Shown one piece after another: positions 1 through 64,000 of a stretch of 64,000 bases of DNA. Under the pieces are notes generated by a model. That model did not search any database. It saw only the letters and a program-made list of their open reading frames with translations, and was not told where the DNA came from. Source of the stretch: Saprospiraceae bacterium. GTDB lineage: Bacteria; Bacteroidota; Bacteroidia; Chitinophagales; Saprospiraceae. The stretch is from positions 18 to 64,017 of the forward strand of contig JAWKLQ010000031.1 of the NCBI GenBank assembly GCA_041392665.1, in the 5' to 3' direction. A program made the translations under genes and the position numbers. Each line of letters starts with the position of its first letter. Position 1 is the stretch's first letter.

Positions 1-101
1 AAAAAAAGGCTCATTACGATGGGGGCGGGGGGAAGACCCGTATGATCCGGATACCTACCGCTATTTCGTAAGTGCGCTGACGGAAATTCACTTTTAAATC
101 G

Positions 102-109
102 TAAGTTTG
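102..109 (+). promoter_or_regulatory. Bacteroidota sigma70 -7 box (TAAGTTTG) upstream of corA
   Basis: Exact match to TAnnTTTG about 165 bp before the corA ATG; no clear -33 TTTG seen. Confidence 0.55.
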
Positions 110-275
110 CGGCTGTTCAGGGAATTAGGAACAGGTCAGAAAAAACGGGCTGTTCATAAAACTGTGGTTCTCCGCAAAATCGGCTAAGTGCATCAGGTTC
201 ACTTTCCGACGATCGGATGCCTGTTTACCGGCAGGTAGATCGGTTTAGCGAACGCCGTCAAAAAAACCGGGGCCT

Positions 276-1223
276 ATGATTCGTTTCTATGCTAAAGAAG
301 ATGGAAGGATCAAGGAGATGGAAGATCCGAAGAAGGCTGATTGGATCAATATTTCACCGCCTTTCAGTCAGGAAGAGTTGGAGGAATTCGCTCAGAGGGT
401 GGATATACCGCTTGACTTCCTTACTGACTCACTGGACATTGACGAACGTTCCCGCTACGAACGGGAAGACGATCTGCGTCTGATCGTCGTCAACACTCCG
501 CTGCTTAATGCTCCCGAAGAGGAGAAAGATACCATTTACATCACTGTTCCGATCGGTATTATTATTACTCCGGATCACGTGATCACGATCACGGCCTACG
601 AGAATCCGGTCCTCCAACTGTTCCTGGATAATAAAGTAAAGAACTTCAATCCGTCCGATGAATCGGCATTTGTATTACAAATACTGGAACAGAACGTTTA
701 TCGCTTCCTGATCTGCCTGAAAAAGCTCAACCTACAGCGTAATCTGATCGAACAGGAACTGTATGATTCCAGTCGCAACCGGGAACTGAAGCAGTTGCTG
801 AGTATTGAAAAAAGTCTGGTTTATTTCATGAATTCATTGAATGCCAATGAGTTGTTGAAAATGAAGATGAAACGAACAGACTTTCTGCAGATCCGTGATA
901 ATGAAGATAAGTCGGATCTGTTCGAGGATATTATCATTGACAATTCACAGGCTTTGGAAATGGCCAATGTATACACTAACATCCTCAACGGTACCATGGA
1001 TGCCTATGGTTCCATCATTTCCAATAACCTGAACCTGACTATCCGAAGGCTCACCACCATTACCATCATCCTCATGGTACCTACCCTGATCGCCAGTTTT
1101 TACGGAATGAACGTCCCGCTTCCTTTCGAAAAAGAACTTTGGACGCCCTGGCTGATCATTGTTGTTTCCATTGTCATCAGTTTATTACTGGCCTGGTATT
1201 TCCAGCGTAAGCGCTTATTTTAA
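276..1223 (+). CDS. corA: CorA-family Mg2+/Co2+ transporter
   Basis: 315 aa; soluble N-domain, two C-terminal TM helices and the signature YGMN motif (ASFYGMNV). Confidence 0.95.
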   Translation: MIRFYAKEDGRIKEMEDPKKADWINISPPFSQEELEEFAQRVDIPLDFLTDSLDIDERSRYEREDDLRLIVVNTPLLNAPEEEKDTIYITVPIGIIITPDHVITITAYENPVLQLFLDNKVKNFNPSDESAFVLQILEQNVYRFLICLKKLNLQRNLIEQELYDSSRNRELKQLLSIEKSLVYFMNSLNANELLKMKMKRTDFLQIRDNEDKSDLFEDIIIDNSQALEMANVYTNILNGTMDAYGSIISNNLNLTIRRLTTITIILMVPTLIASFYGMNVPLPFEKELWTPWLIIVVSIVISLLLAWYFQRKRLF

Positions 1224-1339
1224 ACCAGGTAAAGAGGCCTTGGTTTATGGTTTTAGTCGGAGCAGGCAGGACCAATTATTTGGCTTGTTGTTCTATTCGT
1301 GCATTTTATTACGGGCAGTCTAACGACCGTAATAGACTT

Positions 1340-1620
1340 GGTGATGTACAGGGATGGAAAAGTTATCAACAATGTGGAAAACTTAATTAACATGGAATTA
1401 ATTATGATAATCAGTGTTTTGTGTTAGTTATCAACAGTATGTTGATAACTAAATGTTTGTAAAGTGTAAAAAAAACTTAATTTCGGATTACCAATTAAAC
1501 ATACTATTCATTCTTGCCAAAAAATATTGATCGAAGGGATTATCTCCTTTTTGATCCATGAACTATATGTGGATAATGCTTCCAATAGTCCGGAAGTATT
1601 TCTAATTTTTCAGATGGCCA
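1340..1620. other. Candidate chromosomal replication origin (oriC)
   Basis: AT-rich non-coding DNA with TTATCAACA (1363-1371), TGTGGAAAA (1373-1381), TTATCAACA (1428-1436), TGTTGATAA (1440-1448) and a perfect TGTGGATAA (1568-1576). Bases 1426-1450 form a palindrome with 11-bp arms; ~1450-1530 is very AT-rich. Confidence 0.6.
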
Positions 1621-1624
1621 ATTT

Positions 1625-1650
1625 GACCGGGCTTCGGCCCGGTCTTTTTT
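1625..1650 (+). terminator. Intrinsic terminator
   Basis: GACCGGGC-TTCG-GCCCGGTC followed by TTTTTT. Confidence 0.75.
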
Positions 1651-1784
1651 CGAGCGGGGTAAGAAAACAGTGCCGATAAAAAATTCCTTGTTGCCTGATA
1701 CCCTCAAAGAGACACGATTTACAAGAGGGAACAAGATGTAAACAGCAAATTATTTGAGCTAACTTACTGATACTATTAGACCAC

Positions 1785-1830
1785 AAAATGGCGGGCTCAA
1801 CATCGGTTGCCTGCCATTTTTTTGTTTTTT
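1785..1830 (+). terminator. Intrinsic terminator, possibly bidirectional
   Basis: AAAATGGCGGGC..AAC-ATCG-GTTGCCTGCCATTTT followed by a T-rich tail. Confidence 0.65.
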
Positions 1831-2157
1831 ATTGGGCAAATACAAATTTTCTTACCAATTTTACGTTCAGTGAATGAACAAGAGATCCATCATACCTATT
1901 TCTAAAGTTTAGTTTTACTAACTTTAGAAACTTCTCACATTACATCCAGGCCGCTGTAACCCTTTACATTGGTTTTCTATTCCCCCCGGAATAACAGGAT
2001 AGAAATCATTGCCGTAAAAGATGATTGGACATGAGTCATCCCGGATTTTCATTCTTGGAAAAATGAAGTAAGACCGGATGAATCTTGCAAGCTGTTAATC
2101 AGTTTGTGCGAGTCTCGCTATTGAAGAATTTCAGTGTTTGGTAATAAATCGCGTATT

Positions 2158-3798
2158 ATGAGAAGGAGTATCTACGTAGCCATTCTTTTTTTGCTTGCGG
2201 CTAAGTATCTACCGGCTCAACCACGATTCGAATTGGGATTTTCGGTTGGAGGAAGCAATTATCTGGGTGATCTGGTAGAAACCGGGTTACCGGAATTCAG
2301 TGAAACTAAGGCTATGTTCGGCCTTTGGACGAACTATAGATTGGCCAAACGCGGTGGGATGCGACTTGGTTTCGCCTACGCCGGTTTAAGTGGGGATGAT
2401 GCTAATTTTTCCGATCCTGCCTTTCTGGAAAACAGGAACTTCCGATTCACTACCGATCTGATCGAATTATCAATGATAGGAACCTGGGAACCGTTTGCCG
2501 TCCGGCGATATCCTGGTGAAATAGAATTTAAGAAGATCTTTTCTCCTTACGTTTTTGGAGGAATTGCACTGGTGCGGGCGATGGCCAAACCTGATTTTTC
2601 CGATACACCTACCGATCGTTTTCGGGAACGCATCCAGATCGATAAAAGGGACCTGCCCAATAGCCCGGTCATTTCCTTTCCCATTGGGGTGGGATTTAAG
2701 CAGGATCTTAGCAAAAGAACGGTATTCTCCCTCGAACTGGGTTTTAGAAAGTCTGCATCGGATTATATCGACGGTATCAGCCATGCCGGTAATCCGGCGG
2801 GAGGAGACTGGTACGTGTTTGGATTGACGTCCCTGTCTTTCCGTTTGGGCGAAAAAGATACTGATGACGACGGCATTCCGGATAAAGAGGATAATTGTCC
2901 ACAGGAACCAGGCAATTTGTCGGCCCACGGTTGCCCTGACCAGGACGGTGACGGCATCGAGGACCTGGAAGACATCTGCCCGGAACTAGCGGGGGTATAC
3001 GAGCTGAGCGGCTGCCCGGATACGGACGGCGACAAAGTTGCCGACCGGTTTGATCTTTGCCCCGATATTCCGGGCACAGAGGCCACTCAGGGCTGCCCTG
3101 ATCTGGATGGTGATGGTTTTCGGGATGGACTGGACGAATGCCCGGGGCAGGCAGGTACAAAGCTACTGCTGGGGTGTCCGGACTGCGATGGCGACGGTAT
3201 TCCCAATGATAAAGATTATTGCCCGACGGTACCCGGTAAATTCGAATTTGACGGTTGCCCCTTTGCCGACCGGGATCACGACGGTGTGCCCGATGAGGTA
3301 GATCGTTGTCCGGATATACCCGGGCTTGCCGAATTGGACGGCTGCTTCGATACGGATGAGGATGGTATTGCCGACATTGACGATAAATGTCCACAACTGG
3401 CCGGTGTACGTTCCAACTCAGGCTGTCCGCCGCTTCCGGAAAAAGCCAAGACGCTGCTGGAATTTGCAACTCGTAATGTTAAGTTTGAAACGGGAAGTGC
3501 CAAGCTGAAATCTGAATCACTCAAGACCCTGGATGAGATAGCAGAGATCATGCAGGAATTTGACTACTACGATCTCTCCATATCCGGGCATACAGACAGT
3601 CGTGGCAAAGATGAGCTTAATCTGAAGCTGTCGAAAGAACGGGCCAGTGCCTGCTTCGACTATCTGGTGGAAAAGGGCGTTGATCCCGGACGAATGATCC
3701 ATGAAGGATACGGTGAGACGCAACCGATCGGAGATAATCGCACTGCCGCAGGGCGTCAGTTGAACAGACGGGTAGCTTTTGATCTTTTTCTTAAATAG
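2158..3798 (+). CDS. OmpA-family outer-membrane protein: N-terminal beta-barrel (DUF6089/PorT-like), thrombospondin type-3 Ca-binding repeats, OmpA_C peptidoglycan-binding domain
   Basis: Signal peptide after the ATG at 2158 (ORF track starts at GTG 2134); seven ~27-aa DxDxDGxxDxxDxCP repeats; C-terminal SGHTD...NLKLSKERA...NRRV motif. Confidence 0.9.
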   Translation: MRRSIYVAILFLLAAKYLPAQPRFELGFSVGGSNYLGDLVETGLPEFSETKAMFGLWTNYRLAKRGGMRLGFAYAGLSGDDANFSDPAFLENRNFRFTTDLIELSMIGTWEPFAVRRYPGEIEFKKIFSPYVFGGIALVRAMAKPDFSDTPTDRFRERIQIDKRDLPNSPVISFPIGVGFKQDLSKRTVFSLELGFRKSASDYIDGISHAGNPAGGDWYVFGLTSLSFRLGEKDTDDDGIPDKEDNCPQEPGNLSAHGCPDQDGDGIEDLEDICPELAGVYELSGCPDTDGDKVADRFDLCPDIPGTEATQGCPDLDGDGFRDGLDECPGQAGTKLLLGCPDCDGDGIPNDKDYCPTVPGKFEFDGCPFADRDHDGVPDEVDRCPDIPGLAELDGCFDTDEDGIADIDDKCPQLAGVRSNSGCPPLPEKAKTLLEFATRNVKFETGSAKLKSESLKTLDEIAEIMQEFDYYDLSISGHTDSRGKDELNLKLSKERASACFDYLVEKGVDPGRMIHEGYGETQPIGDNRTAAGRQLNRRVAFDLFLK

Positions 3799-3848
3799 AG
3801 GATGAGTCAGTAAGCAAGTAAATAGGTGAGCCACTCACTCCTATCATT

Positions 3849-5441
3849 CTAAATTTTTTGTACAAATTCGTAAATATCATCCTGAGCTTCTATCGGTAGT
3901 TTTTTCCGAAGGCGATAGCGAGCCATTTCAACTGATTTCGGAGAGATATTTCGGATAGAAGCAATGTCTTTAGTGCTAAGATTAAGCCGTATCAGCGCAG
4001 ATAATTGCTTTTCGGAAGGAGTAAGATCAGGCGCTACCTGTGATAATTTTTCGAAAAAATCGGCATTGACCTGCTCAATATTGATCTGTAGCTCTTCCAG
4101 ATCTTCGTTAATCCGTAGTTGTTGCGCATTGAACTGGATCAACTGCCGGATCTGCTTCTTCTTTTCGGGTGGTAGTTCTCCCTTCTGCAGACGGCTCAGG
4201 GCTTCATTGGTCTGGGTAAAAACCTCGTTTTTGCGAGCAATCTCCAGGGCCAGATTAGTCAGGTCTTTTTGTTTGCCTTCGAGTTCACGCCGCATTTTGT
4301 TCGGATTCAAGCCTTTCGTTGCGTAGCTCGCTCTGCAATTTCTCCAGTATCCGGTTGCGGATAAAGAACGCGGAATAATGATGAGCTGAGACCAGCAATG
4401 AAATGATGAAATAGTTGCTGAGATATTCTAACCGTTTTTTCATTTTCCAGGAGAGGTATCCGTTTCTACTGCCGGTCAGCCGCCTCGTGCTGGGCCTTTT
4501 CGGTTTCGTAAGCTACGAACAGATTTTCCAACTGAGCTTTGTTCTCTTCTTTTTGCAGGGAATCGCTGAGCGATTGGTAAATCTCAGATAATACAAGGCA
4601 GAATCCGGCATGCCCATTTTTTGAAAGTTTCGGAAAGGTCTTTCAATCCAAAACTCTCCCGCTGCCGGAAACCATTGGATTCCGCCATTTAAAATCCCGA
4701 TCTTATTTCCAGCAGTACTTGTTCGAAATTACCGAGCCCCCTCCAGGATTGCCCGATGTTGAGATGAGCAATAGCCGTGCCAGTCGTCTCATCCTGTTGC
4801 TTTTATGGCCAGACTTTGATAAAAGGTGTTGAGTGCATCTTCATGTTGTCCCTGCGAGGAGATAGATATCTCCGATATTACTTGAGGACGGCAGATAAAT
4901 CTATGTGACAGTTCAAAAAGTAGATCATAAGCTTGTTGATAATACCTCAGGCCTGCGGAAATTGTTCTCTTCCCTTTCCGTTTAAAGCATTTTTGGCCAT
5001 AGGCCATAGCGAAGACTGTCCAGAGATTAGCAAGGTCCTGATCACTTTTTCGTACTGTCGCGGAAGGCGGAACTCATTTAGATCCTGATCAGCATTATTA
5101 GAATGGTGCCAGCCACGATAACGCATTTATGCAATGAGAAGGTCGCCCATTGAACAGGCAATGCAGTTTGGCAGCCTGTTGGCTGTATAGAGCACGTGGA
5201 AATCGCCGGCATTCTGATGGGGCCAGTCCTTTGCGATAATAGATATCATATACAACTTAAGAGAATAGACCGTGGTGTCCATCAACTGAAGCAGGCAGTC
5301 TGCGATCTGGGTGACCTCACTTGGTTTTGAAGAAGTAGTGTCCAGAGCCTGCCAAAGGCTATCCACCTGTTTCAGATTCGCTATAACCGATCTGAAGATG
5401 GAGCGGAATACTGATGGTAAGAATCCGCATTGATCATCCAT
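3849..5441 (-). pseudogene. Degraded TPR / TM / LuxR-type HTH regulator; only the C-terminal HTH fragment (3849-4310) is intact
   Basis: HTH tail LTPSEKQLSALIRLNLSTKDIASIRNISPKSVEMARYRLRKKL. Upstream minus-strand fragments in different frames read YQSLSDSLQKEENKAQLENLFVAYETEKAQ* (~4575-4465), TAIAHLNIGQSWRGLGNFEQ and EDALNTFYQSLAIK, separated by several stops and frameshifts. Confidence 0.8.
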
Positions 5442-5704
5442 CTGGCAAACACACCCACTGGTGGTTTAAAGGAGAGTAATGTGGTAATTATCGTATTGGC
5501 GAGTTTAAGGTAGTGGTTTTTAGGGAGGATGTGCAACAAAGAGATTATGATAGATAGAATAATACGAACCGCATAATTTGGAATAAATGCATTTTGACTG
5601 GGTATTCAGATGGAGCATTTTTTCGGTATAATTATTATCTTGTCGATACTTTGCAATTTTTAATAAATTTATTTTATCCTACGCTTAATCTGAAACGCTG
5701 TCCT

Positions 5705-7660
5705 ATGAAAAAAGTTATAAAAAACGGTGCTCTTCCTCTTTTTGTATTACTATTAATTACGGGCTTTATATTATTCGTTGGTAATTACCTGCAGGCGCAA
5801 GTTGTCGATGAGTATTTACAGGCAGATTTTAAATTTATCGACGGTTCGCTGAATGATGACAGTCCCAATATGATCGATGGGACCGGCTATAATCTGAGCT
5901 CTGCGGTCGGCTGGGACGGTGTTACTAATTCGGCATATACCTTTAACGGATCCTCCAGTTATATCGATTGTACGGCAGACAGCCGGAATATTACGGATCA
6001 GATCACCATTAGCGCGTGGATCAGGGCCAATACGGCCCGGCGGCAGATTATGGTTTCCAAGTATGAAATGGATGCTGATGCCGGGGTGTCGCTGGGAATG
6101 TTGGATGATGGATCAGTAAGCCTGGAAGGCCGGGATGGATCCAATACTTTTCACGTGATCAATTCGGGGGGGTATCCCATCACTGATAATAAATGGCATC
6201 ACATCGTCGGTGTGATTGATCAAAATCAATGGAAATTGTACGTTGATTGTTATTTGCTGGCGGAATTAAATACAGAGACTGTTTCCCCGCAATTTATCAA
6301 TTCCCGGCCCTTAACCATCGGTAAATTGTCAGAACCCAACAACCTGGGACAGAGTCGCTTTTTTCAGGGGCAGATCGATGATGTAAAGATCTACAACTAT
6401 CCTTTGTCGGAAGATCAATTAGGCGAAGTGTCTCCACCAAACTGTACCGGTATCCCGGACCTGCTTACCGGCTTAGTGGCCTACTATCCTTTAGATGGAG
6501 ATGCCACGGATCTTAGTGGTAATGACTTGCATGGTAGTCTGAATGGTACAAGCCCGGTTGCAAATCGTTTTGATGTGGGCAATTCGGCTCTGCAATTTAA
6601 CGGAATAGATGATTACATAGTCGTGAATGATAATCCCTTGTTAAATTTTGGTACCGGCCCCTTTGCCGTTTGTTTATGGGTGAAGGCCCTTGATCCGGAA
6701 GGTGGCCCGCAGATGTTGGTACATAAAGGGATCTCCGGACAGGGAGGGCAATACTGGTTAAGGGAAAACGAATACGATGAGATAACACGTCTGGGTGCAT
6801 TGATCACAGAAGGTGACCCTCCCGGATCTTTTCTCTCCGTCACAGATCCCATTTTTGACGATCAGGAATGGCATCATCTGGTTTTCCAGCGAACGTATTT
6901 TGCTTTAGAGATCTGGGTCGATGGTGAAATGAAAATTCAGCTTCCGGATATGCAGTATCGCAACGTGGATAATACCGGTAATTTTATGATCGGGGCGCAA
7001 AACGCCTGGTCGGAAGGGGGAAATTATCCGTATGTCCACAATTATTTTAACGGACTGATCGATGAGGTTCGTTTGTACAACCGTCCTCTATTGCCGGAAG
7101 ATATTGTGGCAGTGGCAAATACCTATTGTCCGGCGGAACTGGTTATTAGCGCCGATCCGGAATTTGATCTATATCAGGCTGAAAATATCTTGTCGACTTC
7201 CGGTACCATCACCGTTAATGGTTCCACCATTTTTAAGGCAGGAAGCTTGGTCCAGCTAAATCCCGGTTTCCATGCGGTAGCCGGCTCGGAGTTTTTGGCC
7301 AAAATAGAAGATTGTATTCCCGCCGAACCGGCATCAACCCCTGTGATCCCGGAACCGGGATCTGCCTTTGCCACCAACCTTCGGAATGCGGAATCTTCCA
7401 TTTCGATGCAGGTAGCTCCTAATCCGGTGCGATCTAATATTCGGATATTATTACAGCTGGATGAACCGACTCACGCTAACCTGCAAGTACTGGATATGAC
7501 CGGACGCATAGTACAGGAGCTGTTGCATGGCAGGGAACTCGATAAGGGGAGCCAGACGCTGAATGCTGATCTCAGCCACTTACCGGCAGGGATGTACCTG
7601 CTGAGTTTGCGTACGGAGGAGGCAGCCGTAACCAAAAAAATAATTAAAAATCAGGAGTAA
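5705..7660 (+). CDS. T9SS-secreted protein with two LamG/concanavalin-A-like domains, a small beta-stack domain and a T9SS C-terminal sorting domain
   Basis: Signal peptide from MKKVIK (5705); two WHH(I/L)V...G.IDD/EV.(I/L)YN repeats; KAGSLVQLNPGFHA motif; CTD VAPNPV...LPAGMYLL...KKIIK. Confidence 0.88.
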   Translation: MKKVIKNGALPLFVLLLITGFILFVGNYLQAQVVDEYLQADFKFIDGSLNDDSPNMIDGTGYNLSSAVGWDGVTNSAYTFNGSSSYIDCTADSRNITDQITISAWIRANTARRQIMVSKYEMDADAGVSLGMLDDGSVSLEGRDGSNTFHVINSGGYPITDNKWHHIVGVIDQNQWKLYVDCYLLAELNTETVSPQFINSRPLTIGKLSEPNNLGQSRFFQGQIDDVKIYNYPLSEDQLGEVSPPNCTGIPDLLTGLVAYYPLDGDATDLSGNDLHGSLNGTSPVANRFDVGNSALQFNGIDDYIVVNDNPLLNFGTGPFAVCLWVKALDPEGGPQMLVHKGISGQGGQYWLRENEYDEITRLGALITEGDPPGSFLSVTDPIFDDQEWHHLVFQRTYFALEIWVDGEMKIQLPDMQYRNVDNTGNFMIGAQNAWSEGGNYPYVHNYFNGLIDEVRLYNRPLLPEDIVAVANTYCPAELVISADPEFDLYQAENILSTSGTITVNGSTIFKAGSLVQLNPGFHAVAGSEFLAKIEDCIPAEPASTPVIPEPGSAFATNLRNAESSISMQVAPNPVRSNIRILLQLDEPTHANLQVLDMTGRIVQELLHGRELDKGSQTLNADLSHLPAGMYLLSLRTEEAAVTKKIIKNQE

Positions 7661-7711
7661 AGTTGTTTTCTATAAGGAGAAAGGTAAATTTTGGGCCTTA
7701 CTCCTGAACCT

Positions 7712-8263
7712 ATGGGAAATCAACAACTCAGAAAACATTTAAAACGCGGCATTTTTACCCGTCTGCGCTACTGGCGTTATAAACAACAGCTCGGCGATTG
7801 TGGGCCCGGGGTCTATTTCGAACCGCAGGTACATTTAATGCGCTACCCGAAAAATATCCATTTGGGAGCTCATCTGGTGCTGAAGTCCGGAGCCCGTATC
7901 TGCGCCTGCAACGAGCGTGCCCGTATCTCGATCGGCGATAATACGACCGTCGGTTATCATACCTATCTTTTTGCTTCGGATTCGATCACGATCGGCGCCA
8001 ATTGCCTGATCGCTCCTTTTGTGTATCTTGTCGATAGTGATCACAGCATTGCCCGCGACGAGCTCATCAACCGGCAGCCTAATCAGACATCACCTATTGT
8101 GATCGGTAATGACGTCTGGATCGGTACCGGAGCCAAGATCCTGAAGGGGGTAACCATCGGAGATGGGGCCGTAGTAGCCGCCGGCGCCCTGGTAAAGGAT
8201 GATGTAGCGCCGTATACGATAGTCGGTGGTATCCCTGCCAAAAAAATCAGTGAAAGGACATGA
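7712..8263 (+). CDS. Hexapeptide (left-handed beta-helix) O-acetyltransferase
   Basis: PIVIGNDVWIGTGAKILKGVTIGDGAVVAAGALVKDDV...VGGIPAK. ORF track starts at TTG 7691; ATG 7712 preferred. Confidence 0.9.
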   Translation: MGNQQLRKHLKRGIFTRLRYWRYKQQLGDCGPGVYFEPQVHLMRYPKNIHLGAHLVLKSGARICACNERARISIGDNTTVGYHTYLFASDSITIGANCLIAPFVYLVDSDHSIARDELINRQPNQTSPIVIGNDVWIGTGAKILKGVTIGDGAVVAAGALVKDDVAPYTIVGGIPAKKISERT

Positions 8264-8946
8264 AGATCGGAATTGCCGTACTCTGCCGGTACAGCTCAAG
8301 CCGCCTGCCCGGCAAGGTATTAAAGATCATAGCGGGGAAGCCCTTGCTGCAACATATTGTCGATCGGCTGGGGCAACTGGAACCGGAGCGGCCGGTAGTG
8401 GTGGCTACTTCTGAAGAAAGCAGCGATGATCCGATCGCGGAATATTGCAGACAACACCAAATTGAGTATTTTCGCGGCAGTTTGGCTAACGTAGCCGATC
8501 GCTTTTTTCAGGTAGCCCTGAAATATGACTGGGATTATATCGTTCGCATCAATGGCGATAACCTTTTCATCGACCTGGAGGCCATGCAATATTTACTGGA
8601 GCAGGCCGAAAAGGGCCATTATGATTTTCTTTCTACCGTCAAAGGGCGGACTTTTCCCTATGGAATGAGCATCGAGATCGCCCGGACGGATTTTTATGGG
8701 GAGGTGATCCGGCAAATAGCGGAAGAAAAATACAAAGAACACGTCACCTTATATCTATACGACCATCCGGAAGAAGGGGAACGGCATTATCTGTACAATA
8801 CCCGGTTTCCCGGATTGAGCGGCAGGCAAATGGCGATCGATACCCAGGAAGACTTTGCCCGGGCCACAAGGATCATGGACCGTTTGGCTCCTGTCGGATA
8901 TCAGTACACCTTGGGGGATCTGGCAAAAATCTACGATGAGTTATGA
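8260..8946 (+). CDS. SpsF-like cytidylyltransferase (CMP-nonulosonate/CMP-Kdo synthetase fold)
   Basis: CRYSSSRLPGKVL nucleotide-binding motif, VVATS, FRGS..NV..RF and RINGDNLF; ATGA overlap with the upstream gene. Confidence 0.88.
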   Translation: MKIGIAVLCRYSSSRLPGKVLKIIAGKPLLQHIVDRLGQLEPERPVVVATSEESSDDPIAEYCRQHQIEYFRGSLANVADRFFQVALKYDWDYIVRINGDNLFIDLEAMQYLLEQAEKGHYDFLSTVKGRTFPYGMSIEIARTDFYGEVIRQIAEEKYKEHVTLYLYDHPEEGERHYLYNTRFPGLSGRQMAIDTQEDFARATRIMDRLAPVGYQYTLGDLAKIYDEL

Positions 8947-9956
8947 AAAAAAATACCTGGGCCGGTAAGAACGGCCCATTGTTGATAGCGGAGATCGGAG
9001 GTAATCACGAAGGCGATTTTGACTATGCCCGGCGGCTTACTGAGCTGGCTATCGGAGCTAATGTAGATTTCATCAAATATCAGTTATACTCAGGCGATAC
9101 GCTGGTCAGCCGACTGGAGAGCCCGGTGCGCAATCAACACTTCAAAAAGTTCGAACTTTCCCGGGAAAAATATGTCGAGCTGGCGGAATTGTGCCGTAGC
9201 GCTGGTGTCGGCTTCATGGCTTCGGTCTGGGATATCGATTATATCGAATGGATCGATCCGTATCTGCCTATCTATAAAATCGGCTCGGGTGACCTGACGG
9301 CTTATCCCGTATTACGGGAGATTGCACGTTTGGGAAAACCCATTATTCTTTCTACCGGATTGGCCACTTTGCAGGAAGTTTTGGAAACGGTGGCCTATTT
9401 ACAGCATTTGGATGACCGTTACCTGAATCCCAATTTTCTGTCTATTCTGCAATGTACTTCCATGTATCCCATACCGGATGCGGATGCGCATCTTTCGGTG
9501 ATGCAGTCTTATAAAGCGGTGACCGGCCTTCCCGTTGGTTATTCCGATCATACGGAAGGGGGCGAAGCGCTGGCGCTGGCCGTGGCCATGGGGGCGGAGA
9601 TCCTGGAATTCCACTTCACGGATGCAAGAGAAGGAAAGACCTTTCGTGATCATAAAGTTTCCCTCACTCAGGCGGAAGTACTGGCTTTGATTGACCGGAT
9701 CAAAGCCATAAAGCTATTACAGGGAGATCCTTTAAAGCGCCCTTTGCCGGTGGAAGGCGACCACGTGATCACTTTCCGGCGGGCCGTATATCCGAAAGTG
9801 GACATTCACGCCGGTACCTGTATTGAGGCAAAACACCTGATCTGCCTGCGGCCTAATCATGGCATCGATGCCCGGAGTTATGATCAACTCATCGGTAAAA
9901 CTGCTTTAGTGGATCTGGCGGCACATCAAAAGCTGGAATGGGAATTTTTCCAGTAA
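8943..9956 (+). CDS. neuB: N-acetylneuraminate synthase family (NeuB/SpsE) with C-terminal SAF domain
   Basis: IAEIGGNHEGD, KIGSGD, ILSTG, QCTSMYP, GYSDHT, EFHFT and C-terminal LRPNHGI. Confidence 0.92.
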   Translation: MKKNTWAGKNGPLLIAEIGGNHEGDFDYARRLTELAIGANVDFIKYQLYSGDTLVSRLESPVRNQHFKKFELSREKYVELAELCRSAGVGFMASVWDIDYIEWIDPYLPIYKIGSGDLTAYPVLREIARLGKPIILSTGLATLQEVLETVAYLQHLDDRYLNPNFLSILQCTSMYPIPDADAHLSVMQSYKAVTGLPVGYSDHTEGGEALALAVAMGAEILEFHFTDAREGKTFRDHKVSLTQAEVLALIDRIKAIKLLQGDPLKRPLPVEGDHVITFRRAVYPKVDIHAGTCIEAKHLICLRPNHGIDARSYDQLIGKTALVDLAAHQKLEWEFFQ

Positions 9957-9999
9957 CTATGGACAACTGACAAAATAATCGATAAAATCAAACCAATAT

Positions 10000-11112
10000 A
10001 TGTTGCAGTGGCTGAAACAAACTCCCCTCGTACAACAGGGAGAATCGGATAAGGAGATCTGGATCCGACAGGATGCGGCGGAAACCCAGTCATTCCCCAT
10101 GGATCTATACCTGGGGAAGAAGACGGACCTTCTAACTTTAAAGAAGAACATCGTAGAAAGTGTTAAGGAAAAAGTGAAGTATTATCAGGAGTCCAGAAAG
10201 AAGCTGTACGGTGGGGAACACGAAAAGGTGGAAGAATGTCCGGTCACCGGGATCTCCACCGATGATGCTACATTGGTAGCCAATATTTATGGAGCGGAAT
10301 ACGTACAAACGCCGGATACGGGCCATGTATATGTACGAAACCGTCCGACTAAAAGAGCCATCCACGATTTTTATCTCAATGATGTTACCTACGCCGCTAC
10401 CTACACCGATAAATCGGCGGCAGAGTCCCGCTTGAATGCAATTGCGGTACCCTGGTGTGACTGGATGCTGAAAGTATATGAAAAACAGTACGGAAGGCGC
10501 CCCAGGCGCATACTGGACGTTGGTTCCGGTGCCGGGCACTTTGTAGAAGCGTGCCGTAGAGCCGGGCTGGAGGCTGAAGGAATAGAGTTGAGCGAGTCCA
10601 GCCGTCAGTTTGCACGAGACATCTGGGGATTTGAAATGGATGGCCGGGATTTTACTACGGTTACGGATGAATACGAGGGATTTGACGTGGTTACATTCTG
10701 GGGATTGCTGGAGCACACGCCAAATCCCGGAGCTATTTTACAAGCCGCTCATGATGTGGTGGCAAGCAGTGAAGGTGGAATGGTCATATCCAAGTTACCT
10801 CGCTGGAATTCCCTCAGCTCGGCGGCACAGCGTTTAAATCCGGATACCATTATCAGACACATCGATCCGATGGGGCATATCATGCTCTTTACGGATGCAT
10901 CGGCAGCTGAGTTATATATTCGTCATGGATTCAAACCCACTGCTGCCTGGTATTACGGAATGGATGTGTATGAGACGCTCATGCAGGTAGGCCACTTAAC
11001 AAATGCTTATGAAGGCTTCACCGGATCGGGGGCTTTTCAGACGGAGTTGCAACAGTTTGTGGATGAAATGCGTTTTTCTGATGGTATCACTTTAGTGGGT
11101 ATTCCAAAATAG
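10000..11112 (+). CDS. Class I SAM-dependent methyltransferase (glycan modification)
   Basis: ILDVGSGAG motif I, GIELS and FDVVTFWGLLEH; embedded in the NeuB operon. Confidence 0.88.
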   Translation: MLQWLKQTPLVQQGESDKEIWIRQDAAETQSFPMDLYLGKKTDLLTLKKNIVESVKEKVKYYQESRKKLYGGEHEKVEECPVTGISTDDATLVANIYGAEYVQTPDTGHVYVRNRPTKRAIHDFYLNDVTYAATYTDKSAAESRLNAIAVPWCDWMLKVYEKQYGRRPRRILDVGSGAGHFVEACRRAGLEAEGIELSESSRQFARDIWGFEMDGRDFTTVTDEYEGFDVVTFWGLLEHTPNPGAILQAAHDVVASSEGGMVISKLPRWNSLSSAAQRLNPDTIIRHIDPMGHIMLFTDASAAELYIRHGFKPTAAWYYGMDVYETLMQVGHLTNAYEGFTGSGAFQTELQQFVDEMRFSDGITLVGIPK

Positions 11113-11117
11113 AAGCG

Positions 11118-12503
11118 TTGATGGCCTTACTAACCGTCTATATCACTAACTACAACTACGGCAATTACATCCGCAAAGCCATCGAGAGCGTATTCCAGCA
11201 AAGTTTTCAGGATCTGGAACTGCTGATCATCGACGACGGCTCTACGGATGATTCCCGCAATATCATCGAGCAGTATGCCGACCGGGCTAACGTCCTGGTG
11301 ATCTACCAACAAAACAAAGGGCTGAATATTACCAATAATATCGCCCTGCAACTGGCTCGTAGTCGCTACATAATGCGACTGGATGCCGATGATTATCTTA
11401 AGGCGGACGCTCTGGAGAAAATGGTAGAGGTATTGGAGGGGAATCCGGAGATCGGACTGGTATTCCCGGATTACTATCTGGTGGATAAAGACGAGCACAT
11501 CCTGGCGGAAATCAAACGACACGATTTTGATAAAGAAGTAAGCCTGCTGGATCAGCCTGCACACGGAGCCTGTACCATGATCCGCACGGACTTCCTCCGG
11601 AATGTAGGGGGATATGATGAGGCCTATTCGTGTCAGGATGGTTATGAACTCTGGATCAAATTTGCCACGAAATATCCGGTGGCCAATATCCGTGAACCGC
11701 TGTTCTTTTACCGGCAACACGGTGAAAATCTGACTACTAACGAAGAACGTATCCTGGATACACGCCGGACGATCAAACGTGATTTTATCAGTAAGAATGC
11801 ACTGGAATTACCAGTAACTGCCGCGATCATTCCGGTACGGAATACACAGCTAAACGGCAAAGCCCTTCCATTTACTGAATTGGGTGGCAACACACTTCTG
11901 GATATTAAGATCAGATCGGCCCTGAAAAGTCCCTTGATCCGCAGGGTGGTCGTTACCTCTGCTGATGAGCTTGTCGGTAATTACGTGAGCGAACAGTATG
12001 CTGATGAAAAGCGGGTGCTCTTTGTAGAACGCCCGATGAGCCTGGCACGTCACAATGTTTCTCTTACAGGCACTATCCACCATGTACTTGAAGCGCCGGA
12101 TCTGGTACAGGACGCGATTGAGGCAGTTATGATATTGCCAATTGAATTCCCTTTTTTGCGATCGGAAGATATTGAGGATGCTATCAATACCCTGGTCATT
12201 TTTAAAGCCGACTCGGTGATCAGCGTGCGCATCGAGCGGTCTAGTTTTTACCAACATCACGGCGGTGGAATGATCCCTATTTTGGACCAGGAGAAGTTTA
12301 CCAGATTAGAACGGGAAGCCCTTTACAAACACGTAGGAGGTATGACCCTGACTTATGTGGAGAATATCAAAGCGGGCAAAGTTCTGAATGGTAAGGTTGG
12401 ACACGTAGTGGTTGATCAGGCGACATCACTGGGGATCAACTCCGGGTATGAACTGGAGATCGCCCGTTTTTGGTATGAACGATCAGCCAGGGTTATTATT
12501 TAA
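11118..12503 (+). CDS. GT2 glycosyltransferase fused to a C-terminal cytidylyltransferase-fold domain
   Basis: N-terminal ITNYNYG...IIDDGSTD...RLDADD (GT-A DxD). From ~aa 232: AAIIPVRN...VVVTS...VERP..LA...EFPFL, resembling NeuA. Confidence 0.85.
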   Translation: MMALLTVYITNYNYGNYIRKAIESVFQQSFQDLELLIIDDGSTDDSRNIIEQYADRANVLVIYQQNKGLNITNNIALQLARSRYIMRLDADDYLKADALEKMVEVLEGNPEIGLVFPDYYLVDKDEHILAEIKRHDFDKEVSLLDQPAHGACTMIRTDFLRNVGGYDEAYSCQDGYELWIKFATKYPVANIREPLFFYRQHGENLTTNEERILDTRRTIKRDFISKNALELPVTAAIIPVRNTQLNGKALPFTELGGNTLLDIKIRSALKSPLIRRVVVTSADELVGNYVSEQYADEKRVLFVERPMSLARHNVSLTGTIHHVLEAPDLVQDAIEAVMILPIEFPFLRSEDIEDAINTLVIFKADSVISVRIERSSFYQHHGGGMIPILDQEKFTRLEREALYKHVGGMTLTYVENIKAGKVLNGKVGHVVVDQATSLGINSGYELEIARFWYERSARVII

Positions 12504-12544
12504 CGGAGGAATTTAAACGGCTGTGGTTGAGGTTAATGATATGA

Positions 12545-14029
12545 TCAACCGAATATTCTTTTCCAGTTATCATCCAGCGCTTTATTCAATTCAGGTGATA
12601 ATTTCCACCAATAGACCGGACCCAGAAATAACAATGCTACGGCTGTACCCCGATAGAGCATATTGAAAATAGCCGAGGAAGTGGTTGGCAGCCACCAACC
12701 GATCAATGCTGCAACTCCACCGATCAACAATACCCATAGTGTGTTCCAGCTAAAGGGAAACATATCAAATTGCCAGTGTACATAGTAGGTGCGCAGCGCA
12801 TTAAAACTGATCAGTGAGAATGTGGTGGCCATTGCCGCTCCCTCCATACCATAGCGGGGAATAAGGAGAAGATTCAAAGCAATATTGATCAGGCCGAGAA
12901 ACAGAATGAAATATACATTCACCCGGTAACGACTCGAGTACTGGATGATGTAACCGTTGATGCTGGTTCCCATGTCTACGATCCTGCCAATACCCAGAAT
13001 AAGCAGGGCCCAATAGGCATCGAGCAATACCTCACCTTTGGAAGACAACTTGCAAAGATCGGGAAAGTTGATCCCGATCTCTGTCAATAGAAAAACTGCA
13101 GCGATCAGCAGCAACAGAGAAGTTTGCCGGTAGAGGGATTTGATGTGGGTGGTGTCGTTCTTTTGCCAGCTCGAGGCAATGATCGGAGCAGAGATAGTTG
13201 ATATCGATCGATGGGGAATGGCGATGGCCATGGATATGGTAATAGCCAGGCTGTATACACCAGTGTGATACATGTCGTCGAGGCTACCCATCATAAAAGT
13301 ATCCAGTTGTAGGGCCAGCGCACTGCCCAGGCTTCCCAGCATGCTGAAACCGGCGAAATCAGCCATGACTTTCCCATATTCCCAGATCCTGGAATCGGGT
13401 TTCTGGAAGTGCAGTTCGCCCAGTTTACGGAGGTACAGTAATAGGAAAAGGATGATCACCACATAGGCCAGTAAAAAGATCCGGACAACCCAGGTCAGGT
13501 CGATGTATCCGAAATAGAATAACAGGATCAAGGCCGGTACGACGAATTTCAGAAAAAGATCGTGAAAGATGGCCGGCCAGACGATTCGCTGAAAATTGGA
13601 AATGTAGTTGGTTAACATGTTGACCAGGACCAGTTGGTAGGTCAGGGGGATAAAGTACCAGAGAAACCTTGGATCAAAATTGGATTCCGCCTCCCGACTG
13701 GCGTAATAAGCATAGATCTGATCCCAGAAAATTAAGACAAAGAGAACAAACACCAAAAAGGCAGCACTTGCCGCCAGGAAAAGAAAACTAAGGAAACCAT
13801 GATGACCGCCATCTTCCGTCTTGAAGGTAGGAAAAAAGCGAATGGTCAGGTTTTGGATTCCCCAGTTGGCAAGTGGCAGGAAAAGTAGTGCTGCGGATTT
13901 GAGCAACTGCGTATGTCCGTATGCTTCCGGTGCAAGGTTATAAACAAAAACAGTACTCAGCATTCCGATCCCGGCACCGAGATAATTTACCAGACTACTC
14001 TTAATTCCTTGTCTCTGAATGACCCCCAT
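12545..14029 (-). CDS. Wzx/MATE-like polysaccharide flippase
   Basis: 494 aa with ~14 hydrophobic segments; MGVIQRQ start; LNLLLIPRYGMEGAAMAT motif. Confidence 0.9.
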   Translation of the reverse strand: MGVIQRQGIKSSLVNYLGAGIGMLSTVFVYNLAPEAYGHTQLLKSAALLFLPLANWGIQNLTIRFFPTFKTEDGGHHGFLSFLFLAASAAFLVFVLFVLIFWDQIYAYYASREAESNFDPRFLWYFIPLTYQLVLVNMLTNYISNFQRIVWPAIFHDLFLKFVVPALILLFYFGYIDLTWVVRIFLLAYVVIILFLLLYLRKLGELHFQKPDSRIWEYGKVMADFAGFSMLGSLGSALALQLDTFMMGSLDDMYHTGVYSLAITISMAIAIPHRSISTISAPIIASSWQKNDTTHIKSLYRQTSLLLLIAAVFLLTEIGINFPDLCKLSSKGEVLLDAYWALLILGIGRIVDMGTSINGYIIQYSSRYRVNVYFILFLGLINIALNLLLIPRYGMEGAAMATTFSLISFNALRTYYVHWQFDMFPFSWNTLWVLLIGGVAALIGWWLPTTSSAIFNMLYRGTAVALLFLGPVYWWKLSPELNKALDDNWKRIFG

Positions 14030-14075
14030 TGCTTACTTTTGCGGGTACGAAATTAAGCATTATTTTTACCTCCGT

Positions 14076-15149
14076 ATGAGCAAATATCTTTTCGTGGTAC
14101 ACAGCAGCATTACCCTCCGCATGGCGCGGGCCGTTATCCACGAGAATGGATGGGAAAGAGATGATTGCATTTTTTTAAGTGACCGGGGATTTCAGCTTGA
14201 GAGCGAACCGGTTCAGGTGCTGGATATTACGCCTTATTTTATTCGTCCGGTCCGATGGAGGGAAAAGCAGCAATTATTTGAAACCTGCCGAACGAACAGA
14301 AAACAGCTTCAGGCACTGGATGTACTGATCACGTCAAAGATAGGTAGCCCATACCGTCTTTTTATCCCACATACACGGCCTTATGCTTATCTGGCCATGA
14401 TCCGCCATCCACTTTGTCTTCAGTATGCTTTTATTGAGGAAGGTACACTGAGCTACCGGACTGGTTTTTATAATTATGTCCATAATGCTTCAGCGCTGAA
14501 AAGGAAGTTGTTGCAGGGAATAATTCGTTATTGCCTGGGTCCGGGATTCCGGGCTTTCCCTGAATCCTTATCCTTTGATCATCCCAAATATGCCGGATGT
14601 TACGGCATTAGTAAGGATACTTTTCCTACTTTGCCCGACGAAGGAAAACATATTCTGCCACCTCCTTTTGAGCACAGAGAGGATTACGCAGTAATTGAGC
14701 ATTTACTGGTAACCGGCCCCTGGATTGAAAAAGGATATTGCAGCATTTCAGAATACCAAACTATGAAACGGGCTTTGTTTCGCTACTGGATAGGAGAAGG
14801 GATCGCTACCTTATACGTAAAGTTCCATCCGCAGCAATATCACGAACAGATATCTATTCCCGTTTTCAGAGATATTGCAAAAGCTTTTGCGGATAGGATC
14901 CAAGTTATTGAACTTCCTCCGGAAGCAGCACCGGAAGAGATTGCCTACAGCAGTCAGGCGGATTTTTATCTGGCATATAGCAGTACAACCATCTACGCAC
15001 GGCAATTCGGATGCCGGGTATTTTCCTACGCCAAACCCATGAGAGAGAATTGGCCGGCCTTTCGAAATTTTTTCGATCACCTCCCACCGGTGATCACTGA
15101 AAATATGATTTTATTAGATTTTCCTTTACAGTTTGACGGAAATAAATGA
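14076..15149 (+). CDS. Putative GT-B sialyl/nonulosonate transferase (polysialyltransferase-like)
   Basis: FIEEGT (D/E-D/E-G) and YVKFHPQ (HP) motifs. The ORF-track start at 14019 overlaps wzx, so MSKYLF at 14076 is preferred. The last codons and stop lie inside MITE copy 1. Confidence 0.7.
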   Translation: MSKYLFVVHSSITLRMARAVIHENGWERDDCIFLSDRGFQLESEPVQVLDITPYFIRPVRWREKQQLFETCRTNRKQLQALDVLITSKIGSPYRLFIPHTRPYAYLAMIRHPLCLQYAFIEEGTLSYRTGFYNYVHNASALKRKLLQGIIRYCLGPGFRAFPESLSFDHPKYAGCYGISKDTFPTLPDEGKHILPPPFEHREDYAVIEHLLVTGPWIEKGYCSISEYQTMKRALFRYWIGEGIATLYVKFHPQQYHEQISIPVFRDIAKAFADRIQVIELPPEAAPEEIAYSSQADFYLAYSSTTIYARQFGCRVFSYAKPMRENWPAFRNFFDHLPPVITENMILLDFPLQFDGNK

Positions 15150-15258
15150 AACAAATTTTCCTTAAGTTTTTAAAATTTCGAACGCCATCTTCTGATGGTC
15201 AATGGCTTATCGAAATATTGAAAACCTAAATTTGTTTCATTTATTTTTTCTCCGTCAC
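15128..15258 (-). mobile_element. 132-bp MITE, copy 1 (most diverged, 131 bp)
   Basis: Aligns along its full length with the copies at 18929, 24374 and 37371; ends are degenerate (ACAGTTTGAC...CCGTCAC); flanks TTT/GTT are not a clean duplication. Confidence 0.85.
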
Positions 15259-15290
15259 GTTGGAGGATAGAGCTGATTAAAAATAATTGA

Positions 15291-16466
15291 ATGGAAAAAG
15301 TTGTTGCCATTATTCCTGCACTTGAGGATACAGCTGCGGGACAAAATTTTCTAACCCGTCTTTTGTGTGGTCGTCCCCTCATTTTCTGGACGCTGGATGC
15401 CCTGCAGCAATGTCCGAAAGTCAAACAGATCATAGTGGCTACCAATAGTGATACGGCGGCTGCTTCATTGTTCCGGATGGAATTCTCAAAAATGGCAATC
15501 TACCGTACTGAAGCCCCGGATGTGATTAACTACGAGAAAATCGAAACATTACTATTGGAGTACCTTCGTCAGTCCAGACTGGCGAATGACGATATCTTTA
15601 TGTTGGTTGATTATACTTTCCCACTACATACAAGTAATCAATTCGAAGAGGCGCTGGGTCTAATGCACAGTATTGGAGCTTATTCGCTCTTCAGTGCGGT
15701 CCGCAACCGTCATTTTTACTGGACGCACGACGGGATCAGTATCAGTTATAACTACCGGAAACGTCCGTCAAAGGAAGAGCAACACAAAGAATTGCTTGAA
15801 ACGGAAGGTTTTTACTTCAGCAAAGTAGGTAGTTTTATTGCTAATATAAATCGCTTATCCGGTAAGATCGCAGTGTATGAAATGCCCTCTTACACCGCAT
15901 TTCAACTTCGGGAACCCATCGATTGGAAAATAGGTGAGCTTCTGATGCATCAATATCGTATCGATCATTCCAGAGAAGAGGGGTTTGGCCGGGTCAAACT
16001 TGTGGTGTCGGATGTTGATGGGGTCATGACTGACGGCAGTATGTACTATACGGAAAAAGGAGATGAGATCAAACGATTTCATACTTATGACGGCATGGCT
16101 TTTGGATTGATCCGGGAACAAGGGATCAAGACTGCGATCATCACTTCAGAGGATACTCAGATGGTTAATAACCGTGCAAAAAAATTAAAGATCGACTATT
16201 TGTATCAGGGACGACGACATGGTGGGAAACTTGCCGCAATTCAGGATATTTGTGAAAAGGAAGGGATCAGTCTGAGTGATGTAGTGTACATCGGTGATGA
16301 TATCAACTGCCGGGAAGCGCTGAGTGCAGTGGGTTTTGCTTTTTGCCCGGCTAATGCTACGCCGGATATACAGGCTCTGCCTAATATTATCTATCTGGAG
16401 ACGATGGGAGGAAGTGGAGTCGTGCGGGAAGTATATGAAAAATATTTGCGGCCCAGTTTTGAATGA
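15291..16466 (+). CDS. Fusion of a NeuA-like cytidylyltransferase-fold domain and a KdsC/Kdn-9-P-type HAD phosphatase
   Basis: N-half VAIIPA...IIVATNSD...FSAV; C-half SDVDGVMTDG (HAD DxD), IITS, YIGDDIN and GGSGVVRE. Confidence 0.88.
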   Translation: MEKVVAIIPALEDTAAGQNFLTRLLCGRPLIFWTLDALQQCPKVKQIIVATNSDTAAASLFRMEFSKMAIYRTEAPDVINYEKIETLLLEYLRQSRLANDDIFMLVDYTFPLHTSNQFEEALGLMHSIGAYSLFSAVRNRHFYWTHDGISISYNYRKRPSKEEQHKELLETEGFYFSKVGSFIANINRLSGKIAVYEMPSYTAFQLREPIDWKIGELLMHQYRIDHSREEGFGRVKLVVSDVDGVMTDGSMYYTEKGDEIKRFHTYDGMAFGLIREQGIKTAIITSEDTQMVNNRAKKLKIDYLYQGRRHGGKLAAIQDICEKEGISLSDVVYIGDDINCREALSAVGFAFCPANATPDIQALPNIIYLETMGGSGVVREVYEKYLRPSFE

Positions 16467-16540
16467 TGGATTTTGAGCTTTTTCAATTACCTGTACTCGC
16501 TGCTCTAATCCTGAGATTTTCTTAAACCGACTAGATTTCA

Positions 16541-17848
16541 ATGAAAAAAATACAGATCGATAAATCGCGCTCAACAAAGGACATTGCCGATCGGATCAGG
16601 GACCTGTTCCCTATCCATCGTACGCTGGTCAATGATGGCTATCGGATCTCGATGGATCGACTGAAGCAGGAACTGCCATTTGTGGTACACGAGATCCCGA
16701 GCGGAAAGCAGGTATTAGACTGGATTGTCCCGAAATCCTGGAATGTCAAGGTCGCAAGGATCAAAGATCCGGAGGGAAACACATTGATCGATTTTGCCGA
16801 TCACAATTTGCATTTGTCGGCCTATAGCCGGGAATTCAATGGCATCATCAGCCACGAAGAATTATTGTCACATCTAAATTTCCGGGAGGATCTACCGGAA
16901 GCCATTCCCTACAATTTTCACTATTATAAAAGCCACTGGTCGTTCAATCTAAGTTTCGATACCTTCCGGGAAAAATTTATCCACGACGGTTATGAAGTGG
17001 AAATGAAGATCAATGAGTATGATGATTTCCTGCGTATCGGGGAGATTTATCTGCCAGGTGAACGGGAAGAGGAAGTACTGATCACCTCCTATATGTGTCA
17101 TCCATCTATGGTGAATGATAACCTATCCGGGGTAGTGGTCACAACGGAGCTATTTAAATATTTGCAACAGGTAAAAGGATTGAAATATTCTTACCGGCTG
17201 ATCATTATCCCCGAAACCATCGGAGCTATTGCATACCTGGCAGAGTTCCCTGAAAAATGTGAGAAAGTGTTTGCCGGCCTTACCGCTTATTGCTGTGGAG
17301 GTAATGGTAAGTTGCATTACAAGAAAACCTACAGTGGTGAGACAATGATTGACGAAGTGGCAAAGTATTCATTCGATCAGTTTTATCCGGATGTCTCCGT
17401 CATCCTGCCTTTTTGGCCAGGAGGTTCGGACGAACGACAGTTCAATGGCACCGGAGTGCGTATGCCGATGGGGGCCCTCACCCGGATCCCTCCTGCGGAG
17501 TTCAAAGAATATCATACTTCTCTGGATACCCCGGAACTGATCTCTCCGGAAAGCCTGGTAGACACCCTGGAAAATCTAGCCACCATGATTAACGTGTTGG
17601 AAGCCGATAACCTATATGTAAACCATTACAAAGCCGAACCCTGTTTTTCCCGCCATGACATTGCTTACCCCACTTTTCGGGACGCATTGGCCAAATCAGC
17701 CGCCTATATTGTGAAGATCCTGGCCAATGAAGTAGATGGAAGCAATAGTCTGCTCGATATTGCCGTAAAATGGAACATGAACATTTTTGACCTGGCAGAG
17801 ATGGCGAGGGCTTTTGAAAAGGAGGGCTTGATCTCGGTTACGAGATAG
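16541..17848 (+). CDS. DUF4910/DUF2172 aminopeptidase-like (M28-fold) glycan-biosynthesis protein with C-terminal winged helix
   Basis: LFPIHRTL..DG, DWIVPKSWNV, DHNLHLSAYS, YMCHPSMVNDNLSG, GSDERQF, EYHTSLD and NEVDGSNSLLDIA. Confidence 0.88.
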   Translation: MKKIQIDKSRSTKDIADRIRDLFPIHRTLVNDGYRISMDRLKQELPFVVHEIPSGKQVLDWIVPKSWNVKVARIKDPEGNTLIDFADHNLHLSAYSREFNGIISHEELLSHLNFREDLPEAIPYNFHYYKSHWSFNLSFDTFREKFIHDGYEVEMKINEYDDFLRIGEIYLPGEREEEVLITSYMCHPSMVNDNLSGVVVTTELFKYLQQVKGLKYSYRLIIIPETIGAIAYLAEFPEKCEKVFAGLTAYCCGGNGKLHYKKTYSGETMIDEVAKYSFDQFYPDVSVILPFWPGGSDERQFNGTGVRMPMGALTRIPPAEFKEYHTSLDTPELISPESLVDTLENLATMINVLEADNLYVNHYKAEPCFSRHDIAYPTFRDALAKSAAYIVKILANEVDGSNSLLDIAVKWNMNIFDLAEMARAFEKEGLISVTR

Positions 17849-17924
17849 TGATCGTTTAGAACGGTGTTCGTTTGCCCTTGTTTTTGATGAATGGAGTATG
17901 GGGAACGAATAAACCGACGAAACC

Positions 17925-18932
17925 ATGATACCAATGAAAAAATACCTGGAATATCCCGTTTTCATCTGTGGCCACCGTAAGACCGGTACCACGATGCTGG
18001 TGAATTTGTTTGATGGTGCGAAGGATGCAGTCGTGTTTCCTGATGATAGCACTTTTTTCTATATGTATTTCCCCCGCTATGTGGGAGAACGGTTCTCGGT
18101 TGAAGAAAAGCGAGAACGGCTCGCTAATGTGTTGGTAGGGGAGGTGCACCGGAAAAAGATCGCCAAGGCTAATTGCACGGAAGCCGAAAGAGAAAAACTC
18201 ATGGGACAACTGGAGGATTTCCGGGCGGAGATCCTTACCTGGCCGGCTGAAGATTTTGAACTAAAGCAGGTTCTTCCAAAATTTATCGACGGCTACAATC
18301 GCTATTTCCAGCGGGTGGAGCATCCGAAAGTCTGGATCGAAAAAACAACCAGTACGGAGATCTACGCACTGGAATTGCTTGACAATTTCCCAAACGCCAA
18401 ATTCATTCACATCATACGCGATCCTCGTGATAATTGGGGCTCGCTGCTCTCCGGCTGGGAACAGCGCTATAAGGAATACAACGACGAAGTGAATCGCTTA
18501 AAACAAAGCTTGATAGAACGCAGCGGCCTTGGCTTTCAAATGGCTATGGCCAATGAGGATGTAATGGGGAAAGATCGTTATCGCATCGTCCGCTTTGAAG
18601 ATGTCACGGCCGATCCACAGCGCTATATCCGGGAATTGGCCGAATTCATCGGTATCGACTATAGTACGGACCTTTTGTATCCTTCAACATTCGGCTATCG
18701 CTGGGAAGGCAACAACTTTGACGGAGAGAAATTCTCGAAACCTTCTACCGTTAACGTCAATCGCTGGCGGGACCGGATCAGTGAAGCGGATGCCCAACTG
18801 ATCGAATTTCATTTTCGGGAAGCCATGGATCATTTCGGCTACGATCGGGTATTTGACCGGGCGGATTGTATACGGGCTGCTGCTGCCCATTACAAGTGGT
18901 TCAACTTCTCTACACCATTTTCGGCAAAGTGA
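17925..18932 (+). CDS. PAPS-dependent sulfotransferase
   Basis: 5'-PSB loop ICGHRKTGTTML, WIEKT, 3'-PB motif IIRDPRDNWGS and VRFEDV. Start may be 17934. The stop TGA lies inside MITE copy 2. Confidence 0.9.
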   Translation: MIPMKKYLEYPVFICGHRKTGTTMLVNLFDGAKDAVVFPDDSTFFYMYFPRYVGERFSVEEKRERLANVLVGEVHRKKIAKANCTEAEREKLMGQLEDFRAEILTWPAEDFELKQVLPKFIDGYNRYFQRVEHPKVWIEKTTSTEIYALELLDNFPNAKFIHIIRDPRDNWGSLLSGWEQRYKEYNDEVNRLKQSLIERSGLGFQMAMANEDVMGKDRYRIVRFEDVTADPQRYIRELAEFIGIDYSTDLLYPSTFGYRWEGNNFDGEKFSKPSTVNVNRWRDRISEADAQLIEFHFREAMDHFGYDRVFDRADCIRAAAAHYKWFNFSTPFSAK

Positions 18933-19060
18933 CGGGGCAAAAATAAATGAACCAATTTTAGGCTTTTAATATTTTGCTAAGCCATTGACTAACAGGAGAT
19001 GGCGTGCGAAATGTTCAAAACCTACAGAAAAAATTGGTTCATTTATTTCCGTCTAACTAC
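18929..19060 (+). mobile_element. 132-bp MITE, copy 2
   Basis: GTGACGG...AAATAAATGAACCAATT---AATTGGTTCATTTATTT...CTAC, flanked by AAA on both sides (18926-18928, 19061-19063). Confidence 0.9.
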
Positions 19061-19089
19061 AAAGTGTTCTGGGATGAATACTGATCACA

Positions 19090-19842
19090 TTAGCTCTTTT
19101 GAAATCCCAGATACTCCCCGATCTTGAAAGCCAGTATCTTTCCCCATTTCATCTTTCGGGGACTATAATGATTAAAGTAGCGACTAACTTCCCAGACCAG
19201 TCTTTTGCGTTTAAGGAAACTTTGTTTGGCGACAAAGGATTCCGGATGCTGCCGGTAAAAGGTAAGCGGTTCCTGCAAGATCCTCCGCCGGCCCCTGATA
19301 ATACTCTGTACGTGGATGCGGTTGTCGAACCAGATCAACCGGAATGCTTCGTTGATGGGGAACATGCTTGCCATAAACTCCCGCTCGGCCACCAGACAGC
19401 TGGTTGCGGCTATATAACCTACCATGAATCGCTCGCGTACATCTTCCAGGGTAGCCTCCGGAATATGCGGTTCACCGGGAGTATAGCTGTGGGCCAGCAG
19501 ATCAAAAGGTCGTTCCTGATATTCGCTTATTACTCTATCAACCTTGTGTGGTAAAAATGCATCGTCCCCATCCAGTAAAAAAATGAGCTGTCCGGTAGAG
19601 AGGTAGAAGGCCTCCTGGATACCATGTGCCTGATTGAGCATGGAGGTTTTTCCGTAATTGGGATGATGGATGAGTTTGGCTTCAGGAAATTTTGCGATCT
19701 CCTCTAAGGACTGATCGGTGCTTCCGTCGTCGTAAACGATCACTTCAATTTCGTGGGTAGTTTCCTGCCCGAAAGCACTCTCCAGGCATTCTCTTATGTA
19801 CGGTCCGTTGTTGTAGTTGTTGATCAGGATGCTAACCTTCAT
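19090..19842 (-). CDS. GT2 glycosyltransferase
   Basis: VSILINNYNNG, VYDDGSTD, LLDGDD and LTFYRQH. Confidence 0.92.
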   Translation of the reverse strand: MKVSILINNYNNGPYIRECLESAFGQETTHEIEVIVYDDGSTDQSLEEIAKFPEAKLIHHPNYGKTSMLNQAHGIQEAFYLSTGQLIFLLDGDDAFLPHKVDRVISEYQERPFDLLAHSYTPGEPHIPEATLEDVRERFMVGYIAATSCLVAEREFMASMFPINEAFRLIWFDNRIHVQSIIRGRRRILQEPLTFYRQHPESFVAKQSFLKRKRLVWEVSRYFNHYSPRKMKWGKILAFKIGEYLGFQKS

Positions 19843-19861
19843 GCGCTGTATTTAATTCACT

Positions 19862-21037
19862 CTACACCGTCAACCATCTCATCACATACACCAGGGCGAT
19901 ACTGACGATCAGTCCAAAAGTGACCTTTGCCAGATCCGATCCGATCATCCGGTAGGTGCGGTACATAGGATGCTCGGTACTCCTGGTTTCCAGAAAAGTG
20001 ACCAATGCCCGGACGATAATAGCCGCGGCAAAGGTATAAATGATCAGGTGGTTGTCACTAATGGGAATGGCTCCTTCCGGCTCCGCCATTACCAGATACA
20101 GGCTGTATCCCACAACATAAACGACAAAAGCCAGCACGATCACGTTGGTAACAACCGTGAGTGTACGATAGAGACTCGTGGAGGAGTAAGTCTCTTTTCC
20201 CAGTCGGTAACGGATGGCGATCTCCCGGCCAGCCAGTAAGCCCAGGAAGACCCAGGTGGTAGACATCGGTACATTGCTCAGCTCTTTGAAGAAGAGTAGG
20301 ATCAGCGCGTATAGAAAGTCGATGATGGTTGCTGACCGGATATCAACTGTATTGGTCTTGGCCTTGACGATCTGTTGAATGGCACCTCCTCGTGAGTAAA
20401 AAATGTAGCCCAACATGGCGAGTAGAACCAATAGTGAGAAGAGTAATTGGTTAAGCGTCAATGATCTCGGTAGGTAAACGTAAATATTGGCAAAATCCTG
20501 GATCAGCCACTGTCCCCAAAGGAAACCCGTAGAGCACCATTGCAAAACCGTCCAGATGCTTTTTTCGCGTGGAGTGATCGGGTTTTGGATGAACCGCCGA
20601 TCCAGAAAACGGGTGACAACCTGCCAGATCAGAATGGCGGCTGCAAAAGCCAGAACATAGCCCAAAACGGACTTCATGGTCATATCCAGCAGCCCCTTAG
20701 GCTTGAAGAAGGTAAGTATGAGGAAGGAGGTACTTACCGGAATACCCGTCCGGGTCAGCAACATGAGGACCAAGGGCGGTAATAGATAAGGCCAGCTTAG
20801 ATTCTCAATGAAAGCATAGGATTGCAATCTTCCGTATGATACATCACCCTGATAGTTGTTCCATCCGAGTATCAGCGTGAAAGCCAGAATACTTCCTGCG
20901 TAAAGCCACAACACATACCAGGACCGTTCTTCATTGGAAGAAAGAAAAGTGCCGAGTGTCTGAATACTGTCGTTACCCACTACGGAATAACCGGCCAGGA
21001 GAAATCCCAGCCACATGATCACCAATGAATAGTCCAT
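19862..21037 (-). CDS. Polytopic membrane protein, distant PiT/PHO4-type anion (phosphate) permease-like
   Basis: About 11 TM segments. GNDSIQTLG and QDFAN echo the PiT GAND/ND signature; PVSTS and PMSTT echo PiT PVSTT. ORF track starts at 21070. Confidence 0.55.
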   Translation of the reverse strand: MDYSLVIMWLGFLLAGYSVVGNDSIQTLGTFLSSNEERSWYVLWLYAGSILAFTLILGWNNYQGDVSYGRLQSYAFIENLSWPYLLPPLVLMLLTRTGIPVSTSFLILTFFKPKGLLDMTMKSVLGYVLAFAAAILIWQVVTRFLDRRFIQNPITPREKSIWTVLQWCSTGFLWGQWLIQDFANIYVYLPRSLTLNQLLFSLLVLLAMLGYIFYSRGGAIQQIVKAKTNTVDIRSATIIDFLYALILLFFKELSNVPMSTTWVFLGLLAGREIAIRYRLGKETYSSTSLYRTLTVVTNVIVLAFVVYVVGYSLYLVMAEPEGAIPISDNHLIIYTFAAAIIVRALVTFLETRSTEHPMYRTYRMIGSDLAKVTFGLIVSIALVYVMRWLTV

Positions 21038-21331
21038 TAAAGGTTGACTTGTTGTTATGGCTTTCTGCAAATCAAATAGAACACGGTATCTCCATATCGC
21101 CTTTTCAGATATCTGTTGCGGAAAGCGATTGCGCTAAAAATAAGGATTCGATTTTGATTTCCCGGGATTTGAAAGTTTACTTTTTTATTAATTCTAAGGC
21201 TGACGGCAAACGGTTTCCGATGAACTGTTATTGATGCATAAATCTTCGTTTCAGGTAGCACTTCTATGGTTTATCATGTTTAGCGCACCTCTGGCCGTCT
21301 ACTATGCTTTGATTACTGTGTTCAAGATGAA

Positions 21332-21372
21332 TAAGAGCCCTCCTGATCCAAATGGGCTCGGGAGGGCTCTTA
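21332..21372 (-). terminator. Intrinsic terminator after the TonB-dependent receptor gene
   Basis: TAAGAGCCCTCC...GGAGGGCTCTTA inverted repeat about 30 bp past the stop at 21403. Confidence 0.7.
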
Positions 21373-21402
21373 TACACATTAAACTAAAGCTTTTGCCCTG
21401 GA

Positions 21403-24289
21403 TTAGAACTTGTGGCTGATGCCCAATCCGATAGTTGTACCAGGATTAATGCTGTTAAAGATCTGGTCTCTGGCCTGATAAGACTGATAAAGGCTTTCAG
21501 TACGGTCATTCAGGATATTGGAAACCTGTAGATCAATAGAAGTATTTTGATCCTTGCCGAATTTCTTGGCAATGCTGAAATTGAGACTGTGGAAAGGTTG
21601 GAAATAAATATCCGGATAAAGACCGCCACCAACAATTTCCAGCGTCTTACCTTTTACGTTGTAGAACAAACCGGCATCCCATCCCTTGTCCTGATTAGCA
21701 TAAGCCAGACCGGCATTGATCACGAAAGGTGCCTGACCGGCCATCTGACGGGTATCGGCCAGATTCTCGCCGTTTCTTTCGAAATTCTTGCGGGCATTGA
21801 ATTCGGTATTCGTCATATCAATGATAGACTCTACGAACGTCACATTACCGCTGAAGCTCAGGTTCTCCAGAGAAGGAGAAATGAAGGCCAGCGTTTTACG
21901 GATTTCCAGTTCTACACCATACAAACGACCGTCACCTACGTTACGCGGCTGGAATTCGGTACTCGTCTGCTGTTCGGGAATGCGGACCAGTTCGATAGGA
22001 TTGTCGAACTGCTTGTAGAAAGTACTAATGGAAAACAGCTGACCACCTTCCTGGAATAACTCCCAGCGCAGGTCAAAGTTATTGATCCGGGTTTCGCTCA
22101 ATACACCGCCCCAGTCACCATAACTGAAAAGGGAACCGTTAAAGATCCGGTTGGTGATCGGGTCCAGGATCTGTGCGTAAGACAACTCTTTGAAAGAAGG
22201 CCGGGCGATGGTACGGGAATAAGAAGCCCGCAGGTTCTGATTGTCAGTGAGCGACAGGATAAGATTGGCCGTCGGGAAGAAATCCAGATTATCCAGTACT
22301 TTCTCGTTGTCCAGATTCTTACCGTTAGCTACATCTCCACTGGCATAAGCCTGGTCGCGGCCGGTATGGCGTTGCACAAAGTTCTCGGCTCTCACTCCAA
22401 TAATGGCCTTCAGGTTGTTGAAGGGCGTAAATTCATTGGAAACATAAAAGGCCGAATTGTTCACGTTAGATGAATAAGCGTTCGGGTTCGGAATGGGGTT
22501 ACCTGACTGAAAATAGATCCGATTGGGCCGGTTCGGGTAGATGTATTCGGGGCTCAATACTACCGATGGATCCGGATTCGGCCAATCCTGTCCGCCAAAG
22601 AACTGAACATCGAAGAACAGGATCTCGTAATCCCGCTCCTTATATACGTGGCTGCCCCCGAACTTGAACTTGGCATCCTCACCGTTGAATTCATAGCTCT
22701 TGGTCAGATCGAACTTGGCCACCGCGTTTACTTCGTTCCAGAGAGCGCCAGATCCGACTGAAGTTCCACCTGCCGGCAGAAAAGGTGCCGGCTGAAGTCT
22801 TGGTAAATGCTGTTTTACGAATATCAGGGTCATCCGAAGTGGAGAAAGTAGGAGACAGACGCCAGTCCAGTTCCCAACCAGATTCTTCTCCCCCCAGCAG
22901 GTGACGACCACCGAGGAAGAAGTTAGTCAGTGAACGTTCGTTGTATTCGAGGTTATGAGAGTTGGCGAAGTAGCCGGATTGTCCAACTGCTTCTCCGTCA
23001 TTATCGATATCAAAGATACCGGCGCGGTTTTCACCGTTTTGCAAACGCATGGCCGTTAAACGGATCTTACTATTGGCCGTTTTGTAAGCCAGGCCGCCCA
23101 AAGCGCCGATCAATACGCTCTGCTCACCTATCTGACCGTTCTGGATAGTCGCGTAACGCAATTCATACTGGCTTGGATCACTATAGCGTTGATATTCGCT
23201 GTAGATCACATCATCGTAATACTTGTATCCGTTCTTGTAGGACAGAGAGAAAATATATCCGAATTTCTTATCGGCGCTCAGATCTAACTGGTTGCCAAGG
23301 GAGATCCCTGCACTGTAATCAATAAAGCTGCTTTTGCGTTGTGCACCCAATACCGGGCTGAAACTGCGCACAAACTGATTCACCTGATCATCCGAAGCCC
23401 CACTGATCGGAGTCGGTATGTTCTCGGCATCGGCTCCTGCGGGCAGCGCTCTGGTGCCGTCATCATAACCCAACCAGTCGGTATTACCGCCTTCATAGGT
23501 CAGCCAATCCTTATTGAAGTGCATATTGGGGTTGTACGAAGTACTCAGCGATACGCTGAAGATCTTTTCTTCCGGAAAATCTTTCGTTTCAATATTCATT
23601 AGGCCCCCGGTAAAGTCGGCCGGCATATCAGCTGTAAAGTTTTTGCTTACCACCAGGTTATCCAGCAAAGTGGTGGGGAAAATGTCCATTTGCAGGGTAT
23701 TACGGTCGGGGTCCAGGCCCGGGATTTCCACGCCATTTAGGGTTGTTTTGGAGTAGCGGTCACCCAAGCCGCGAACATATACATACTTTCCTCCTTCTAT
23801 AGAAACTCCGGTCACCCGCTTAGCCGCTTCAACGGCAGTGGCGTCACCGGTCAATTGCATTCTGGAAGAGGAAATACCGTCCACCATGGCCGGAGCTTGT
23901 TTTTTGAGCAGTAGGAGCGCTGTTTCGGTCTTGCGAATGGCACTGGCCTTTACCACTACCTCGTTGAGGGTCACATTGTCTTCAGATAATGTGATCTCTC
24001 CCAAAGCAGTCACCTCGCCGGCAGCCACTTCAATGTCTTCAATGGTTAAGGTTTGAAAACCGATATAAGTAATCTGAATAGCGTAAGTACCTGGAGCTAC
24101 CTGAATGGCAAATGCACCGTCCAGGTCGGTTACAGATCCTATGGATGCATCGTCCTTGAGGGTTACGTTGGCACCAATAACCGTCAGTCCTGAACCTGCC
24201 TCAATAATAGTACCGCGAATGGTACCGTTTTGTGCAGAGATGGCAGAAACAAAAAAAGAGAAAACTAAAATAGTGAGTATTCGCCTCAT
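21403..24289 (-). pseudogene. TonB-dependent receptor (CarboxypepD_reg-like N-domain, plug, barrel) split by a frameshift near 22735-22780; true pseudogene or sequencing error
   Basis: ORF 22691-24367 (start MRRILT at 24289) carries the plug motif YVYVRGLGDRY. ORF 21403-22911 carries the barrel and C-terminal GISHKF. Sense reading switches frame at SRIWRSL / EVNAVAKFDL. Confidence 0.85.
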
Positions 24290-24373
24290 CTGATATAAAG
24301 TATTAAAAATTGAGAATGAGAAGGCCTGCCATTTATGGGGAGACCTTCTCATTTTATGTAGGTTCACCCTTTA

Positions 24374-24505
24374 GTGACGGAGCAAAAATAAATGAACCAA
24401 TTGTAGGTTTTTAATATTTCGTTAAGCCATTGACTATCAGGAGATGGTGTGCGAAATTTTCAAAACCTCTAGAAAAAATTGGTTCATTTATTTCCGTCAA
24501 ATTAC
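24374..24505 (+). mobile_element. 132-bp MITE, copy 3
   Basis: Flanked by TTA on both sides (24371-24373, 24506-24508); nearly identical to the reverse complement of copy 4. Confidence 0.92.
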
Positions 24506-24540
24506 TTATTGAGTTCCCCTCGGAATATTAAGAGACTATC

Positions 24541-26016
24541 TTAAAAACCGTCCAGTGTACCACTTTCAACTGCCCAGGTCCAGCTAAAGCCGGTCAGGTC
24601 AGCAGTGGGTGCACCACCGGCAACGATACCTGCAGGGATCGGAGTGCCATTTACGTGGCTGCCCAGTTCGTCGGCCGGAACATCCAACATGATGTTAGTG
24701 TAGAATACCAGAGGAGCGGTGATCCGGTTGATCATCTGTCCGTCGTTAATACCCGTAATGAAAATGTTTTCCAGGGTAACCTCTGTATTAGCATCGGTAT
24801 TGATCAGGTCTTCAGACGGACGATCAGCCGTACTGGCAATAACCAGACCATTTTTAATCGTATGACTTCCATGAGCAGTTCCTTCCGGACCGTCAAGCTC
24901 GAAGCAGTGACCTGCAGGTGCAATTACTACGAAGTTGTCCAACGTACCAGCCCAGGCCTGGTCGGTGTCAACACCGTCATCACCAACGTTCCAGGAGATC
25001 AGGTTGGTAACATTTACTGTACCACCGAAGAATTCGATAGCATCATCCTGGTTGGATACGATCTCCACATTATCGATAACCGTACCGCTACCAACACCAC
25101 CCAGAGACAGGCCGTTGATCTCGTTACCGGAACCGATGTTAGTACCGCCGTGGCGGATGGAAACATACTTGAATACACCAGAGTTGTCGGCGGGATCATC
25201 ACCACCGTACAGACCATTGGTATCAGAAGTCGGGATACCTTCGATCTGAACTTCACTTACATCTTCGTCATTGTCATTAGAAGCAGAGATCGGGGCTTTA
25301 CCCAGAATGATCACACCACCCCAAAGACCGTTGATTACCGGATCGAGGTTCGGGCTGGCGTAGTTGCCGGCAGCGATATCTTCACCGGTGATCTCATCGG
25401 CAACAGAGGTGAAAATGATCGGCAGTTCAGCTGTACCTTCAGCCATGATCGTACCCCCACGGGCGATCAGCAGCGCCGTAGCATTAGCTGCAGCACCGGC
25501 CTGGCCTTTGATCACGGTACCCGGCTCGATGGTCAGGGTTACACCGTCTACAACGGTAATACGGCCACCCAGGATGTAGGTTTTGTCGGCCGTCCAGGTT
25601 GCATCAGCCGTAATATTGCTGGTCAGCAGAATTTCATTGGGATCTTCAGCGATGTTGATCACAGCAGTAGCCTGATCAGATTGACCTTCAGAGTCAGTTA
25701 CTTTCAGAGTGATAGCCGCAGCACCGGCAGTTGTACCGGCGTCATAGTTGACAGTTACAGAAGAGCCACTTACAGAACCTGAACCGTTAGTTACCGTTAC
25801 GCCAGAACCGGTTGCAGTGTACGTAGCAGTCAAGGCAGCATCGACGCTAACGGTGAAAGTGAGAGACTGACCGGTAGCTCCATTCTCTACGTTCTGTACA
25901 CCAGAAGGTGCCGTTACAGTAGGTTGGTCGTAAGTAGTAGCCGGATCGTCTTTTTTACAGGATGTATAAAGAAGTACAGCAAAGAGCAAAAATAAGCTCG
26001 ATAATTTAAGTTTCAT
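24541..26016 (-). CDS. Lipoprotein with Ig-like N-domain and right-handed beta-helix domain (TBDT-associated family)
   Basis: Lipobox YTSCKKDD; motifs TLTIEPGTVIK, PIIFTS, WGGVIILG, NSGVFKYVSIRHGG, EINGL, DDAIEFFGG and DDGVDTDQ. Confidence 0.85.
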   Translation of the reverse strand: MKLKLSSLFLLFAVLLYTSCKKDDPATTYDQPTVTAPSGVQNVENGATGQSLTFTVSVDAALTATYTATGSGVTVTNGSGSVSGSSVTVNYDAGTTAGAAAITLKVTDSEGQSDQATAVINIAEDPNEILLTSNITADATWTADKTYILGGRITVVDGVTLTIEPGTVIKGQAGAAANATALLIARGGTIMAEGTAELPIIFTSVADEITGEDIAAGNYASPNLDPVINGLWGGVIILGKAPISASNDNDEDVSEVQIEGIPTSDTNGLYGGDDPADNSGVFKYVSIRHGGTNIGSGNEINGLSLGGVGSGTVIDNVEIVSNQDDAIEFFGGTVNVTNLISWNVGDDGVDTDQAWAGTLDNFVVIAPAGHCFELDGPEGTAHGSHTIKNGLVIASTADRPSEDLINTDANTEVTLENIFITGINDGQMINRITAPLVFYTNIMLDVPADELGSHVNGTPIPAGIVAGGAPTADLTGFSWTWAVESGTLDGF

Positions 26017-26073
26017 ACAATGATATTTTTGGTTGATCATAATTCGGCGCAAATGTCTCTACCACGCAATAAT

Positions 26074-26105
26074 CAAAGATTACGTGAACATTAATTCTTT
26101 GTTAA
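26074..26105 (-). promoter_or_regulatory. Three 11-bp-periodic boxes (OmpR/PhoB-type site) next to a -7-like box
   Basis: Minus strand reads TTAACA-aagaa-TTAATG-ttcac-GTAATC-TTTG; AATCTTTG is a near match to TAnnTTTG, about 60 bp before the lipoprotein ATG. Confidence 0.45.
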
Positions 26106-26280
26106 GTCATTCAGGGCTCGAAAGGTGTGGGATTATGGTAGGTTCTATTGGTGTAGGTTCGGAGGATCTTAGATTTGTTAGTAGCGTTTCAAATTCGGGG
26201 CAAAATTCGCACGACTATATGAACTGAGAATTAAAGCGGTGTTAAGTAATTGTAAATAAAACACTAACTTTTCACGGCCA

Positions 26281-26436
26281 CTTCGTTGACGACCGTTCAC
26301 TGCGCTCCCCGACACTGCGTGTATGGAGCAGGCACTGACGGACGATGCGATTTTCAGTGCGCCTGACGGCCGGCATGCTTCCGCAAAAGCTTCAGCGATA
26401 TGCGGGCGTCAGGCACGACAAGGGAGTGCCGTCCGT
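26281..26436 (-). repeat. CCGTCAG mosaic repeat, copy D (directly after the aceK stop)
   Basis: The reverse complement of 26333-26372 (GGCCGTCAGGCGCACTGAAAATCGCATCGTCCGTCAG) matches 41351-41387 and 42521-42558. Confidence 0.7.
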
Positions 26437-28182
26437 CTAAGAAGGGGATTGCGTATCCTTATAAACTTTGGAAAAGCGCAGGCGTTGCCGGTAAGGATAA
26501 ATATCTACCAGCTCTCCCCGCTTGAGCATATTCTGTACGCCGATCCAGTATTTGGCGGTGAACAGATCGCCGTGCAGGCGCTGAAAGATCTCCCGGATCT
26601 CTCGCCGGCCGATCAGAAAGCGGGGGAATTCCTCGGGAAAAACGTCGTTGGGCCCCACCGAGTACCAGGGTTCTCCAGACATTTCCTGTTCCAGATCGCG
26701 GGCTGGGGGAATGACCCGGAAATTATAATCGGTCAGGAAACCGATCTCATCGTAATCATAGAATACCACTCTTCTCAATCTCGTCACACCGAAATTTTTG
26801 AGGAGCATGTCACCCGGGAAGATGTTAACCGCCGCCATTTGTTTGATGGCTTTGCCGTATTCGTTGATCACATCTTCGGCTTCTTCCAGACTGGCTTTTT
26901 CCAGATATAGGTTGAGCGGGATCATTCGTTTTTCCACGTAGAGATGGGTGATCTCGATATGCTGATCGGTTAGCTTGATCTTGGAAGGGGCATCTTCAAG
27001 AAGTTCCTCGATCAATTCTTCGGAGAAACGGGAACGTTCAAATACAAAGTTTTCGAACATATGACTGTCGGCCATGCGTCCTACACGGTCGTGCGATGAT
27101 ACAAGGGTGTACTTCTCCTTGACTTCCTTTTCCGTGACTTTTTTCGGTGCAGGGAATCTATCCTTGATCACTTTGAAAACAAAAGGGTAGGAGGGAAGTG
27201 TAAATACGATCATCACCAGCCCTTTGATACCCGGTGCACTGATGAAAGAATCCTCCGTCATAAACAAATGCCGGAGAAAGTCGCGGAACATGACGGTCTT
27301 TCCGTGTTTTTCGAATCCGATAGAGTTATACAATTCACCCATGCTCTTGGTGGGCAGAATGGTGCGCAGAAAATCCACCATTTCACTGGCAATATCGGTA
27401 TCTGTCAAAAAGTAAGAGCGGTTATAGCCAAAAATAGAACTGACATCATTCTTCTCCAGCAGGACGGTGTCGGCAAAAATACCGTTCTCTTTGTGCAGAA
27501 GCGGAATGACCAACGGGCGAATGTGTTCATTCAGTACCAGACGTCCAACAATATAGGCGGCTTTGTTCCGAAAGAAAATGGATTTCAAGAGTTCGATCCG
27601 GGAAGTATTGCCGGTGAAATTCAGTGATTTGAGTTTCCGCTCCAGCGTATCCGAAACATAGAACACATCCCGGTCCAGATCCTCAAAAGGAGCGTCGAAA
27701 GGATAAAATGCAAATAACTGCCGGATCGTATGGTGGAAGGGCTGGATCAGATGCAGGGTATGATAGATGGGAATACGGGATTTGAATTCGCGATACGTAC
27801 CGGTGGCTTCCACATACATCAGTTCTTCATCTACGCTCAAGCCCTTATGACTGTGGCGGTATACTGAATTGTAGTACGTCTCGGCAATGTTCCGGCTATT
27901 GAAATTGAAGATCTCCTCCGTGAACATTTGTTTGACCAGTTTCCAGGTATCCCGGTTGTGATGACGCACTCCCAGAAACTCCAATACTTTTTCCGTGGTC
28001 GCACCAACACTGTCCCGATAGAGGGTTACCCGCTCGTTGGAATCGGCCTGTATGCCCTTCCAGTCTCTCCTTTCGAACCGGATCTTAGCCCGCTTGGTAA
28101 TCCGCTTGTATTCCCGGTGATAGGCAGAATAGTCTGCCAGGATAATGTGGGCAACGTCGTAGGGTATTAACTTCTCAAACAT
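26437..28182 (-). CDS. aceK: Isocitrate dehydrogenase kinase/phosphatase
   Basis: AETYYNSV, IFFRNKAAYIVG, APGIKGLVMIVF, VFKVIKDRF, HDRVGRMAD, NIFPGDMLLKNFGVTR..RVVFYDYDEI and NDVFPEEF. Confidence 0.96.
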   Translation of the reverse strand: MFEKLIPYDVAHIILADYSAYHREYKRITKRAKIRFERRDWKGIQADSNERVTLYRDSVGATTEKVLEFLGVRHHNRDTWKLVKQMFTEEIFNFNSRNIAETYYNSVYRHSHKGLSVDEELMYVEATGTYREFKSRIPIYHTLHLIQPFHHTIRQLFAFYPFDAPFEDLDRDVFYVSDTLERKLKSLNFTGNTSRIELLKSIFFRNKAAYIVGRLVLNEHIRPLVIPLLHKENGIFADTVLLEKNDVSSIFGYNRSYFLTDTDIASEMVDFLRTILPTKSMGELYNSIGFEKHGKTVMFRDFLRHLFMTEDSFISAPGIKGLVMIVFTLPSYPFVFKVIKDRFPAPKKVTEKEVKEKYTLVSSHDRVGRMADSHMFENFVFERSRFSEELIEELLEDAPSKIKLTDQHIEITHLYVEKRMIPLNLYLEKASLEEAEDVINEYGKAIKQMAAVNIFPGDMLLKNFGVTRLRRVVFYDYDEIGFLTDYNFRVIPPARDLEQEMSGEPWYSVGPNDVFPEEFPRFLIGRREIREIFQRLHGDLFTAKYWIGVQNMLKRGELVDIYPYRQRLRFSKVYKDTQSPS

Positions 28183-28237
28183 ATTATATTAGGACTTGGT
28201 GCTTGGTATTGGGTATCCAGACGTTCTAAGGGTGAGT

Positions 28238-28684
28238 TTATCTCAAGGAAGCAAACCATTCAGCTAGTTCCCGGCGGTCAGCTTCGCTTAGCTTGGCTTC
28301 CCCGTGGACTATGGTATACGAAGATAAAGGCATTTCTCCTTCTTCTACCTCCTCCTCACATTCTTCCAGTTTATGATCCTGTTTTTCGGCATCGTATTCC
28401 GCCCAGACGGAAAAGTTGAGGTGTTTCCTTCCTTCGTTTATGTGGCGACGTATCCACCAGCTGATAGGGGCCACACTGGTATACCAGGGATAAGCCGTTT
28501 CATTGGAATGACAGTCGTAGCAGGCATCTCGCAGCACCTGCTGTAAGTGTTCCGGAGGCTGGGCCAATACGATAAAGTCCTGATCTTTCAAGACCGGAGG
28601 ATTAGTTTTATCGATCTGAAACAGTTGCATGATCACAAAAACAGCGGCTAGTCCAAGTAAAGTATTTTTCAGTTTTTTTGACAT
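28238..28684 (-). CDS. Haem-binding domain protein (Haem_bd, c-type cytochrome)
   Basis: ACYDCHSN CxxCH motif, YPWY, HINEGRKHLNFS and MPLSSY..H.EA.LS. Confidence 0.9.
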   Translation of the reverse strand: MSKKLKNTLLGLAAVFVIMQLFQIDKTNPPVLKDQDFIVLAQPPEHLQQVLRDACYDCHSNETAYPWYTSVAPISWWIRRHINEGRKHLNFSVWAEYDAEKQDHKLEECEEEVEEGEMPLSSYTIVHGEAKLSEADRRELAEWFASLR

Positions 28685-28933
28685 ATGAAGTTGGAATTTT
28701 GCGAAAAATTAAGGACTTGATCAAGGAATGCCTTAATAAATTTGAAGCATAGCCTCCTGACGCATAAGGCCGGGAGGCAAGTCTTTAGCTTTACATGGCA
28801 ATAATACTAAATGTCTAAACGTCTCAGGGCTTATTTATCTTTTTAGACATTAATTGCAAATATTTGGTTAATCGTCTAGACCTGTCCGGAAAGACTGCCG
28901 AAATTTTAACATTTTTGCGGAGCGTAGTTTTTT

Positions 28934-30769
28934 ATGAAGCCTAGTATCGATACCATGCCGAAAACAATAAATGCTAACAAATGGCTATTCCCACTCGCGG
29001 TGATCTTTCTGGCCCTGAGCTGCTGGCTGGCTTTTGATATGCTGCGCCTCACGGCTGCCCGGGAGTTATGGGGATATCGTCCGTTTTTTCTTTATCTGTT
29101 CGCTTGGGGGGCGATCGTGACGTTTATCGGGTGGAACAAACAGCGCCGTGGGCAGGATATTCCCTGGCGCAAGTTTTGCCTTTCGGCGCTGAGTGGTTTT
29201 ATCCTGGCATTTTCCTTTCCCGGCTTATTACCTTTTCCCTGGCTGAGCTTTATCGGCTTCATCCCACTTTTTATTCTTCATCGCGAACTCGAAGGCGAGC
29301 GGGAGCAGGGGAGGAAACAATCGTTGTTTCCCTATGCTTACCAGTCTTTTTTTCTCTGGAATGCGCTGGCGACCTTTTGGGTGACTAATACGGCACTGGC
29401 TGCCGGACTGTTTGCGGTCGTGGTCAACTCCCTGTTAATGTGTATCCCAGTATTGCTGTTTCAGCGTACGGTCCGTGTTTTGCCCCGCTTTGGTTATGTT
29501 AGTTTTATCGCCTACTGGCTGAGCTTTGAATACCTGCATATGCAATGGGATCTATCCTGGCCGTGGCTGACTTTGGGTAATGTCTTCGCCCAGATGCATC
29601 CCACCGTGCAGTGGTATGAGTATACTGGTGTGTTTGGAGGCTCATTGTGGATCTTAGGCCTTAATGTCTTGCTGTTTCGGTTGTGGGAACAACGTCAGGC
29701 CGGTGCCGCAATTTCGCTACGGCGTTGGATTGGAGCCGGAGCACTCATCCTGTTGCCCATTCTGATTAGCTTGTTAATATATTATACCTACCATCCATCA
29801 GAGGAAACACGCAATGTATTGCTGGTGCAGACGAATTTTGAACCGCATTACGATTCCTACGGCGGAGGTCGCCAACAGGAACAGATTGATATTGTGGTCG
29901 ACCAGATCAGAAATGGCCTACAGGCCAATACCGATTTTGTCGTCCTTCCGGAAACAGTATTTGACAGCTATGGGCAGCGAAGCCGGCTCAATGAATACCG
30001 GCCGGTAGAACACCTGCGAGAAGCACTTTCCTCCCAGCCCGGCCTGGCCCTTATCTTCGGCCTGAGCGCTTATCACATTCTGGCGACGGATGAACCGCAC
30101 ACCCGGGCAACCAAGGAGCGCACGGATGTAAATGGCCGGTCTTATTTTTTGGAAACCTATAATGCCGCAGCGCAGTTCATCATCGGCACCGATGAGGTAC
30201 AGTTCTACAAAAAATCAAAACTAGTACCCGGAGCTGAGAGTTTTCCATTTCCCTGGTTGTTTTTCTTTATGGAACCGGTGGTAGAGCAACTGGGCGGTAC
30301 GACCGGAGGCTTCGGTGCTCAACTGGAACGCACTCCAATGGTAAGTACTCATGGGCGAGTAGCCCCGGTGATCTGTTATGAATCCATTTACGGGGAATAT
30401 TTCGGAGGTTACGTTCGTCAGGGAGCACAGGCTGCCTTTATCATGACCAATGACGGCTGGTGGGATAATACGCCCGGTCATTTACAGCATCTATACTTTG
30501 CCTCTCTCCGGGCTATTGAAACGCGTCGTAGCATTGGCCGCGCTGCCAATGTCGGTAATTCTGCTTTTATCAACGAGCGTGGTGATCGTGTGCAGGAAGC
30601 TCAATATAACGAAGCAGTCACCCTCAACGGTCAGATCACCCTCAACGATAAGTTGACTTTTTACGTTAAATGGGGAGACCTGATTGCCCGTATTGCTTTA
30701 TTTTTGGCCTTATTACTGCTGGTGGGGATGGTTGCACAGCAGCTGAAGCAGCGGCTGGAAAATGATTAG
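28934..30769 (+). CDS. lnt: Apolipoprotein N-acyltransferase
   Basis: Nitrilase-fold triad LPET, YKKSKLVPGAE and ICYESIY; TNDGWW and RAIETRR; multi-TM N-terminus. Confidence 0.92.
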   Translation: MKPSIDTMPKTINANKWLFPLAVIFLALSCWLAFDMLRLTAARELWGYRPFFLYLFAWGAIVTFIGWNKQRRGQDIPWRKFCLSALSGFILAFSFPGLLPFPWLSFIGFIPLFILHRELEGEREQGRKQSLFPYAYQSFFLWNALATFWVTNTALAAGLFAVVVNSLLMCIPVLLFQRTVRVLPRFGYVSFIAYWLSFEYLHMQWDLSWPWLTLGNVFAQMHPTVQWYEYTGVFGGSLWILGLNVLLFRLWEQRQAGAAISLRRWIGAGALILLPILISLLIYYTYHPSEETRNVLLVQTNFEPHYDSYGGGRQQEQIDIVVDQIRNGLQANTDFVVLPETVFDSYGQRSRLNEYRPVEHLREALSSQPGLALIFGLSAYHILATDEPHTRATKERTDVNGRSYFLETYNAAAQFIIGTDEVQFYKKSKLVPGAESFPFPWLFFFMEPVVEQLGGTTGGFGAQLERTPMVSTHGRVAPVICYESIYGEYFGGYVRQGAQAAFIMTNDGWWDNTPGHLQHLYFASLRAIETRRSIGRAANVGNSAFINERGDRVQEAQYNEAVTLNGQITLNDKLTFYVKWGDLIARIALFLALLLLVGMVAQQLKQRLEND

Positions 30770-30864
30770 AGAGTGCGAGGGTGAATTCGTGATATAGCTG
30801 CCATTTTATTTCCAAATTATCACCATATCGCCACGTCACCACATCACAATATCACCATATAAAA

Positions 30865-31869
30865 ATGACCAATATCCGCCTCCGCATCCTTTCCTTTGTT
30901 GTGATCGCCTACATGCTTATGGCTTTCACCTGGTGGTCGGTTCTATTGTGGAAAACGCTGGAGGACGCTTTTCAGGCCAAGAGCTACCTGATGAAGATCG
31001 GTATGATCGCCGAGGGAAGGATCAGGACGGATTACGATTTTTACCGTTCGGAAGATTATCTTCAGCTGGAGCAGGATTATGAACGTCAGCAGTGGATGGT
31101 GGCCGGCGAAGGCATCTTTTTTGTGATCAGCCTGGTCATGGGGGTTTGGCTGATCAACCGGGGGTACAACAAAGAAGTGCACTCCACACAGCAAAGAAGA
31201 AACTTTCTCTTGTCCATCACCCATGAGCTTAAATCACCGATCGCATCCATTAAACTGGTACTGGAAACCATCCGAAAGCGGAGAGAGAAACTCTTGCCCG
31301 AGCAGATGGATAAACTCACCAACAGCGGCTTGCAGGAGGCCGACCGGCTAAATACCCTGGTCAATGACCTTTTGCTGTCGGCCAAGCTGGAAACGGCCTA
31401 TCAAATTCACGCCGAACACTTCAATCTGGACGAATTTCTGCAGGATATGATCTGGAAAATGGAAGAGCGGCACTCCGATGCGGATTTTCATTACCACAGT
31501 GATGCTCCTGGTCTGATCGTGGAAGCGGATAAAATGGGATTGACTTCCGTGGTGGGGAACCTGTTGGAAAACGCGGTTAAATACTCCCGTAAAGGCGCCG
31601 TGATCCGGATGGAATTAGTACAGAAAGCTCGATATTGCACGATCACCATAGCTGATAATGGGATAGGCATACCCAACGAAGAAAAAGATCGCATTTTCGA
31701 TCGGTTCTACCGGGTAGGTAATGAAGATACCCGCACAACCAAAGGCACCGGTTTAGGGTTGTTTATAGTGAAAGAGATCGTCCGGGCCCATGGTGGTACC
31801 ATTGAGGTCAGCGATAACGAACCCAACGGAAGTATTTTTAAGATCACTATACCCACCAGACTGAAGTAA
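30865..31869 (+). CDS. Sensor histidine kinase
   Basis: Two TMs, ITHELKSPI H-box, NLLENAVKY, DNGIGI and GTGLGL. Confidence 0.95.
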   Translation: MTNIRLRILSFVVIAYMLMAFTWWSVLLWKTLEDAFQAKSYLMKIGMIAEGRIRTDYDFYRSEDYLQLEQDYERQQWMVAGEGIFFVISLVMGVWLINRGYNKEVHSTQQRRNFLLSITHELKSPIASIKLVLETIRKRREKLLPEQMDKLTNSGLQEADRLNTLVNDLLLSAKLETAYQIHAEHFNLDEFLQDMIWKMEERHSDADFHYHSDAPGLIVEADKMGLTSVVGNLLENAVKYSRKGAVIRMELVQKARYCTITIADNGIGIPNEEKDRIFDRFYRVGNEDTRTTKGTGLGLFIVKEIVRAHGGTIEVSDNEPNGSIFKITIPTRLK

Positions 31870-31887
31870 CGACTTAATGTATAGACT

Positions 31888-32571
31888 ATGGCTCGAATAT
31901 TATTGGTAGAAGATGAGGAAAGCTTACGCGAATCGCTCAAGCTAAATCTGGAATTAGAAGATTATGAAGTGGTAGCCGCAAATAACGGCAAGGATGCCCT
32001 CAAGCATTTCCACGAACAGCATTTTGATCTGGCAGTGCTGGATGTTATGCTTCCTGAAGTGGACGGTTTTCAGATCTGCGAGCAGATTCGACTGACGAAT
32101 CTGGATCTACCGGTAATCTTCCTTACCGCGAAGGATACGGCTTTCGATCGCATTTCCGGTTTGAAAAGAGGAGCCGACGATTACATTACCAAACCATTTA
32201 ATCTGGAAGAATTGCTACTGCGCGTCAACAATCTGATCCGTCGCACCAGCAAGTCGCCGGAGAATACTCCGGAAATTTATGAGTTCGGCGGTAACCGGAT
32301 CAACTTTGTTACTTACGAAGCTACTGCTAACGGCAAGACCTTCGCGTTGACCAAAAAAGAGGCTATGTTGCTGAAGTTGCTGGTTGACCGTCGCAATGAA
32401 GTGGTGTCCCGTCAACAGATCCTGCAGTCGGTATGGGGGTATGATGTGTATCCTTCTACCCGTACTATCGATAATTTCATCCTTTCCTTTCGCAAATATT
32501 TTGAAGAAGACCCCAAGAATCCTGAGTACTTCCTTTCCGTGCGGGGAGTAGGTTATAAGTTTGTGGGATAA
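31888..32571 (+). CDS. OmpR-family response regulator
   Basis: ILLVEDE, LDVMLP, FLTAK, DDYITKPF and winged helix RTIDNFI..RK..E...SVRGVGY. Confidence 0.95.
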   Translation: MARILLVEDEESLRESLKLNLELEDYEVVAANNGKDALKHFHEQHFDLAVLDVMLPEVDGFQICEQIRLTNLDLPVIFLTAKDTAFDRISGLKRGADDYITKPFNLEELLLRVNNLIRRTSKSPENTPEIYEFGGNRINFVTYEATANGKTFALTKKEAMLLKLLVDRRNEVVSRQQILQSVWGYDVYPSTRTIDNFILSFRKYFEEDPKNPEYFLSVRGVGYKFVG

Positions 32572-32584
32572 GCACGTCTGATGG

Positions 32585-33325
32585 TCAACGATCCTCCGTC
32601 AACCGCTTTAGTACTTCTGGGGTCGCCGCTGCCGTGCTGAGCGGCAGGGCCACCAGAAACCCGATACCCGTCATCAACAGGAGGACAAAGATGGAGCCGT
32701 TACCAATGGCCAGCCAGCGATAATCTCGTACAAAGCGGATGCTGCCCTTAACATTCAGATGGCGTTCCAGGGTATAATCCATACTGCCGAAGCCGGCGTA
32801 ATAAGACTGGATCAAAAAGATCCCCGCTACAACAAATGGACTGAAGAATGGGATCAGCCCGACCAAGAGTAATAGTAAAGTGAAGAATAACTCCCGGCTG
32901 ATATTGCGCAATGCAATGCGGAGTCCGCGAATGATCTCGCGCAGCATTCTCCCGGAGGTATAAGGAGACGACACTGCGTATAAACCACTTCTTTTCTCTA
33001 TACGTTCGCTGAGTTTGCTCATAAAGGGAGACGCCAGTGCCATTACCAGGTTCTTGTATAGGATCAGACCTACAGAAGCCAGTAACAGGCTACCGAAGAA
33101 AACACTGATCCTGCGGATAGTCTGCTGTCCGGTCTCCCAGGGATATAGATCGGATATCCAGCGACCGACATCATCGCCGAGATACCAGGCGACGCTGAAA
33201 ATAATCCCTGCCAACAGCACACTGATCAGCGCCGGGACCAGAAAAAAAGACCAGAGTCGCATCGACTTGATGAGCTGCAGGGCCCGACTGTAAGCAGAAA
33301 TACCAATGAAAAAGTTGCGGAACAT
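32585..33325 (-). CDS. EI24/CysZ-like membrane protein
   Basis: LASPF...LSERIE, YYAGFGSMDYTLER and four to five TM segments. Confidence 0.8.
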   Translation of the reverse strand: MFRNFFIGISAYSRALQLIKSMRLWSFFLVPALISVLLAGIIFSVAWYLGDDVGRWISDLYPWETGQQTIRRISVFFGSLLLASVGLILYKNLVMALASPFMSKLSERIEKRSGLYAVSSPYTSGRMLREIIRGLRIALRNISRELFFTLLLLLVGLIPFFSPFVVAGIFLIQSYYAGFGSMDYTLERHLNVKGSIRFVRDYRWLAIGNGSIFVLLLMTGIGFLVALPLSTAAATPEVLKRLTEDR

Positions 33326-33454
33326 AGATCTTCATTTTTTAGCCCGGGAGCTTGTCTCCATCGATTGATTGACATGTAAATGTACTTCGCTGTGATCTAT
33401 TCCTGCCACATCCATCTACTAATATCAGAATTCTATCGATGGGCTTATGTGACC

Positions 33455-34873
33455 TCACCGTCGCAACTTACTCGCTACCCATTCCCGTATCGGTAAATAT
33501 TCCTGCTTCAACTCGGTAACGGCAGTTGGAGCAGTTTCGGAAAAAAGCTGCTCGTGTAGCGCCGCAAAAGCAGTCGGTAGATCACTTTCACCCAAATGGG
33601 AAGCTTTCGAAAAAAAACGAAGCAGCGCCTTTTCGTATACCTGTAGCGGGCGGGTTTTAATCAGCCAGCGTTTGGTACTGTCTACGAAGTAGCGAAGCAC
33701 AAAGTAATTTTTCAATTCCAGATGGACCATAAGATTAAGCCAGTGACCGTATGTTTTCAGGTCTTCCCGGGTAGACTCAAATTTGTGATTGAGCATTTGA
33801 TTGATCCAGTGCAGCGAGGCTGTGTAATTGGCCTGTAGAAAATACAGATAGGCAAACTGATACCAGAATGACAGCAGATAACCGGGAGGAATATTAGACT
33901 GCTCCCGCTCCATAAAAGCCCTGATCTGCTGAATGCTTTCACCTGCGGCCGGGAAATTCCGATTGTAGCGATAAATTTCCAGCTCCAGATTATAAGTGCG
34001 TAAGATCAGCCGCAGCAAAGAAGGATCGATGCGCTTCAACTGATTGAAATAGGTTTTGGAAAGTGTGATCCAGGGCATGGCCTCTTCGTAACGACCTGAC
34101 CATACCAGTAGTGCCAGAAGATTATTCAGGGTCGTTGCCCATAAGTGTAGATTTTCCGGGATCAGATGTGGTTGATCTTTCCAAAGATTCAGCTCGGCAA
34201 GCAAAGCTTCCAGCGCCTGTTCCTGAGCCTGTTTTCCCTGGAAGGACTGATAATAGATCCAGTTGGCGTATAACGTTCGGTTGCTTAGGTACCATTGTTC
34301 GTTCGGTTTTTCGGCAATGTCTTGTTCCAATCCCAGCATCAGCCCCCGTAATCTGCTCTCCCGGTCCATACGCTGTAAGCTTTTGCGTTGTGCTTCCACG
34401 CAAATGCGCACTGCCTGGAGATCAGCGGGAGACTTGGCCTGCGTGAGTTGGCGCTGCCAGTCGGCAATTTCCCATTCCAGATAGGGCAGCTCACTGCGGG
34501 AGGCCAGTTTGGTCGCAGTCTGTAAAATGGCCAAGCATTGATCAAAAAGTCCCTTTCGGAACAGGATCTCCACGGTGCGGAGCTGATCCTGTATTGCTAC
34601 CTTTGTCGATATGCTACTGTGATAATTTCGTAAAGACTTCAGGATCAGATCGTACAGGTAGCGCTTAGTCAGATGAAAATGTTGGATCGCCTTTTCACCA
34701 CGAAAATGCTTTCGGAGGGCCTGCTCATCATAGGCATTCTGTTGGTCAATGGCGTCAAAGAGCTGCTGATATAGCGCTTTGCTCTTGTTATGCTGACAGA
34801 ACAGCCGGAAGTAGCGCTTTTCCGATGGTGACAGGCTTTTAATAAGTTGATGTAGATGTACGGACTTGGGCAT
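33455..34873 (-). CDS. Conserved hypothetical alpha-helical/TPR-like protein (LIKSLSxSEKRYF family)
   Basis: 472 aa, no signal peptide; N-terminal LIKSLSPSEKRYFRL...LFDAI...KRYLYDLILKSLRNYH; helical repeats with YQFAYLYF. Confidence 0.8.
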   Translation of the reverse strand: MPKSVHLHQLIKSLSPSEKRYFRLFCQHNKSKALYQQLFDAIDQQNAYDEQALRKHFRGEKAIQHFHLTKRYLYDLILKSLRNYHSSISTKVAIQDQLRTVEILFRKGLFDQCLAILQTATKLASRSELPYLEWEIADWQRQLTQAKSPADLQAVRICVEAQRKSLQRMDRESRLRGLMLGLEQDIAEKPNEQWYLSNRTLYANWIYYQSFQGKQAQEQALEALLAELNLWKDQPHLIPENLHLWATTLNNLLALLVWSGRYEEAMPWITLSKTYFNQLKRIDPSLLRLILRTYNLELEIYRYNRNFPAAGESIQQIRAFMEREQSNIPPGYLLSFWYQFAYLYFLQANYTASLHWINQMLNHKFESTREDLKTYGHWLNLMVHLELKNYFVLRYFVDSTKRWLIKTRPLQVYEKALLRFFSKASHLGESDLPTAFAALHEQLFSETAPTAVTELKQEYLPIREWVASKLRR

Positions 34874-34909
34874 GGTGGAAAGAATATTACCGGACCGTAA
34901 TATACCGTA

Positions 34910-35863
34910 TTATTCCCGTACGCCGGCTCGCCGTAAACGGTCATTAATGGCCCGGCCCAGGCCTTCTTCGGGCAGCGTTTCGGCCAGGATAATGTCAATG
35001 TCCATGGCATCCAATCGGCGAAGGGAGGCGAAAAGCAGTTGTGCGGCTTCCTCCAGCTTGCCCGACGGCGACAGCAGGATCTGATGATCCGGATAGATGT
35101 CGGGTAGTCCTTCCTGAAATGCCAACACGCCTGTTCGTAAACGATCTCTTCCTTCCCGCAGCGTTTGCAGATTACCCAGCAACAGGGGCACGCGGGGCGC
35201 ATAATGACTCTTTAACATACCCGGTGCCTGAGGATTACTGCTGGAATGTTCTCTAACTCGCACCGGCCCGGCAACGGCTTCGATCTTTTCAACAGAAAGC
35301 CCGCCTTTGCGGAATACGGTCAAATGACCGTCCTCCAAACCGACAATGGTACTCTCCAATCCCACCCGACAGGGGCCGCCATCCAGAATATAGGGGATCT
35401 TTTCACCGAGTTGATCGGCTACATGTTGGGCGGTCGTCGGACTAATATAACCGAAAGGATTGGCACTGGGTGCCGCCAGTGGGAAATTGAGTTGAGCCAA
35501 AAGTTCCTGGCTCATCGGATGCGCGGGCAGCCGGACCGCGACCAGAGGTGAGCCGGCAGTTACCAGATCGGGAATGATCGCCTTTTTTTCGAGGAGCAGG
35601 GTTAGCGGGCCGGGCATGAAAGTATCCGCCAGAATGCGAAGGATCGGTGGCAGGGGATGGGTCCAGGCTAAGATGCGATCGATAGAACTGGTGTGAAGGA
35701 TGAGCGGATCGAAACTCGGCCGGTTCTTGACGGCAAATATCCGGGCAACGGCTTTTGTATCCAGGGCATTGCCAGCCAGGCCGTAGACCGTTTCGGTCGG
35801 AATGGCAACCAACTCACCGGAAGCTAGTAAAGATGCTGCGTAATTCAGGTCGGTACCGATCAT
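34910..35863 (-). CDS. tsaC: L-threonylcarbamoyladenylate synthase (Sua5/YwlC type with C-terminal SUA5 domain)
   Basis: AIPTETVYGLA, KNRPSFDPLILH, PGPLTL, APSAN, GLESTIV, APGMLKSHYAP and GLGRAINDRL. Confidence 0.95.
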   Translation of the reverse strand: MIGTDLNYAASLLASGELVAIPTETVYGLAGNALDTKAVARIFAVKNRPSFDPLILHTSSIDRILAWTHPLPPILRILADTFMPGPLTLLLEKKAIIPDLVTAGSPLVAVRLPAHPMSQELLAQLNFPLAAPSANPFGYISPTTAQHVADQLGEKIPYILDGGPCRVGLESTIVGLEDGHLTVFRKGGLSVEKIEAVAGPVRVREHSSSNPQAPGMLKSHYAPRVPLLLGNLQTLREGRDRLRTGVLAFQEGLPDIYPDHQILLSPSGKLEEAAQLLFASLRRLDAMDIDIILAETLPEEGLGRAINDRLRRAGVRE

Positions 35864-35969
35864 GTCATTCTTGAAAATTGGCGGCAAAAATAGCAAAAAA
35901 CCAGGCACCTGGCACCCACTAGCCGGTACCGTAACCTATATTTGTAAGAAATCAACCAATCCCTAACCC

Positions 35970-37304
35970 GTGCTGTATAACTTTCGCATTAATATTGTCA
36001 TTCGGCTGGTGATCATCTTTCTATTGCTGATCTCGGTTATTACCGTTTTCGAAAAGGACGAACTACAGATGCTTCCGATTTTTCTGATCTTAGTTGTGTT
36101 GGTGATCACAGTATTCAATTTGTTTTACTACGTGGATCAGACCAACCGGGATCTGTCTAATTTTCTATCCAGTATCAAATTCAACGATTATACGACCACC
36201 GCCTCGGCGGCGCACCGGGGTAGATCCTTCGGTCAGTTGTACGATGGCTTTAATCTGATCAACCGGAAGTTTCAGGAAGTACGTGCCGAGAAAGAGGCTA
36301 ACCATCAGTTTTTACAAACAGTGGTAGAACACATCAATATTGGCCTGCTTTGCTATAACGAAGAGGAAGAAGTGATCCTGATGAATAAATCCCTGCAGTC
36401 GCTGCTCCACAAATCCTATCTCATTAATCTGGAGGGATTGCGGGCGGTGGACGATAAACTTTTCGAGACCATTCGGGCACTCCCTTCCGGGGAACGAACA
36501 CTTACCAAAGTGATCATCGACAATAAGTTGTTGCAGCTGGCTATTCAGTCAACAGAGCTCACCCTAAATAAGAATCGCCTCCGGCTGGTATCCTTCCAGA
36601 ACATTCAAAGTGAACTGGATGCCCAGGAGCTGGTGGCCTGGCAAAAACTCATCCGCATTCTTACCCATGAGATCATGAACTCGGTAGCGCCTATCTCTTC
36701 CCTGAGTTCTACCCTGAAGGACATCGTCGGCGAAAAATCGGAACTGGACCCCGATGCGCTGAAAATGGTGCGTCATTCACTGGGCGTGATCCAGAAACGC
36801 AGCGAAGGTCTGATGGCATTTACGGATACCTATCGGGAACTGACCCGGATCCCACCGCCCAAATTCCAGCTGGTGGACGGTGAAGAGCTGCTGCTGGAAA
36901 CGGAAACACTGTTTAAGGCCAGGATCGACCGGCAACAGTTGCATTTTCAGATCCATACACCGCCCTCCCCGGTACATTTTCAGGCAGATCCCAACCTGCT
37001 GGAACAGGTGTTGATTAACCTCATTAAAAACGCCATGGATGCACTGGAAGGCCAGGAAGATGCGGCCATCAATGTTCATCTGCAAAAAAATGCTACGGGC
37101 AAAGTGGTGATCCAGGTAGCCGATAACGGTCCGGGTATACCACCGGAAAAGCTGGATCAGATATTTGTACCATTTTATACTACAAAGGAATCCGGTTCGG
37201 GTATCGGTCTGAGCTTGTCCCGGCAGATCATGCGTTTGCACAAAGGAAGCCTTGAGGTGCAATCTGTACTTGGACAGGGATCTGTTTTTAGTCTTACGAT
37301 TTAA
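35970..37304 (+). CDS. NtrY-like sensor histidine kinase with PAS domain (no cognate regulator adjacent)
   Basis: Two N-terminal TMs, AWQKLIRILTHEIMNS, NLIKNAMDA, DNGPGI and GSGIGL. Confidence 0.92.
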   Translation: MLYNFRINIVIRLVIIFLLLISVITVFEKDELQMLPIFLILVVLVITVFNLFYYVDQTNRDLSNFLSSIKFNDYTTTASAAHRGRSFGQLYDGFNLINRKFQEVRAEKEANHQFLQTVVEHINIGLLCYNEEEEVILMNKSLQSLLHKSYLINLEGLRAVDDKLFETIRALPSGERTLTKVIIDNKLLQLAIQSTELTLNKNRLRLVSFQNIQSELDAQELVAWQKLIRILTHEIMNSVAPISSLSSTLKDIVGEKSELDPDALKMVRHSLGVIQKRSEGLMAFTDTYRELTRIPPPKFQLVDGEELLLETETLFKARIDRQQLHFQIHTPPSPVHFQADPNLLEQVLINLIKNAMDALEGQEDAAINVHLQKNATGKVVIQVADNGPGIPPEKLDQIFVPFYTTKESGSGIGLSLSRQIMRLHKGSLEVQSVLGQGSVFSLTI

Positions 37305-37370
37305 CTCCTGTGCAATTAATCCAACCTAAAGAGTCCGGAAATAAAAAAATCAATAAATTTGCCCTCCTTA

Positions 37371-37502
37371 GTAGTTTGACGGAAATAAATGAACCAATTT
37401 TTCCTAGAGGTTTTGAAAATTTCGCACACCATCTCCTGATAGTCAATGGCTTAACGAAATATTAAAAACCTAAAATTGGTTCATTTATTTTTGCTCCGTC
37501 AC
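37371..37502 (-). mobile_element. 132-bp MITE, copy 4
   Basis: GTAGTTTGACGG...CTCCGTCAC flanked by TTA on both sides (37368-37370, 37503-37505). Confidence 0.92.
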
Positions 37503-37583
37503 TTATCCCTGCCAAACTGACCAGATCTTTATCCTCCCTTAATTGTTTACAACGGAGATATCCGCAAGAAAATCGGAAGCCAT

Positions 37584-40500
37584 ATGGAAAACAACACCCT
37601 ACACGACATAATCAAAAAGCGCATATTGGTACTCGATGGAGCCATGGGAACCATGATCCAGCAATACCGCCCGACGGAGGCGGATTACCGGGGAGAACGA
37701 TTCAGGGACTGGTCCGTCGATGTGAAGGGCAATAATGACCTGCTTTGCCTGACCCAGCCGAAAATGATCGAGGCTATCCATCGGGAATACCTTATGGCCG
37801 GTGCGGATATTGTGGAGACCAATACTTTCAACGCCAACGCCATGTCCCTGGCCGATTATGAAATGGCGGAGCTCGTATATGAGATCAATAAAGCCGCCGC
37901 AGAGATCGCCCGGCAGGCAGCGGATGATTATCAGTCGCAAGACAAACCCCGCTTTGTGGCCGGTTCAATGGGGCCTACCAATCGTTTGCTATCGCTGTCA
38001 CCGGATGTCAATGATCCCGGAAAAAGGGCCGTGACTTTTGAGCAGATGAGTAAGACTTACTATGATCAGGCTGCAGGGCTGATGGATGGTGGTGCCGACC
38101 TGCTCATGGTGGAGACCATCACCGATACGCTGAATGCCAAAGCTGCGATCTTTGCCATTCAGACCCTTTTCGAAGACAAAGGACGAGAGATACCCGTCAT
38201 CATCTCCGGAACGATCACCGACGCCAGCGGTCGTACCTTATCGGGGCAGACAGTGGAAGCGTTCTGGGTGTCGATACAACATGCCAATGCTTTTAGTGTG
38301 GGACTGAACTGTGCATTGGGAGCAGAGGAAATGCGCCCGTATTTGCAGGACCTTTCTCGGGTAGCGAATGCCTATGTACATGCTTATCCGAACGCCGGCC
38401 TGCCCAATGAATTTGGTGAATACGATCAAAGTGCTGAAGAAATGCGGGAGTACATCCGGGATTTTGCCGGAAGCGGCTTTGTCAATATCATAGGTGGCTG
38501 TTGCGGCACCACTCCTAAACATATCCGTTTGATGGCCGAAGCGGTGGACGGCCTGCCGCCTAGAGCGCTGCCTCACATAGAGCAAATGACCCGGTTGGCC
38601 GGTTTGGAACCGCTTGAGATCCGTCCGGAGTCCAATTTTGTGAATGTGGGAGAGCGGACCAACGTAACCGGATCCCGGAAGTTTGCACGCCTGATCCGGG
38701 AAAAAGATTATGCAGAAGCCCTGAGTGTAGCCCGCCAGCAGGTAGAAGGCGGAGCCCAGATCATCGATGTCAATATGGATGAGGGCCTGTTGGATTCCAA
38801 ACAGGCGATGATCGATTTTTTGAATCTGGTGATGGCCGAACCGGACATTGCCAGGCTACCCATCATGATCGATTCTTCCAAATGGGAAGTGATCGAGGCC
38901 GGCCTGCGGGTAATTCAGGGTAAGAGTGTGGTCAATTCCATTTCGCTGAAGGAGGGAGAAGCCGAATTCATTCGTCAGGCGAAGCTGGTTCGCCGCTATG
39001 GAGCGGCAGCCATTGTGATGGCCTTTGATGAATCCGGTCAGGCAGATACAACCGAACGCAAAGTGGAGATCTGTTCCCGGGCATATCGTATTTTGACGGA
39101 ACAGCTTGGTTTCGCTCCGGAAGATATCATCTTCGATCCCAACATATTTGCGGTGGCTACCGGTATCGAGGAGCATAATGAATATGCGATGAATTTTATC
39201 GAGGCCACCCGGCGGATCAAAGCCAATTGTCCGGGAGCCAAGATCAGTGGCGGGGTCAGTAATATCTCATTTTCTTTCCGGGGGAACAATGCGGTACGTG
39301 AGGCCATGCACTCGGCTTTCCTTTATCATGCTATCCGGGCCGGGATGGATATGGGGATCGTCAATGCAGGCATGATGGAAGTATACGAAGAGGTGCCCAA
39401 GGATCTGCTGGAAAGGGTGGAAGACGTATTGTTCAACCGCCGCGATGACGCCACTGAGCGTTTGACTGAATTTGCGGAAAACATAAAAGACAACGGCGGC
39501 CGTCAGCTCAAAAAAGATGAAGCCTGGCGACAGGATCCGGTAGAAAAACGTTTGGAGCATGCCCTGATCCGGGGTATAACCGATTATATCGAATCGGATA
39601 CGGAGGAAGCTCGTCAAAAGTACCCGACCCCACTACAGGTGATCGAAGGTCCGCTCATGGACGGCATGAATGTGGTGGGTGATCTTTTCGGTTCAGGTAA
39701 GATGTTCCTGCCTCAGGTGGTGAAAAGTGCCCGGGTGATGAAGCGTTCGGTGGCCTACCTTACGCCCTATATCGAAGAGATGAAAGCTGCCGGCGGTGAT
39801 ACCAGGGGAAAAGGCAAGATCCTGCTGGCTACGGTAAAGGGCGATGTGCACGATATTGGTAAAAACATCGTCGGAGTCGTTTTGGGCTGCAATAATTTCG
39901 AGATCATTGACATGGGCGTGATGGTGCCGGCCGAAAAGATCCTGAAAGCAGCTAAAGAACAGGAGGTGGATATCATCGGCCTTAGTGGTCTGATCACGCC
40001 AAGCCTTGACGAAATGGTGCACGTGGCCGAAGAAATGGAGCGCCAGGGATTTACGATCCCGCTGCTCATAGGAGGAGCTACTACTTCACGCACTCACACG
40101 GCCGTTAAGATCGAACCTAAATACTCCGGACCGGTAGTGCACGTGCTGGATGCTTCCCGGAGTGTAGCGGTGGCTTCGACTTTATTGGGAGAAGATGAAA
40201 ATTTCCGAAGCAATTATATTTTGGATAACAAAAATGAGTTGGCCCAGATCCGGGAACAACGTGCCGGAAGAGCTTCCGCCAAATCATATCTGAGTCTGGA
40301 TGAGGCCCGGGCGAATAAGCATCAATTGGACTGGCAGGGCTACGAACCACCCCGGCCGCTTCAACCCGGTATACATGTTTTCGAGAATTATGACCTGGAA
40401 GAACTGTCCAATTATATCGACTGGACTCCCTTCTTTTCCAGCTGGCAGATGCGCGGTAAATACCCGGCCATTCTTGAAGATGAGCAATTAGGGACGGAAG

Positions 40501-41264
40501 CTCGCAAACTTTTCAATGATGCCCAGTCCATGCTGTGCCGGATCATCGATGAAGGCTGGCTGACCGCCCGCGCGGTGATCGGGATCTTTCCCGCCAATAG
40601 CAACGACCAGGACAGCATTGAAGTATATGCCAATGACTCTCCCCGTGACGAGGTCGTGACCATATTGCATCATCTGCGACAGCAGGTCAAAAAAGCGCCG
40701 GGCCGGTTTAATCATGCCTTAAGCGACTATGTTGCACCAAAAGAGAGTGGTAAGTCGGACTATATCGGTGCTTTTGCCGTTACTGCCGGCATCGGTATTG
40801 AAAAATGGGTAGCCAAATTTGAAGCAGATCATGATGACTATCACGCCATCTTGCTCAAGGCGCTGGCTGATCGACTTGCAGAAGCTTTTGCGGAAAGGCT
40901 CCATCAGCGGGTACGCACCGAATTCTGGGGCTATGCCGCCGCGGAAAGCCTGGAGAATGAAGAATTGATCGCCGAACAATATCGCGGTATCCGACCGGCA
41001 CCAGGCTATCCGGCCTGCCCGGAGCATACCGAAAAGCGAACGCTCTGGCAATTGCTGGATGTAGAAAACAATACCGGCATGCAATTGACGGAAAGCTGCG
41101 CCATGTATCCGGCCGCTTCCGTGAGCGGATGGTATTTCAGTCATCCCGAAAGCAAGTATTTTGCTGTAAAAGGCATCCGGGATGATCAGGTGGCCGACTA
41201 TGCCCGCCGGAAGGAGATGCGTTTGGAAGAGGCAGATCGGTGGCTGGCTTCGATTAAGGAATAA
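37584..41264 (+). CDS. metH: Cobalamin-dependent methionine synthase
   Basis: 1226 aa; [41 protein letters not shown] (DxHxxG) and [10 protein letters not shown]. Confidence 0.99.
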
Positions 41265-41428
41265 GGACGGACGCTACGCTGACGGGTTGCTTTAGTAATA
41301 CATCGCAAGCACTCATCTGTTCTCCGTCAGGGACACACCGCAGGTGGCTCGTCCGTCAGACGCGCTGAAAACCGCGTCGTCCGTTAGCGAAGCGGCCGTC
41401 AGTCCCGGGCGAAGCCGGAGACGTTCGT
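41265..41428 (+). repeat. CCGTCAG mosaic repeat, copy A
   Basis: CTGACGG at 41279, then CCGTCAG at 41324, 41353 and 41396 and CCGTTAG at 41381; 41314-41428 aligns with 42487-42596. Confidence 0.8.
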
Positions 41429-41505
41429 ATATTTAAACTTACCTTCACATCCAATTTACTTAGGCTTCCGAATTTTGCGTCAAAAGCTGTTCGGTAAAAC
41501 TGCCT

Positions 41506-42390
41506 ATGAAAAAAGAACTGGATATTGTAGTGCTTTCCGATGTACACCTGGGTACTTATGGTTGTCACGCCAAAGAACTACTTGAATACCTGAAAAGCAT
41601 CAAAGTCGATATGATGATCCTCAATGGTGATTTTATCGATATGTGGCAATTTCGGAAACGCTATTTTCCAAAGGAGCATCTTCAGGTGATCCAACGCATC
41701 CTGAAAATGGCGGCCAAAGGAACTAAAGTATATTACATTACCGGCAATCATGATGATTTGCTCCGGCGCTACACCGATTTTTCCTCCGGGAATATTCACC
41801 TCAGAGATAAGCTGATCCTGCATCTCAACCAGGAAAAATACTGGATCTTTCACGGTGATGTTTTTGATTTTAGTGTTCAGTATTCTCCATTTATCGCCAA
41901 ACTTGGGGGGCAGGGCTACGATATGCTCATACGACTCAACCGACTGATCAACCGGGTGCGTGTGGCTTTAGGCATGTCCCGCATGTCATTTGCCAAAAAG
42001 GTGAAGAACGGGGTAAAGAAAGCGGTGAAATTCATTGCCGATTTCGAGCAGACAGCCATCCGCATGGCGCGGGAACAGGGATATGACTACGTGATCTGTG
42101 GCCATATCCACCGGCCGCAATTCCAGCGTATCGAAGAAAACGGGCATACCGTTACTTACCTGAATTCAGGTGACTGGGTGGAAAATCTGACGGCACTTGA
42201 ATATCAGGGCGGCAAGTGGAGCGTGTATGAGTACCACGAGGCAGATTACGCGATGGTCAGCCCCCGTCTTCAGGTAAGGTCAAAAAATGAGCAGTTGGAA
42301 GAGGAAGACCGTACCGACAAGCTCTCTCCGGAAGAGCTGCTGCAACATATTATGAGCCAGAGTGAAAAAATTACGTTGATGGGTGGATAA
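41506..42390 (+). CDS. Calcineurin-like metallophosphoesterase, UDP-2,3-diacylglucosamine diphosphatase (LpxH-like) family
   Basis: SDVHLG, NGDFID, GNHD, HGD and GHIH metal-binding motifs; NSGDWVE. Confidence 0.85.
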   Translation: MKKELDIVVLSDVHLGTYGCHAKELLEYLKSIKVDMMILNGDFIDMWQFRKRYFPKEHLQVIQRILKMAAKGTKVYYITGNHDDLLRRYTDFSSGNIHLRDKLILHLNQEKYWIFHGDVFDFSVQYSPFIAKLGGQGYDMLIRLNRLINRVRVALGMSRMSFAKKVKNGVKKAVKFIADFEQTAIRMAREQGYDYVICGHIHRPQFQRIEENGHTVTYLNSGDWVENLTALEYQGGKWSVYEYHEADYAMVSPRLQVRSKNEQLEEEDRTDKLSPEELLQHIMSQSEKITLMGG

Positions 42391-42596
42391 GAACGGCCGT
42401 TCGCGATGCTCCCTGACGAACGCTCCGATGCCTGCGGACGGAGCTGACGGTTTTGTCGTAGAAGAGCTGATGGTTCTTGCTACTACCATCTGTTCTCCGT
42501 CAGGGACACTGCAGGTGGCCCGTTCGTCAGACGCGCTGAAAGCCGCATCGTTCGCCAGCGTAGCGGCTGTCAGTGAGCCTAAAGGGAGAACGTCCG
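42391..42596 (+). repeat. CCGTCAG mosaic repeat, copy B
   Basis: CATCTGTTCTCCGTCAGGGACAC is identical to copy A, followed by GCAGGTGG..CGT..GTCAGACGCGCTGAAA; fills the gap between two convergent stop codons. Confidence 0.8.
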
Positions 42597-42598
42597 TT

Positions 42599-45004
42599 TT
42601 AAACCCTTACCCGGATCTGATCGCCCAATTCCAAAAAGGCCGCTTTCCAGTCTTCATCAATATTCTGCCAGTCCTCGGCCCGATATTTTTCCAACATGTA
42701 AAAATAGTGGTTCTGACTTTTCCAGTAATCGGCCGACAGTTCAAGCTCACCGATGGCCTTCAGGACCTGGATCAGTTGCTGTAGTTCTTTCAGATCTCCC
42801 GGGAAAAGATTGGAAATCGCCTGGTAAACCCTTTCATTAATGCGCAGGTGCAGGGCATCCTGATGAGTGAGCCTGACCTCCCATTTGCTGAATTCATCCA
42901 CCAATCGTTCGATCTCGAGCAGGTTGAAAGAGTCATTCCTGCTGAAGAAAGCCTGTAGATCGCGATTGAGCACGAATTCCAGGGCACTCATATAAGCATT
43001 GGGCAACGGCATTCCGGTATTGGCGATGCCCGTCATGAGCTGGTAATTATCATTGTAGATATCCCGGAAATCACTCTCCGCTTTGGTCAGACTCTGCCGG
43101 ATGATCTCATTGAGGATCTTTCGTTTTTCATCCCGGAACAGATGCCAGATGGAATAAGTATTGACGCCAAAATATTGTTGCATCAGGGCAAGCACCTCAC
43201 CGAGGTTTGGCCGGTTAAAGGCTTCGATGATCAATTTGCTGCTTTCATCGAATTCAGTAGCAGGCATATTGGTGGAAATGGCTCCAATGATGTTTTGTTG
43301 ACCGAGATGCAGGACGGCAAAGCTGAATTGTTTCTCTGAATGGGTTATACGGGAACGAACTGTGGTGTGGCCAGTCACCAGCGTTTGTACACCGGCGCGA
43401 TGGCGTTTCAGTACTCCGTTATCCGCTACGTAGTTGAACAGCTTGAGTTCTTCGGGGCGTTCTTCAAACAGAGAAGCGGCCGCAAAGTGCATCCCCACCC
43501 GCTCCAGATCGACCCGGGCCGGCATCACATTCTCCTGGTAGCTTACGGCACCGTTCTCGTATACATTACTTGGGGCAGCAGCGAGACGCTCCTGGAATTC
43601 GTCGTGGAAATTGATGCCGTGCACCTGATTCGCGTAATAGATGGCCCGGTTGGCATATTGCAGGATCTGATTGGTTTCAAGGCCCGATATTTCATCGAAA
43701 AACCAACCGCAACTGGTAAACATCAACATGGCCTGACGTTGCATCTCCATCAATCGCAGCAGCTGGCTCTTTTCTCCATTTTTCAGTTCCTCTTTGGCGT
43801 GGATCTTGATAAATGACGCAATGCTGGCCGGGTCTCTGGTAAATGTAACGGAGATATAGTCATTTCGCGCACTCCAGGGATCTTTGAGCAACTTGCCTGC
43901 TTCCATTTCGTAAATGGGAACGAGTTTGTCGCGCAACCAGTTTAGAGTTTTGCGCAGGGGATTTCTCCATTCCTGCGTCCAGCCGAAGTGTCCTCCGGAA
44001 TTACACCCGCAATTAGAACGCCAACGCTCTACTCCGTGCACACAACTCCAGCTGCTTTTTTCCCAGATCCGGGCTTCCCATTCGGGAGGGAACAGTTCCA
44101 GGTACTGACCGTAATTGGTTAATTCGACGTCTGCCCGGGCCATGATCTCATTCAGACAGGAGGCCAGCGCCATCTCTCCCCGGGCGTGATGGTGACCATA
44201 GCTTTCTCCGTCAGTTGCAATGTGCAGTAATTGCGGTACTTCATCGAAATTGAAAGAACCGGTCAGCCGGCGTGCAAACGCTTTCCCATCATCCAGTAGC
44301 CGTTCAAATGCTACCGCCTGTGAGACTTCTCCGTGATAGAAAAAAAGATCAATATGTTTTCCTGACGGCAGATTGCAACGGTATGGCCTTCTGGGATCAA
44401 TGGAATCGGGTGCCAGTTCGGTCCATTCGTTGCTGCCGATCTTGCGGATAGAACGGCCTTGTCGGGGAGCCAGAATGGTAAATTTGATATCATTTTCCGC
44501 CAGCACTTCCAGCGTTTCTGTATCGGCAGCGGTTTCCGCCAGCCACATTCCTTCCGGTTTGCGGCCAAAGCGGTATTCAAAGTCTTTGATCCCCCAAATG
44601 ACCTGCGTTTCCTTGTCCCGTCGATTGGCCAGCGGCATGATCACGTGACTGTGCACCTGCGCTAATGCCGATCCGTGGCCGCCAAAATGAGCCTGGCTCT
44701 GTTGGTCGGCGGCAATGATGGCGGAGTAGGTTTCCGGATCTTCCTTCTCCATCCAGCTCAATAGTGTGGGACCAAAGTTGTAACTGATATAAGCGTAGTT
44801 GTTCAGAATGTTGATGATACGAAGCTGGTCATCCAGAAGCCGGGCGGCAGTATTGGGCGCGTAACACTCAAAATTGATACGTTCGTTCCAGTCGTGAAAA
44901 GGGGCTGCGGAATCCTGTAGTTCTACAACTTCCAGCCAGGCATTTTCGCGGGGTGGCTGGTAGAAGTGTCCGTGTACACAGACATATTTATTAGCAAAAC
45001 TCAT
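42599..45004 (-). CDS. Glycoside hydrolase family 57 protein with DUF3536
   Basis: HGHFYQPPRE, NFGPTLL, GMWLAE, ATDGESYGHH, SWSCVHGVERW and MFTSCGWFFDE. Confidence 0.92.
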   Translation of the reverse strand: MSFANKYVCVHGHFYQPPRENAWLEVVELQDSAAPFHDWNERINFECYAPNTAARLLDDQLRIINILNNYAYISYNFGPTLLSWMEKEDPETYSAIIAADQQSQAHFGGHGSALAQVHSHVIMPLANRRDKETQVIWGIKDFEYRFGRKPEGMWLAETAADTETLEVLAENDIKFTILAPRQGRSIRKIGSNEWTELAPDSIDPRRPYRCNLPSGKHIDLFFYHGEVSQAVAFERLLDDGKAFARRLTGSFNFDEVPQLLHIATDGESYGHHHARGEMALASCLNEIMARADVELTNYGQYLELFPPEWEARIWEKSSWSCVHGVERWRSNCGCNSGGHFGWTQEWRNPLRKTLNWLRDKLVPIYEMEAGKLLKDPWSARNDYISVTFTRDPASIASFIKIHAKEELKNGEKSQLLRLMEMQRQAMLMFTSCGWFFDEISGLETNQILQYANRAIYYANQVHGINFHDEFQERLAAAPSNVYENGAVSYQENVMPARVDLERVGMHFAAASLFEERPEELKLFNYVADNGVLKRHRAGVQTLVTGHTTVRSRITHSEKQFSFAVLHLGQQNIIGAISTNMPATEFDESSKLIIEAFNRPNLGEVLALMQQYFGVNTYSIWHLFRDEKRKILNEIIRQSLTKAESDFRDIYNDNYQLMTGIANTGMPLPNAYMSALEFVLNRDLQAFFSRNDSFNLLEIERLVDEFSKWEVRLTHQDALHLRINERVYQAISNLFPGDLKELQQLIQVLKAIGELELSADYWKSQNHYFYMLEKYRAEDWQNIDEDWKAAFLELGDQIRVRV

Positions 45005-45214
45005 GCACTCAAATTGATGTGGCGAATTGGCGGTAAACCTAAATGAACATAGTCGTACCTCCCAGAAACTACAAGAGTTCAGGCCCGTGTTTGTTCAAGT
45101 GTTTACAACCTTCATTTTCAGCATTTCCCCGATAAAAACCAAGAGTTATTACCGGTGAAGTGCGCTAAATTAAACATTAGTGTAGGATAAACACTATCAT
45201 TTGAGAGAAGAATT

Positions 45215-45892
45215 TTACACATATTGCTGCGTGATGGCGTTCAACAAAAATTGATTGAATGGATAGGCGGTGTGCCAGTATTCCATCAGGTCATCTGATA
45301 GCATCTCCGAAAGGATCGATTGAGCCGGTAATTCGGTCAGGGTATAAAATTGTTTGTTGGCTAAAATGGGTAAACGATCGGATGCTTCGGCGAAAGGAGC
45401 AGGCAACCGCTTGTTGGTTTCCCCTTTTACATCGCCTAATTTTTCTCTAAAGGAAGGGGCAGTACTAATGGAGTGCCACCGATCCGGTTGTTGCAGGATC
45501 GCTTCCCGGATCAGGTTAAGCTGTGCCTTATCCGGACCATAACATCCGGTCATGATGCCCAGCATATCCGGAGACAACCGAATAAAGAAACCGGGGATAC
45601 TTTTGTCTTTGCGTCCGCCCCTGGAGATAAAAGCAGTTACATAGGTATTGTAAGGAGCTTTGTCCTGAGAAAAACGAATGTCCCGGTTTATGCGCAAAAT
45701 AGCATCTTTAGGGGTGATCAGAAGATCGGGATCATAAGGTCTGATCTTTTCGATCAATTCACCGACCAGGGTCTCGAAAGGTCGCTTAACGGCGTTTTCG
45801 TATCGTCTTTTATTTTTGTGGAACCAATCCTTATGATTGTTTTGCGACAGCTCCTCAAAAAAATGTAAAAAGTCGGTAGTGAATAGCGCCAT
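45215..45892 (-). CDS. DUF2461 (TIGR02453) family protein
   Basis: FFEELSQNNHKDWF, RINRDIRFSQDKAPY. ORF track starts at 45922. Confidence 0.9.
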   Translation of the reverse strand: MALFTTDFLHFFEELSQNNHKDWFHKNKRRYENAVKRPFETLVGELIEKIRPYDPDLLITPKDAILRINRDIRFSQDKAPYNTYVTAFISRGGRKDKSIPGFFIRLSPDMLGIMTGCYGPDKAQLNLIREAILQQPDRWHSISTAPSFREKLGDVKGETNKRLPAPFAEASDRLPILANKQFYTLTELPAQSILSEMLSDDLMEYWHTAYPFNQFLLNAITQQYV

Positions 45893-45930
45893 AATGTTGG
45901 ATGTTTGTTGATTGGGGATCAAGGTTCAAT

Positions 45931-45987
45931 TTGCTACCGATTGCCGGTTGGTCCGGGGTGAACCGTCCATCCGGCAACCGGTAACAA
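45931..45987. repeat. Long imperfect hairpin (REP-like or terminator)
   Basis: TTGCTACCGATTGCCGGTTGG...CCATCCGGCAACCGGTAACAA: 21-bp stem with 3 mismatches, between the VOC and DUF2461 genes. Confidence 0.55.
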
Positions 45988-46041
45988 CAATGAGCTCACA
46001 GTCGGTTGATTGACGTACAAATGAAATTTAGTGGAGTAGAT

Positions 46042-46407
46042 TTACCCCATGGAATGAAAGGCCACCCGGTTGCCTTCCGTATCCTTGAAAACAGCCATAA
46101 ACCCATTCTCTCCGATTGATGTTTTGGGCATGACTACTTCTCCTCCGGCATGGGAAACCCGGGCCAGTGGTACAGACAGATCATCCCCTCCATTCAGGTA
46201 AACCAGTGTACCAGCCTCTTGGGGCAGGTTGCCGTTGCCATGCGTAACACAACCACCTACACCTCCGTCTGCAGCCGGGAAGAAACCCATCCGAAAACCA
46301 TCCATATCTACGGTTTGCAGCTCGGCATCAAATACCTGTGCGTAAAAGTCTACAGCTCTTTTAAAATCTACACTTGGTAATTCAAACCAGTTGATCGCAT
46401 TTGCCAT
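46042..46407 (-). CDS. VOC/glyoxalase-family protein
   Basis: INWFELP.D..RA..FY..VF...GG.V..PKT.I...G..A.F.DTEGN.V. Confidence 0.93.
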   Translation of the reverse strand: MANAINWFELPSVDFKRAVDFYAQVFDAELQTVDMDGFRMGFFPAADGGVGGCVTHGNGNLPQEAGTLVYLNGGDDLSVPLARVSHAGGEVVMPKTSIGENGFMAVFKDTEGNRVAFHSMG

Positions 46408-46841
46408 TTCTGTAATTTTTGTTTTATTAAATTGATTACAAAACAAATATAGATTATAAGCTAATGCAGGATCGGATGAAATTTCTTGAAAAGTAAATTT
46501 CTGAAAGATAATTTTTTGTATAAATAATTGAATTTCAATTGATAAAATACAAGTTTAGGATGTTTTTCAGATCCAATATATCATTCCCTGAATTTTCAAA
46601 TTTTACACTTTTCAAAGTAAATACTGGAAGTTTCCAGTCGTAAGTCAAAGAGATGAATGCGAAAATGTAGACTGGTTGACTTATGACTTAGTCTATTTAT
46701 CCGAAAATTAGGAGCCAGATGTATGAAGATGTTAGTCGAATCCCTGCTAGGACTGACCGAAAAAGGTGGTAGCAACGTAGGAGAAACCGCACTTTGACGG
46801 CATTCATTTTATAACAGCTCCCAAGCTTAACTTATAAACAT

Positions 46842-48521
46842 ATGAAGCTGCAACGCATTTTTTCTGATATTCATAATAACGAACTATTTCTGGGCGAAAC
46901 GGTCACTTATCTGTTTCGGGAAATGAGCCGGGGTACTACTTTCGTCCTCAGCACGGCTGCCCGCAAACTGGCAGAAGACTTTCAAAATGAGCTCCGAAAA
47001 AATAATAAAGAGGAGGCGCTGAAAAAATCACTGGAGAGTCTTTCCGCCCAGCCGGTCCAACAATTCCGGATGGCACAGGAATGGTTACGCACTTATCTGC
47101 AGGAAAATGGAGATGATGCGTCGGTGGATTGTATCCCGGAAGCGGCCTGGTGGCTGATTGATGGTCGAACGGGAACTTTCCATGAAGTGGAAGCAGCCAC
47201 CCGGGTAACGCTGGATGGCTTTCGCGGAGATCATCCCCGACTCAAGGAAGGCAAATATCATTTGGATTACCCCCGGTTCATGCAACGATTCCGGGTTTAC
47301 GAAAAGGATACTGTTCCTCGTTTCCGTCATTTTCATCAGTTGAAGCGAAAATATGCCGACCGTTACCGTAAGGAGCTTCGAATTGAAGCTTTCCAGCCCC
47401 GGATCATGAGTGCATTTGTGCGCAACCAGCTGATCGATGAGGTATATCTGCCTATCATCGGCGATAATCTGGCCAAGCAGATCGGTACTGCCGGTGAAAA
47501 TACCCGGACTGACCGGATGGGACTGCTATTGCTACTGTCTCCTCCCGGTTATGGTAAGACGACTTTGATGGAATACATCGCCAACCGGCTGGGCCTGATC
47601 TTCATGAAAATCGACGGACCTACGCTTGGCCAGCGCGTTACTTCTCTCGATCCGGAGGATGCTCCCAACCGGACGGCCGGGCAGGAACTGGAAAAACTGA
47701 ATTTGGCCTTTGAGATGGGTGATAATGTGATGATCTATATCGATGACATTCAACACTGCCATTCAGAATTCCTGCAAAAGTTCATTGCGCTTTGCGACGG
47801 ACAAAGACGTATTGAGGGGGTATGGAAGGGAGAAGCAAAAACCTATCATTTCCGCGATAAGCGGGTGGCTGTAGTAATGGCGGGCAACCCCTATACAGAG
47901 AGTGGAGAGCGCTTTCGGATACCGGATATGCTGGCCAACCGGGCGGATATTTACAACCTCGGGGATATCATTGGCGGTCGGGAAGAGGCTTTTAAACTCA
48001 GTTATCTGGAAAATGCCCTTACTTCCAACCCTGTACTCTCCAGACTGGCGGGTAAAAGTATGCAGGATGTACATGCCCTGATCCGGCAGGCCGGTAAAAA
48101 GGAAGCGGAACCTATGGATCTGGAAGCTGCTCACAGCCCCGGAGAACTCAGGGAGTATTTGTCGGTATTGCAAAAACTGATCCGGATCCGCGACGTGATC
48201 CTGAAAATTAACCGGGCCTATATCCAGTCAGCGGCCATGGCTGAAGTGGACCGTACCGCACCACCTTTTAAATTGCAGGGGTCTTACCGCAATATGAATA
48301 AGCTGGCGGAAAAAGTAGTGCCTATCATGCAAGCTCCGGAAATAAAGCAGCTCATCCTGGATCACTATGAGGGAGAATTGCAGACCCTGACTTCCGGCGC
48401 AGAAGCCAATCGTTTGCAACTCCATCAATTGATGGGAATACTTACGAAAGATGAGGAGAAGCGATGGAAGGAGATCTGCCTGAATTTTCGAGATCAGCAA
48501 TTTAGGTCGCTCATATCTTGA
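46842..48521 (+). CDS. AAA+ ATPase corresponding to the C-terminal part of the large 'DNA repair ATPase' family
   Basis: Walker A SPPGYGKTT, Walker B MIYIDDIQ, MAGNPYTESG, PDMLANRADIYNLG and PPFKLQGSYRNMNKLAEKV. Confidence 0.82.
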   Translation: MKLQRIFSDIHNNELFLGETVTYLFREMSRGTTFVLSTAARKLAEDFQNELRKNNKEEALKKSLESLSAQPVQQFRMAQEWLRTYLQENGDDASVDCIPEAAWWLIDGRTGTFHEVEAATRVTLDGFRGDHPRLKEGKYHLDYPRFMQRFRVYEKDTVPRFRHFHQLKRKYADRYRKELRIEAFQPRIMSAFVRNQLIDEVYLPIIGDNLAKQIGTAGENTRTDRMGLLLLLSPPGYGKTTLMEYIANRLGLIFMKIDGPTLGQRVTSLDPEDAPNRTAGQELEKLNLAFEMGDNVMIYIDDIQHCHSEFLQKFIALCDGQRRIEGVWKGEAKTYHFRDKRVAVVMAGNPYTESGERFRIPDMLANRADIYNLGDIIGGREEAFKLSYLENALTSNPVLSRLAGKSMQDVHALIRQAGKKEAEPMDLEAAHSPGELREYLSVLQKLIRIRDVILKINRAYIQSAAMAEVDRTAPPFKLQGSYRNMNKLAEKVVPIMQAPEIKQLILDHYEGELQTLTSGAEANRLQLHQLMGILTKDEEKRWKEICLNFRDQQFRSLIS

Positions 48522-48574
48522 TTATCTATGAGTAGGGCTTATTATCTTTAGCACATATCCAATTAATGCTAAAT

Positions 48575-50992
48575 ATGAATAAAGCCTTACTCTCCGCAGT
48601 TGCTCTGTGCTTTACAACGTTGGTCATACATGCTCAAATGCCCGACATTCAAATGGTTGCATCTTCCGGTAATGTCATTGCACAATACGGCAAATTCGAG
48701 CTAACCTTGACGTTAGCTGCTACTTATACGAATCCGTATGATTACGAACAGATAAGTGTACAGGGCATTTTTACCGGACCTGATGGGCAGCAGCAAACCG
48801 TGGACGGTTTTTACATGCAGGAGTTCGAACTGAACACAGAAAATGGAGCTTTAAGTCCCCTGGCGAGTGAGGGTGTATTCCGGATCCGTTTTGCCCCCGA
48901 TCAGACCGGTACATGGACCTACAGTGTTCGCCTTACCGATCAGATGGGGTCGGTCAATAGCGAAACGCGGGCTTTTAGTTGCGTGACTGGAACCAACAAG
49001 GGTTTTGTACGTAGTACGCCGACTAACTACCTGCAATTCGACAACGGTGAGCAGTACATCCCGATCGGGGAGAACATCGCCTGGCAAAATGTAAATGCTT
49101 TTACCGATTACCAGTCCTGGCTGAGTGCGCTGAGTGATAATGGAGGAAATTTCTTTCGTTTGTGGCACGCGCATTGGGGGCTGGGAATAGAATGGCGGTC
49201 CGGCTGGAACAGTTTCGATGGCCTGCGCCGGTACCAGGAGATCAACATGGCCTATCAGGACTGGCTTTTTGATTTCTGCGCTGGACGGGATATTTACGTC
49301 ATGCTCTGCCTGCAGCACCACGGTCAGGTGGCCACGCAGATCAATCCCAACTGGAATGACAGTCCGTATAATGCAGCTAACGGCGGCCCGTGCCAAAATA
49401 CCTGGGATTTCTTCACCAATGAAGCTGCCAAAGCACATACTAAAAACCGGCTGCGTTATATCTTAGCTCGCTGGGGATATGCCCGCAGCATCATGGCCTG
49501 GGAGTTATTCAACGAAGTAGGCTGGACGGATAATTACGAGCAACACCGGGATGAGATAACCGACTGGCATATCGAAATGAGTGCCTACCTGAAAACAATC
49601 GATCCCTATCAGCATTTGGTCACTACCAGTTTCGCCGAAGCGGCTCAGGAGCCCATCGTTTGGTCTGCACCGGATATTGATCTTACCCAAACTCACTATT
49701 ACCTAAATGTTGCCAATATTGAGAAAGCACTTGTCGGCGGCATTACCGGTTATCTTCAGGACTACGGCAAACCCACCCTGACCGGAGAGTTCGGACTGGG
49801 AGGGAGCCCGGTACTGGCCGCGGCCGATCCGGACGGAATTCATATTCACAACGCCATGTGGGCTACACTTTTCGGCGGAGGGCTGGGCACAGGTATGAGT
49901 TGGTGGTGGGATAGTTATATTCACCCTCGCAATCTGTATTACCACTTTGATCCGATGTCTGTAGTAACGACAGTGGTTCCCTTTAAAGAAAGAGATCTTC
50001 GACCGACGTCATCCTATGTGTCTGGGGCAAGCGGTGATCTTTCCATCTCTCCATCTCTGGGCTGGGGGGAGATAGGAACCAATACGATCACGATTGATGA
50101 AAAAGGGCAATTGCATCCGGCTAACGCCAATCTGGGCATTTATCTATATGGTTCACAGTGGAATACTCAATTCCGCAGTCCACCCACCTTCGTGGTGGAT
50201 TTTCCGGTAGCGGGTACCTTTACGGTAAATACAAGCAGTGAAACCGGCACCAACCCACGAATCGCCATCTATCTGAATGGGGAGAAAGTAGTAGATCAAT
50301 CCGCTAATCCTGGAAAATCCTATACCATTGACATCCCGGCCGGACCGAATACCATCAAGGTAGACAATACCGGGACGGATTGGATCACGATCGCCTCCTA
50401 TGTCTTTTCCGGCCTGGGCTCCAGGATTGACAGCTATGTGCTACGCTCCGAAGACCGGGCGATGGTGGCCGGATGGGTATTGAACCGGGAATACAATCAT
50501 ATTGAGGTGTTGGATCAGGGCGTGCCCGATCCGGCTATTGGAGGTCTACTGCAGGTAGAAGATGTGGTGGATGGCGACTATACTATTGTCTGGTACGATT
50601 GTCTATCCGGCGAAATAATAAATACAGAACCGGCTTCTGCTCTCAGCGGAACGCTGCAAATACTACTACCGGATCTGTACTGGGATTTGGCATTCGTAGC
50701 TCAGGCAATGCCCACTCGTGTCAGGGAATATGAACAACCATTAGCTTTCAAGCTATTCCCCAATCCGGCAAAAGCCGGTGAAGAGCTAAACCTGCGTTTT
50801 TCCGCAGCAATCGGGCAAAGTTTGAATTATCGTGTTTACGATGCGCAGGGTGGGCCGGTAGGAGAAGGTACCTTCTCTGGTGCAGCAGGTTCCGTTGAAG
50901 TTCGGATCTCACCGGAATTGCCGGCGGGAATGTACTGGTTACAGATCCGTGAGAAAGGCAAGAGTGGAACAGTGCCGTTTGTCATCAATTGA
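48575..50992 (+). CDS. T9SS-secreted glycoside hydrolase (DUF5060 N-domain, GH5-like clan-A TIM barrel, beta-sandwich, CTD)
   Basis: Signal peptide; NPYDYEQI...RFAPDQTGTWTY; acid/base WELFNE and nucleophile TGEFG; CTD LFPNPA...LPAGMYWL. Confidence 0.85.
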   Translation: MNKALLSAVALCFTTLVIHAQMPDIQMVASSGNVIAQYGKFELTLTLAATYTNPYDYEQISVQGIFTGPDGQQQTVDGFYMQEFELNTENGALSPLASEGVFRIRFAPDQTGTWTYSVRLTDQMGSVNSETRAFSCVTGTNKGFVRSTPTNYLQFDNGEQYIPIGENIAWQNVNAFTDYQSWLSALSDNGGNFFRLWHAHWGLGIEWRSGWNSFDGLRRYQEINMAYQDWLFDFCAGRDIYVMLCLQHHGQVATQINPNWNDSPYNAANGGPCQNTWDFFTNEAAKAHTKNRLRYILARWGYARSIMAWELFNEVGWTDNYEQHRDEITDWHIEMSAYLKTIDPYQHLVTTSFAEAAQEPIVWSAPDIDLTQTHYYLNVANIEKALVGGITGYLQDYGKPTLTGEFGLGGSPVLAAADPDGIHIHNAMWATLFGGGLGTGMSWWWDSYIHPRNLYYHFDPMSVVTTVVPFKERDLRPTSSYVSGASGDLSISPSLGWGEIGTNTITIDEKGQLHPANANLGIYLYGSQWNTQFRSPPTFVVDFPVAGTFTVNTSSETGTNPRIAIYLNGEKVVDQSANPGKSYTIDIPAGPNTIKVDNTGTDWITIASYVFSGLGSRIDSYVLRSEDRAMVAGWVLNREYNHIEVLDQGVPDPAIGGLLQVEDVVDGDYTIVWYDCLSGEIINTEPASALSGTLQILLPDLYWDLAFVAQAMPTRVREYEQPLAFKLFPNPAKAGEELNLRFSAAIGQSLNYRVYDAQGGPVGEGTFSGAAGSVEVRISPELPAGMYWLQIREKGKSGTVPFVIN

Positions 50993-51027
50993 CGCAGCAG
51001 TCAAAACACTTTCAAATTGACTGAATA

Positions 51028-51071
51028 GGATGCAGGAATAGAACAAAACACATCATTCTATTCCTGCATCC
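51028..51071. repeat. Perfect 16-bp inverted repeat
   Basis: GGATGCAGGAATAGAA-N12-TTCTATTCCTGCATCC between convergent genes. Confidence 0.8.
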
Positions 51072-51121
51072 CCGTCAGCGATACCGCAGGTGGCGCGTCC
51101 GTCCTGGCGGGACGTCCGTCA
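51072..51121 (+). repeat. CCGTCAG mosaic repeat, partial copy C
   Basis: CCGTCAGCGATACCGCAGGTGGCGCGTCCGTC versus copy A CCGTCAGGGACACACCGCAGGTGGCTCGTCCGTC. Confidence 0.7.
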
Positions 51122-51141
51122 ACAAGCGTAGTGGGCGAGAG

Positions 51142-51207
51142 CCCCAAGCATAGTCGAAGGTTGTCCCCGAGCGGAGTCGAGGGCTTTCCCCGAGCGGAGT
51201 CGAGGGG
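51142..51207 (+). repeat. Three tandem REP-like units with 23-bp period
   Basis: CCCCAAGCATAGTCGAAGG, CCCCGAGCGGAGTCGAGGG, CCCCGAGCGGAGTCGAGGGG. Confidence 0.75.
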
Positions 51208-51212
51208 AGGGG

Positions 51213-54200
51213 TTAGTTCACCTCATTAGGCTGCTTCAGCATAATGGCATCAACCGCCTTCTCCTGTACCATCCGGTTCAGTTCGGGAACGTCCTCCGTG
51301 ATCACCTTACGGTAGATCTGCAATTGATCATCGATCTTTTCGGTCAGTTCCTGCCGCACCTGTTTAGCCTGCTCGGTAGGGGCAAAATCTCCGAAATCGG
51401 AAACGGATTTCACACCCGCCAGTTTATTGGTCAGTTTGATCGGATAGTTGAGTGGGTCCTGCCGGCTGCGGTTTTTCGTCTGGTAGAGTGACTCTTCCAC
51501 TTCCGTCAGGCTTTTCTGGATGCTTTTGATCTTATCCAGAATCTCTTTCGAATCCTCCTGCTTAGCCATTCTATCTTTCAACGATTTCATTTGCTCACGG
51601 GCGTCCCGGATGTTGATGATGGCCTCGTGGGCTTCGGTGACCTTTTCGTTGATGCCCTGTACAAAGTCAAATTGCTCCTGCAATTCGGCAATCGTAGATT
51701 CGGAGCGGGGATCTTTCAGTATCTCGAACTCCTGCTCCATACTTTCGTCTCCTACGGTCAGTTTGACCTTGTACTTGCCGGGAACGGCCTGTGCGCCGGC
51801 CATACTGCCCGCCCAGAAGATCATGCCTTTAAAATCCTTGGCATTCGGGTAACGCATGTTCCAGACAAAGCGATTACCACCGGCTTTCAGGTCTTCAATT
51901 TTATCTCCTCTTTCTTTAGAAGCAGTGGAGAACTCCTTGATAAGATCGCCATCCATTTCGTAGAAACCGATCTTTACGGCTACTGAATCGGCCGGTTTTT
52001 CTTTCAGATAATAATGCACCATTACACCGCCGGGATGGTTCTGACCTTCTGTTTTGGAAGGGCGACCACTGCCTCCCGACATGCGATAGCTGGGCATCGG
52101 CTCGTAGAGGTAAAAGCTATGGCTACTCACCGATTCATTCAATTGATGTAATGGCGTCAGGTCATCGATCATCCAGAAACTACGCCCCTGGGTGGCCGCG
52201 ATCAGGTTGTCATTTTTGATAGTCAGGTCAGTGATCGGCACGATGGGCAGATTGAGCTGGAACGGCTTCCAGTGAGCCCCGTCATCAAAAGAAATGTACA
52301 TGCCTTTTTCCGTACCGGCGTAGAGCAGTCCCTGGCGTTTCGGGTCGGCCCGCACCACACGCGTAAACTCATCGGCCGGGATACCGCCGACGATCTTTTT
52401 CCAGGTCTTGCCGTAATCTTCGGTCTTGTACAGGTAAGGCTGATAGTCACCCAGTTTATAGCGGGTACCGGCCACGTAAGCGCCACCCTTTACGAACGGA
52501 TCGGCATCGATGCTGTTGATCATCATCCATTCCGGCATGCCTTTCGGCGTCACATTTTCCCAGTCGGTACCGCCATTGCGGCTCACATGGATCAAACCAT
52601 CATCCGAACCTACCCAGATAAGATCCTTCTCGTAAGGAGACTCCGTACCGGCAAACAGGGTACAGTAGTATTCCACACTGGTATTGTCCTTGGTAATTGG
52701 ACCACCGGATGAACCCATTTTGCTGGGATCGTTGCGCGTCAGGTCTGGGCTGATTACCTCCCAGCTCCGGCCACCATTGTAGGTGACGTGCACATGATTG
52801 GAAAGCGTATAGAGCTTATTCGGTTCGTTTGGAGAGAAGAAGATCGGGAAGTTCCACTGAAAGCGGTATTTCATGTCTTCCACACCGTGTCCCATCGGGT
52901 TGTCGGGCCATACGTTGACCGCCTGGGTTTGCTCGGTAGCGTGATTAACGCGGGTCAGATAGCCGCCATAGTTACCGCCGAATACAATTTCCGGATTTTC
53001 CGGATCAACGGCCAGGTGGGCACTTTCGCTACCGGCGGTGGACTCCCAGTCGCGCTCACCAATAGAGCGGCCACCGGTACGGTGTGCAATGCGCACCGTG
53101 GAGTTATCCTGTTGCGCTCCGTAAATGCGGTATGGGAAGTGATTGTCGGTAGTAACCCGGTAAAACTGGGCCGTAGGCTGATTGCCGTAAGTCGACCAAT
53201 TCTCTCCACCGTCAAAGCTGACCTGGGCGCCGCCGTCGTCGGCCATGATCATGCGCTGATTGTCTTCCGGCGCGATCCAGAGGTCGTGGTGGTCACCATG
53301 AGGGGCATTGCTGGCCGTAAAGCTACGTCCGCCGTCGGTAGATTTATGGTAGCTTACATTGAGGACATACACCACATTCTCATCCTGTGTATCGGCGTAG
53401 ATGCGGGAATAATACCAGGCGCGTTGACGCAGGGAGCGATCGTCGTTGAGTTTGCTCCAGGTCTCGCCTCCGTCGTCAGAGCGGAAGACACCTCCATTGT
53501 CGTTCTCGATAATGGCCCAGACTCGTTCGGAGTTCACCGGAGAGACCGTTACCCCGGAGATCCCCCAGATGCCTTCCGGCAAACCTTTATTGGTAGAGAT
53601 GTTGGTCCAGGTATCGCCGCCGTCGGTACTTTTCCACAGCGCCGATCCTTCACCGCCGCTTTCCAGGCTGTAAGGGGTGCGGCGGATGCGCCAGGTGCTG
53701 GCGTACATGATACGCGGATTGTTCGGATCCAGGATAAGATCTACTGCTCCGGCATCAGCATTGGCGAAAAGGATCTTTTCCCAGTTCTTTCCGCCGTCCT
53801 TACTGCGGTAGACGCCCCGCATGTCGCTGGACTTATAAAGATCACCGAGCACCGCCGCGTATACCAGATCCGGATTACGTGGATGGATACGTACCCGGGC
53901 AATATGACGGGAATCGTCCAGCCCGATGTGGGTCCAGGTCTTGCCGGCATCTACGCTTTTGTACATGCCGTAGCCGTAGGAGACGTTGCCGCGAACGGTT
54001 ACTTCTCCACCGCCCACATAGATCACATTGTTATCGTATTCGCTGACTGCTACCGCACCGATGGAGCCACCGAAAAAGCCGTCGGAAATGTTCTCATAGG
54101 TCTGGCCGCCGTCCTTGGTCCGCCAGACACCGCCGCCGGTTGCACCGAAGTAATACAGATTGGGTTTACCCGGCACGCCCGTAACGGTTGCCGAGCGACC

Positions 54201-54353
54201 ACCCCGGAAGGGGCCGACATTGCGCCATTCCAGGGCGTTATACAGTGTTTCGTCGTAGCCTGCTGATAGTTGGGCCTGCATCATAGGTAAGGAAAAGGCC
54301 GTCAACAGGAAGATGGTAAATGCACTCGTGAGGGTGTTACGTAAAGTTGGCAT
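51213..54353 (-). CDS. Secreted VPS10/sortilin-like BNR-repeat beta-propeller glycosyl hydrolase-like protein
   Basis: Signal peptide; WRNVGPFRGGR; many SxDxGxTW Asp-boxes; HGDHHDLWI; YRIYGAQQDNS. Confidence 0.92.
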   Translation of the reverse strand: MPTLRNTLTSAFTIFLLTAFSLPMMQAQLSAGYDETLYNALEWRNVGPFRGGRSATVTGVPGKPNLYYFGATGGGVWRTKDGGQTYENISDGFFGGSIGAVAVSEYDNNVIYVGGGEVTVRGNVSYGYGMYKSVDAGKTWTHIGLDDSRHIARVRIHPRNPDLVYAAVLGDLYKSSDMRGVYRSKDGGKNWEKILFANADAGAVDLILDPNNPRIMYASTWRIRRTPYSLESGGEGSALWKSTDGGDTWTNISTNKGLPEGIWGISGVTVSPVNSERVWAIIENDNGGVFRSDDGGETWSKLNDDRSLRQRAWYYSRIYADTQDENVVYVLNVSYHKSTDGGRSFTASNAPHGDHHDLWIAPEDNQRMIMADDGGAQVSFDGGENWSTYGNQPTAQFYRVTTDNHFPYRIYGAQQDNSTVRIAHRTGGRSIGERDWESTAGSESAHLAVDPENPEIVFGGNYGGYLTRVNHATEQTQAVNVWPDNPMGHGVEDMKYRFQWNFPIFFSPNEPNKLYTLSNHVHVTYNGGRSWEVISPDLTRNDPSKMGSSGGPITKDNTSVEYYCTLFAGTESPYEKDLIWVGSDDGLIHVSRNGGTDWENVTPKGMPEWMMINSIDADPFVKGGAYVAGTRYKLGDYQPYLYKTEDYGKTWKKIVGGIPADEFTRVVRADPKRQGLLYAGTEKGMYISFDDGAHWKPFQLNLPIVPITDLTIKNDNLIAATQGRSFWMIDDLTPLHQLNESVSSHSFYLYEPMPSYRMSGGSGRPSKTEGQNHPGGVMVHYYLKEKPADSVAVKIGFYEMDGDLIKEFSTASKERGDKIEDLKAGGNRFVWNMRYPNAKDFKGMIFWAGSMAGAQAVPGKYKVKLTVGDESMEQEFEILKDPRSESTIAELQEQFDFVQGINEKVTEAHEAIINIRDAREQMKSLKDRMAKQEDSKEILDKIKSIQKSLTEVEESLYQTKNRSRQDPLNYPIKLTNKLAGVKSVSDFGDFAPTEQAKQVRQELTEKIDDQLQIYRKVITEDVPELNRMVQEKAVDAIMLKQPNEVN

Positions 54354-54565
54354 AAGTTTAGAGTTTGATACTAGTCCGTGATAGAGGGTGAAATTAGGGA
54401 AAAGTTTTGGAATGGCGAAGGCTGGAGATCACACCGGGCGAGTCAATTGGTGAGTAAAGTTTCGATAAGTTCCATTTGTAAATTGTCTGGAGTAAACAAA
54501 AAAAGGAATATGCTACAGCAAATGGGAATTTGTTCCAAATTTTAAAAGACTGGTAGCCCAACATA

Positions 54566-54595
54566 ACCGTTCAGAACACAATTATTACCATTCAG
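54566..54595 (+). promoter_or_regulatory. LytTR-type operator (two 9-bp direct repeats, 12-bp spacer)
   Basis: ACCGTTCAG-N12-ACCATTCAG; the first unit fits [TA][AC][CA]GTTN[AG][TG] exactly; TAAATTTG -7 box at 54638-54645. Confidence 0.55.
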
Positions 54596-54855
54596 AACAA
54601 AATGGCCTCTCGGCGGGAATCTTTTCTTTTATATAAATAAATTTGTTAATCAACGGAAGTACTCAACAGTTCTATCACTTCCGAAATAATACCTTATCTC
54701 ATTTTCAGGATTTGCAGAGATCCATAATAAGTCTCTGAGTTATTGCATGCTGTTCCAGCAATAACTGGCCGTCCATTGTATGCTGGTAAGCAGTACAATG
54801 GCAGCACATCCTTTGCCAGGTACTTCTTTATTTCATTTATACAAATTATGTTGTC

Positions 54856-57135
54856 ATGCCAATTTCAGATCGAACTATCCAGAACCTCATCAACAACCAC
54901 AGTATTAGTGAGTTATTGGGGCTGCCCCAGGATTATGAAGTGAAAGCTTCCGATTTTAACCCCATCAAAGATACATTGTGGGAAAAATACAAAAATGAGA
55001 TACGCAATGATCCGCAGAGAATAGTCGAGAACCAGGAAGAATCCTATTCTTACGATACTTCGCAAAGTGGAAGAAAGACCGCAACGATCCGAAAAGTGAG
55101 TTTCAATGGTAATATCATGAGATTTACCGTCAGCAAGAAGGGGGCAAAACCAACCAACGGCTATCCGCTGGTGATCAGTTTACATGGTGGAGGCAGTACC
55201 TCAGAGGCTGATAATAATCAACAGTGGGCCAACCAGCAAACTATTTGGGGAGGACAGTTCAGCCCTGGAATTTACGTGACCCCAAGAGCCATTACAAATG
55301 CCTGGAATATGCATTTCGTGGCTGATGCCTACCCCTTATATGATCGCCTGATCGAAAATATGATCGCTTTTGAAGACGCCGACCCCGATAAGATCATGAT
55401 CATGGGCTTTTCTGCCGGTGGGGACGGCATTTATCAGATCACGCCCCGGATGGCAGATCGTTTTTGTGCCACCAATATGATGGCTGGGCATCCCAATGGC
55501 GTTAGTGTTAAGAATTACATGAATGTTCCCTTTCTTATCGAGATGGGCGAAAATGACAGTAGTTATAACCGAAACAGGGAAGCCGCTAGATATGACCAGC
55601 TTCTGGATGTTCAGAGAAGTAGCAATCCGGGAGGCTACCTGCATGATACCTTTATCCTTCCCGGCGGCAATCATAACAATTGGATACCTAAATCAGTTAT
55701 GGGGGGAAGTTCACAACCAACTGCAGTCATCAAGGATCCTGAAAAGTGGCTTGCTTCCGGAGATCAGTCTACCGTTAATAAAAATACCGAAAGCATTCCC
55801 TGGATGAATAAATATACGCGGGACGGGACGCCGGTCAAAGTGATCTTTGATTCTACTACAAGAGCTGACAGACGTACCGGTCTGGTGCCTTCTACCGGAG
55901 ATAGACTTTGGCTCAGCCAAAACCGTGCCTACCAGTTTTACTGGCTGAACATTGGTGGTAATCCAGCCGATTACGGCGAAGTGGTAGCCAGTACGGAGAA
56001 GAATCAGAACCGGATCAATATTACCGCCATGGGGAAGGCTTTGCGGCTACTTTTACACCCCGATATGCTAAATTTGAATAGTGAAGTAGAAGTTAATGTC
56101 AAAGGACAGTCCTCACGGGTAAAACCCATCTGGAGCTTTAAAACCATGGTACGCACCTTAGTGGATCACGGCGATAAGAAAATGATCTTTCCGGCAAACT
56201 TGTTCGTGGTGCAAAACGGAAGTAACTACGATGTGATCAGCGGAAGCAGTATTCAGTTTACTTCACCGGTGGGAGGAAGTGGTACGGCTTTCGAAGATCA
56301 TCCTTCTTCTGAAGCCAAATTGACAAAAGTGATCGTCAGATCAGGTGATATCATAGATAGTATCCAGGCATTTTACGGTTCGGATGCAATGCCGCTGCAT
56401 GGTGGACAGGGAGGCGGAGCGCATGAGATCAACTTTGACAATGATGAATACATCACCCGGATGTATGGAAAATCAGGGTATTGGTTTGGAGCCACTCATA
56501 TTACCCAACTATCTCTTGTGACCAACAAAAGAACTTATGGTCCTTACGGTAGCGGGCGTTTCAGCTCCGGCCAGCAAAATTTTAGCATCGATGCGCCGGC
56601 AAATATGAGCATTGTTGCCTTTAACGGTCGTACCTTCCGCCATTCAAACGGAGACAATTATCTATCGGCCATTGGGGCCGGTTTTTCACTGCGGACAAAA
56701 AATGCGGAGACTTTTGATGGTTCCGGCTCCGGCATGCCGATACCACCGCAGGGCACTTCCGGTGTGGCCCGGTTTTTCGCTACGGTCACGCTTAACCGGC
56801 CGGTGGCAGATATAAATGTATTTTTAGATCTGGATCATTCCTACACGGGAGATCTGAAGATCGAGTTGATCTCACCCCAGGGAACAACAGTTGTACTCTC
56901 CGGCCAGCGTGGAGGAGGTGGAGATAACTATGACAATACGATATTCGACGATCAGGCCTCCACATCCATCTCACAGGCACAGGCCCCCTTTACCGGGTCT
57001 TTTAAGCCGGATGAACCGCTTTCTGCATTCCAGGGAGAAAACCCTTCCGGTAAATGGGTACTACAGGTATCAGATAATGCTACAGGCGATATTGGGGTAA
57101 TGCATTCCTGGAAATTGTACGTTAGTACTTATTAA
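54856..57135 (+). CDS. Multidomain protein: alpha/beta-hydrolase (esterase-like), jacalin-like lectin, proprotein-convertase P-domain
   Basis: SLHGGG oxyanion motif; GFSAGG nucleophile (Ser at 55411); candidate Asp GEND and His GGNH. Jacalin VRSGDIIDSI...HGGQGG...EYIT...VTNKRTYGPYG (~56320-56690). P-domain HSYTGDL.I.L.SP.G...G.W.L.V.D...GD.G...W.L (~56760-57130). Confidence 0.8.
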   Translation: MPISDRTIQNLINNHSISELLGLPQDYEVKASDFNPIKDTLWEKYKNEIRNDPQRIVENQEESYSYDTSQSGRKTATIRKVSFNGNIMRFTVSKKGAKPTNGYPLVISLHGGGSTSEADNNQQWANQQTIWGGQFSPGIYVTPRAITNAWNMHFVADAYPLYDRLIENMIAFEDADPDKIMIMGFSAGGDGIYQITPRMADRFCATNMMAGHPNGVSVKNYMNVPFLIEMGENDSSYNRNREAARYDQLLDVQRSSNPGGYLHDTFILPGGNHNNWIPKSVMGGSSQPTAVIKDPEKWLASGDQSTVNKNTESIPWMNKYTRDGTPVKVIFDSTTRADRRTGLVPSTGDRLWLSQNRAYQFYWLNIGGNPADYGEVVASTEKNQNRINITAMGKALRLLLHPDMLNLNSEVEVNVKGQSSRVKPIWSFKTMVRTLVDHGDKKMIFPANLFVVQNGSNYDVISGSSIQFTSPVGGSGTAFEDHPSSEAKLTKVIVRSGDIIDSIQAFYGSDAMPLHGGQGGGAHEINFDNDEYITRMYGKSGYWFGATHITQLSLVTNKRTYGPYGSGRFSSGQQNFSIDAPANMSIVAFNGRTFRHSNGDNYLSAIGAGFSLRTKNAETFDGSGSGMPIPPQGTSGVARFFATVTLNRPVADINVFLDLDHSYTGDLKIELISPQGTTVVLSGQRGGGGDNYDNTIFDDQASTSISQAQAPFTGSFKPDEPLSAFQGENPSGKWVLQVSDNATGDIGVMHSWKLYVSTY

Positions 57136-57198
57136 TAGTAAGAGAAAAGTTTGCAAGTCCGCGATAGCGGACTAACAAGGATTTTTGTCTTTTCCCCG

Positions 57199-57231
57199 AG
57201 CGGTACCATGGTCTTTTGGTATCGCTTTTTT
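57199..57231 (+). terminator. Intrinsic terminator of the esterase-jacalin gene
   Basis: AGCGGTACCA...TGGTATCGCT followed by a T run; preceded by hairpin AGTCCGC-GATA-GCGGACT (57156-57173). Confidence 0.65.
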
Positions 57232-57481
57232 ATGGTGTGCCAGACGTGGTAAGAAAAAGTCAACACCTCAAATAACTTCAGAAACAAGTGGTCCATAGGT
57301 GGAAAAATAATTATCTCATAGCGGTAAAAGCCGCGTTTTGGAGGCCGGTGGGGATTTTGTGTCCGCCCTAATCCGTTGAGAATATAGACGATAAACGGGA
57401 TGGCAGTTCTTTCAGTATCCAGATACCCGTAAAGGTCGAATAACCGCTATCTTTGTACGGTTGTACAACACTTTCAAATCA

Positions 57482-58069
57482 ATGGATCAGGAATTATTAA
57501 AACAGGAGATCTTAAAATTTCATCCCCATTTCTCTTTGGACGAACTGAAGAGCGGTCTTGATCTTTTCACCCTGAGATCGTATAAAGCTAAAGACTACAT
57601 TTTGAAAGAAGGGGAGATCTCTGATAAGTTATACTTTGCCACTACTTCTGTTTCCAGGTGCTTTTATTACGACGAGAACGGCGAAGAAAAAACGGTCTGG
57701 CTGGAGCCCGAATGTATGTTCATTACCGACTTTGAAAGTTTTATTAATGACTGTCCTTCAAAATACTATCTGCAATTTTACCAGGATACGGAAGTATGGA
57801 CGATCACCCGAAAAGAGCTGTTGTGTTTGTACGATAATTATAAGGACTGGGCCATTTGGGGCATTAGGTTGATGGAACATTATCACGTTCGTATATTAGA
57901 TCTGTTCACCATAATGTTCCGGAACAATGCTTCGGAAAATTATCAATTCATAGAGGAACATTATGCCCGTTTCCTACAAATAGCGCCCTTAAAAGATATT
58001 GCTTCCATGCTTAATTTATCTCCCATCACCCTTTCCCGCATTAGGGCCGGCACGCAAACGAAAAGATGA
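57482..58069 (+). CDS. Crp/Fnr-family cNMP-binding transcriptional regulator (Bacteroidota type)
   Basis: ILKEGEISDKLYF, FITDFESF and HTH LKDIASMLNLSPITLSRIR. Confidence 0.9.
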   Translation: MDQELLKQEILKFHPHFSLDELKSGLDLFTLRSYKAKDYILKEGEISDKLYFATTSVSRCFYYDENGEEKTVWLEPECMFITDFESFINDCPSKYYLQFYQDTEVWTITRKELLCLYDNYKDWAIWGIRLMEHYHVRILDLFTIMFRNNASENYQFIEEHYARFLQIAPLKDIASMLNLSPITLSRIRAGTQTKR

Positions 58070-58073
58070 TTTC

Positions 58074-58087
58074 TTAACAAATGTAAA
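58074..58087. promoter_or_regulatory. Palindromic operator TTAACA-AA-TGTAAA between crp and the DUF1295 gene
   Basis: TTWACA-N2-TGTWAA dyad about 25 bp upstream of a GACCTTTG -7-like box. Confidence 0.45.
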
Positions 58088-58133
58088 GCTGCTTTCTTTC
58101 CAGGATACTGACCTTTGTAAAAAAGCAAAAGTT

Positions 58134-58820
58134 ATGGAACTGTATGGACAGCAAAGTAAAAGTTGGCCGCAAAAGATCACCGTTCACATCCTCGAAATAG
58201 GCCTGCTGTATTTATCGTATTGGCTGCTTTTCCAGAATGGTGGCCATTGGATCTCGGAGTGGTTACACATTGAAAATAACCAGGACGCAGCCAGAAGGAC
58301 CATTATATTCATTTTTAATATCGTCATATTTCTACGGATGAGCTATATGATGATCTTTTTGCTTCAACGTAAAATGCCCTGGGAAGAAAGTGTTAGCGTG
58401 CCTTTTGCCTTTGCCTTGTACTACATCGGGTTTTCCTTGTTAGTACTTCCTACCTCCAGGCAGATCGGCATTTGGGACATTATTGCGATAATCCTCTTCA
58501 TTGTCGGCTGTGTGCTGAATACCGGTGGGGAATTATTGCGAAAAAAATGGAAAGAACATCCTGAAAATAAGGGGCAGATCTACACGGAAGGCTTCTTCAG
58601 ATACTCCCGCCATGTCAATTATTTCGGCGACCTGCTTTGGGTTTCTGCTTATGCCGTACTGACGGCAAACTGGTGGTCGGTTACCATTCCAGTACTTCTT
58701 TTCCTGTTCTTTGCTTTTTACAATGCGCCTAAACTGGATGAATATCTGAAGCAAAAATATGGCAAGGGGTATGATGAATATGCAAAAAAGACCAAAATGC
58801 TGATACCGTATATCTACTGA
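58134..58820 (+). CDS. DUF1295 / steroid-5-alpha-reductase-like membrane protein
   Basis: Five to six TMs; KGQIYTEGFFRYSRHVNYFGD; YAKKTKMLIPYIY. The ORF-track start at 57999 overlaps crp and is rejected. Confidence 0.9.
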   Translation: MELYGQQSKSWPQKITVHILEIGLLYLSYWLLFQNGGHWISEWLHIENNQDAARRTIIFIFNIVIFLRMSYMMIFLLQRKMPWEESVSVPFAFALYYIGFSLLVLPTSRQIGIWDIIAIILFIVGCVLNTGGELLRKKWKEHPENKGQIYTEGFFRYSRHVNYFGDLLWVSAYAVLTANWWSVTIPVLLFLFFAFYNAPKLDEYLKQKYGKGYDEYAKKTKMLIPYIY

Positions 58821-59043
58821 ATGCCGGCGTGAAAGGAATGCAACGTCAGCGGAAATACTATTATACCTTCGAGCATCGTTTTTTTCACCAGCCGTTTTGG
58901 CAACAATACTTCTTGTAACGTAAATAAATTGGTATCGCAAATGCCGGCTATTGAAGGAGTATTGGCGTATGGCGGGCAGGTATAGCATGATCATTCTGCT
59001 CCATCTGCCGGCTGATTATTTTATATTTTAAAAAACCAAGTAA

Positions 59044-59445
59044 ATGAATTTGACCCGATTATCGTTTTTTCTGATGCTCGTACTCGCTTTTTCTGCCTGT
59101 AAAAAGGATGGTGATGATGATACGATGGCAAGCTGTGAACAGGCCGATTGGGTAGGCACGTATGAAGGTACGATCGACTGCGATGGTACGCAGGAAAATG
59201 TAACCCTTACCATAACTGCCGATGGCACGGATGCTATTATCATTAAGTATGAAGCAGGGATTGTTACCACTGAATATGATCCACTTACTCCAAACGGTTG
59301 TGATCTGAACATAACCGCATCAGGCGGTGGATTTACAGCAACAGTTGAAGCCACACTGGACGATGACAGTCTGACTTTTACGGAAACCGTTTCCGACGGC
59401 GGTTCCAACACGACTACCTGCGTGGCTACGGTAACCCGCATCTAA
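59044..59445 (+). CDS. Small hypothetical lipoprotein
   Basis: Lipobox AFSACKKDGDDD; beta-rich lipocalin-like pattern (WVGTY). Confidence 0.8.
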   Translation: MNLTRLSFFLMLVLAFSACKKDGDDDTMASCEQADWVGTYEGTIDCDGTQENVTLTITADGTDAIIIKYEAGIVTTEYDPLTPNGCDLNITASGGGFTATVEATLDDDSLTFTETVSDGGSNTTTCVATVTRI

Positions 59446-59455
59446 AGGTATAAAC

Positions 59456-59513
59456 GCACAGCGACACGGCGTTTTGAAGGTCGTATTGTGGCCTCGACGC
59501 TGTGACGCTGTGC
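59456..59513 (+). terminator. Long hairpin after the lipoprotein gene
   Basis: GCACAGCGACACGGCG...CGCTGTGACGCTGTGC, 14 of 16 positions complementary. Confidence 0.5.
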
Positions 59514-59782
59514 AACAATATTTTTCAGCTCCTTTCTTACGAATATGAATTTGCCTCCCACAATTCTGAACAATCCTAATTAAAAAACCGTATTAATTAG
59601 TGATTCCTTTTCAGGAACCTATATTTTACGTTCCAAAGCATAGTAATCTGTAGCCGGGAAGCCATTTCCCTGGCGTTTAGCCTTATCCATCTGCCATGTT
59701 TTTTTGATAATCTTCTTTTATTTGAACCGCAACGGCTCAGAGAATATCGCTTTGGAGAGCACCCATATATTGATTTCAAACT

Positions 59783-62700
59783 ATGACAGAAACCCAAACT
59801 GAGATTGACGACCACCTCCACTGGTACAAAGACGCTATTATTTATGAACTGCACATTAAAGCCTTTATGGATCACAACGGCGACGGCATCGGCGATTTTA
59901 ACGGCTTGCTCGATCGTCTCGATTACCTGGAAGATCTCGGTGTGACCGCCATCTGGTTACTGCCATTTTACCCCTCGCCTCTACGCGATGACGGCTATGA
60001 TATTGCAGATTATTACAGCATCAATCCTTCCTACGGCAAGATCAAACATTTCAAGAAATTTATTAAAGCGGCTCACGAAAGGAATCTCAAAGTGATCACC
60101 GAGCTGGTGATCAACCATACTTCCGATCAGCATCCCTGGTTCCAACGGGCACGCAGTGCGCCTAAAGGATCTGTAGAACGGGATTATTACGTGTGGTCAG
60201 ATGATCCGAAGAAATATCAGGGAGTACGCATCATTTTTCAGGATTACGAAGCTTCCAACTGGAGCTGGGATCCCGTGGCCAAACAGTACTACTGGCACCG
60301 GTTTTTTCATCATCAGCCCGATCTGAACTATGATAATCCCCGGGTGCAGGAAGAGGTGTTCAACATCATGGATTACTGGATGAAAATGGGAGTTGACGGA
60401 TTTCGGCTGGATGCGGTACCTTACCTGTTTGAACGCGAAGGCACCAATTGTGAGAACCTGCCGCAAACCCATGCCTTCCTGAAAAAACTGCGCAAGTACG
60501 TTGATGAGCATCATCCCGGAAAAATGCTGTTGGCAGAGGCAAATATGTGGCCGGAGGATTCGGCGGCTTACTTCGGTGAGGGCGATGAATGCCATATGAA
60601 CTACCATTTCCCTATCATGCCGCGGATGTTTATGGCCATGCGGATGGAAGACCGCTATCCGATCACGGATATTTTCGATCAGACCCCTGATATCCCGCAG
60701 ACCTGCCAGTGGGCGATCTTCCTGCGAAATCACGATGAACTCACGCTGGAAATGGTTACGGATGAGGAGCGGGATTACATGTACAAAGTGTACGCCAAGA
60801 ACCCCAAGGCCAGGATCAATCTCGGTATACGGCAACGACTGGCACCCTTGATGGAGAACAACCGCAAGAAAATAGAACTGATCAACTGTCTGCTCTTTTC
60901 CCTACCCGGCACTCCGGTGATCTACTATGGAGATGAGATCGGGATGGGAGATAACTACTACCTCGGCGACCGGGATGGAGTGAGAACGCCCATGCAGTGG
61001 TCGCCGGACCGGAACGCCGGTTTTTCCAAGGCTAATCCGCAACAGTTATACCTGCCGGTGATCCTGGACCCGGAATATCACTACGGCTCGGTCAATGTAG
61101 AAACCCAGCAGGCCAATAGTTCCTCTCTGTTGTGGTGGACGAAGCGGATGATCAATATGCGCAAACGCTTCAACGCCTTCGGTCGCGGAAATATCGAATT
61201 CATTCACTCGGAAAACCCTAGGGTACTGGTCTTCACCAGATCTTACAAAGATGAGACCATTCTGGTAGTGGTCAACCTGTCGCGTTTTTCACAGGTAGCC
61301 GAGCTGGATTTGAATGAATTTTCCAATTATATTCCGATAGAAGTGTTCAGTAGAAATAAATTCCCGGCTATCTCCGAACACCGTGATTACGTTTTTACCC
61401 TTAGCCCTCATGCCTACTACTGGTTCCTGCTAAAAAAAGAAAAAATCAGCCGTGATGGTCAGGATGCGATAGAAACGATAGTACTGGACAAATGGGAAGA
61501 TGTACTGACCAACGGTTTCCGACAACAGCTCGAAAACGGGATACTACCTGCCTACCTGATCCGTAGTGACTGGTTTACGGAAAACGGGAAAGAAGTACAC
61601 AGCACGCGGATAATAGAGCAGTTTGTAATGCCCTGCGACCCCACTATATTCTGGCTGATCCTGGAAGTGAACTACGAGAGTGGTTTGCCTGATGTGTACC
61701 AGATAGCACTTTCCTTCAAAGGCAGTTTGGAAGACAGTAACCTCATGGAGCAGGTGCCGGAGGGGATTATTGCCCCGGCCAGGATCGGAAATACTACTGG
61801 TTTTCTTTTTGATGGTCTATCGGCTCCGGAACTGCACGATATGTTTTTCCAATATTTTGGTAAGAACCATAAAATGAAGTTGCAGCTTGGTACAGTCCGT
61901 TTTTACAGCAATAAAACTTTTGTCAAATATTACAAAAAGCACAAAGAGCACCGTTCGAAACTGTTGCACTCCGGGCATCACAACAACATTTCTATCCTGC
62001 ATAACAATACGTATTACCTGAAAATATACCGCAAGTTGGACCAGGCCATTAATTCCGACCAGGAGATGATTCGATTCCTGAGTGAGCAGCAGGGATTCCC
62101 TCATATTCCGCAAATGGTGGGAGGTATTGAATTATTAATGGATAAAGGCCCCATTGTATTGGGTACCCTGCAAAATGCCGTTGAACACCAGGGAGAAACC
62201 TGGATGTACCTGCTGGATGATCTGAAGCGCTATTACGAAAGTATCCAACTCAACACTCCGACTGCTTTCGGTCCAATGGGCAACGACGGAGCAACCGACC
62301 TGCCCTTTTCTCGTATCCTTCCCGATAAAGAGATCAAGGCCCGCATCAGCACCATCACCGTGGAGCATGTGCGACTGCTTGGAGAGCGGGTAGCTGAACT
62401 GCATCTGGCGCTGGCAGCAGATAAAAACGATCCGGACTTCGCACCGGAAGAATTCTCACTGCATTATCAGCGTTCTTTATTTTCTTCCTTCCAGTCATTG
62501 GTACGTAAGGCCTTTCAATCGCTGGAACGCCATCTTAAAAAACTGCCGGAAGAACTGCTGCCGGAAGTAGCGTACATAAAGCCGCTGAAACAGGAAATCC
62601 TCAACACCCTGAAACAGGTCTATCAGGGAAAAATGGATGTGGTGAAGATCCGCACCCATGGCGATCTGTTGTTGACGCAAGTGTTGTTTACGGGACGTGA

Positions 62701-63109
62701 TTTCGTTTTTGTCGATTTTGAAGGGGATCCCACCCAACGCTACAGTGAAAGACGGCTTAAGCGTTCTCCGCTGCGGGATGTGGCTACCATGATCCGGTCT
62801 TTTCACTACGTAGCTTATGAAGGACTCTTTAATAACAATCAGATCCGTAATGAAGAGAAAAAGCTCTTACGTCCCTGGGCCGATAAATGGTTTCAGTATA
62901 TGAGCCGGGTATTTCTGAAAGCTTACCTGTCGAAAGTAAAGGGGACGGCCTTTGTGCCGGATCATCCGGAAGACCTGGATCGGATATTGGATGTATTCTT
63001 GCTGGAACAGGTCATCACAGAACTGGAACATGAACTCAAAGCGCCATACAAGCGTCTATGGGTGCCGCTGAGCGGAATCAGGAACGTGATGCAGCGATAC
63101 GTAGATTAG
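59783..63109 (+). CDS. treS: Trehalose synthase (GH13) fused to maltokinase (Pep2/Mak)
   Basis: WYKDAIIYELH, ELVINHTSDQHPWF, GFRLDAVPYL, LLAEAN and FLRNHDELTLE; C-terminal kinase RTHGDLLL.QVL...DFEG...PLRDVA. Confidence 0.96.
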   Translation: MTETQTEIDDHLHWYKDAIIYELHIKAFMDHNGDGIGDFNGLLDRLDYLEDLGVTAIWLLPFYPSPLRDDGYDIADYYSINPSYGKIKHFKKFIKAAHERNLKVITELVINHTSDQHPWFQRARSAPKGSVERDYYVWSDDPKKYQGVRIIFQDYEASNWSWDPVAKQYYWHRFFHHQPDLNYDNPRVQEEVFNIMDYWMKMGVDGFRLDAVPYLFEREGTNCENLPQTHAFLKKLRKYVDEHHPGKMLLAEANMWPEDSAAYFGEGDECHMNYHFPIMPRMFMAMRMEDRYPITDIFDQTPDIPQTCQWAIFLRNHDELTLEMVTDEERDYMYKVYAKNPKARINLGIRQRLAPLMENNRKKIELINCLLFSLPGTPVIYYGDEIGMGDNYYLGDRDGVRTPMQWSPDRNAGFSKANPQQLYLPVILDPEYHYGSVNVETQQANSSSLLWWTKRMINMRKRFNAFGRGNIEFIHSENPRVLVFTRSYKDETILVVVNLSRFSQVAELDLNEFSNYIPIEVFSRNKFPAISEHRDYVFTLSPHAYYWFLLKKEKISRDGQDAIETIVLDKWEDVLTNGFRQQLENGILPAYLIRSDWFTENGKEVHSTRIIEQFVMPCDPTIFWLILEVNYESGLPDVYQIALSFKGSLEDSNLMEQVPEGIIAPARIGNTTGFLFDGLSAPELHDMFFQYFGKNHKMKLQLGTVRFYSNKTFVKYYKKHKEHRSKLLHSGHHNNISILHNNTYYLKIYRKLDQAINSDQEMIRFLSEQQGFPHIPQMVGGIELLMDKGPIVLGTLQNAVEHQGETWMYLLDDLKRYYESIQLNTPTAFGPMGNDGATDLPFSRILPDKEIKARISTITVEHVRLLGERVAELHLALAADKNDPDFAPEEFSLHYQRSLFSSFQSLVRKAFQSLERHLKKLPEELLPEVAYIKPLKQEILNTLKQVYQGKMDVVKIRTHGDLLLTQVLFTGRDFVFVDFEGDPTQRYSERRLKRSPLRDVATMIRSFHYVAYEGLFNNNQIRNEEKKLLRPWADKWFQYMSRVFLKAYLSKVKGTAFVPDHPEDLDRILDVFLLEQVITELEHELKAPYKRLWVPLSGIRNVMQRYVD

Positions 63110-63146
63110 AAGGAATAATGCTACCCGGGCTTTAGTCCTGTTTGCA

Positions 63147-64000
63147 TTATTTTGAAACGCTTGTTTTTCCAAACACCAGATCCAGATGTTCTGCCTCCGG
63201 TTGACGGTGCCGGGTCCATCTACTCACCGCAATATAGATGAGCAAGGAAAGGATGAAGGCCGGGAATACTTCATGTACATTTTCCATACCGACTACGGAA
63301 AAGCGGATACCAAATCGCCAGACCACATTCACGATCATGCCTGCTATCATGGAGGCCAGCGCACCGATATCGGTCCCCCACTTGAAATATAAACCTCCGA
63401 AAATGGTAGGGAAGAAGCTGGCCGCAAATACAGAACCGGCAAACGAAGACATCTCCACCACACCCGCTGGAGGGTTTAGGGTGAAGAGATAGACCACCAC
63501 GCAGTAAGCGATCATACTGAACTTGGTATTAACTACGGTGGTATGGTCCGACATGGGGCGCCACATCTGCCAGATATCTTTCACTATGCTGGTGCCGGCG
63601 ATCAGCGTTACCGACGCCAATGAAGACATGCCGGCCGCAAACAATCCCATCATGGAAATACCGGTAAGTAGGGGATTGTCGAATATTTTGAACATCATGC
63701 CCACTACCTCATCGGAATCTTTCATCAGGTCTACTGCTTGTTCCTGGCTTACCATGGCGTGTACCAGTGCGCCCACAGACATGACGGCCAACAGGGATAA
63801 CCCCAGGAAAACCGGCGTCCAGATCATAGCGAAGCGCATGTCTTTTTTATTTTTAATGGAGTAGAAGCGGATGATCAGTTTGGGATCGGAGATCTGTTTC
63901 ATGCCAATGGAAAAACCGATCGCCAGGATGTAGGCGAAGCTGGTGGTCTTCCCGAATTCGAACAGGTCGTTGCCCAGTGGCTGACCGTTAGGACCGGGAT
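63147..64000 (-). CDS. Sodium:solute symporter (SSS) family, 3' part; runs off the window edge
   Basis: IIRFY, FAAGMSSLAS, FFPTIFGGLY.KW....GA.ASM.AG; the frame stays open from 63902 to the window end. Confidence 0.88.
   Translation of the reverse strand, partial: PGPNGQPLGNDLFEFGKTTSFAYILAIGFSIGMKQISDPKLIIRFYSIKNKKDMRFAMIWTPVFLGLSLLAVMSVGALVHAMVSQEQAVDLMKDSDEVVGMMFKIFDNPLLTGISMMGLFAAGMSSLASVTLIAGTSIVKDIWQMWRPMSDHTTVVNTKFSMIAYCVVVYLFTLNPPAGVVEMSSFAGSVFAASFFPTIFGGLYFKWGTDIGALASMIAGMIVNVVWRFGIRFSVVGMENVHEVFPAFILSLLIYIAVSRWTRHRQPEAEHLDLVFGKTSVSK

What the first reader, a model, noticed from the sequence alone, without database searches (positions are those of the whole stretch)
7712..19842. Nonulosonic-acid glycan locus with acetyl, methyl and sulfate tailoring but no NeuC/Pse/Leg precursor genes
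Seen: NeuB, CMP-transferase folds, a KdsC-type phosphatase, a sialyltransferase-like GT, Wzx, two GT2s, an acetyltransferase, a SAM methyltransferase, a sulfotransferase and DUF4910. Not seen in the window: UDP-GlcNAc 2-epimerase, PseB/LegB dehydratase or aminotransferase. Known: NeuB plus a HAD phosphatase without NeuC is the layout of the Kdn (mannose-6-P to Kdn-9-P to Kdn) route described in Bacteroides thetaiotaomicron. Inference: the product is a Kdn- or Neu-type sugar that is O-acetylated, O-methylated and sulfated, resembling modified sialic acids of marine invertebrates. A bacterial pathway with this combination would be unusual.
Basis: partly seen in the sequence, partly recalled or inferred. 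Interest (0 to 1): 0.7.

Follow-up and report, generated by a model that had tools for sequence, protein, structure and literature searches.

The report
Modified nonulosonic-acid glycan locus, Saprospiraceae
A wastewater Saprospiraceae bacterium carries a surface-sugar gene cluster built around a widespread but unstudied sialic-acid-like synthesis module, plus a Kdn-type phosphatase fused to a dead activating-enzyme domain and a sulfotransferase/DUF4910 pair that recurs in such clusters; the sugar is probably an acetylated, methylated Kdn-like acid, but this is unproven.

Summary

For Kdn:
- The HAD domain matches the B. thetaiotaomicron Kdn-9-P phosphatase best and keeps its Glu56/Lys67 pair.
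- The fused N-domain matches a CMP-Kdn synthetase best and keeps the Kdn gate-keeper Arg. It has lost every CTP-binding and catalytic motif, so it is probably a dead domain.

Against a simple B. theta-type route:
- NeuB is only 28% identical to the BT1714 ortholog.
- NeuB falls below both curated NeuB/LegI and PseI cut-offs.
- NeuB belongs to a separate clade.

That clade sits in a conserved block: acetyltransferase, cytidylyltransferase, NeuB, methyl- or acetyltransferase, then a GT2 fused to a CMAS-like domain. The block occurs in about 80 genomes from at least 8 phyla. It almost never has precursor genes or a phosphatase beside it.

The sulfotransferase and DUF4910 form a conserved pair. 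All 13 informative metagenome loci carry both, usually next to PseI-like synthases. Sulfation is therefore tied to nonulosonate loci in general.

Bacterial precedents exist: Kdn9Me in a sulfated O-antigen, 5-O-methyl-Kdn, and Kdn teichulosonic acids. I rate this a new variant of a known kind.

The parts
7691..8263 (+). Hexapeptide-repeat acetyltransferase of the LacA/WbbJ/WcaF type. It is the first gene of the conserved block and overlaps the next gene by 4 nt.
   Evidence: Pfam Hexapep 63 bits. NCBIfam best hit WbbJ 83 bits; NeuD/PglB family only 59.5 bits. Present in 60 of 81 related loci, directly upstream of the cytidylyltransferase.
8260..8946 (+). SpsF-like cytidylyltransferase (CT228), the probable CMP-nonulosonate synthetase of the locus.
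   Evidence: PF02348 97 bits. Best PDB hit 6oew, 82 bits. The R..S.RLPGK motif is conserved in 60 homologs. CT228::NeuB fusion proteins are common in the clade, e.g. P0364. Found in 64 of 81 loci.
8943..9956 (+). NeuB-family PEP-condensing synthase with a SAF domain, belonging to a distinct, uncharacterised clade.
   Evidence: PF03102 199 bits. TIGR03569 256.8 bits (cut-off 399.65) and TIGR03586 175.9 bits (cut-off 340.25). About 30% identity to NmNeuB and CjPseI. 28% identity to the BT1714 ortholog. NJ tree.
10000..11112 (+). SAM-dependent methyltransferase (370 aa) that partners the block NeuB.
   Evidence: Methyltransf_23 64 bits. Orthologs of 55-88% identity lie directly after NeuB in 18 loci; other loci have a 268-aa methyltransferase or a second acetyltransferase there. 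NeuB::methyltransferase fusion P0362.
11118..12503 (+). GT2 glycosyltransferase fused to a CMAS-like C-terminal domain (GT2CT).
   Evidence: PF00535 99 bits plus weak PF02348. The GT2 domain matches K4CP, 114 bits, and 6p61, 106 bits. DXD and other GT2 motifs are about invariant, while the C-domain is poorly conserved. C-domain versus CMAS N-domain by hhalign: 99.4% probability, E=5e-22. Found in 68 of 81 loci.
12545..14029 (-). Wzx-type flippase.
   Evidence: PF01943. Orthologs in the same position and orientation in L008 and L088.
14076..15149 (+). Candidate CMP-nonulosonate transferase, resembling bacterial GT-B sialyltransferases.
   Evidence: PF07388 E=0.005, below cut-off. The D/E-D/E-G motif (E121-E122-G123) and HP motif (H251-P252) are conserved in orthologs with a spacing of 128 residues; NmB polyST has 124 (motifs from PMC2169525). 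The structure model was unusable.
15140..15246 (.). Copy 1 of a ~107-nt palindromic, high-copy intergenic repeat (MITE/REP-like).
15291..16466 (+). Fusion of a degenerate CMP-Kdn-synthetase-like domain (residues 1-225) with an intact Kdn-9-P-type HAD phosphatase (residues 232-391).
   Evidence: N-domain: best PDB hit 9t4z PpNeuA, 64 bits. Arg196 equivalent R188 is kept, but R19L, S22T, K28F, N29L, R78T, Q110D and RRQD>SKEE are changed (residues from PMC12934254). HAD domain: 3e81 BT1713 128 bits against KdsC 98 bits. E287 and K298 equal BT1713 E56 and K67, where KdsC has R and E/A. NF058599 154.9 bits (cut-off 180).
16541..17848 (+). DUF4910/DUF2172/HTH_47 protein of the CA_C2195 family, the conserved partner of the sulfotransferase.
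   Evidence: PF16254 257 bits. Adjacent to the orthologous sulfotransferase in all 13 informative metagenome loci and in L083. Its link to SpsE/SpsF loci was noted in PMC4000134.
17925..18932 (+). PAPS-type sulfotransferase.
   Evidence: PF13469 92 bits and PF00685 44 bits. GHRKTGTT and RDPRDN motifs are conserved with the L083 ortholog. The orthologous subfamily sits in NeuB/PseI loci.
18941..19048 (.). Copy 2 of the palindromic repeat, inverted relative to copy 1.
19090..19842 (-). GT2 glycosyltransferase (250 aa).
   Evidence: PF00535 73 bits. 77% ortholog in L008 and an ortholog in L088 at the same position.
19862..21070 (-). Polytopic membrane protein (about 9 TM segments, no Pfam match), a candidate Wzy-like polymerase or ligase.
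   Evidence: No family hit. Hydropathy analysis. 73% ortholog in L008 and a 391-aa ortholog in L088.

Best explanation
The locus assembles a Wzx-dependent surface glycan that carries a tailored nonulosonic acid. The acid is most likely a 5-deamino (Kdn-type) sugar.

Proposed route:
1. The clade-specific NeuB (8943-9956) condenses PEP with a hexose 6-phosphate from central metabolism (mannose-6-P for Kdn). This would explain why no NeuC/Pse/Leg precursor genes are needed.
2. The HAD domain of the 15291-16466 protein removes the 9-phosphate.
3. The SpsF-like cytidylyltransferase (8260-8946) makes the CMP-sugar. The CMAS-like domain fused to the phosphatase does not do this step, because it is degenerate.
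4. The hexapeptide acetyltransferase and the methyltransferase O-acetylate and O-methylate the sugar at the monosaccharide or CMP-sugar level.
5. The sialyltransferase-like protein (14076-15149) transfers the sugar. The GT2/CMAS-like fusion and the second GT2 add neighbouring hexoses.
6. Wzx flips the unit.
7. The DUF4910/sulfotransferase pair, an accessory cassette found in nonulosonate loci of several synthase types, adds or uses a sulfate on the acid sugar or its glycan.

Shown: domain identities, motif states, synteny, co-occurrence and fusions.
Inferred: the substrate of NeuB, the order of the tailoring steps, and the targets of the transferases and of sulfation.
For: - Gene content is confirmed and no precursor genes lie in the 64 kb.
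- The block AT-CT228-NeuB-(MT/AT)-GT2CT is conserved: NeuB in 81 loci, GT2CT 68, CT228 64, AT 60. Epimerase_2 appears in only 3 loci, a PseB-like SDR in 29 and DegT in 15.
- CT228::NeuB and NeuB::methyltransferase fusions exist.
- The HAD domain is closest to BT1713 and has the E56/K67 signature.
- The N-domain is closest to the CMP-Kdn synthetase PpNeuA and keeps Arg196, invariant in 16 homologs.
- The HAD domain is under tighter constraint than the N-domain: 85% against 58% identity at the same evolutionary depth.
- The HAD gene is kept as a stand-alone gene in the fully syntenic locus of Flavilitoribacter nigricans and in L088.
- A neighbouring lineage has, at the same chromosomal site, a short NeuB plus an intact CMAS-HAD fusion (L090). 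The phosphatase therefore survived replacement of the synthase module.
- The transferase candidate carries the sialyltransferase motifs.
- The sulfotransferase-DUF4910 pair is conserved inside NeuB/PseI loci.
Against: - NeuB is only 28% identical to the BT1714 ortholog. In an NJ tree the BT1714-like and short NeuBs are the most distant group.
- Nearly all other block loci lack a phosphatase within 10 kb. Only L008, L057 and L088 have one.
- Two Saprospiraceae MAGs (L056, L061) carry the block beside a separate short-NeuB/NeuA pair. This suggests the block makes a different sugar from that pair.
- 29 of 81 loci have a PseB-like dehydratase nearby.
- The Arg196 equivalent sits in a domain that is probably inactive, so it reports ancestry rather than present chemistry.
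- The HAD scores below the NF058599 cut-off (154.9 against 180).
- The rest of the genome could not be searched.
Confidence: 0.45

Rival explanations
1. The block NeuB makes an amino nonulosonate (Pse/Leg-like, or a mono-amino 9-deoxy form) from a nucleotide-sugar precursor. The dehydratase, aminotransferase and hydrolase genes for that precursor would lie elsewhere in the genome. The hexapeptide enzyme would then be an N-acetyltransferase, and the phosphatase would serve another pathway.
For: - 29 of 81 related loci have a Polysacc_synt_2 (PseB-like) SDR and 15 have a DegT aminotransferase within 10 kb.
- Maf/MptE-like genes, the Pse/Leg transferase candidates, lie beside the block in 18 loci.
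- In the NJ tree the clade is nearer to the PseI/NeuB supergroup than to BT1714.
- The sulfotransferase-DUF4910 pair usually accompanies PseI-like synthases.
Against: - Most block loci (over 50) have no dehydratase or aminotransferase within 10 kb on either side, and none lies in this 64-kb window.
- Scores are far below the PseI and NeuB/LegI cut-offs.
- The acetyltransferase resembles O-acetyltransferases (WbbJ 83 bits) more than the NeuD/PglD family (59.5 bits).
- This reading does not explain why an intact Kdn-9-P-type phosphatase is retained.
Confidence: 0.2
2. The phosphatase/pseudo-CMAS gene is a leftover of an older Kdn module (short NeuB plus CMAS-HAD, as in L090) that the block displaced. 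It is unrelated to the block's chemistry. The block would make a different, so far undescribed ulosonic acid from a non-phosphorylated aldose.
For: - L090 has the short NeuB plus an intact CMAS-HAD at the same chromosomal site.
- The CMAS domain is decaying in the window's lineage and is deleted in F. nigricans.
- The block normally works without a neighbouring phosphatase.
- The block coexists with a short NeuB/NeuA pair in L056 and L061.
Against: - The catalytic (DxDG, GDD) and specificity residues of the HAD domain are intact. The domain is 84-85% identical where the N-domain is 55-58%.
- It was kept through three independent rearrangements (window, L088, L008). This argues for a current function in these loci.
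Confidence: 0.2
3. The locus follows an animal-type Neu5Ac route: ManNAc-6-P (from GlcNAc-6-P through a NanE-type epimerase encoded elsewhere) plus PEP gives Neu5Ac-9-P, then Neu5Ac, then CMP-Neu5Ac.
For: - A NeuB plus HAD phosphatase layout without NeuC also fits this route.
- TIGR03569 is the best-scoring NeuB model.
- The CMAS+KdsC-like architecture is that of vertebrate CMAS.
Against: - The gate-keeper Arg, which excludes the 5-N-acetyl group in PpNeuA, is invariant in this fusion family.
- The phosphatase carries the Kdn-9-P signature.
- No NanE or NanK gene lies in the window.
- NeuB is far below the Neu5Ac-synthase cut-off.
Confidence: 0.07

Closest known systems
Kdn pathway of Bacteroides thetaiotaomicron (BT1714 Kdn-9-P synthase, BT1713 Kdn-9-P phosphatase, CMP-Kdn synthetase; Wang et al. 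2008, cited in PMC9000132 and PMC6200933)
   Same: Both have a NeuB-family synthase plus a C0-type HAD phosphatase without NeuC. The phosphatase domain is the closest solved relative (128 bits) and keeps Glu56 and Lys67.
   Different: The synthase is not orthologous (28% identity, separate clade). Here the phosphatase is fused to a degenerate CMAS domain. Activation is probably done by an SpsF-like cytidylyltransferase. The locus also adds acetyl-, methyl- and sulfotransferases and a GT2/CMAS-like fusion.
Short NeuB + bifunctional CMAS-HAD module of other Bacteroidota (e.g. Carboxylicivirga mesophila L092, metagenome L090)
   Same: It is the same fusion family (47-57% identity) with the same invariant Arg196 equivalent. 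L092 also holds PAPS-synthesis genes and a sulfotransferase. L090 sits at the same chromosomal site as this locus.
   Different: In those loci the CMAS motifs are intact and the partner is a 287-294-aa NeuB without a SAF domain. Here that NeuB is absent, the CMAS domain is degenerate and the block supplies NeuB and the cytidylyltransferase.
Vertebrate CMP-sialic acid synthetase (CMAS; N-terminal synthetase + C-terminal KdsC-like domain; PDB 1qwj, 3ewi)
   Same: It has the same two-domain architecture, and both domains give detectable PDB matches.
   Different: From my own knowledge of the literature, the phosphatase-like domain is the inactive one in mouse CMAS. Here the synthetase domain has lost its motifs and the phosphatase looks intact.
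Bacterial Kdn glycans with methyl or sulfate groups: Kdn9Me in the sulfated O-antigen of Poseidonocella sedimentorum (Kokoulin 2018, cited in PMC9912281), 5-O-methyl-Kdn K-antigen of Sinorhizobium fredii (cited in PMC9000132), Gal-Kdn teichulosonic acids of Streptomyces with methyl groups (PMC11481543)
   Same: These are chemical precedents for O-methylated Kdn, for hexose-Kdn repeats and for sulfated polysaccharides that contain Kdn in bacteria.
   Different: I know of no assigned genes for the methylation or sulfation in those organisms. No chemistry is known for this organism.
DUF4910 (CA_C2195) neighbourhoods described by Das et al. 2014 (PMC4000134)
   Same: DUF4910 is linked to SpsE (NeuB), SpsF, glycosyltransferases, Maf-like proteins, methylases and acyltransferases.
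   Different: The passages of that paper read here (section 10 with Table 2; its supplementary tables were not read) list no sulfotransferase partner. Here the sulfotransferase is the tightest neighbour: all 13 informative loci carry both, and in 9 the two genes are directly adjacent.
Bacterial GT-B sialyltransferases GT38/GT52/GT80 and the Tannerella Pse/Leg transferases (PMC2169525, PMC5420450)
   Same: The D/E-D/E-G and HP motifs occur in the right order and with the right spacing.
   Different: The sequence is below the Pfam cut-off and the fold is not verified.

Membership tests
B. thetaiotaomicron-type Kdn pathway | The synthase is orthologous to BT1714 (Kdn-9-P synthase). | tested here: not met
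   28% identity to the BT1714 ortholog on L007. BT1714-like and short NeuBs form the most distant group in the NJ tree.
B. thetaiotaomicron-type Kdn pathway | A C0 HAD phosphatase with the Kdn-9-P specificity pair Glu56/Lys67 and intact catalytic motifs. | tested here: met
   Window E287 and K298 align with BT1713 E56 and K67, the residues mutated in PDB 4hgq and 4hgr. KdsC proteins have R and E/A there. DxDG and GDD are intact. That these two residues set specificity is from my memory of Daughtry et al. 2013.
B. thetaiotaomicron-type Kdn pathway | The NCBIfam equivalog NF058599 (Kdn-9-P phosphatase) is reached. | tested here: not met
   It is the best hit, but at 154.9 bits against a cut-off of 180. 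The true BT1713 ortholog scores 262.7.
B. thetaiotaomicron-type Kdn pathway | A catalytically competent CMP-Kdn synthetase with the gate-keeper Arg. | tested here: inconclusive
   The Arg196 equivalent R188 is present, but the CTP-binding and catalytic residues of that domain are lost. The intact SpsF-like CT228 could take over; its sugar specificity cannot be read from sequence.
B. thetaiotaomicron-type Kdn pathway | NeuB converts Man-6-P + PEP to Kdn-9-P. | not testable with these tools
   This needs an enzyme assay.
N-acetylneuraminate / legionaminate synthase (TIGR03569 equivalog) | Score at or above the curated cut-off of 399.65 bits. | tested here: not met
   256.8 bits.
Pseudaminic acid synthase PseI (TIGR03586 equivalog) | Score at or above the curated cut-off of 340.25 bits. 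| tested here: not met
   175.9 bits. 29% identity to C. jejuni PseI.
NeuB family (PF03102 + SAF) | Pfam gathering score is reached, and the metal and PEP-binding core is conserved. | tested here: met
   199 bits, plus SAF 30 bits. The alignment to NmNeuB runs across the whole catalytic and SAF domains.
Bacterial GT-B sialyltransferases (GT38/52/80) | D/E-D/E-G and HP motifs. | tested here: met
   E121-E122-G123 and H251-P252 are conserved in L008 and L088 orthologs, with a spacing of 128 against 124 in NmB polyST.
Bacterial GT-B sialyltransferases (GT38/52/80) | Family profile score or GT-B fold. | tested here: inconclusive
   PF07388 gives 16.9 bits against a cut-off of 23.3. The PDB profile search was empty. 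The AF2 single-sequence model had pLDDT 35.
PAPS-dependent sulfotransferases | Pfam score and the 5'-PSB / 3'-PB motifs. | tested here: met
   PF13469 gives 91.7 bits. GHRKTGTT and RDPRDN are conserved with the ortholog. The meaning of these motifs is from general knowledge.
DUF4910 / CA_C2195 family | Pfam DUF4910 + DUF2172 + HTH_47 architecture in a nonulosonate neighbourhood. | tested here: met
   257, 85 and 25 bits. Neighbourhood evidence.

The most novel reading that the evidence does not exclude
Two linked claims survive the evidence.

1. The block AT-CT-NeuB-(MT/AT)-GT2/CMAS-like is a self-contained pathway to an undescribed, precursor-independent ulosonic acid. It is spread over at least 8 phyla, including SAR11.

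2. The sulfotransferase-DUF4910 pair is a portable two-enzyme cassette that acts directly on nonulosonic acids of any type. It would either give bacterial O-sulfated nonulosonates, or use sulfate as a leaving group for a DUF4910-catalysed substitution.
Probability: 0.3. Interest if true: 0.75.

Novelty: new variant of a known kind. Interest (0 to 1): 0.6.

Why it matters
Kdn and sulfated glycoconjugates are measured in wastewater-sludge extracellular polymers, but the genes behind them are not assigned. PMC10483923 states that reference sulfotransferases find few hits and that Kdn and Neu5Ac synthases cannot be told apart by annotation.

This locus comes from a sludge Saprospiraceae and offers concrete candidates:
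- A NeuB clade outside all curated equivalogs, with a fixed set of partner enzymes in about 80 species.
- A Kdn-9-P-type phosphatase whose fused synthetase domain has decayed, the mirror image of vertebrate CMAS.
- A sulfotransferase subfamily that, together with DUF4910, lives inside nonulosonate loci.

A cultured relative, Flavilitoribacter nigricans DSM 23189, has the same block and phosphatase, so the sugar can be identified directly. If the sulfotransferase acts on the acid sugar, it would be the first bacterial counterpart of sialate O-sulfation.

Tried and rejected
- Structure prediction of the sialyltransferase-like protein. Only a single sequence was allowed, the model had pLDDT 35 and no fold search was attempted.
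- PDB profile search for the same protein. Only chance hits.
- PDB search for the GT2CT C-domain alone. Nothing. hhalign against the CMAS family did work.
- Reading the sugar specificity of CT228 from an hhalign alignment to CMAS. The C-terminal part is too unreliable.
- Promoter and terminator scan. Not above shuffles for promoters, and uninformative for a Bacteroidota genome.
- Rfam on the locus. No hits.
- The idea that the two repeat copies define a mobile cassette. Rejected as specific evidence, because the same element occurs at two other intergenic sites in the window.
- The idea that the L061 Epimerase_2 gene is NeuC. Rejected: it gives 215 bits to E. coli WecB and sits next to a UDP-sugar dehydrogenase.
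- Wang et al. 2008 and Daughtry et al. 2013 could not be read. What I say about them rests on citing papers and on memory.

Full report
OBSERVATION

- Hexapeptide acetyltransferase, 7691-8263.
- A 228-aa cytidylyltransferase ('CT228'), 8260-8946.
- NeuB+SAF, 8943-9956.
- SAM methyltransferase, 10000-11112.
- GT2 fused to a cytidylyltransferase-like domain ('GT2CT'), 11118-12503.
- Wzx, 12545-14029 (-).
- A weakly polysialyltransferase-like protein, 14076-15149.
- A cytidylyltransferase-like/HAD fusion, 15291-16466.
- DUF4910, 16541-17848.
- Sulfotransferase, 17925-18932.
- GT2, 19090-19842 (-).
- A 9-TM membrane protein, 19862-21070 (-).

The first three genes overlap by 4 nt each. Pfam on every other large ORF of the window finds no Epimerase_2, DegT or Polysacc_synt_2. 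E. coli WecB finds nothing by tblastn. So 'no NeuC/Pse/Leg genes' holds for these 64 kb.

SOURCE AND RELATIVES

The sequence recurs in wastewater and activated-sludge metagenomes. Small metatranscriptome contigs lie on GT2CT and the membrane protein.

The closest cultured relative is Flavilitoribacter nigricans DSM 23189 (NeuB 81% identical). Its locus L008 is syntenic gene for gene, from the upstream LamG/T9SS protein to the membrane protein. It differs in two ways: its phosphatase is a stand-alone gene, and it has no DUF4910 or sulfotransferase.

A metagenome contig, L088, has the block plus the fused phosphatase, again without DUF4910 or the sulfotransferase.

THE CONSERVED BLOCK

A scan of one genome per species returned 80 loci with a NeuB 49-81% identical to this one. 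They come from Bacteroidota, Gamma- and Alphaproteobacteria, SAR11, Gemmatimonadota, Marinimicrobia, Omnitrophota, Verrucomicrobiota and others.

tblastn and ORF clustering show one invariant arrangement: AT > CT228 > NeuB > (370-aa MT | 268-aa MT | second AT) > GT2CT.

Occurrence among these loci:
- NeuB in 81, GT2CT in 68, CT228 in 64, AT in 60. Many contigs are truncated.
- Maf/MptE-like in 18 and YfhO in 17.
- PseB-like SDR in 29, DegT in 15, WecB-like epimerase in 3.
- A HAD phosphatase only in L008 and L057.

A search of 1.84 billion representatives shows that CT228::NeuB fusion proteins are common in this clade and that a NeuB::methyltransferase fusion exists. CT228 and the methyltransferase therefore work on the same small molecule as NeuB.

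PLACEMENT OF NeuB

- NeuB scores 256.8 bits on TIGR03569 (cut-off 399.65) and 175.9 bits on PseI (cut-off 340.25).
- It is about 30% identical to N. meningitidis NeuB and C. jejuni PseI.
- I recovered a 99% ortholog of BT1713 with its neighbouring BT1714 ortholog. The window NeuB is 28% identical to that synthase.
- In an NJ tree of 148 NeuB domains the block clade stands alone. BT1714-like and 'short' NeuBs are the most distant group.

This tree is rough: NJ method, midpoint root, few labelled references. The expectation that it groups with a known Kdn-9-P synthase is not met either.

THE PHOSPHATASE FUSION

The HAD domain:
- It matches BT1713 best: 128 bits against 98 or less for KdsC, and NF058599 is the best NCBIfam model at 154.9 bits, below its cut-off of 180.
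- It keeps BT1713 Glu56 and Lys67, where KdsC proteins have Arg and Glu/Ala.

The N-domain:
- It matches PpNeuA best, the Kdn-specific CMP-Kdn synthetase of Prymnesium parvum (64 bits; mouse CMAS 40 bits).
- That paper names Arg196 as the Kdn gate-keeper (PMC12934254). The window has Arg188 there, invariant in 16 family members.
- In the window and its four closest homologs every CTP-binding or catalytic element is replaced: IPARGGSK..KN > IPALEDTA..FL, QATSP > DYTFP, RPRRQD > RPSKEE, E(I/L)DEPDDW > QLREPIDW.
- Homologs at 47-57% identity, from Bacteroidales, Marinilabiliales and Flavobacteriaceae, keep all of these elements.
- The N-domain also evolves faster than the HAD domain: 58% against 85% identity to P0243.

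I read this as a pseudo-CMAS domain on a working phosphatase.

Neighbourhoods of the intact fusions show their normal partner, a 287-294-aa NeuB without a SAF domain:
- L090 sits at the same chromosomal site as this locus.
- L092, from Carboxylicivirga mesophila, has the pair next to cysC/cysD/cysNC and a sulfotransferase.

The likely history is this. A short-NeuB/CMAS-HAD (Kdn-type) module was displaced by the block. The synthetase half became redundant to CT228 and decayed; in F. nigricans it was deleted. The phosphatase half was kept.

OTHER TRANSFERASES

- GT2CT: the GT2 half is about as conserved as NeuB, with invariant DXD. The C-half is homologous to CMAS over its whole length (hhalign 99.4%, E=5e-22) but poorly conserved. 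I suggest, as inference only, that the C-half binds the acid sugar while the GT2 half adds a hexose. This would resemble hexose-Kdn teichulosonic acids (PMC11481543).
- The 14076-15149 protein has the D/E-D/E-G and HP motifs of bacterial sialyltransferases, with polyST-like spacing.

THE SULFOTRANSFERASE AND DUF4910

In the block survey the pair recurred only in an Omnitrophota contig: GT2CT-NeuB-sulfotransferase-DUF4910 (L083). I then scanned metagenome contigs with a sulfotransferase alignment.
- 17 loci hold orthologs of 31-54% identity.
- All 13 with usable flanks carry DUF4910, and in 9 it is directly adjacent.
- 9 of the 13 carry a NeuB-family gene, mostly PseI-like (44-51% to C. jejuni PseI). 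An example is L107: PseB-like SDR, DegT, cytidylyltransferase, PseI, sulfotransferase, DUF4910, acetyltransferase.
- More distant sulfotransferases (28% identity or less) lack these neighbours.

DUF4910's link to SpsE/SpsF loci was already published (PMC4000134). The tight sulfotransferase partnership is not mentioned in the passages of that paper I read.

So sulfation, or a sulfate-dependent step, is tied to nonulosonate loci of several synthase types. It gives no support for Kdn in particular.

MODEL

The locus most probably makes a Wzx-flipped glycan with an O-acetylated, O-methylated nonulosonate. The route would be sugar-6-P + PEP (NeuB), dephosphorylation (HAD), CMP activation (CT228), then transfer.

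The Kdn-type identity rests on three points: the phosphatase signature, the retention of the phosphatase, and the absence of amino-sugar genes. It is weakened by three others: the placement of NeuB, the lack of phosphatases in most block loci, and the coexistence of the block with a short-NeuB/NeuA pair in L056 and L061. I give the Kdn-type identity 0.45. The rivals are listed separately.

COMPARISON AND NOVELTY

These are all known:
- Kdn pathways in B. theta, Serratia and Prymnesium (PMC9000132, PMC6200933).
- Methylated Kdn in S. fredii, Streptomyces and P. sedimentorum.
- A sulfated O-antigen containing Kdn9Me (PMC9912281).

New here are the block and its NeuB clade, the pseudo-CMAS/phosphatase fusion, and the sulfotransferase-DUF4910 pairing. 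I file it as a new variant of a known kind.

Noticed in passing
window 15140-15246, 18941-19048, 24386-24493, 37383-37490: A ~107-nt palindromic intergenic element has perfect 19-nt terminal inverted repeats (AAATAAATGAAMCAAWTTT). The window holds 8 half-sites against 0.06 expected. In wastewater contigs its word depth is about 659 against about 17 for the flanks, so it is a high-copy MITE/REP-like repeat. Two inverted copies bracket the phosphatase-DUF4910-sulfotransferase segment. One assembly graph joins 15160 to 19031 across them.
   Followed up: partly
window 21403-24367 (-) and 3847-5451 (-): A TonB-dependent receptor is split into two overlapping ORFs (21403-22911 and 22691-24367), whereas L088 has one 964-aa gene. 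A TPR/LuxR gene that is a single 534-aa ORF on the near-identical Logan contig L001 is broken in the window. These may be frameshifts or assembly errors.
   Followed up: no
L092 (Carboxylicivirga mesophila JAGUCN010000002.1) 74-9164: cysC, cysD, cysN/C, Wzx, a Sulfotransfer_1 protein, a GT1, a 287-aa NeuB and an intact CMAS-HAD fusion lie in one operon-like row. This is a Kdn-type module together with its own PAPS supply and an unrelated sulfotransferase.
   Followed up: partly
L090 7850-12216: The chromosomal site is the same as in the window (LamG/T9SS genes upstream, GT2 and GT4 downstream). It holds a pyruvyltransferase, a short NeuB and an intact CMAS-HAD fusion instead of the block. This is an example of module replacement at a glycan locus.
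   Followed up: partly
L078 and L079 (Pelagibacteraceae single-cell genomes) about 9986-15492: In SAR11 the block NeuB is followed by a radical-SAM/SPASM protein, a NeuB::cytidylyltransferase fusion (576-587 aa) and GT2CT.
   Followed up: no
L083 77-2995 (Omnitrophota MAG): A single 972-aa ORF appears to join a NeuB-like part, a CT228-like part and GT2CT. It lies directly upstream of the block NeuB, the sulfotransferase and DUF4910.
   Followed up: no
window 32585-33325 (-): A CysZ/EI24-type sulfate transporter gene lies 13 kb from the sulfotransferase. No PAPS-synthesis genes are present in the window.
   Followed up: no
L056 6379-8686 and L061 2899-4441: Two Saprospiraceae MAGs carry a short NeuB and a stand-alone NeuA-like CMAS, divergently oriented, right next to the block. 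These genomes may make two different nonulosonates.
   Followed up: partly

Follow-up and report, generated by a model that had tools for sequence, protein, structure and literature searches.

The 64-kb stretch of Saprospiraceae bacterium DNA analysed here (the window) holds four copies of a repeated element, each 131-132 bp long and all intergenic:

15128..15258, minus strand: copy c1, 131 bp, which diverges most, being 85-88% identical to the other copies
18929..19060, plus strand: copy c2, 132 bp, between the convergent sulfotransferase and GT2 genes
24374..24505, plus strand: copy c3, 132 bp, between the stop codon of a beta-helix gene and a conserved terminator-like hairpin
37371..37502, minus strand: copy c4, 132 bp, in the spacer between the histidine kinase gene and metH

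The first-pass annotation had placed four copies of about 132 bp at these coordinates and strands, which is confirmed here with c1 one base shorter, and neither blastn (word size 7) nor an nhmmer profile run over the window detected a fifth copy. Pairwise identity among the four is 84.6-97.7%. The copies lie close to their neighbours: the ORF at 17925-18932 takes its stop codon from the first bases of c2, GTGA; c3 stands beside the beta-helix gene (24541-26052, minus strand) and 85 nt upstream of the ATG of a SusC-like gene; a conserved metH -7 box is found 9 nt upstream of c4. Coding capacity is absent; every copy has stop codons in each of its six reading frames, and a protein search with the six-frame peptides of the element gave no match. 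The GC content is 30-36% for the element versus 44-50% for the window.

A further copy (L117:740-871), 79-83% identical to those of the window, was recovered from an unrelated metagenome contig by a gapped pattern search with the two arms. It is flanked by TAA on both sides and sits exactly at the stop codon of a gene. A search of the metagenome contigs with a 49-nt element pattern gave no match.

The consensus of the element is GTGACGGAGCAAAAATAAATGAACCAATTTTAGGTTTTTAATATTTCGCTAAGCCATTGACTATCAGGAGATGGCGTGCGAAATTTTCAAAACCTCTAGAAAAAATTGGTTCATTTATTTCCGTCAAACTAC, with conserved termini (GTGACGGAG... on the left, ...CCGTCAAACTAC on the right) and 17-bp subterminal arms. Its ends read GTGACGG...AAACTAC, and a subfamily with GAGACGG ends is represented by L117 and by other copies among the metagenome contigs. 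Across the family, no variant reaches 10% in the termini, while the interior does vary. The outermost 12 nt make no clean inverted repeat: GACGG pairs there with CCGTC, and the left arm has a bulge of 5 nt. Further inward, at positions 13-29 counted from either end, c2, c3, and c4 carry the 17-mer AAATAAATGAACCAATT; with up to 3 mismatches allowed it has 8 matches, where 0.4 would be expected. The perfect 17-bp inverted repeat and the GT...AC termini that had been ascribed to all four copies do not extend to c1, which ends in ...CTGT and has two substitutions in each arm, mirrored on both arms (AAATAAATGAAACAAAT); the repeat stands for c2, c3, and c4, and the termini for the main subfamily (GTG...AC). 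With its mirrored substitutions and a lower depth excess, c1 is a member of a rarer subfamily.

Each copy folds as one long hairpin, which bears out the earlier description of the element as largely a hairpin; the folding energy of the hairpin is -49.4 kcal/mol (z = -8.1 versus shuffles). In a comparison of five sequences, both-sided changes that preserve pairing were counted at 7 of the 49 hairpin pairs, three of them well away from the ends, in the apical stem; shuffled controls gave 1.9 +/- 1.2 and reached 7 in none of 500 trials, and slid controls gave 0-1. Two familiar kinds of hairpin were considered and rejected. Against an intrinsic terminator, the scan of copies c1-c3 called no terminator-like site within them, and the stem is not followed by a T-run. 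Against a known RNA family, Rfam 15 produced no match at gathering score over the whole window, and the element attracted only generic matches to the long hairpins of plant miRNA precursors, at 16-31 bits versus cut-offs of 65-119.

The copies are flanked by the following short duplications:

18926..18928 (left) and 19061..19063 (right): AAA, duplication of c2, exact
24371..24373 (left) and 24506..24508 (right): TTA, duplication of c3, exact
37368..37370 (left) and 37503..37505 (right): TTA on the plus strand (TAA in element orientation), duplication of c4, exact
15125..15127 and 15259..15261: TTT vs GTT, degenerate duplication of c1, two of three bases matching

Exact 3-bp duplications at three copies of the window, as claimed before, are therefore present at c2, c3, and c4, and with L117 they amount to four of the five copies (AAA, TTA, TAA, and TAA), the fifth being off by one base (AAC/AAA for c1 in element orientation). 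Window-wide, an exact 3-mer match at the spacing of the copies has a chance of 0.020; four matches out of five then have P = 8e-7, or 2.6e-4 when corrected for 324 choices of boundary and length, and the matches are confined to the boundaries that the alignment sets. Their origin by chance is excluded. As to the target, TAA/TTA is duplicated at three of these five copies, which were read base by base, with AAA at one and AAC/AAA at one; the preference of the family as a whole is read indirectly, from contig matching into the TTA flanks, most family contigs continuing to match through TTA on both sides of c4.

These duplications bear on another idea, in which a Y1 single-strand transposase of the RAYT or IS200/IS605 type mobilizes the element as a palindrome of the REP/BIME kind. 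The whole element is indeed a hairpin, and its right end, (C/T)TAC, resembles the cleavage sites of IS608-type elements. However, Y1 transposases leave no target duplication, while here the flanking triplets differ between copies and agree within each copy (exactly so in four of five). Moreover, the element is 3-5 times the length of a REP, and the window ORFs scanned contain no Y1 transposase domain. A REP/RAYT-type origin, which we consider very improbable, was rejected on account of these duplicated and variable triplets.

Orthologous loci without the element, which the first-pass annotation had named as a test, were found for c3 and c4. The JGI contig Ga0376081_0000910, whose MetH is 90% and whose beta-helix protein is 78% identical to those of the window, is uninterrupted and collinear, with the element absent, at both insertion points (L118 for c4, L126 for c3), and another relative (L119, 88%) is likewise empty at c4. 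A single TTA/TAA position aligns once at the empty c3 and c4 sites, so that both copies of the c4 duplication correspond to one trinucleotide in the relatives. About 130 kb of related genomes contained no copy of the element. By these sequences, a burst of transposition postdates the split from the relative with the 90% identical MetH.

The same alignments refute an integron attC. Like chromosomal attC repeats, the element is an imperfect palindrome of similar size, and one might regard it as an attC or another site-specific recombination site; yet its copies occur in either orientation, at distances of 4-13 kb and spread over the genome, its ends are not of the form RYYYAAC...GTTRRRY, the relatives are without just 132 bp plus 3 bp with no gene cassette missing, and no integrase domain is present in the ORFs scanned. 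We give this explanation practically no credence.

The element is far more abundant than its flanks in four wastewater metagenomes: its depth is 1864-5500 against a flank depth of 17 in X1, 624-1746 against 5.8 in X2, 350-975 against 5.1 in X3, and 447-993 against 4.9 in X4. This is about 50-170 times the single-copy depth of the flanks, i.e., about 50-170 copies per genome equivalent, and the ratio is stable across samples and follows the abundance of the host. In X1, each element end is crossed by 31-32 contigs, and the long ones listed have mostly a depth of 15-20, that of the host; the flank consensus agreement of about 0.5 reflects many different flanks. The large genome-wide family that had been surmised from four copies is supported by this depth together with the many distinct flanks. 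Some loose contig ends at 37402 resemble an alternative interior; they are mostly the other arm read in reverse, and one X3 pair of loose ends at this position is without explanation.

Words of the element occur only in runs that contain the host locus or come from the same kinds of wastewater samples, and the host is an uncultured Saprospiraceae-like member of the Bacteroidota from activated sludge. Searches elsewhere gave no further copies: a walk beyond the ends of the window reached one Logan contig and no new copy; the 17-mer arm against a 596 Gb genome collection returned, among the at least 115 matches listed, chance singles in unrelated taxa and no real copy; blastn against a plasmid collection left the element without a match, and it was not found by pattern scans of viral contigs. 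Five metagenomes from 2015-2025 contain no visible empty-site variants in the host population (contigs drop rare variants), and because no such variant is seen there is no sign of current activity.

Small size, lack of coding capacity, inverted-repeat arms, flanking duplications, a high copy number, and empty orthologous sites together support the MITE reading of the first-pass annotation: the four repeats very probably belong to a non-autonomous DNA transposon of the cut-and-paste type that is present at about a hundred genomic places. The type of element is well known and the family is new; the literature searched contained neither the arm sequence nor a description of a high-copy MITE in Saprospiraceae-like Bacteroidota. 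We suggest that a transposase whose gene lies at another genomic locus would bind the conserved ends and the 17-bp subterminal arms and cut the target with a 3-bp stagger, usually at T(A/T)A; the element would then insert, and the 3-bp duplication would arise on repair of the stagger. For this transposition we infer DDE chemistry, as did the first-pass annotation. Its statement that the window is free of a transposase also stands, no transposase domain being present in the 29 ORFs scanned. No IS-like interior was seen among the contigs matched to the bare 48-nt element ends, and the window and public plasmid, metagenome, and viral collections yielded no autonomous element sharing these ends, which leaves the transposase, its chemistry, and its family unproven.

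As a partner we tentatively favour, by a small margin, a member of the IS5 family (IS1031/IS427/ISL2-type, bacterial kin of PIF/Harbinger). A Tourist/Harbinger-like partner of this kind agrees with the 3-bp T(A/T)A targets, and TAA/TTA is the classic target of PIF/Harbinger and IS1031-type elements. A partner from another family with duplications of 2-4 bp, such as IS30 (e.g., IS4351 of Bacteroides), IS3, IS982, or ISAzo13, is almost as probable: a duplication length of 3 bp is not by itself diagnostic of IS5, the AAA at one copy is no T-N-A target, IS30-family elements are common in Bacteroidota, and the main subfamily starts with GTG, not with the GAG/GG that forms the ends of the IS5 groups. 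Against such a partner, three of the five duplications are TAA/TTA, the matching of most members through TTA on both c4 flanks points the same way, and the subfamily with GAGACGG ends does exist in L117 and elsewhere; IS3 in particular has TG...CA ends, unlike those of the element.

The left tip of the element carries a promoter-like box, which in c4 points at metH:

37486..37493, plus strand: outward TATTTTTG borne by c4, a match to the Bacteroidota -7 motif TAnnTTTG and a putative promoter element
24383-24390, minus strand: the same TATTTTTG box in c3, by sequence match
18938-18945, minus strand: the same TATTTTTG box in c2, by sequence match
37354..37361, plus strand: native -7-like box of metH, TAAATTTG, with TAnnTTTG kept in four related genomes

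The nn positions of the native box vary among these four genomes, and c4 now separates this box from metH. The TATTTTTG box of c4, 9 nt from the left tip, stands about where the native -7 box acted, and its positions have no variant at 10% or more family-wide. Words of the element occur in a metatranscriptome. Where the element is transcribed, the mRNAs of adjacent genes would gain a long hairpin, and a portable -7 promoter box may come with the left tip. One can speculate that the family goes beyond selfish DNA, with a selected hairpin and a working -7 box, that its insertions deliver a portable promoter and a structured 5' leader, and that at metH the c4 box took over from the native one, with the distance to the gene larger by just 3 nt; we consider this whole scenario unlikely.

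It is similarly doubtful that host selection has kept the element chiefly as a structured module of RNA or DNA, such as an insulator, a portable promoter, or a hairpin in a UTR, with a sequence maintained by function and not by recent transposition. The pairing-preserving changes, including those of the apical stem, which no shuffle equals in number, the outward box close to the native metH position, and the presence in a metatranscriptome speak for such a module. However, only five sequences enter the comparison, and template switching, which creates mirrored changes within quasi-palindromes, can yield them with no selection; the orientation of the copies towards the neighbouring genes is inconsistent, and the RNA contigs do not separate read-through from promotion, DNA carry-over being possible as well. 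Since host selection explains neither the duplications nor the empty sites, it supplements the MITE reading at most.

The MITE family does not overturn current understanding; it adds a high-copy MITE to the Saprospiraceae-like branch of Bacteroidota, and metH is a natural place to examine whether MITEs deliver promoters in this phylum. There is also a practical side: short-read host contigs matched to the four sites all break inside an element copy, which makes this repeat of about 100 copies a main cause of fragmented bins in this wastewater lineage. The consensus can aid scaffolding and annotation and flags ORFs that falsely end inside copies.

Among known systems, the Tourist-like MITEs of PIF/Harbinger (mPing) and the bacterial MITEs of the IS5 family (IS1031/IS427/ISL2) are likewise short and non-coding with inverted-repeat ends, a 3-bp duplication that is mostly TAA/TTA, a high copy number, and a preference for sites near genes. 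They consist of two short terminal repeats around unrelated DNA, whereas the present element is a near-complete palindrome with a 60-bp stem, has one AAA duplication, and in its main subfamily ends in GTG...AC and not in GAG/GG. The Correia elements of Neisseria (NEMIS/CREE) share the length (100-155 bp), a hundred or more intergenic copies, long transcript hairpins, possible outward promoter pieces, and no known transposase in the genome neighbourhood. They differ in being confined to Neisseria, in their unrelated 26-bp terminal repeats, and in a TA (2 bp) duplication, while in the Saprospiraceae-like Bacteroidota it is 3 bp long and, as AAA at c2, contains no TA. ERIC/IRU and RUP are of similar size (107-127 bp), imperfect palindromes over their whole length, and transcribed within neighbouring mRNAs; their hosts, sequences, and targets differ (RUP, with IS630-type elements, uses TA), and they are not expected to be related to the present element in sequence. 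Within Bacteroidota, the precedent is provided by MITE239/464 and BrickBuilt of Porphyromonas gingivalis, which, by their description in the available text of two papers (PMC2575886, PMC4596501), stand apart as larger elements of unrelated sequence from another class of the phylum.

Alignment of the four stretches confirms the copies reported by the first-pass annotation as a shared unit of 131-132 bp, bounded by GTGACGG on the left and ...AAACTAC on the right. The 17-mer AAATAAATGAACCAATT has eight matches at up to three mismatches in the window against 0.4 expected, one per arm per copy, and neither blastn (word size 7) nor an nhmmer profile found a fifth copy in the 64 kb. A fifth copy, 79-83% identical, was found by a gapped two-arm pattern search on an unrelated metagenome contig, L117. 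The copies and their flanking triplets, in element orientation, are as follows.

15128-15258 (-): c1, AAC/AAA (imperfect duplication)
18929-19060 (+): c2, AAA/AAA
24374-24505 (+): c3, TTA/TTA
37371-37502 (-): c4, TAA/TAA
L117:740-871: fifth copy, TAA/TAA

Copies c3 and c4 are 97.7% identical, c2 is about 91% identical to either, and c1 is 85-88% identical to the other three. All four are intergenic, their GC content is 30-36% against 44-50% for the window, and as to coding capacity, stop codons occur in all six frames of the element. The GT...AC termini and perfect 17-bp arms described earlier hold except in c1, which ends in CTGT and whose two arms carry mirrored substitutions. Within the outer 12 nt, pairing is limited to GACGG/CCGTC, with a 5-nt bulge.

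The 3-bp duplications claimed at c2, c3 and c4 are exact; with L117, inserted exactly at the TAA that terminates a small Gly-Gly-ending gene and followed by a second TAA on the far side, four of the five copies have them at the alignment-defined boundaries. When boundary shifts of -4 to +4 on each side were scanned with lengths of 2-5 bp in the five copies, 3 bp at these boundaries stood out (chance rate 0.020 per copy; P = 8e-7, corrected 2.6e-4); at 2 bp, the flanks match in all five. Many family contigs match onward through TTA on both sides of c4, which indicates T(A/T)A as the probable target preference.

Empty sites, which the first-pass annotation had proposed to look for, were found in the JGI contig Ga0376081_0000910, where the c4 (L118) and c3 (L126) sites are uninterrupted; this was the decisive test of mobility. 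Its organism has a MetH 90% and a beta-helix protein 78% identical to those of the window, gene order is kept, and an element-free reconstruction with a single triplet aligns collinearly to it. The c4 site is also empty in a second relative (L119, 88%), and about 130 kb of related genomes contain no copies; the family therefore expanded after the split from these relatives. In five metagenomes the host population itself showed no empty allele, though rare variants may be hidden in contigs.

Genes of the window code for T9SS sorting domains and a SusC-like receptor, and proteins named Saprospiraceae or Lewinellaceae share 73-75% identity with its MetH. The locus occurs only in wastewater and activated-sludge metagenomes, and element words occur in the same runs and a few others labelled activated sludge or simply metagenome. 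Contigs of four wastewater runs (X1-X4) were aligned to c4, and the depth of the element was compared with that of its flanks.

Depth of the element (centre to arms) and its flanks; arm depth is counted about double because the arms are palindromic
X1: element 1864-5500; flanks 17
X2: element 624-1746; flanks 5.8
X3: element 350-975; flanks 5.1
X4: element 447-993; flanks 4.9

From the depth at the centre and the extreme tips, each genome equivalent has about 50-170 copies, and the element/flank ratio follows host abundance across studies. In X1, each element end is crossed by 31-32 contigs, and the long ones among those listed mostly have a depth of 15-20, which is the host depth; the flank sequences are mutually discordant (consensus agreement about 0.5). 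Taken together, depth ratio, discordant flanks and host-depth junction contigs bear out the proposed large genome-wide family, dispersed and of the order of 10^2 copies in this genome. Short-read contigs aligned to these sites end within element copies. On c3 and c4, contigs of X1-X4 also show short derivatives at single-copy depth (joints 37403>37478 and 24398>24474; loose ends 24471-24473); some have two arms joined via a 4-5 nt loop (TGAA/TTCAG) into a hairpin of about 62 nt, and others have a GAGACGG tip fused straight to the right arm.

The copies each fold into a single long, imperfect hairpin (-49.4 kcal/mol, z = -8.1), much as the first reading had described it. Across five copies, standard pairs fill 97% of 245 pair cells, and 7 of 49 pairs changed on both sides with pairing preserved, against 1.9 +/- 1.2 in shuffles (0/500 reach 7) and 0-1 in slid controls. 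The apical stem has three of these seven pairs, and the arms and the middle stem have two each. These five sequences are suggestive, though not proof, of a hairpin maintained by selection. Co-evolution between subfamilies and a transposase would account for the mirrored arm changes. Template switching within quasi-palindromes can yield mirrored changes without selection, and could account for the compensatory changes outside the arms. The duplicated flanks, with triplets differing among copies, led us to reject a REP/RAYT element; an attC site and a known RNA family were also rejected.

In line with the earlier statement that the window holds no transposase, a scan of 29 window ORFs gave no domain of a transposase or an integrase. 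A longer element with the same ends was not found in scans of public sequences. Among IS5 subgroups, IS1031 makes 3-bp duplications and has GAG ends, while ISL2 makes 2-3 bp and IS427 2-4 bp; a 3-bp duplication is also compatible with IS3 (ends TG), IS30 (2-3 bp) and IS982. IS5-type enzymes are bacterial relatives of PIF/Harbinger. The family includes a GAGACGG-ended subfamily, which together with the T(A/T)A bias would favour IS5-type enzymes as a lead. IS5 elements of the ISL2 and IS1031 subgroups are known in Bacteroidota (PMC3196728).

Copies c1 and c2 lie in a surface-polysaccharide cluster (7691-19842) with genes for a hexapeptide transferase, CMP-sugar synthase, NeuB, methyltransferase, GT2s, flippase, HAD/cytidylyltransferase, DUF4910 and sulfotransferase. 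The sulfotransferase ORF (17925-18932, +) takes its TGA stop from the first bases of c2, GTGA, and would be 20 residues longer without it; the ORF at 14019-15149 (+) takes a six-residue tail and stop (QFDGNK*) from c1. Gene callers will give altered C-termini for both.

Copy c3 is flanked by a stop codon on one side and, on the other, by a GC-rich hairpin (GAGAAGGTCT...AGGCCTTCTC) with a trailing T-run (24305-24350, -); it lies directly upstream of this hairpin, 85 nt before the SusC-like gene. The hairpin, between the beta-helix and SusC-like genes, recurs in the JGI contig (L126, about 11545-11600) and looks like a conserved terminator. The gene for this SusC-like TonB-dependent receptor is broken into two ORFs (21403-22911 and 22691-24367, -) overlapping at 22691-22911; against contigs of three independent short-read runs, the window has five small indels and also three substitutions at 22735-22779, and the L126 orthologue (11650-14508) is a single intact 952-aa gene. 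The split probably reflects a patch of local assembly errors and not a real pseudogene.

TAnnTTTG is the Bacteroidota -7 promoter motif. Copy c4 lies 9 nt past one match, TAAATTTG, before metH, and the left tip of the element, read outward as TATTTTTG-CTCCGTCAC, has another 9 nt from its end.

37354-37361 (+): native metH -7-like box, fitting TAnnTTTG
37486-37493 (+): outward putative -7 box TATTTTTG in c4
24383-24390 (-): the same in c3
18938-18945 (-): the same in c2
15227-15234 (+): TAAATTTG, carried by c1 instead

The native box is kept in five genomes (the window, L118, L119, L121 and L122), with two variable middle bases; since this conserved motif lies 9 nt before c4, the copy would lie right at the 5' end of the metH transcript. 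The left-tip box of c4 faces metH, just 3 nt farther from the gene than the native one. The motif occurs 37 times on both strands of the window, so about 0.08 chance matches are expected per element. Copies c2-c4 have the left-tip match, c1 and L117 have lost it; no family variants at or above 10% occur at its positions. The left end faces the start of the downstream gene in c1, c3 and c4, and not in c2 or L117. The element sequence occurs in a metatranscriptome, whose contigs cannot reveal start sites. We consider it unlikely that the element is a promoter-delivering unit with its structure under selection. In the histidine kinase-metH spacer of one relative (L122:9670-9730; MetH 81%), there are about seven tandem heptamers GTAGTC(A/G). 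A 472-aa ORF without a Pfam match (33455-34873, -), between EI24-like and Sua5 genes, is present in L121 (473 aa) and missing from the closer relative L118.

The element is very probably a MITE, every testable defining feature being present except an identified partner. Neither its arm sequence nor any description of MITEs in this bacterial family was found in the searched literature, and the family is real, of a well-known kind and apparently undescribed so far. Its dimensions, copy number and hairpin form are like those of Correia, ERIC and RUP, although Correia elements duplicate TA, which this element does not; in how it works, it is likened to Tourist-type and IS5-derived MITEs.

Follow-up and report, generated by a model that had tools for sequence, protein, structure and literature searches.

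The locus described here raises the question of what a surface lipoprotein, a TonB-dependent receptor and an inner-membrane permease, encoded one after another in a Saprospiraceae genome, bring into the cell, and in response to what signal. In the window (the whole 64-kb stretch of DNA that was analysed), a first-pass annotation had proposed a Pho-regulated route across both membranes for phosphate or an organophosphorus compound. The three co-oriented genes, and all other elements of that proposal, were found where it had placed them. Gene order on the minus strand is lipoprotein, TonB-dependent transporter, permease:

24541-26016, minus strand: lipoprotein gene, 491 aa
21403-24289, minus strand: TonB-dependent transporter gene, with Pfam and NCBIfam matches
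22735-22779, contigs of runs X1-X4: clustered assembly errors splitting the receptor gene
19862-21037, minus strand: permease gene, 391 aa

The proposal as a whole gained support in silico: the PiT fold of the permease, synteny in other genomes and Pho control were each checked, and none of the results refuted it. We conclude, with a probability of roughly 0.7, that the locus is a phosphate-starvation gene module, i.e., a phosphorus-scavenging part of the Pho regulon that combines an outer-membrane importer pair with a very divergent PiT-family permease.

The lipoprotein-receptor pair

The true start of the lipoprotein gene is the ATG at 26016. The signal peptide ends in L-Y-T-S-C20, with Cys20 as the lipobox cysteine, and is followed by K-K-D-D, an acidic motif of the export type. 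Acidic residues after the lipobox cysteine are the rule for surface-export motifs; in the family consensus Cys20 is invariant and acidic residues likewise follow it. The precomputed annotation places the protein in Pfam family PF28492 (Beta_helix_4), and in an AF2 model (pLDDT 89) residues 30-122 or so form an Ig-like domain and residues 124-481 a right-handed parallel beta-helix. The protein is thus a beta-helix lipoprotein and, as had been claimed, is not SusD-like, no SusD family match being obtained.

In structural comparisons, residues 124-481 of the model matched beta-helix proteins at Z about 21, and no family stood out. Because the match list is flat (Z 17-21 across dozens of unrelated families), the matches show the fold only; the comparison with beta-helix enzymes suggested earlier bore out the fold and did not yield an enzyme family. 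An enzyme identity for the beta-helix was considered and rejected, the structural list being flat and the GH28 motif order not being reproduced (by eye). An invariant acidic ladder (E299, D324/D325/E328, D346/D347/D350/D352 and E373/D375/E378) runs along the beta-helix, and such a surface suits cations better than phosphate.

The receptor was confirmed as TonB-dependent by its Pfam and NCBIfam domains (a CarboxypepD_reg N-domain, a Plug domain and a barrel of the 22-strand-barrel family). It is not of the SusC type, scoring 65.7 with the SusC model TIGR04056, for which the cut-off is 368. By this score, and with a partner that is a beta-helix and has no SusD match, a SusC/SusD polysaccharide utilisation pair was not recognised at the locus.

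In the window sequence, the receptor gene is split into two ORFs. Contigs from four public metagenome runs (X1-X4, from four studies) differ from the window only at 22735-22779, where they lack one base at 22738, carry insertions after 22765, 22772, 22777 and 22779, and show three substitutions. Once these variants are applied, a single 964-aa ORF is obtained that reads like its orthologues, which are single ORFs of 945-994 aa. We conclude that the frameshift is an assembly error and that the receptor gene is intact in the four metagenomes. A pseudogene and a programmed frameshift were also considered, and both are ruled out by the four independent metagenome assemblies. As a separate observation, two metatranscriptome runs contain a small share of the locus.

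The beta-helix fold resembles that of polysaccharide lyases, GH28 hydrolases and tailspikes, and the best NCBIfam match of the receptor is a Xanthomonas/Caulobacter subfamily known for carbohydrate scavenging. Both points would fit a pair that takes up glycans by means of a pectate-lyase-like enzyme and a receptor and has nothing to do with phosphate, the TTAA repeats in its promoter serving another regulator. We consider this extremely unlikely: the flat list of structural matches tells of nothing beyond the fold, carbohydrate-active enzymes are not among the recurrent neighbours of the pair in 40 loci, the repeats also precede pstSCAB and phoX (see below), and low-Pi induction of such pairs has been published (PMC8115612).

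Indeed, in F. johnsoniae, the beta-helix lipoproteins FI, FII and FIII and their adjacent TBDTs are among the products most strongly induced at low Pi, as revealed by transcriptomics and proteomics (PMC8115612). They include PUSIV (TBDT Fjoh_0545 and lipoprotein FII, Fjoh_0546), which is part of the phoBR operon, and the low-Pi-induced PUSIII (Fjoh_3857 and FI, Fjoh_3856) (Lidbury et al. 2021, PMC8115612). The window pair is like PUSIV and PUSIII in that a non-SusC TBDT adjoins a lipoprotein of the pectin-lyase (beta-helix) fold, here behind a Pho-type promoter, and, as with PUSIV, homologous Bacteroidota pairs adjoin phoB-like regulators, OprP and pstS. Unlike PUSIV, it has the lipoprotein gene first, is followed by the divergent PiT-like permease, and does not lie in a phoBR operon. 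In the BT4055/BT4056-ElpS lid family, adjacency is conserved across hundreds of genera (Price 2023, bioRxiv 10.1101/2023.03.17.533168), and Caulobacter ElpS, which has an adjacent receptor, is produced on phosphate starvation (Le Blastier 2010, PMC2996285). In these systems too, a surface-exposed beta-helix lipoprotein is encoded beside a non-SusC TBDT; a point of difference is that ElpS is released by cleavage. The pair is assigned to the ElpS/FII/BT4056 lid type by fold, Pfam label, context and promoter, and not by alignment. The pair is of an already known, mechanistically unexplained type.

A divergent PiT-like permease

The permease had been noted to retain PiT-like ND and PxSTT signatures in two repeats. 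These signatures are present (N22-D23 and P100-V-S-T-S104 in repeat 1, Q180-D181 and P257-M-S-T-T261 in repeat 2), and all four motifs are conserved in a family alignment of 47 sequences. The two repeats are inverted, each with a GxND-type motif on its first helix and a PxSxT motif at the tip of a hairpin, and a lineage-specific C-terminal extension of ~100 aa adds three helices. Whether searched as a single protein or as a family profile, the permease gave no match in Pfam, NCBIfam and PDB sequence searches. PF01384 (PHO4, TC 2.A.20) did not match the window permease even at E 10, the gathering score not being reached, and was matched by 18 of its 47 relatives (E up to 1; best 5.2e-7). Judging by these scores, the Pfam PHO4 family HMM does not cover the permease subfamily. 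With hhalign, the permease aligned with the PHO4 alignment at 79.9 % and E 1.4e-5, with all four signature motifs in register, which suggests moderate homology at the profile level.

The AF2 model of the permease (pLDDT 89.4) upheld the predicted PiT fold. Its sole fold match in Foldseek was 6L85, the Thermotoga Na/Pi transporter TmPiT (prob 1.00, TM 0.47-0.51), and VIA returned 6L85 at Z 22.7 (rmsd 3.8 over 293 residues), with the next match at Z 7.2. In TmPiT, Pi and Na are bound by the residues of the signature motifs (PMC7413737). All eight phosphate-holding TmPiT positions are kept in the permease, as Asp/Ser/Thr/Thr or Ser. The permease is thus like TmPiT (6L85), PitA and SLC20 in its fold, its two inverted repeats, its Pi and two-Na+ motifs and its D240, a candidate third-site Asp. 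It is unlike TmPiT and PHO4 in having no PHO4 match, QD for ND in repeat 2, and Phe/Trp in place of His after S-T-T; also unlike TmPiT, its core comprises only about 290 residues, to which the three-helix extension is added. Model and alignments together suggest a phosphate transporter of the PiT fold that goes unrecognised by Pfam; transport we infer from the fold and motifs observed. The family comprises 781 representative clusters at 50 % identity, is spread over Bacteroidota, Acinetobacter, cyanobacteria, planctomycetes and others, and is annotated in public records as 'hypothetical protein'.

Some members of the PiT family carry other oxyanions, as does CysP of Bacillus subtilis. The great divergence of the permease family from PHO4, together with the QD and Phe/Trp changes, could point to a substrate such as sulfate or arsenate instead of phosphate. 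This is very unlikely, given that the phosphate-holding positions are kept, that Pho-box arrays precede the permease gene in many lineages, and that the neighbours of the permease are phosphate genes and not sulfur genes.

Pho-box-like arrays and the permease spacer

The following putative regulatory elements were located in the window:

26201-26258, minus strand: distal array with a TTTG -7 box (PWM score 21.5)
26050-26108, minus strand: proximal array with a -7 box, the lipoprotein-receptor promoter (PWM score 25.7)
21333-21371, minus strand: hairpin behind the receptor stop codon, with G+C-rich arms of 11 bp, read from the sequence
21173-21194, minus strand: two-unit Pho-box-like element before the permease (two-unit score 10.2)

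The TTAA-type boxes with an 11-bp period that had been seen at the lipoprotein promoter are real: the proximal array at 26065-26108 consists of four units (TTAAC, TTAAT, GTAAT and TTATT) with an exact 11-bp period, and ends 12 nt before the TTTG (26050-26053) of a Bacteroidota-type -7 box. A Pho-box PWM of three 11-bp units, applied to the 18.9 million strand positions of the 9.44-Mb genome with a threshold of at least 14, gave 47 matches, among which the proximal array ranked 2 and the distal array 7. The boxes at the lipoprotein promoter are thus far above chance. The spacing between array and -7 box is likewise seen at other PWM matches in the genome, and the architecture of the proximal array recurs upstream of orthologues in 18 related loci. 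Across the phylum, 26 of 41 promoters of the pair exceed the 95th percentile of their neighbours for the motif, which in these loci is also found upstream of pstS, OprP and PHO4 genes.

Other PWM matches in the genome lie upstream of the sole pstSCAB operon (score 16.7 at -75), the sole phoX gene (two arrays), a PF04185 phosphoesterase gene and four more TonB receptor genes. Given its place before the sole copies of both pstSCAB and phoX, the TTAA motif is most likely the Pho box of this lineage; Pho control of the locus, as predicted earlier, is in line with these matches and with those before the same gene pair across the phylum. The motif does not mark every phosphate-related gene, because no array was found upstream of the five PhoD-like genes of the genome. 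PhoU was not found in the genome.

Window-type arrays have two to four units and lie just upstream of the promoter. In B. subtilis, the PhoP box is made of TT(A/T/C)ACA repeats, and these are, as here, direct repeats with an 11-bp period. The Pho box of cyanobacterial SphR consists of three 8-bp CTTAACCT repeats with 3-bp linkers (PMC1906773). The window unit equals CTTAACCT with a 3-bp linker, giving 11-bp direct repeats with a TTAAC/TTAAT core; unlike the SphR box, the putative window box occurs in Bacteroidota and stands before a -7 box of the TAnnTTTG type. The units of the distal array (TTTAC, TTAAC, TTAAT and GTTCA) also have an 11-bp period. This array can be aligned to promoters in related loci L099 and L098, where they precede beta-helix genes whose products measure 1455 aa and 1014 aa; the ATG of the multi-beta-helix gene behind the array is lost in the window. 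The alignment identifies the array as what is left of that gene's ancestral promoter.

A terminator and spacer had been said to separate the permease from the receptor, and both were found again: the gap is 365 bp long, and the hairpin at 21333-21371 probably acts as an intrinsic terminator or an attenuating structure; a hairpin is present at the equal position in the same-genus locus L099. A scan for sigma-70 promoters and terminators returned fewer matches than shuffled sequences did, and missed the hairpin. The permease start lies some 157 nt downstream of the two-unit element (TTAAT and GTAAA), whose score of 10.2 falls at the 97.7th percentile when compared with 3720 control upstream regions. 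The element stands behind the terminator-like hairpin. The spacer of L099, which is from a sister species, has diverged except for the two-unit element and a T-rich box farther downstream. Strong arrays of their own precede the detached permease genes L086 and L103 and the permease in L098, and lone permease genes of other Bacteroidota and cyanobacteria are enriched for the motif (18 of 80, versus 4 expected).

Gene neighbourhoods and the proposed uptake route

The expected synteny was observed elsewhere: in 22 of the 57 permease-bearing genera of the host family, a beta-helix lipoprotein gene lies at most 10 kb from the permease. These linked loci have three gene orders, single, double and triple beta-helix forms, and unrelated flanking genes. 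Phylum-wide, in many families, the lipoprotein adjoins a non-SusC TonB-dependent transporter in 39 of 40 loci, and homologous pairs adjoin other PiT types, OprO/P porins, phoB-like two-component systems and pstS. Within the host family, the pair is found in 101 of 121 genera and the permease in 57. Outside it, most permease loci have no receptor or lipoprotein nearby, so the permease does not need the pair; the recurrent 'clusters' around these outside permeases were only spurious ORFs inside the permease gene itself.

Co-regulation without a shared pathway has to be weighed here. The permease could simply stand in for the general phosphate transporter PitA in this lineage, while the pair brings in another substance required during phosphate stress, such as Ca, Fe or Zn as a metal cofactor of phosphatases, adjacency reflecting mere clustering of Pho-regulon genes. 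The genome has no canonical PHO4 gene, and, in the host family, the new permease occurs in only 2 of the 23 genera that possess canonical PHO4, versus 55 of the 98 genera that lack it. The permease stands alone in most other lineages, the beta-helix bears the invariant Asp/Glu ladder, ElpS has been described as aiding phosphatase activity (PMC8115612), and folE2, PTPS and exbBD genes neighbour the pair in one large family. However, the pair is found repeatedly beside four kinds of phosphate gene (the new PiT, a 750-aa PHO4 protein, OprO/P and pstS), and the three-gene order was kept through a cassette replacement at the window locus. On balance, we regard co-regulation alone as unlikely.

In the preferred reading, a phosphorus-scavenging module, a PhoB-type response regulator would bind at low phosphate to the four 11-bp TTAA(C/T) direct repeats abutting the -7 box, and binding would presumably turn the lipoprotein-receptor operon on. 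The lipoprotein would be exported to the cell surface, where it would cover the TonB-dependent transporter like a lid or capture substrate for it; we infer this partnership because of the conserved adjacency and the published work on such pairs. The transporter would pump phosphorus-containing cargo into the periplasm, and Pi imported to, or released in, that compartment would cross the inner membrane via the permease, a putative, very divergent PiT cation/phosphate symporter keeping the Asp/Ser/Thr/Thr phosphate site and the Asn(Gln)/Asp sodium sites. Transcription of the permease may result from read-through, from a weaker two-unit Pho-box promoter of its own, or from the two combined.

A more specific version is doubtful and put forward tentatively. 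In the host family, PstC is above the cut-off in 17 of 121 genera, the Pst ABC system being mostly missing, and the outer membrane may have become the place where phosphate is captured with high affinity. In such a Pst-independent high-affinity route, a Ca-loaded acidic beta-helix lid would trap phosphate or a polyanionic phosphate polymer, the TonB transporter would concentrate the cargo in the periplasm, and the divergent PiT symporter would complete uptake.

What is new here is the divergent PiT subfamily and its coupling to an ElpS/FII-type pair. An unannotated PiT subfamily alters the reading of phosphate uptake capacity from genomes, and without it the 9.4-Mb genome would seem to have no PiT. 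The cargo of ElpS/FII-type pairs can be approached concretely through their recurrent coupling to the permease, an inner-membrane partner that suggests inorganic phosphate as end product. The TTAAC-type motif is usable for predicting Pho regulons across Bacteroidota, including activated-sludge bacteria, where phosphorus cycling matters.

The locus and its receptor gene

The genome that contains the window is 9.44 Mb in size and 99.97 % complete, and comes from a Saprospiraceae-like family. Among the loci compared, the closest named relative is Flavilitoribacter nigricans (91 % identity in aceK). The locus is organized as follows.

26437-28182: aceK, upstream of the lipoprotein gene
24541-26016, minus strand: lipoprotein gene; the true start is the ATG giving MKLKL...
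21403-24289, minus strand: TonB-dependent receptor gene
21333-21371: hairpin between the receptor and permease genes (gap of 365 bp)
21173-21194: two-unit element upstream of the permease gene (97.7th percentile; kept in a sister species)
19862-21037, minus strand: permease gene, coding for a polytopic membrane protein
19090-19842: GT2 glycosyltransferase gene, starting 19 nt past the permease stop codon

The GT2 gene, which is not found beside the permease in other genera, is probably co-transcribed with it and may be part of a glycan locus further downstream or of phosphate-sparing lipid remodelling. The organism or a near-identical strain, as judged from window positions 22300-23200, was present in wastewater and activated-sludge metagenomes from six studies spanning 2015-2024, with two metatranscriptomes among the runs.

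In the window, two overlapping ORFs take the place of one receptor gene. In related genomes, the orthologous gene is a single ORF (945-994 aa), and alignment narrows the defect to a 45-bp stretch. The region was checked against Logan contigs from four public wastewater/activated-sludge runs, each from a different study. All four contigs matched the window except at 22735-22779, where each had one base fewer at 22738, insertions at four places, and three substitutions. When these variants were applied, a single 964-aa ORF with orthologue-like local sequence was obtained. We therefore conclude that the split is an assembly error, as the first-pass annotation had suspected in a separate note. Such a dense grouping of differences from the public assemblies (five indels and three substitutions) points to poor consensus quality at this spot of the genome assembly, and other apparent frameshifts of this genome may be errors of the same kind.

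The permease family and its relation to PiT

Pfam and NCBIfam scans recognized receptor domains in the trio and gave no match in either the lipoprotein or the permease. The permease has thousands of close relatives, none of them named; an exhaustive HMMER search returned 781 representative clusters (E up to 0.001). An alignment of 47 family members revealed four conserved motifs, NDSIQT, PVSTT, QDxAN, and PMSTTW. When scanned singly, 18 of the 47 touched the Pfam PHO4 model, at best with E 5.2e-7. In a profile-profile comparison with canonical PHO4 proteins of the same bacterial family (79.9 % probability, E 1.4e-5, 245 columns), all four motifs were in register.

In the AlphaFold model of the permease (pLDDT 89.4, pTM 0.86), the predicted fold has one real structural neighbour, the Thermotoga Na/Pi transporter TmPiT (6L85; Foldseek probability 1.00), with Z 22.7 and rmsd 3.8 over 293 residues by VIA; the next match has Z 7.2. 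In TmPiT, phosphate is liganded by D22, S105/T106/T107, D258, and S345/T346/T347, and two sodium ions by N21/D22 and N257/D258, together with the residue preceding each serine (PMC7413737). The permease equivalents are N22/D23, V101/S102/T103/S104, Q180/D181, and M258/S259/T260/T261. The PiT-like character read from the sequence by the first-pass annotation is thus borne out: the permease has the fold and motifs of PiT but escapes the Pfam PHO4 model. We conclude that it represents a PiT subfamily overlooked by current annotation, and it would be expected to act in phosphate symport.

The new permease occurs in 57 of 121 genera of the family and canonical PHO4 (called at E below 1e-50) in 23 of 121; both are present in only two genera, and no canonical PHO4 gene was found in the host genome. 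This near-exclusion, among genomes that are related and hence not independent, suggests functional replacement.

The lipoprotein-receptor pair and its neighbours

The lipoprotein carries a precomputed annotation as Beta_helix_4 (PF28492), a recent Pfam family. Its model (pLDDT 89) predicts an Ig-like domain and a right-handed beta-helix, and its structural neighbours form a flat list (Z 17-21) of tailspikes, NosD, PL6 lyases, epimerases, and GH28 enzymes, which establishes the fold and nothing further. In 39 of 40 loci sampled across the phylum, a homologous receptor adjoins the lipoprotein gene. The number of tandem modules in Beta_helix_4 lipoproteins ranges from one to four (about 430 to 1870 aa; e.g., 5213-9580 of L099, the same-genus locus, and L146, a related locus). 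Whatever the module number, a single receptor is always next to the lipoprotein.

Similar pairs are known from Flavobacterium johnsoniae. The F. johnsoniae lipoproteins FI, FII, and FIII, which have a pectin-lyase fold, are together with adjacent TonB-dependent receptors among the products most strongly induced by low Pi, and FII is in the phoBR operon with OprP (Lidbury et al., PMC8115612). A preprint by Price (bioRxiv 10.1101/2023.03.17.533168) places BT4056, Fjoh_0546, and Caulobacter ElpS in one family of lids for non-SusC transporters that is conserved across 621 genera. The window lipoprotein is a probable member of this group, as judged by fold, Pfam label, adjacency, neighbourhood, and promoter.

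Viewed from the permease, the trio is limited to the host's family; no pair was found near the permease in loci of Acinetobacter, Cyclobacteriaceae, Flavobacteriaceae, Latescibacterota, or cyanobacteria. Within the family, a Beta_helix_4 gene lies no more than 10 kb from the permease on the same contig in 22 of 57 permease-bearing genera, and the gap, usually 3-4.5 kb, is occupied by the receptor. ORF maps of 20 regions revealed either co-directional lipoprotein, receptor, and permease genes or a pair divergent from the permease, with unrelated flanks (BatA, CTP synthase, FolD, aspartyl protease). The trio, originally proposed from one locus, is therefore a recurrent arrangement. Elsewhere, the place of the permease beside the pair is taken by other phosphate genes:

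L092 8459-12013, L100 3500-5740, L101 3262-5556, L102 3254-6965, L130 13638-17188 (related loci): 746-776-aa PHO4-domain proteins in the permease's position
L092, L102, L130: OprO/P-type porins beside the pair
Seven loci: OmpR/PhoB-type regulators and histidine kinases beside the pair
Three loci: pstS beside the pair
L132, L141, L156: calcineurin-like phosphoesterase (Metallophos) abutting the lipoprotein gene
L132, L135, L142, L158: MFS_1 transporter diverging from the receptor

The long PHO4 proteins, which occur in roughly 33 of 121 genera in the family, are double the usual length, have a C-terminal half with no assigned domain, and are often next to an OprO/P-type porin. MFS_1 and Metallophos offer the pair other partners, an inner-membrane one and a hydrolytic one, respectively. 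With the permease, cargo would pass from the outer-membrane pair to the inner-membrane carrier.

The lipoprotein is presumably surface-exposed, and its invariant residues form an acidic ladder along successive coils, which suggests cation binding. Pectate lyases bind a polyanion via Ca2+; by analogy, a metal-bridged phosphate compound is one possible cargo. Supply of metal to phosphatases by the pair is a real rival. The pair lies in a fixed block in a large family within the phylum, made up of exbB, exbD, exbD, an AIR-synthase-like gene, ftsH, receptor, lipoprotein, PTPS, and folE2 (L126, L146, L147, L149, L150, L153-L155, L159, L160). Neighbours such as folE2 and PTPS are typical of zinc-sparing responses and might hint at a metal link.

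Probable Pho boxes and phosphate uptake in the family

Upstream of the lipoprotein gene, 19 loci share TTAAC/TTAAT units repeated in tandem every 11 bp; the repeats end approximately 12 nt before a TTTG box. With a matrix derived from these units, scored three at a time, the whole genome yielded only 47 matches with a score of at least 14. The array flagged by the first-pass annotation as having PhoB/OmpR-site geometry (26076-26108; a fourth unit extends it to 26065) ranked second and a further array (26216-26248) seventh. Matches were also present upstream of pstS, which heads the sole pstSCAB operon, and of the sole phoX gene; other genes behind matches code for a PF04185 phosphoesterase, a DUF4956 protein, and four further TonB receptors. 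The score reached 8.4 at the 99th percentile and 18.7 at the 99.9th among 3720 control upstream regions, so chance is a very unlikely explanation for matches at both of the single-copy core Pho genes. The unit corresponds to the published SphR box of cyanobacteria, in which CTTAACCT repeats are separated by 3-bp linkers (PMC1906773). Of 41 pair promoters across the phylum, 26 exceeded the 95th percentile of neighbouring genes, and the same motif preceded pstS, OprP, and PHO4 genes in those loci. By sequence, the TTAA boxes most likely constitute a Pho box, at which PhoB would bind and bring about induction.

The scan also predicts further regulon members (C11:21977-25237, C9:94888-97446, C12:37671-40730, C45:290757-299092, C32:61370-62962, C45:204668-205417 on host contigs), namely three more TonB receptors, a cluster of a receptor and a 914-aa propeller-phosphoesterase, an alpha/beta hydrolase, and a DUF4956 protein. 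The best match (27.1) lies at this alpha/beta hydrolase gene, which diverges from that of a 173-aa protein of no known kind.

Co-regulation of the permease had been noted as unproven, and sequence answers this as far as it can. The window permease has nothing upstream beyond the two-unit element. A permease close behind the receptor usually has no array, which fits an operon, while detached permeases (related loci L086 and L103), as well as that of L098, have strong arrays of their own. Lone permease genes with arrays occur in other Bacteroidota, Trichodesmium, Okeania, and Blastopirellula; 18 of 80 were above the 95th percentile of controls.

The distal array of the window aligns with promoters of multi-beta-helix genes of L099 and L098. 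At 26150-26260, the old promoter remnant continues into the first codons of such a gene, with its ATG deleted. The pair now present in the window is of another subtype: its lipoprotein and receptor share 68 % identity with their counterparts in L085, a related locus, and only 44 % and 35 % with those of the same-genus genome. Thus, an older pair was replaced in situ by another of the same kind; to judge from these alignments, the incoming pair brought its own promoter, and the permease was retained along with its upstream region.

The host genome has both Pst and the PiT-type carrier/pair route; no PhoU was found in it, and no PstC in the same-genus genome. Pst is rare in the family, with PstC above its cut-off in just 17 of 121 genera; PiT-type carriers and the outer-membrane pair may thus together form the principal low-phosphate route for most of these genera.
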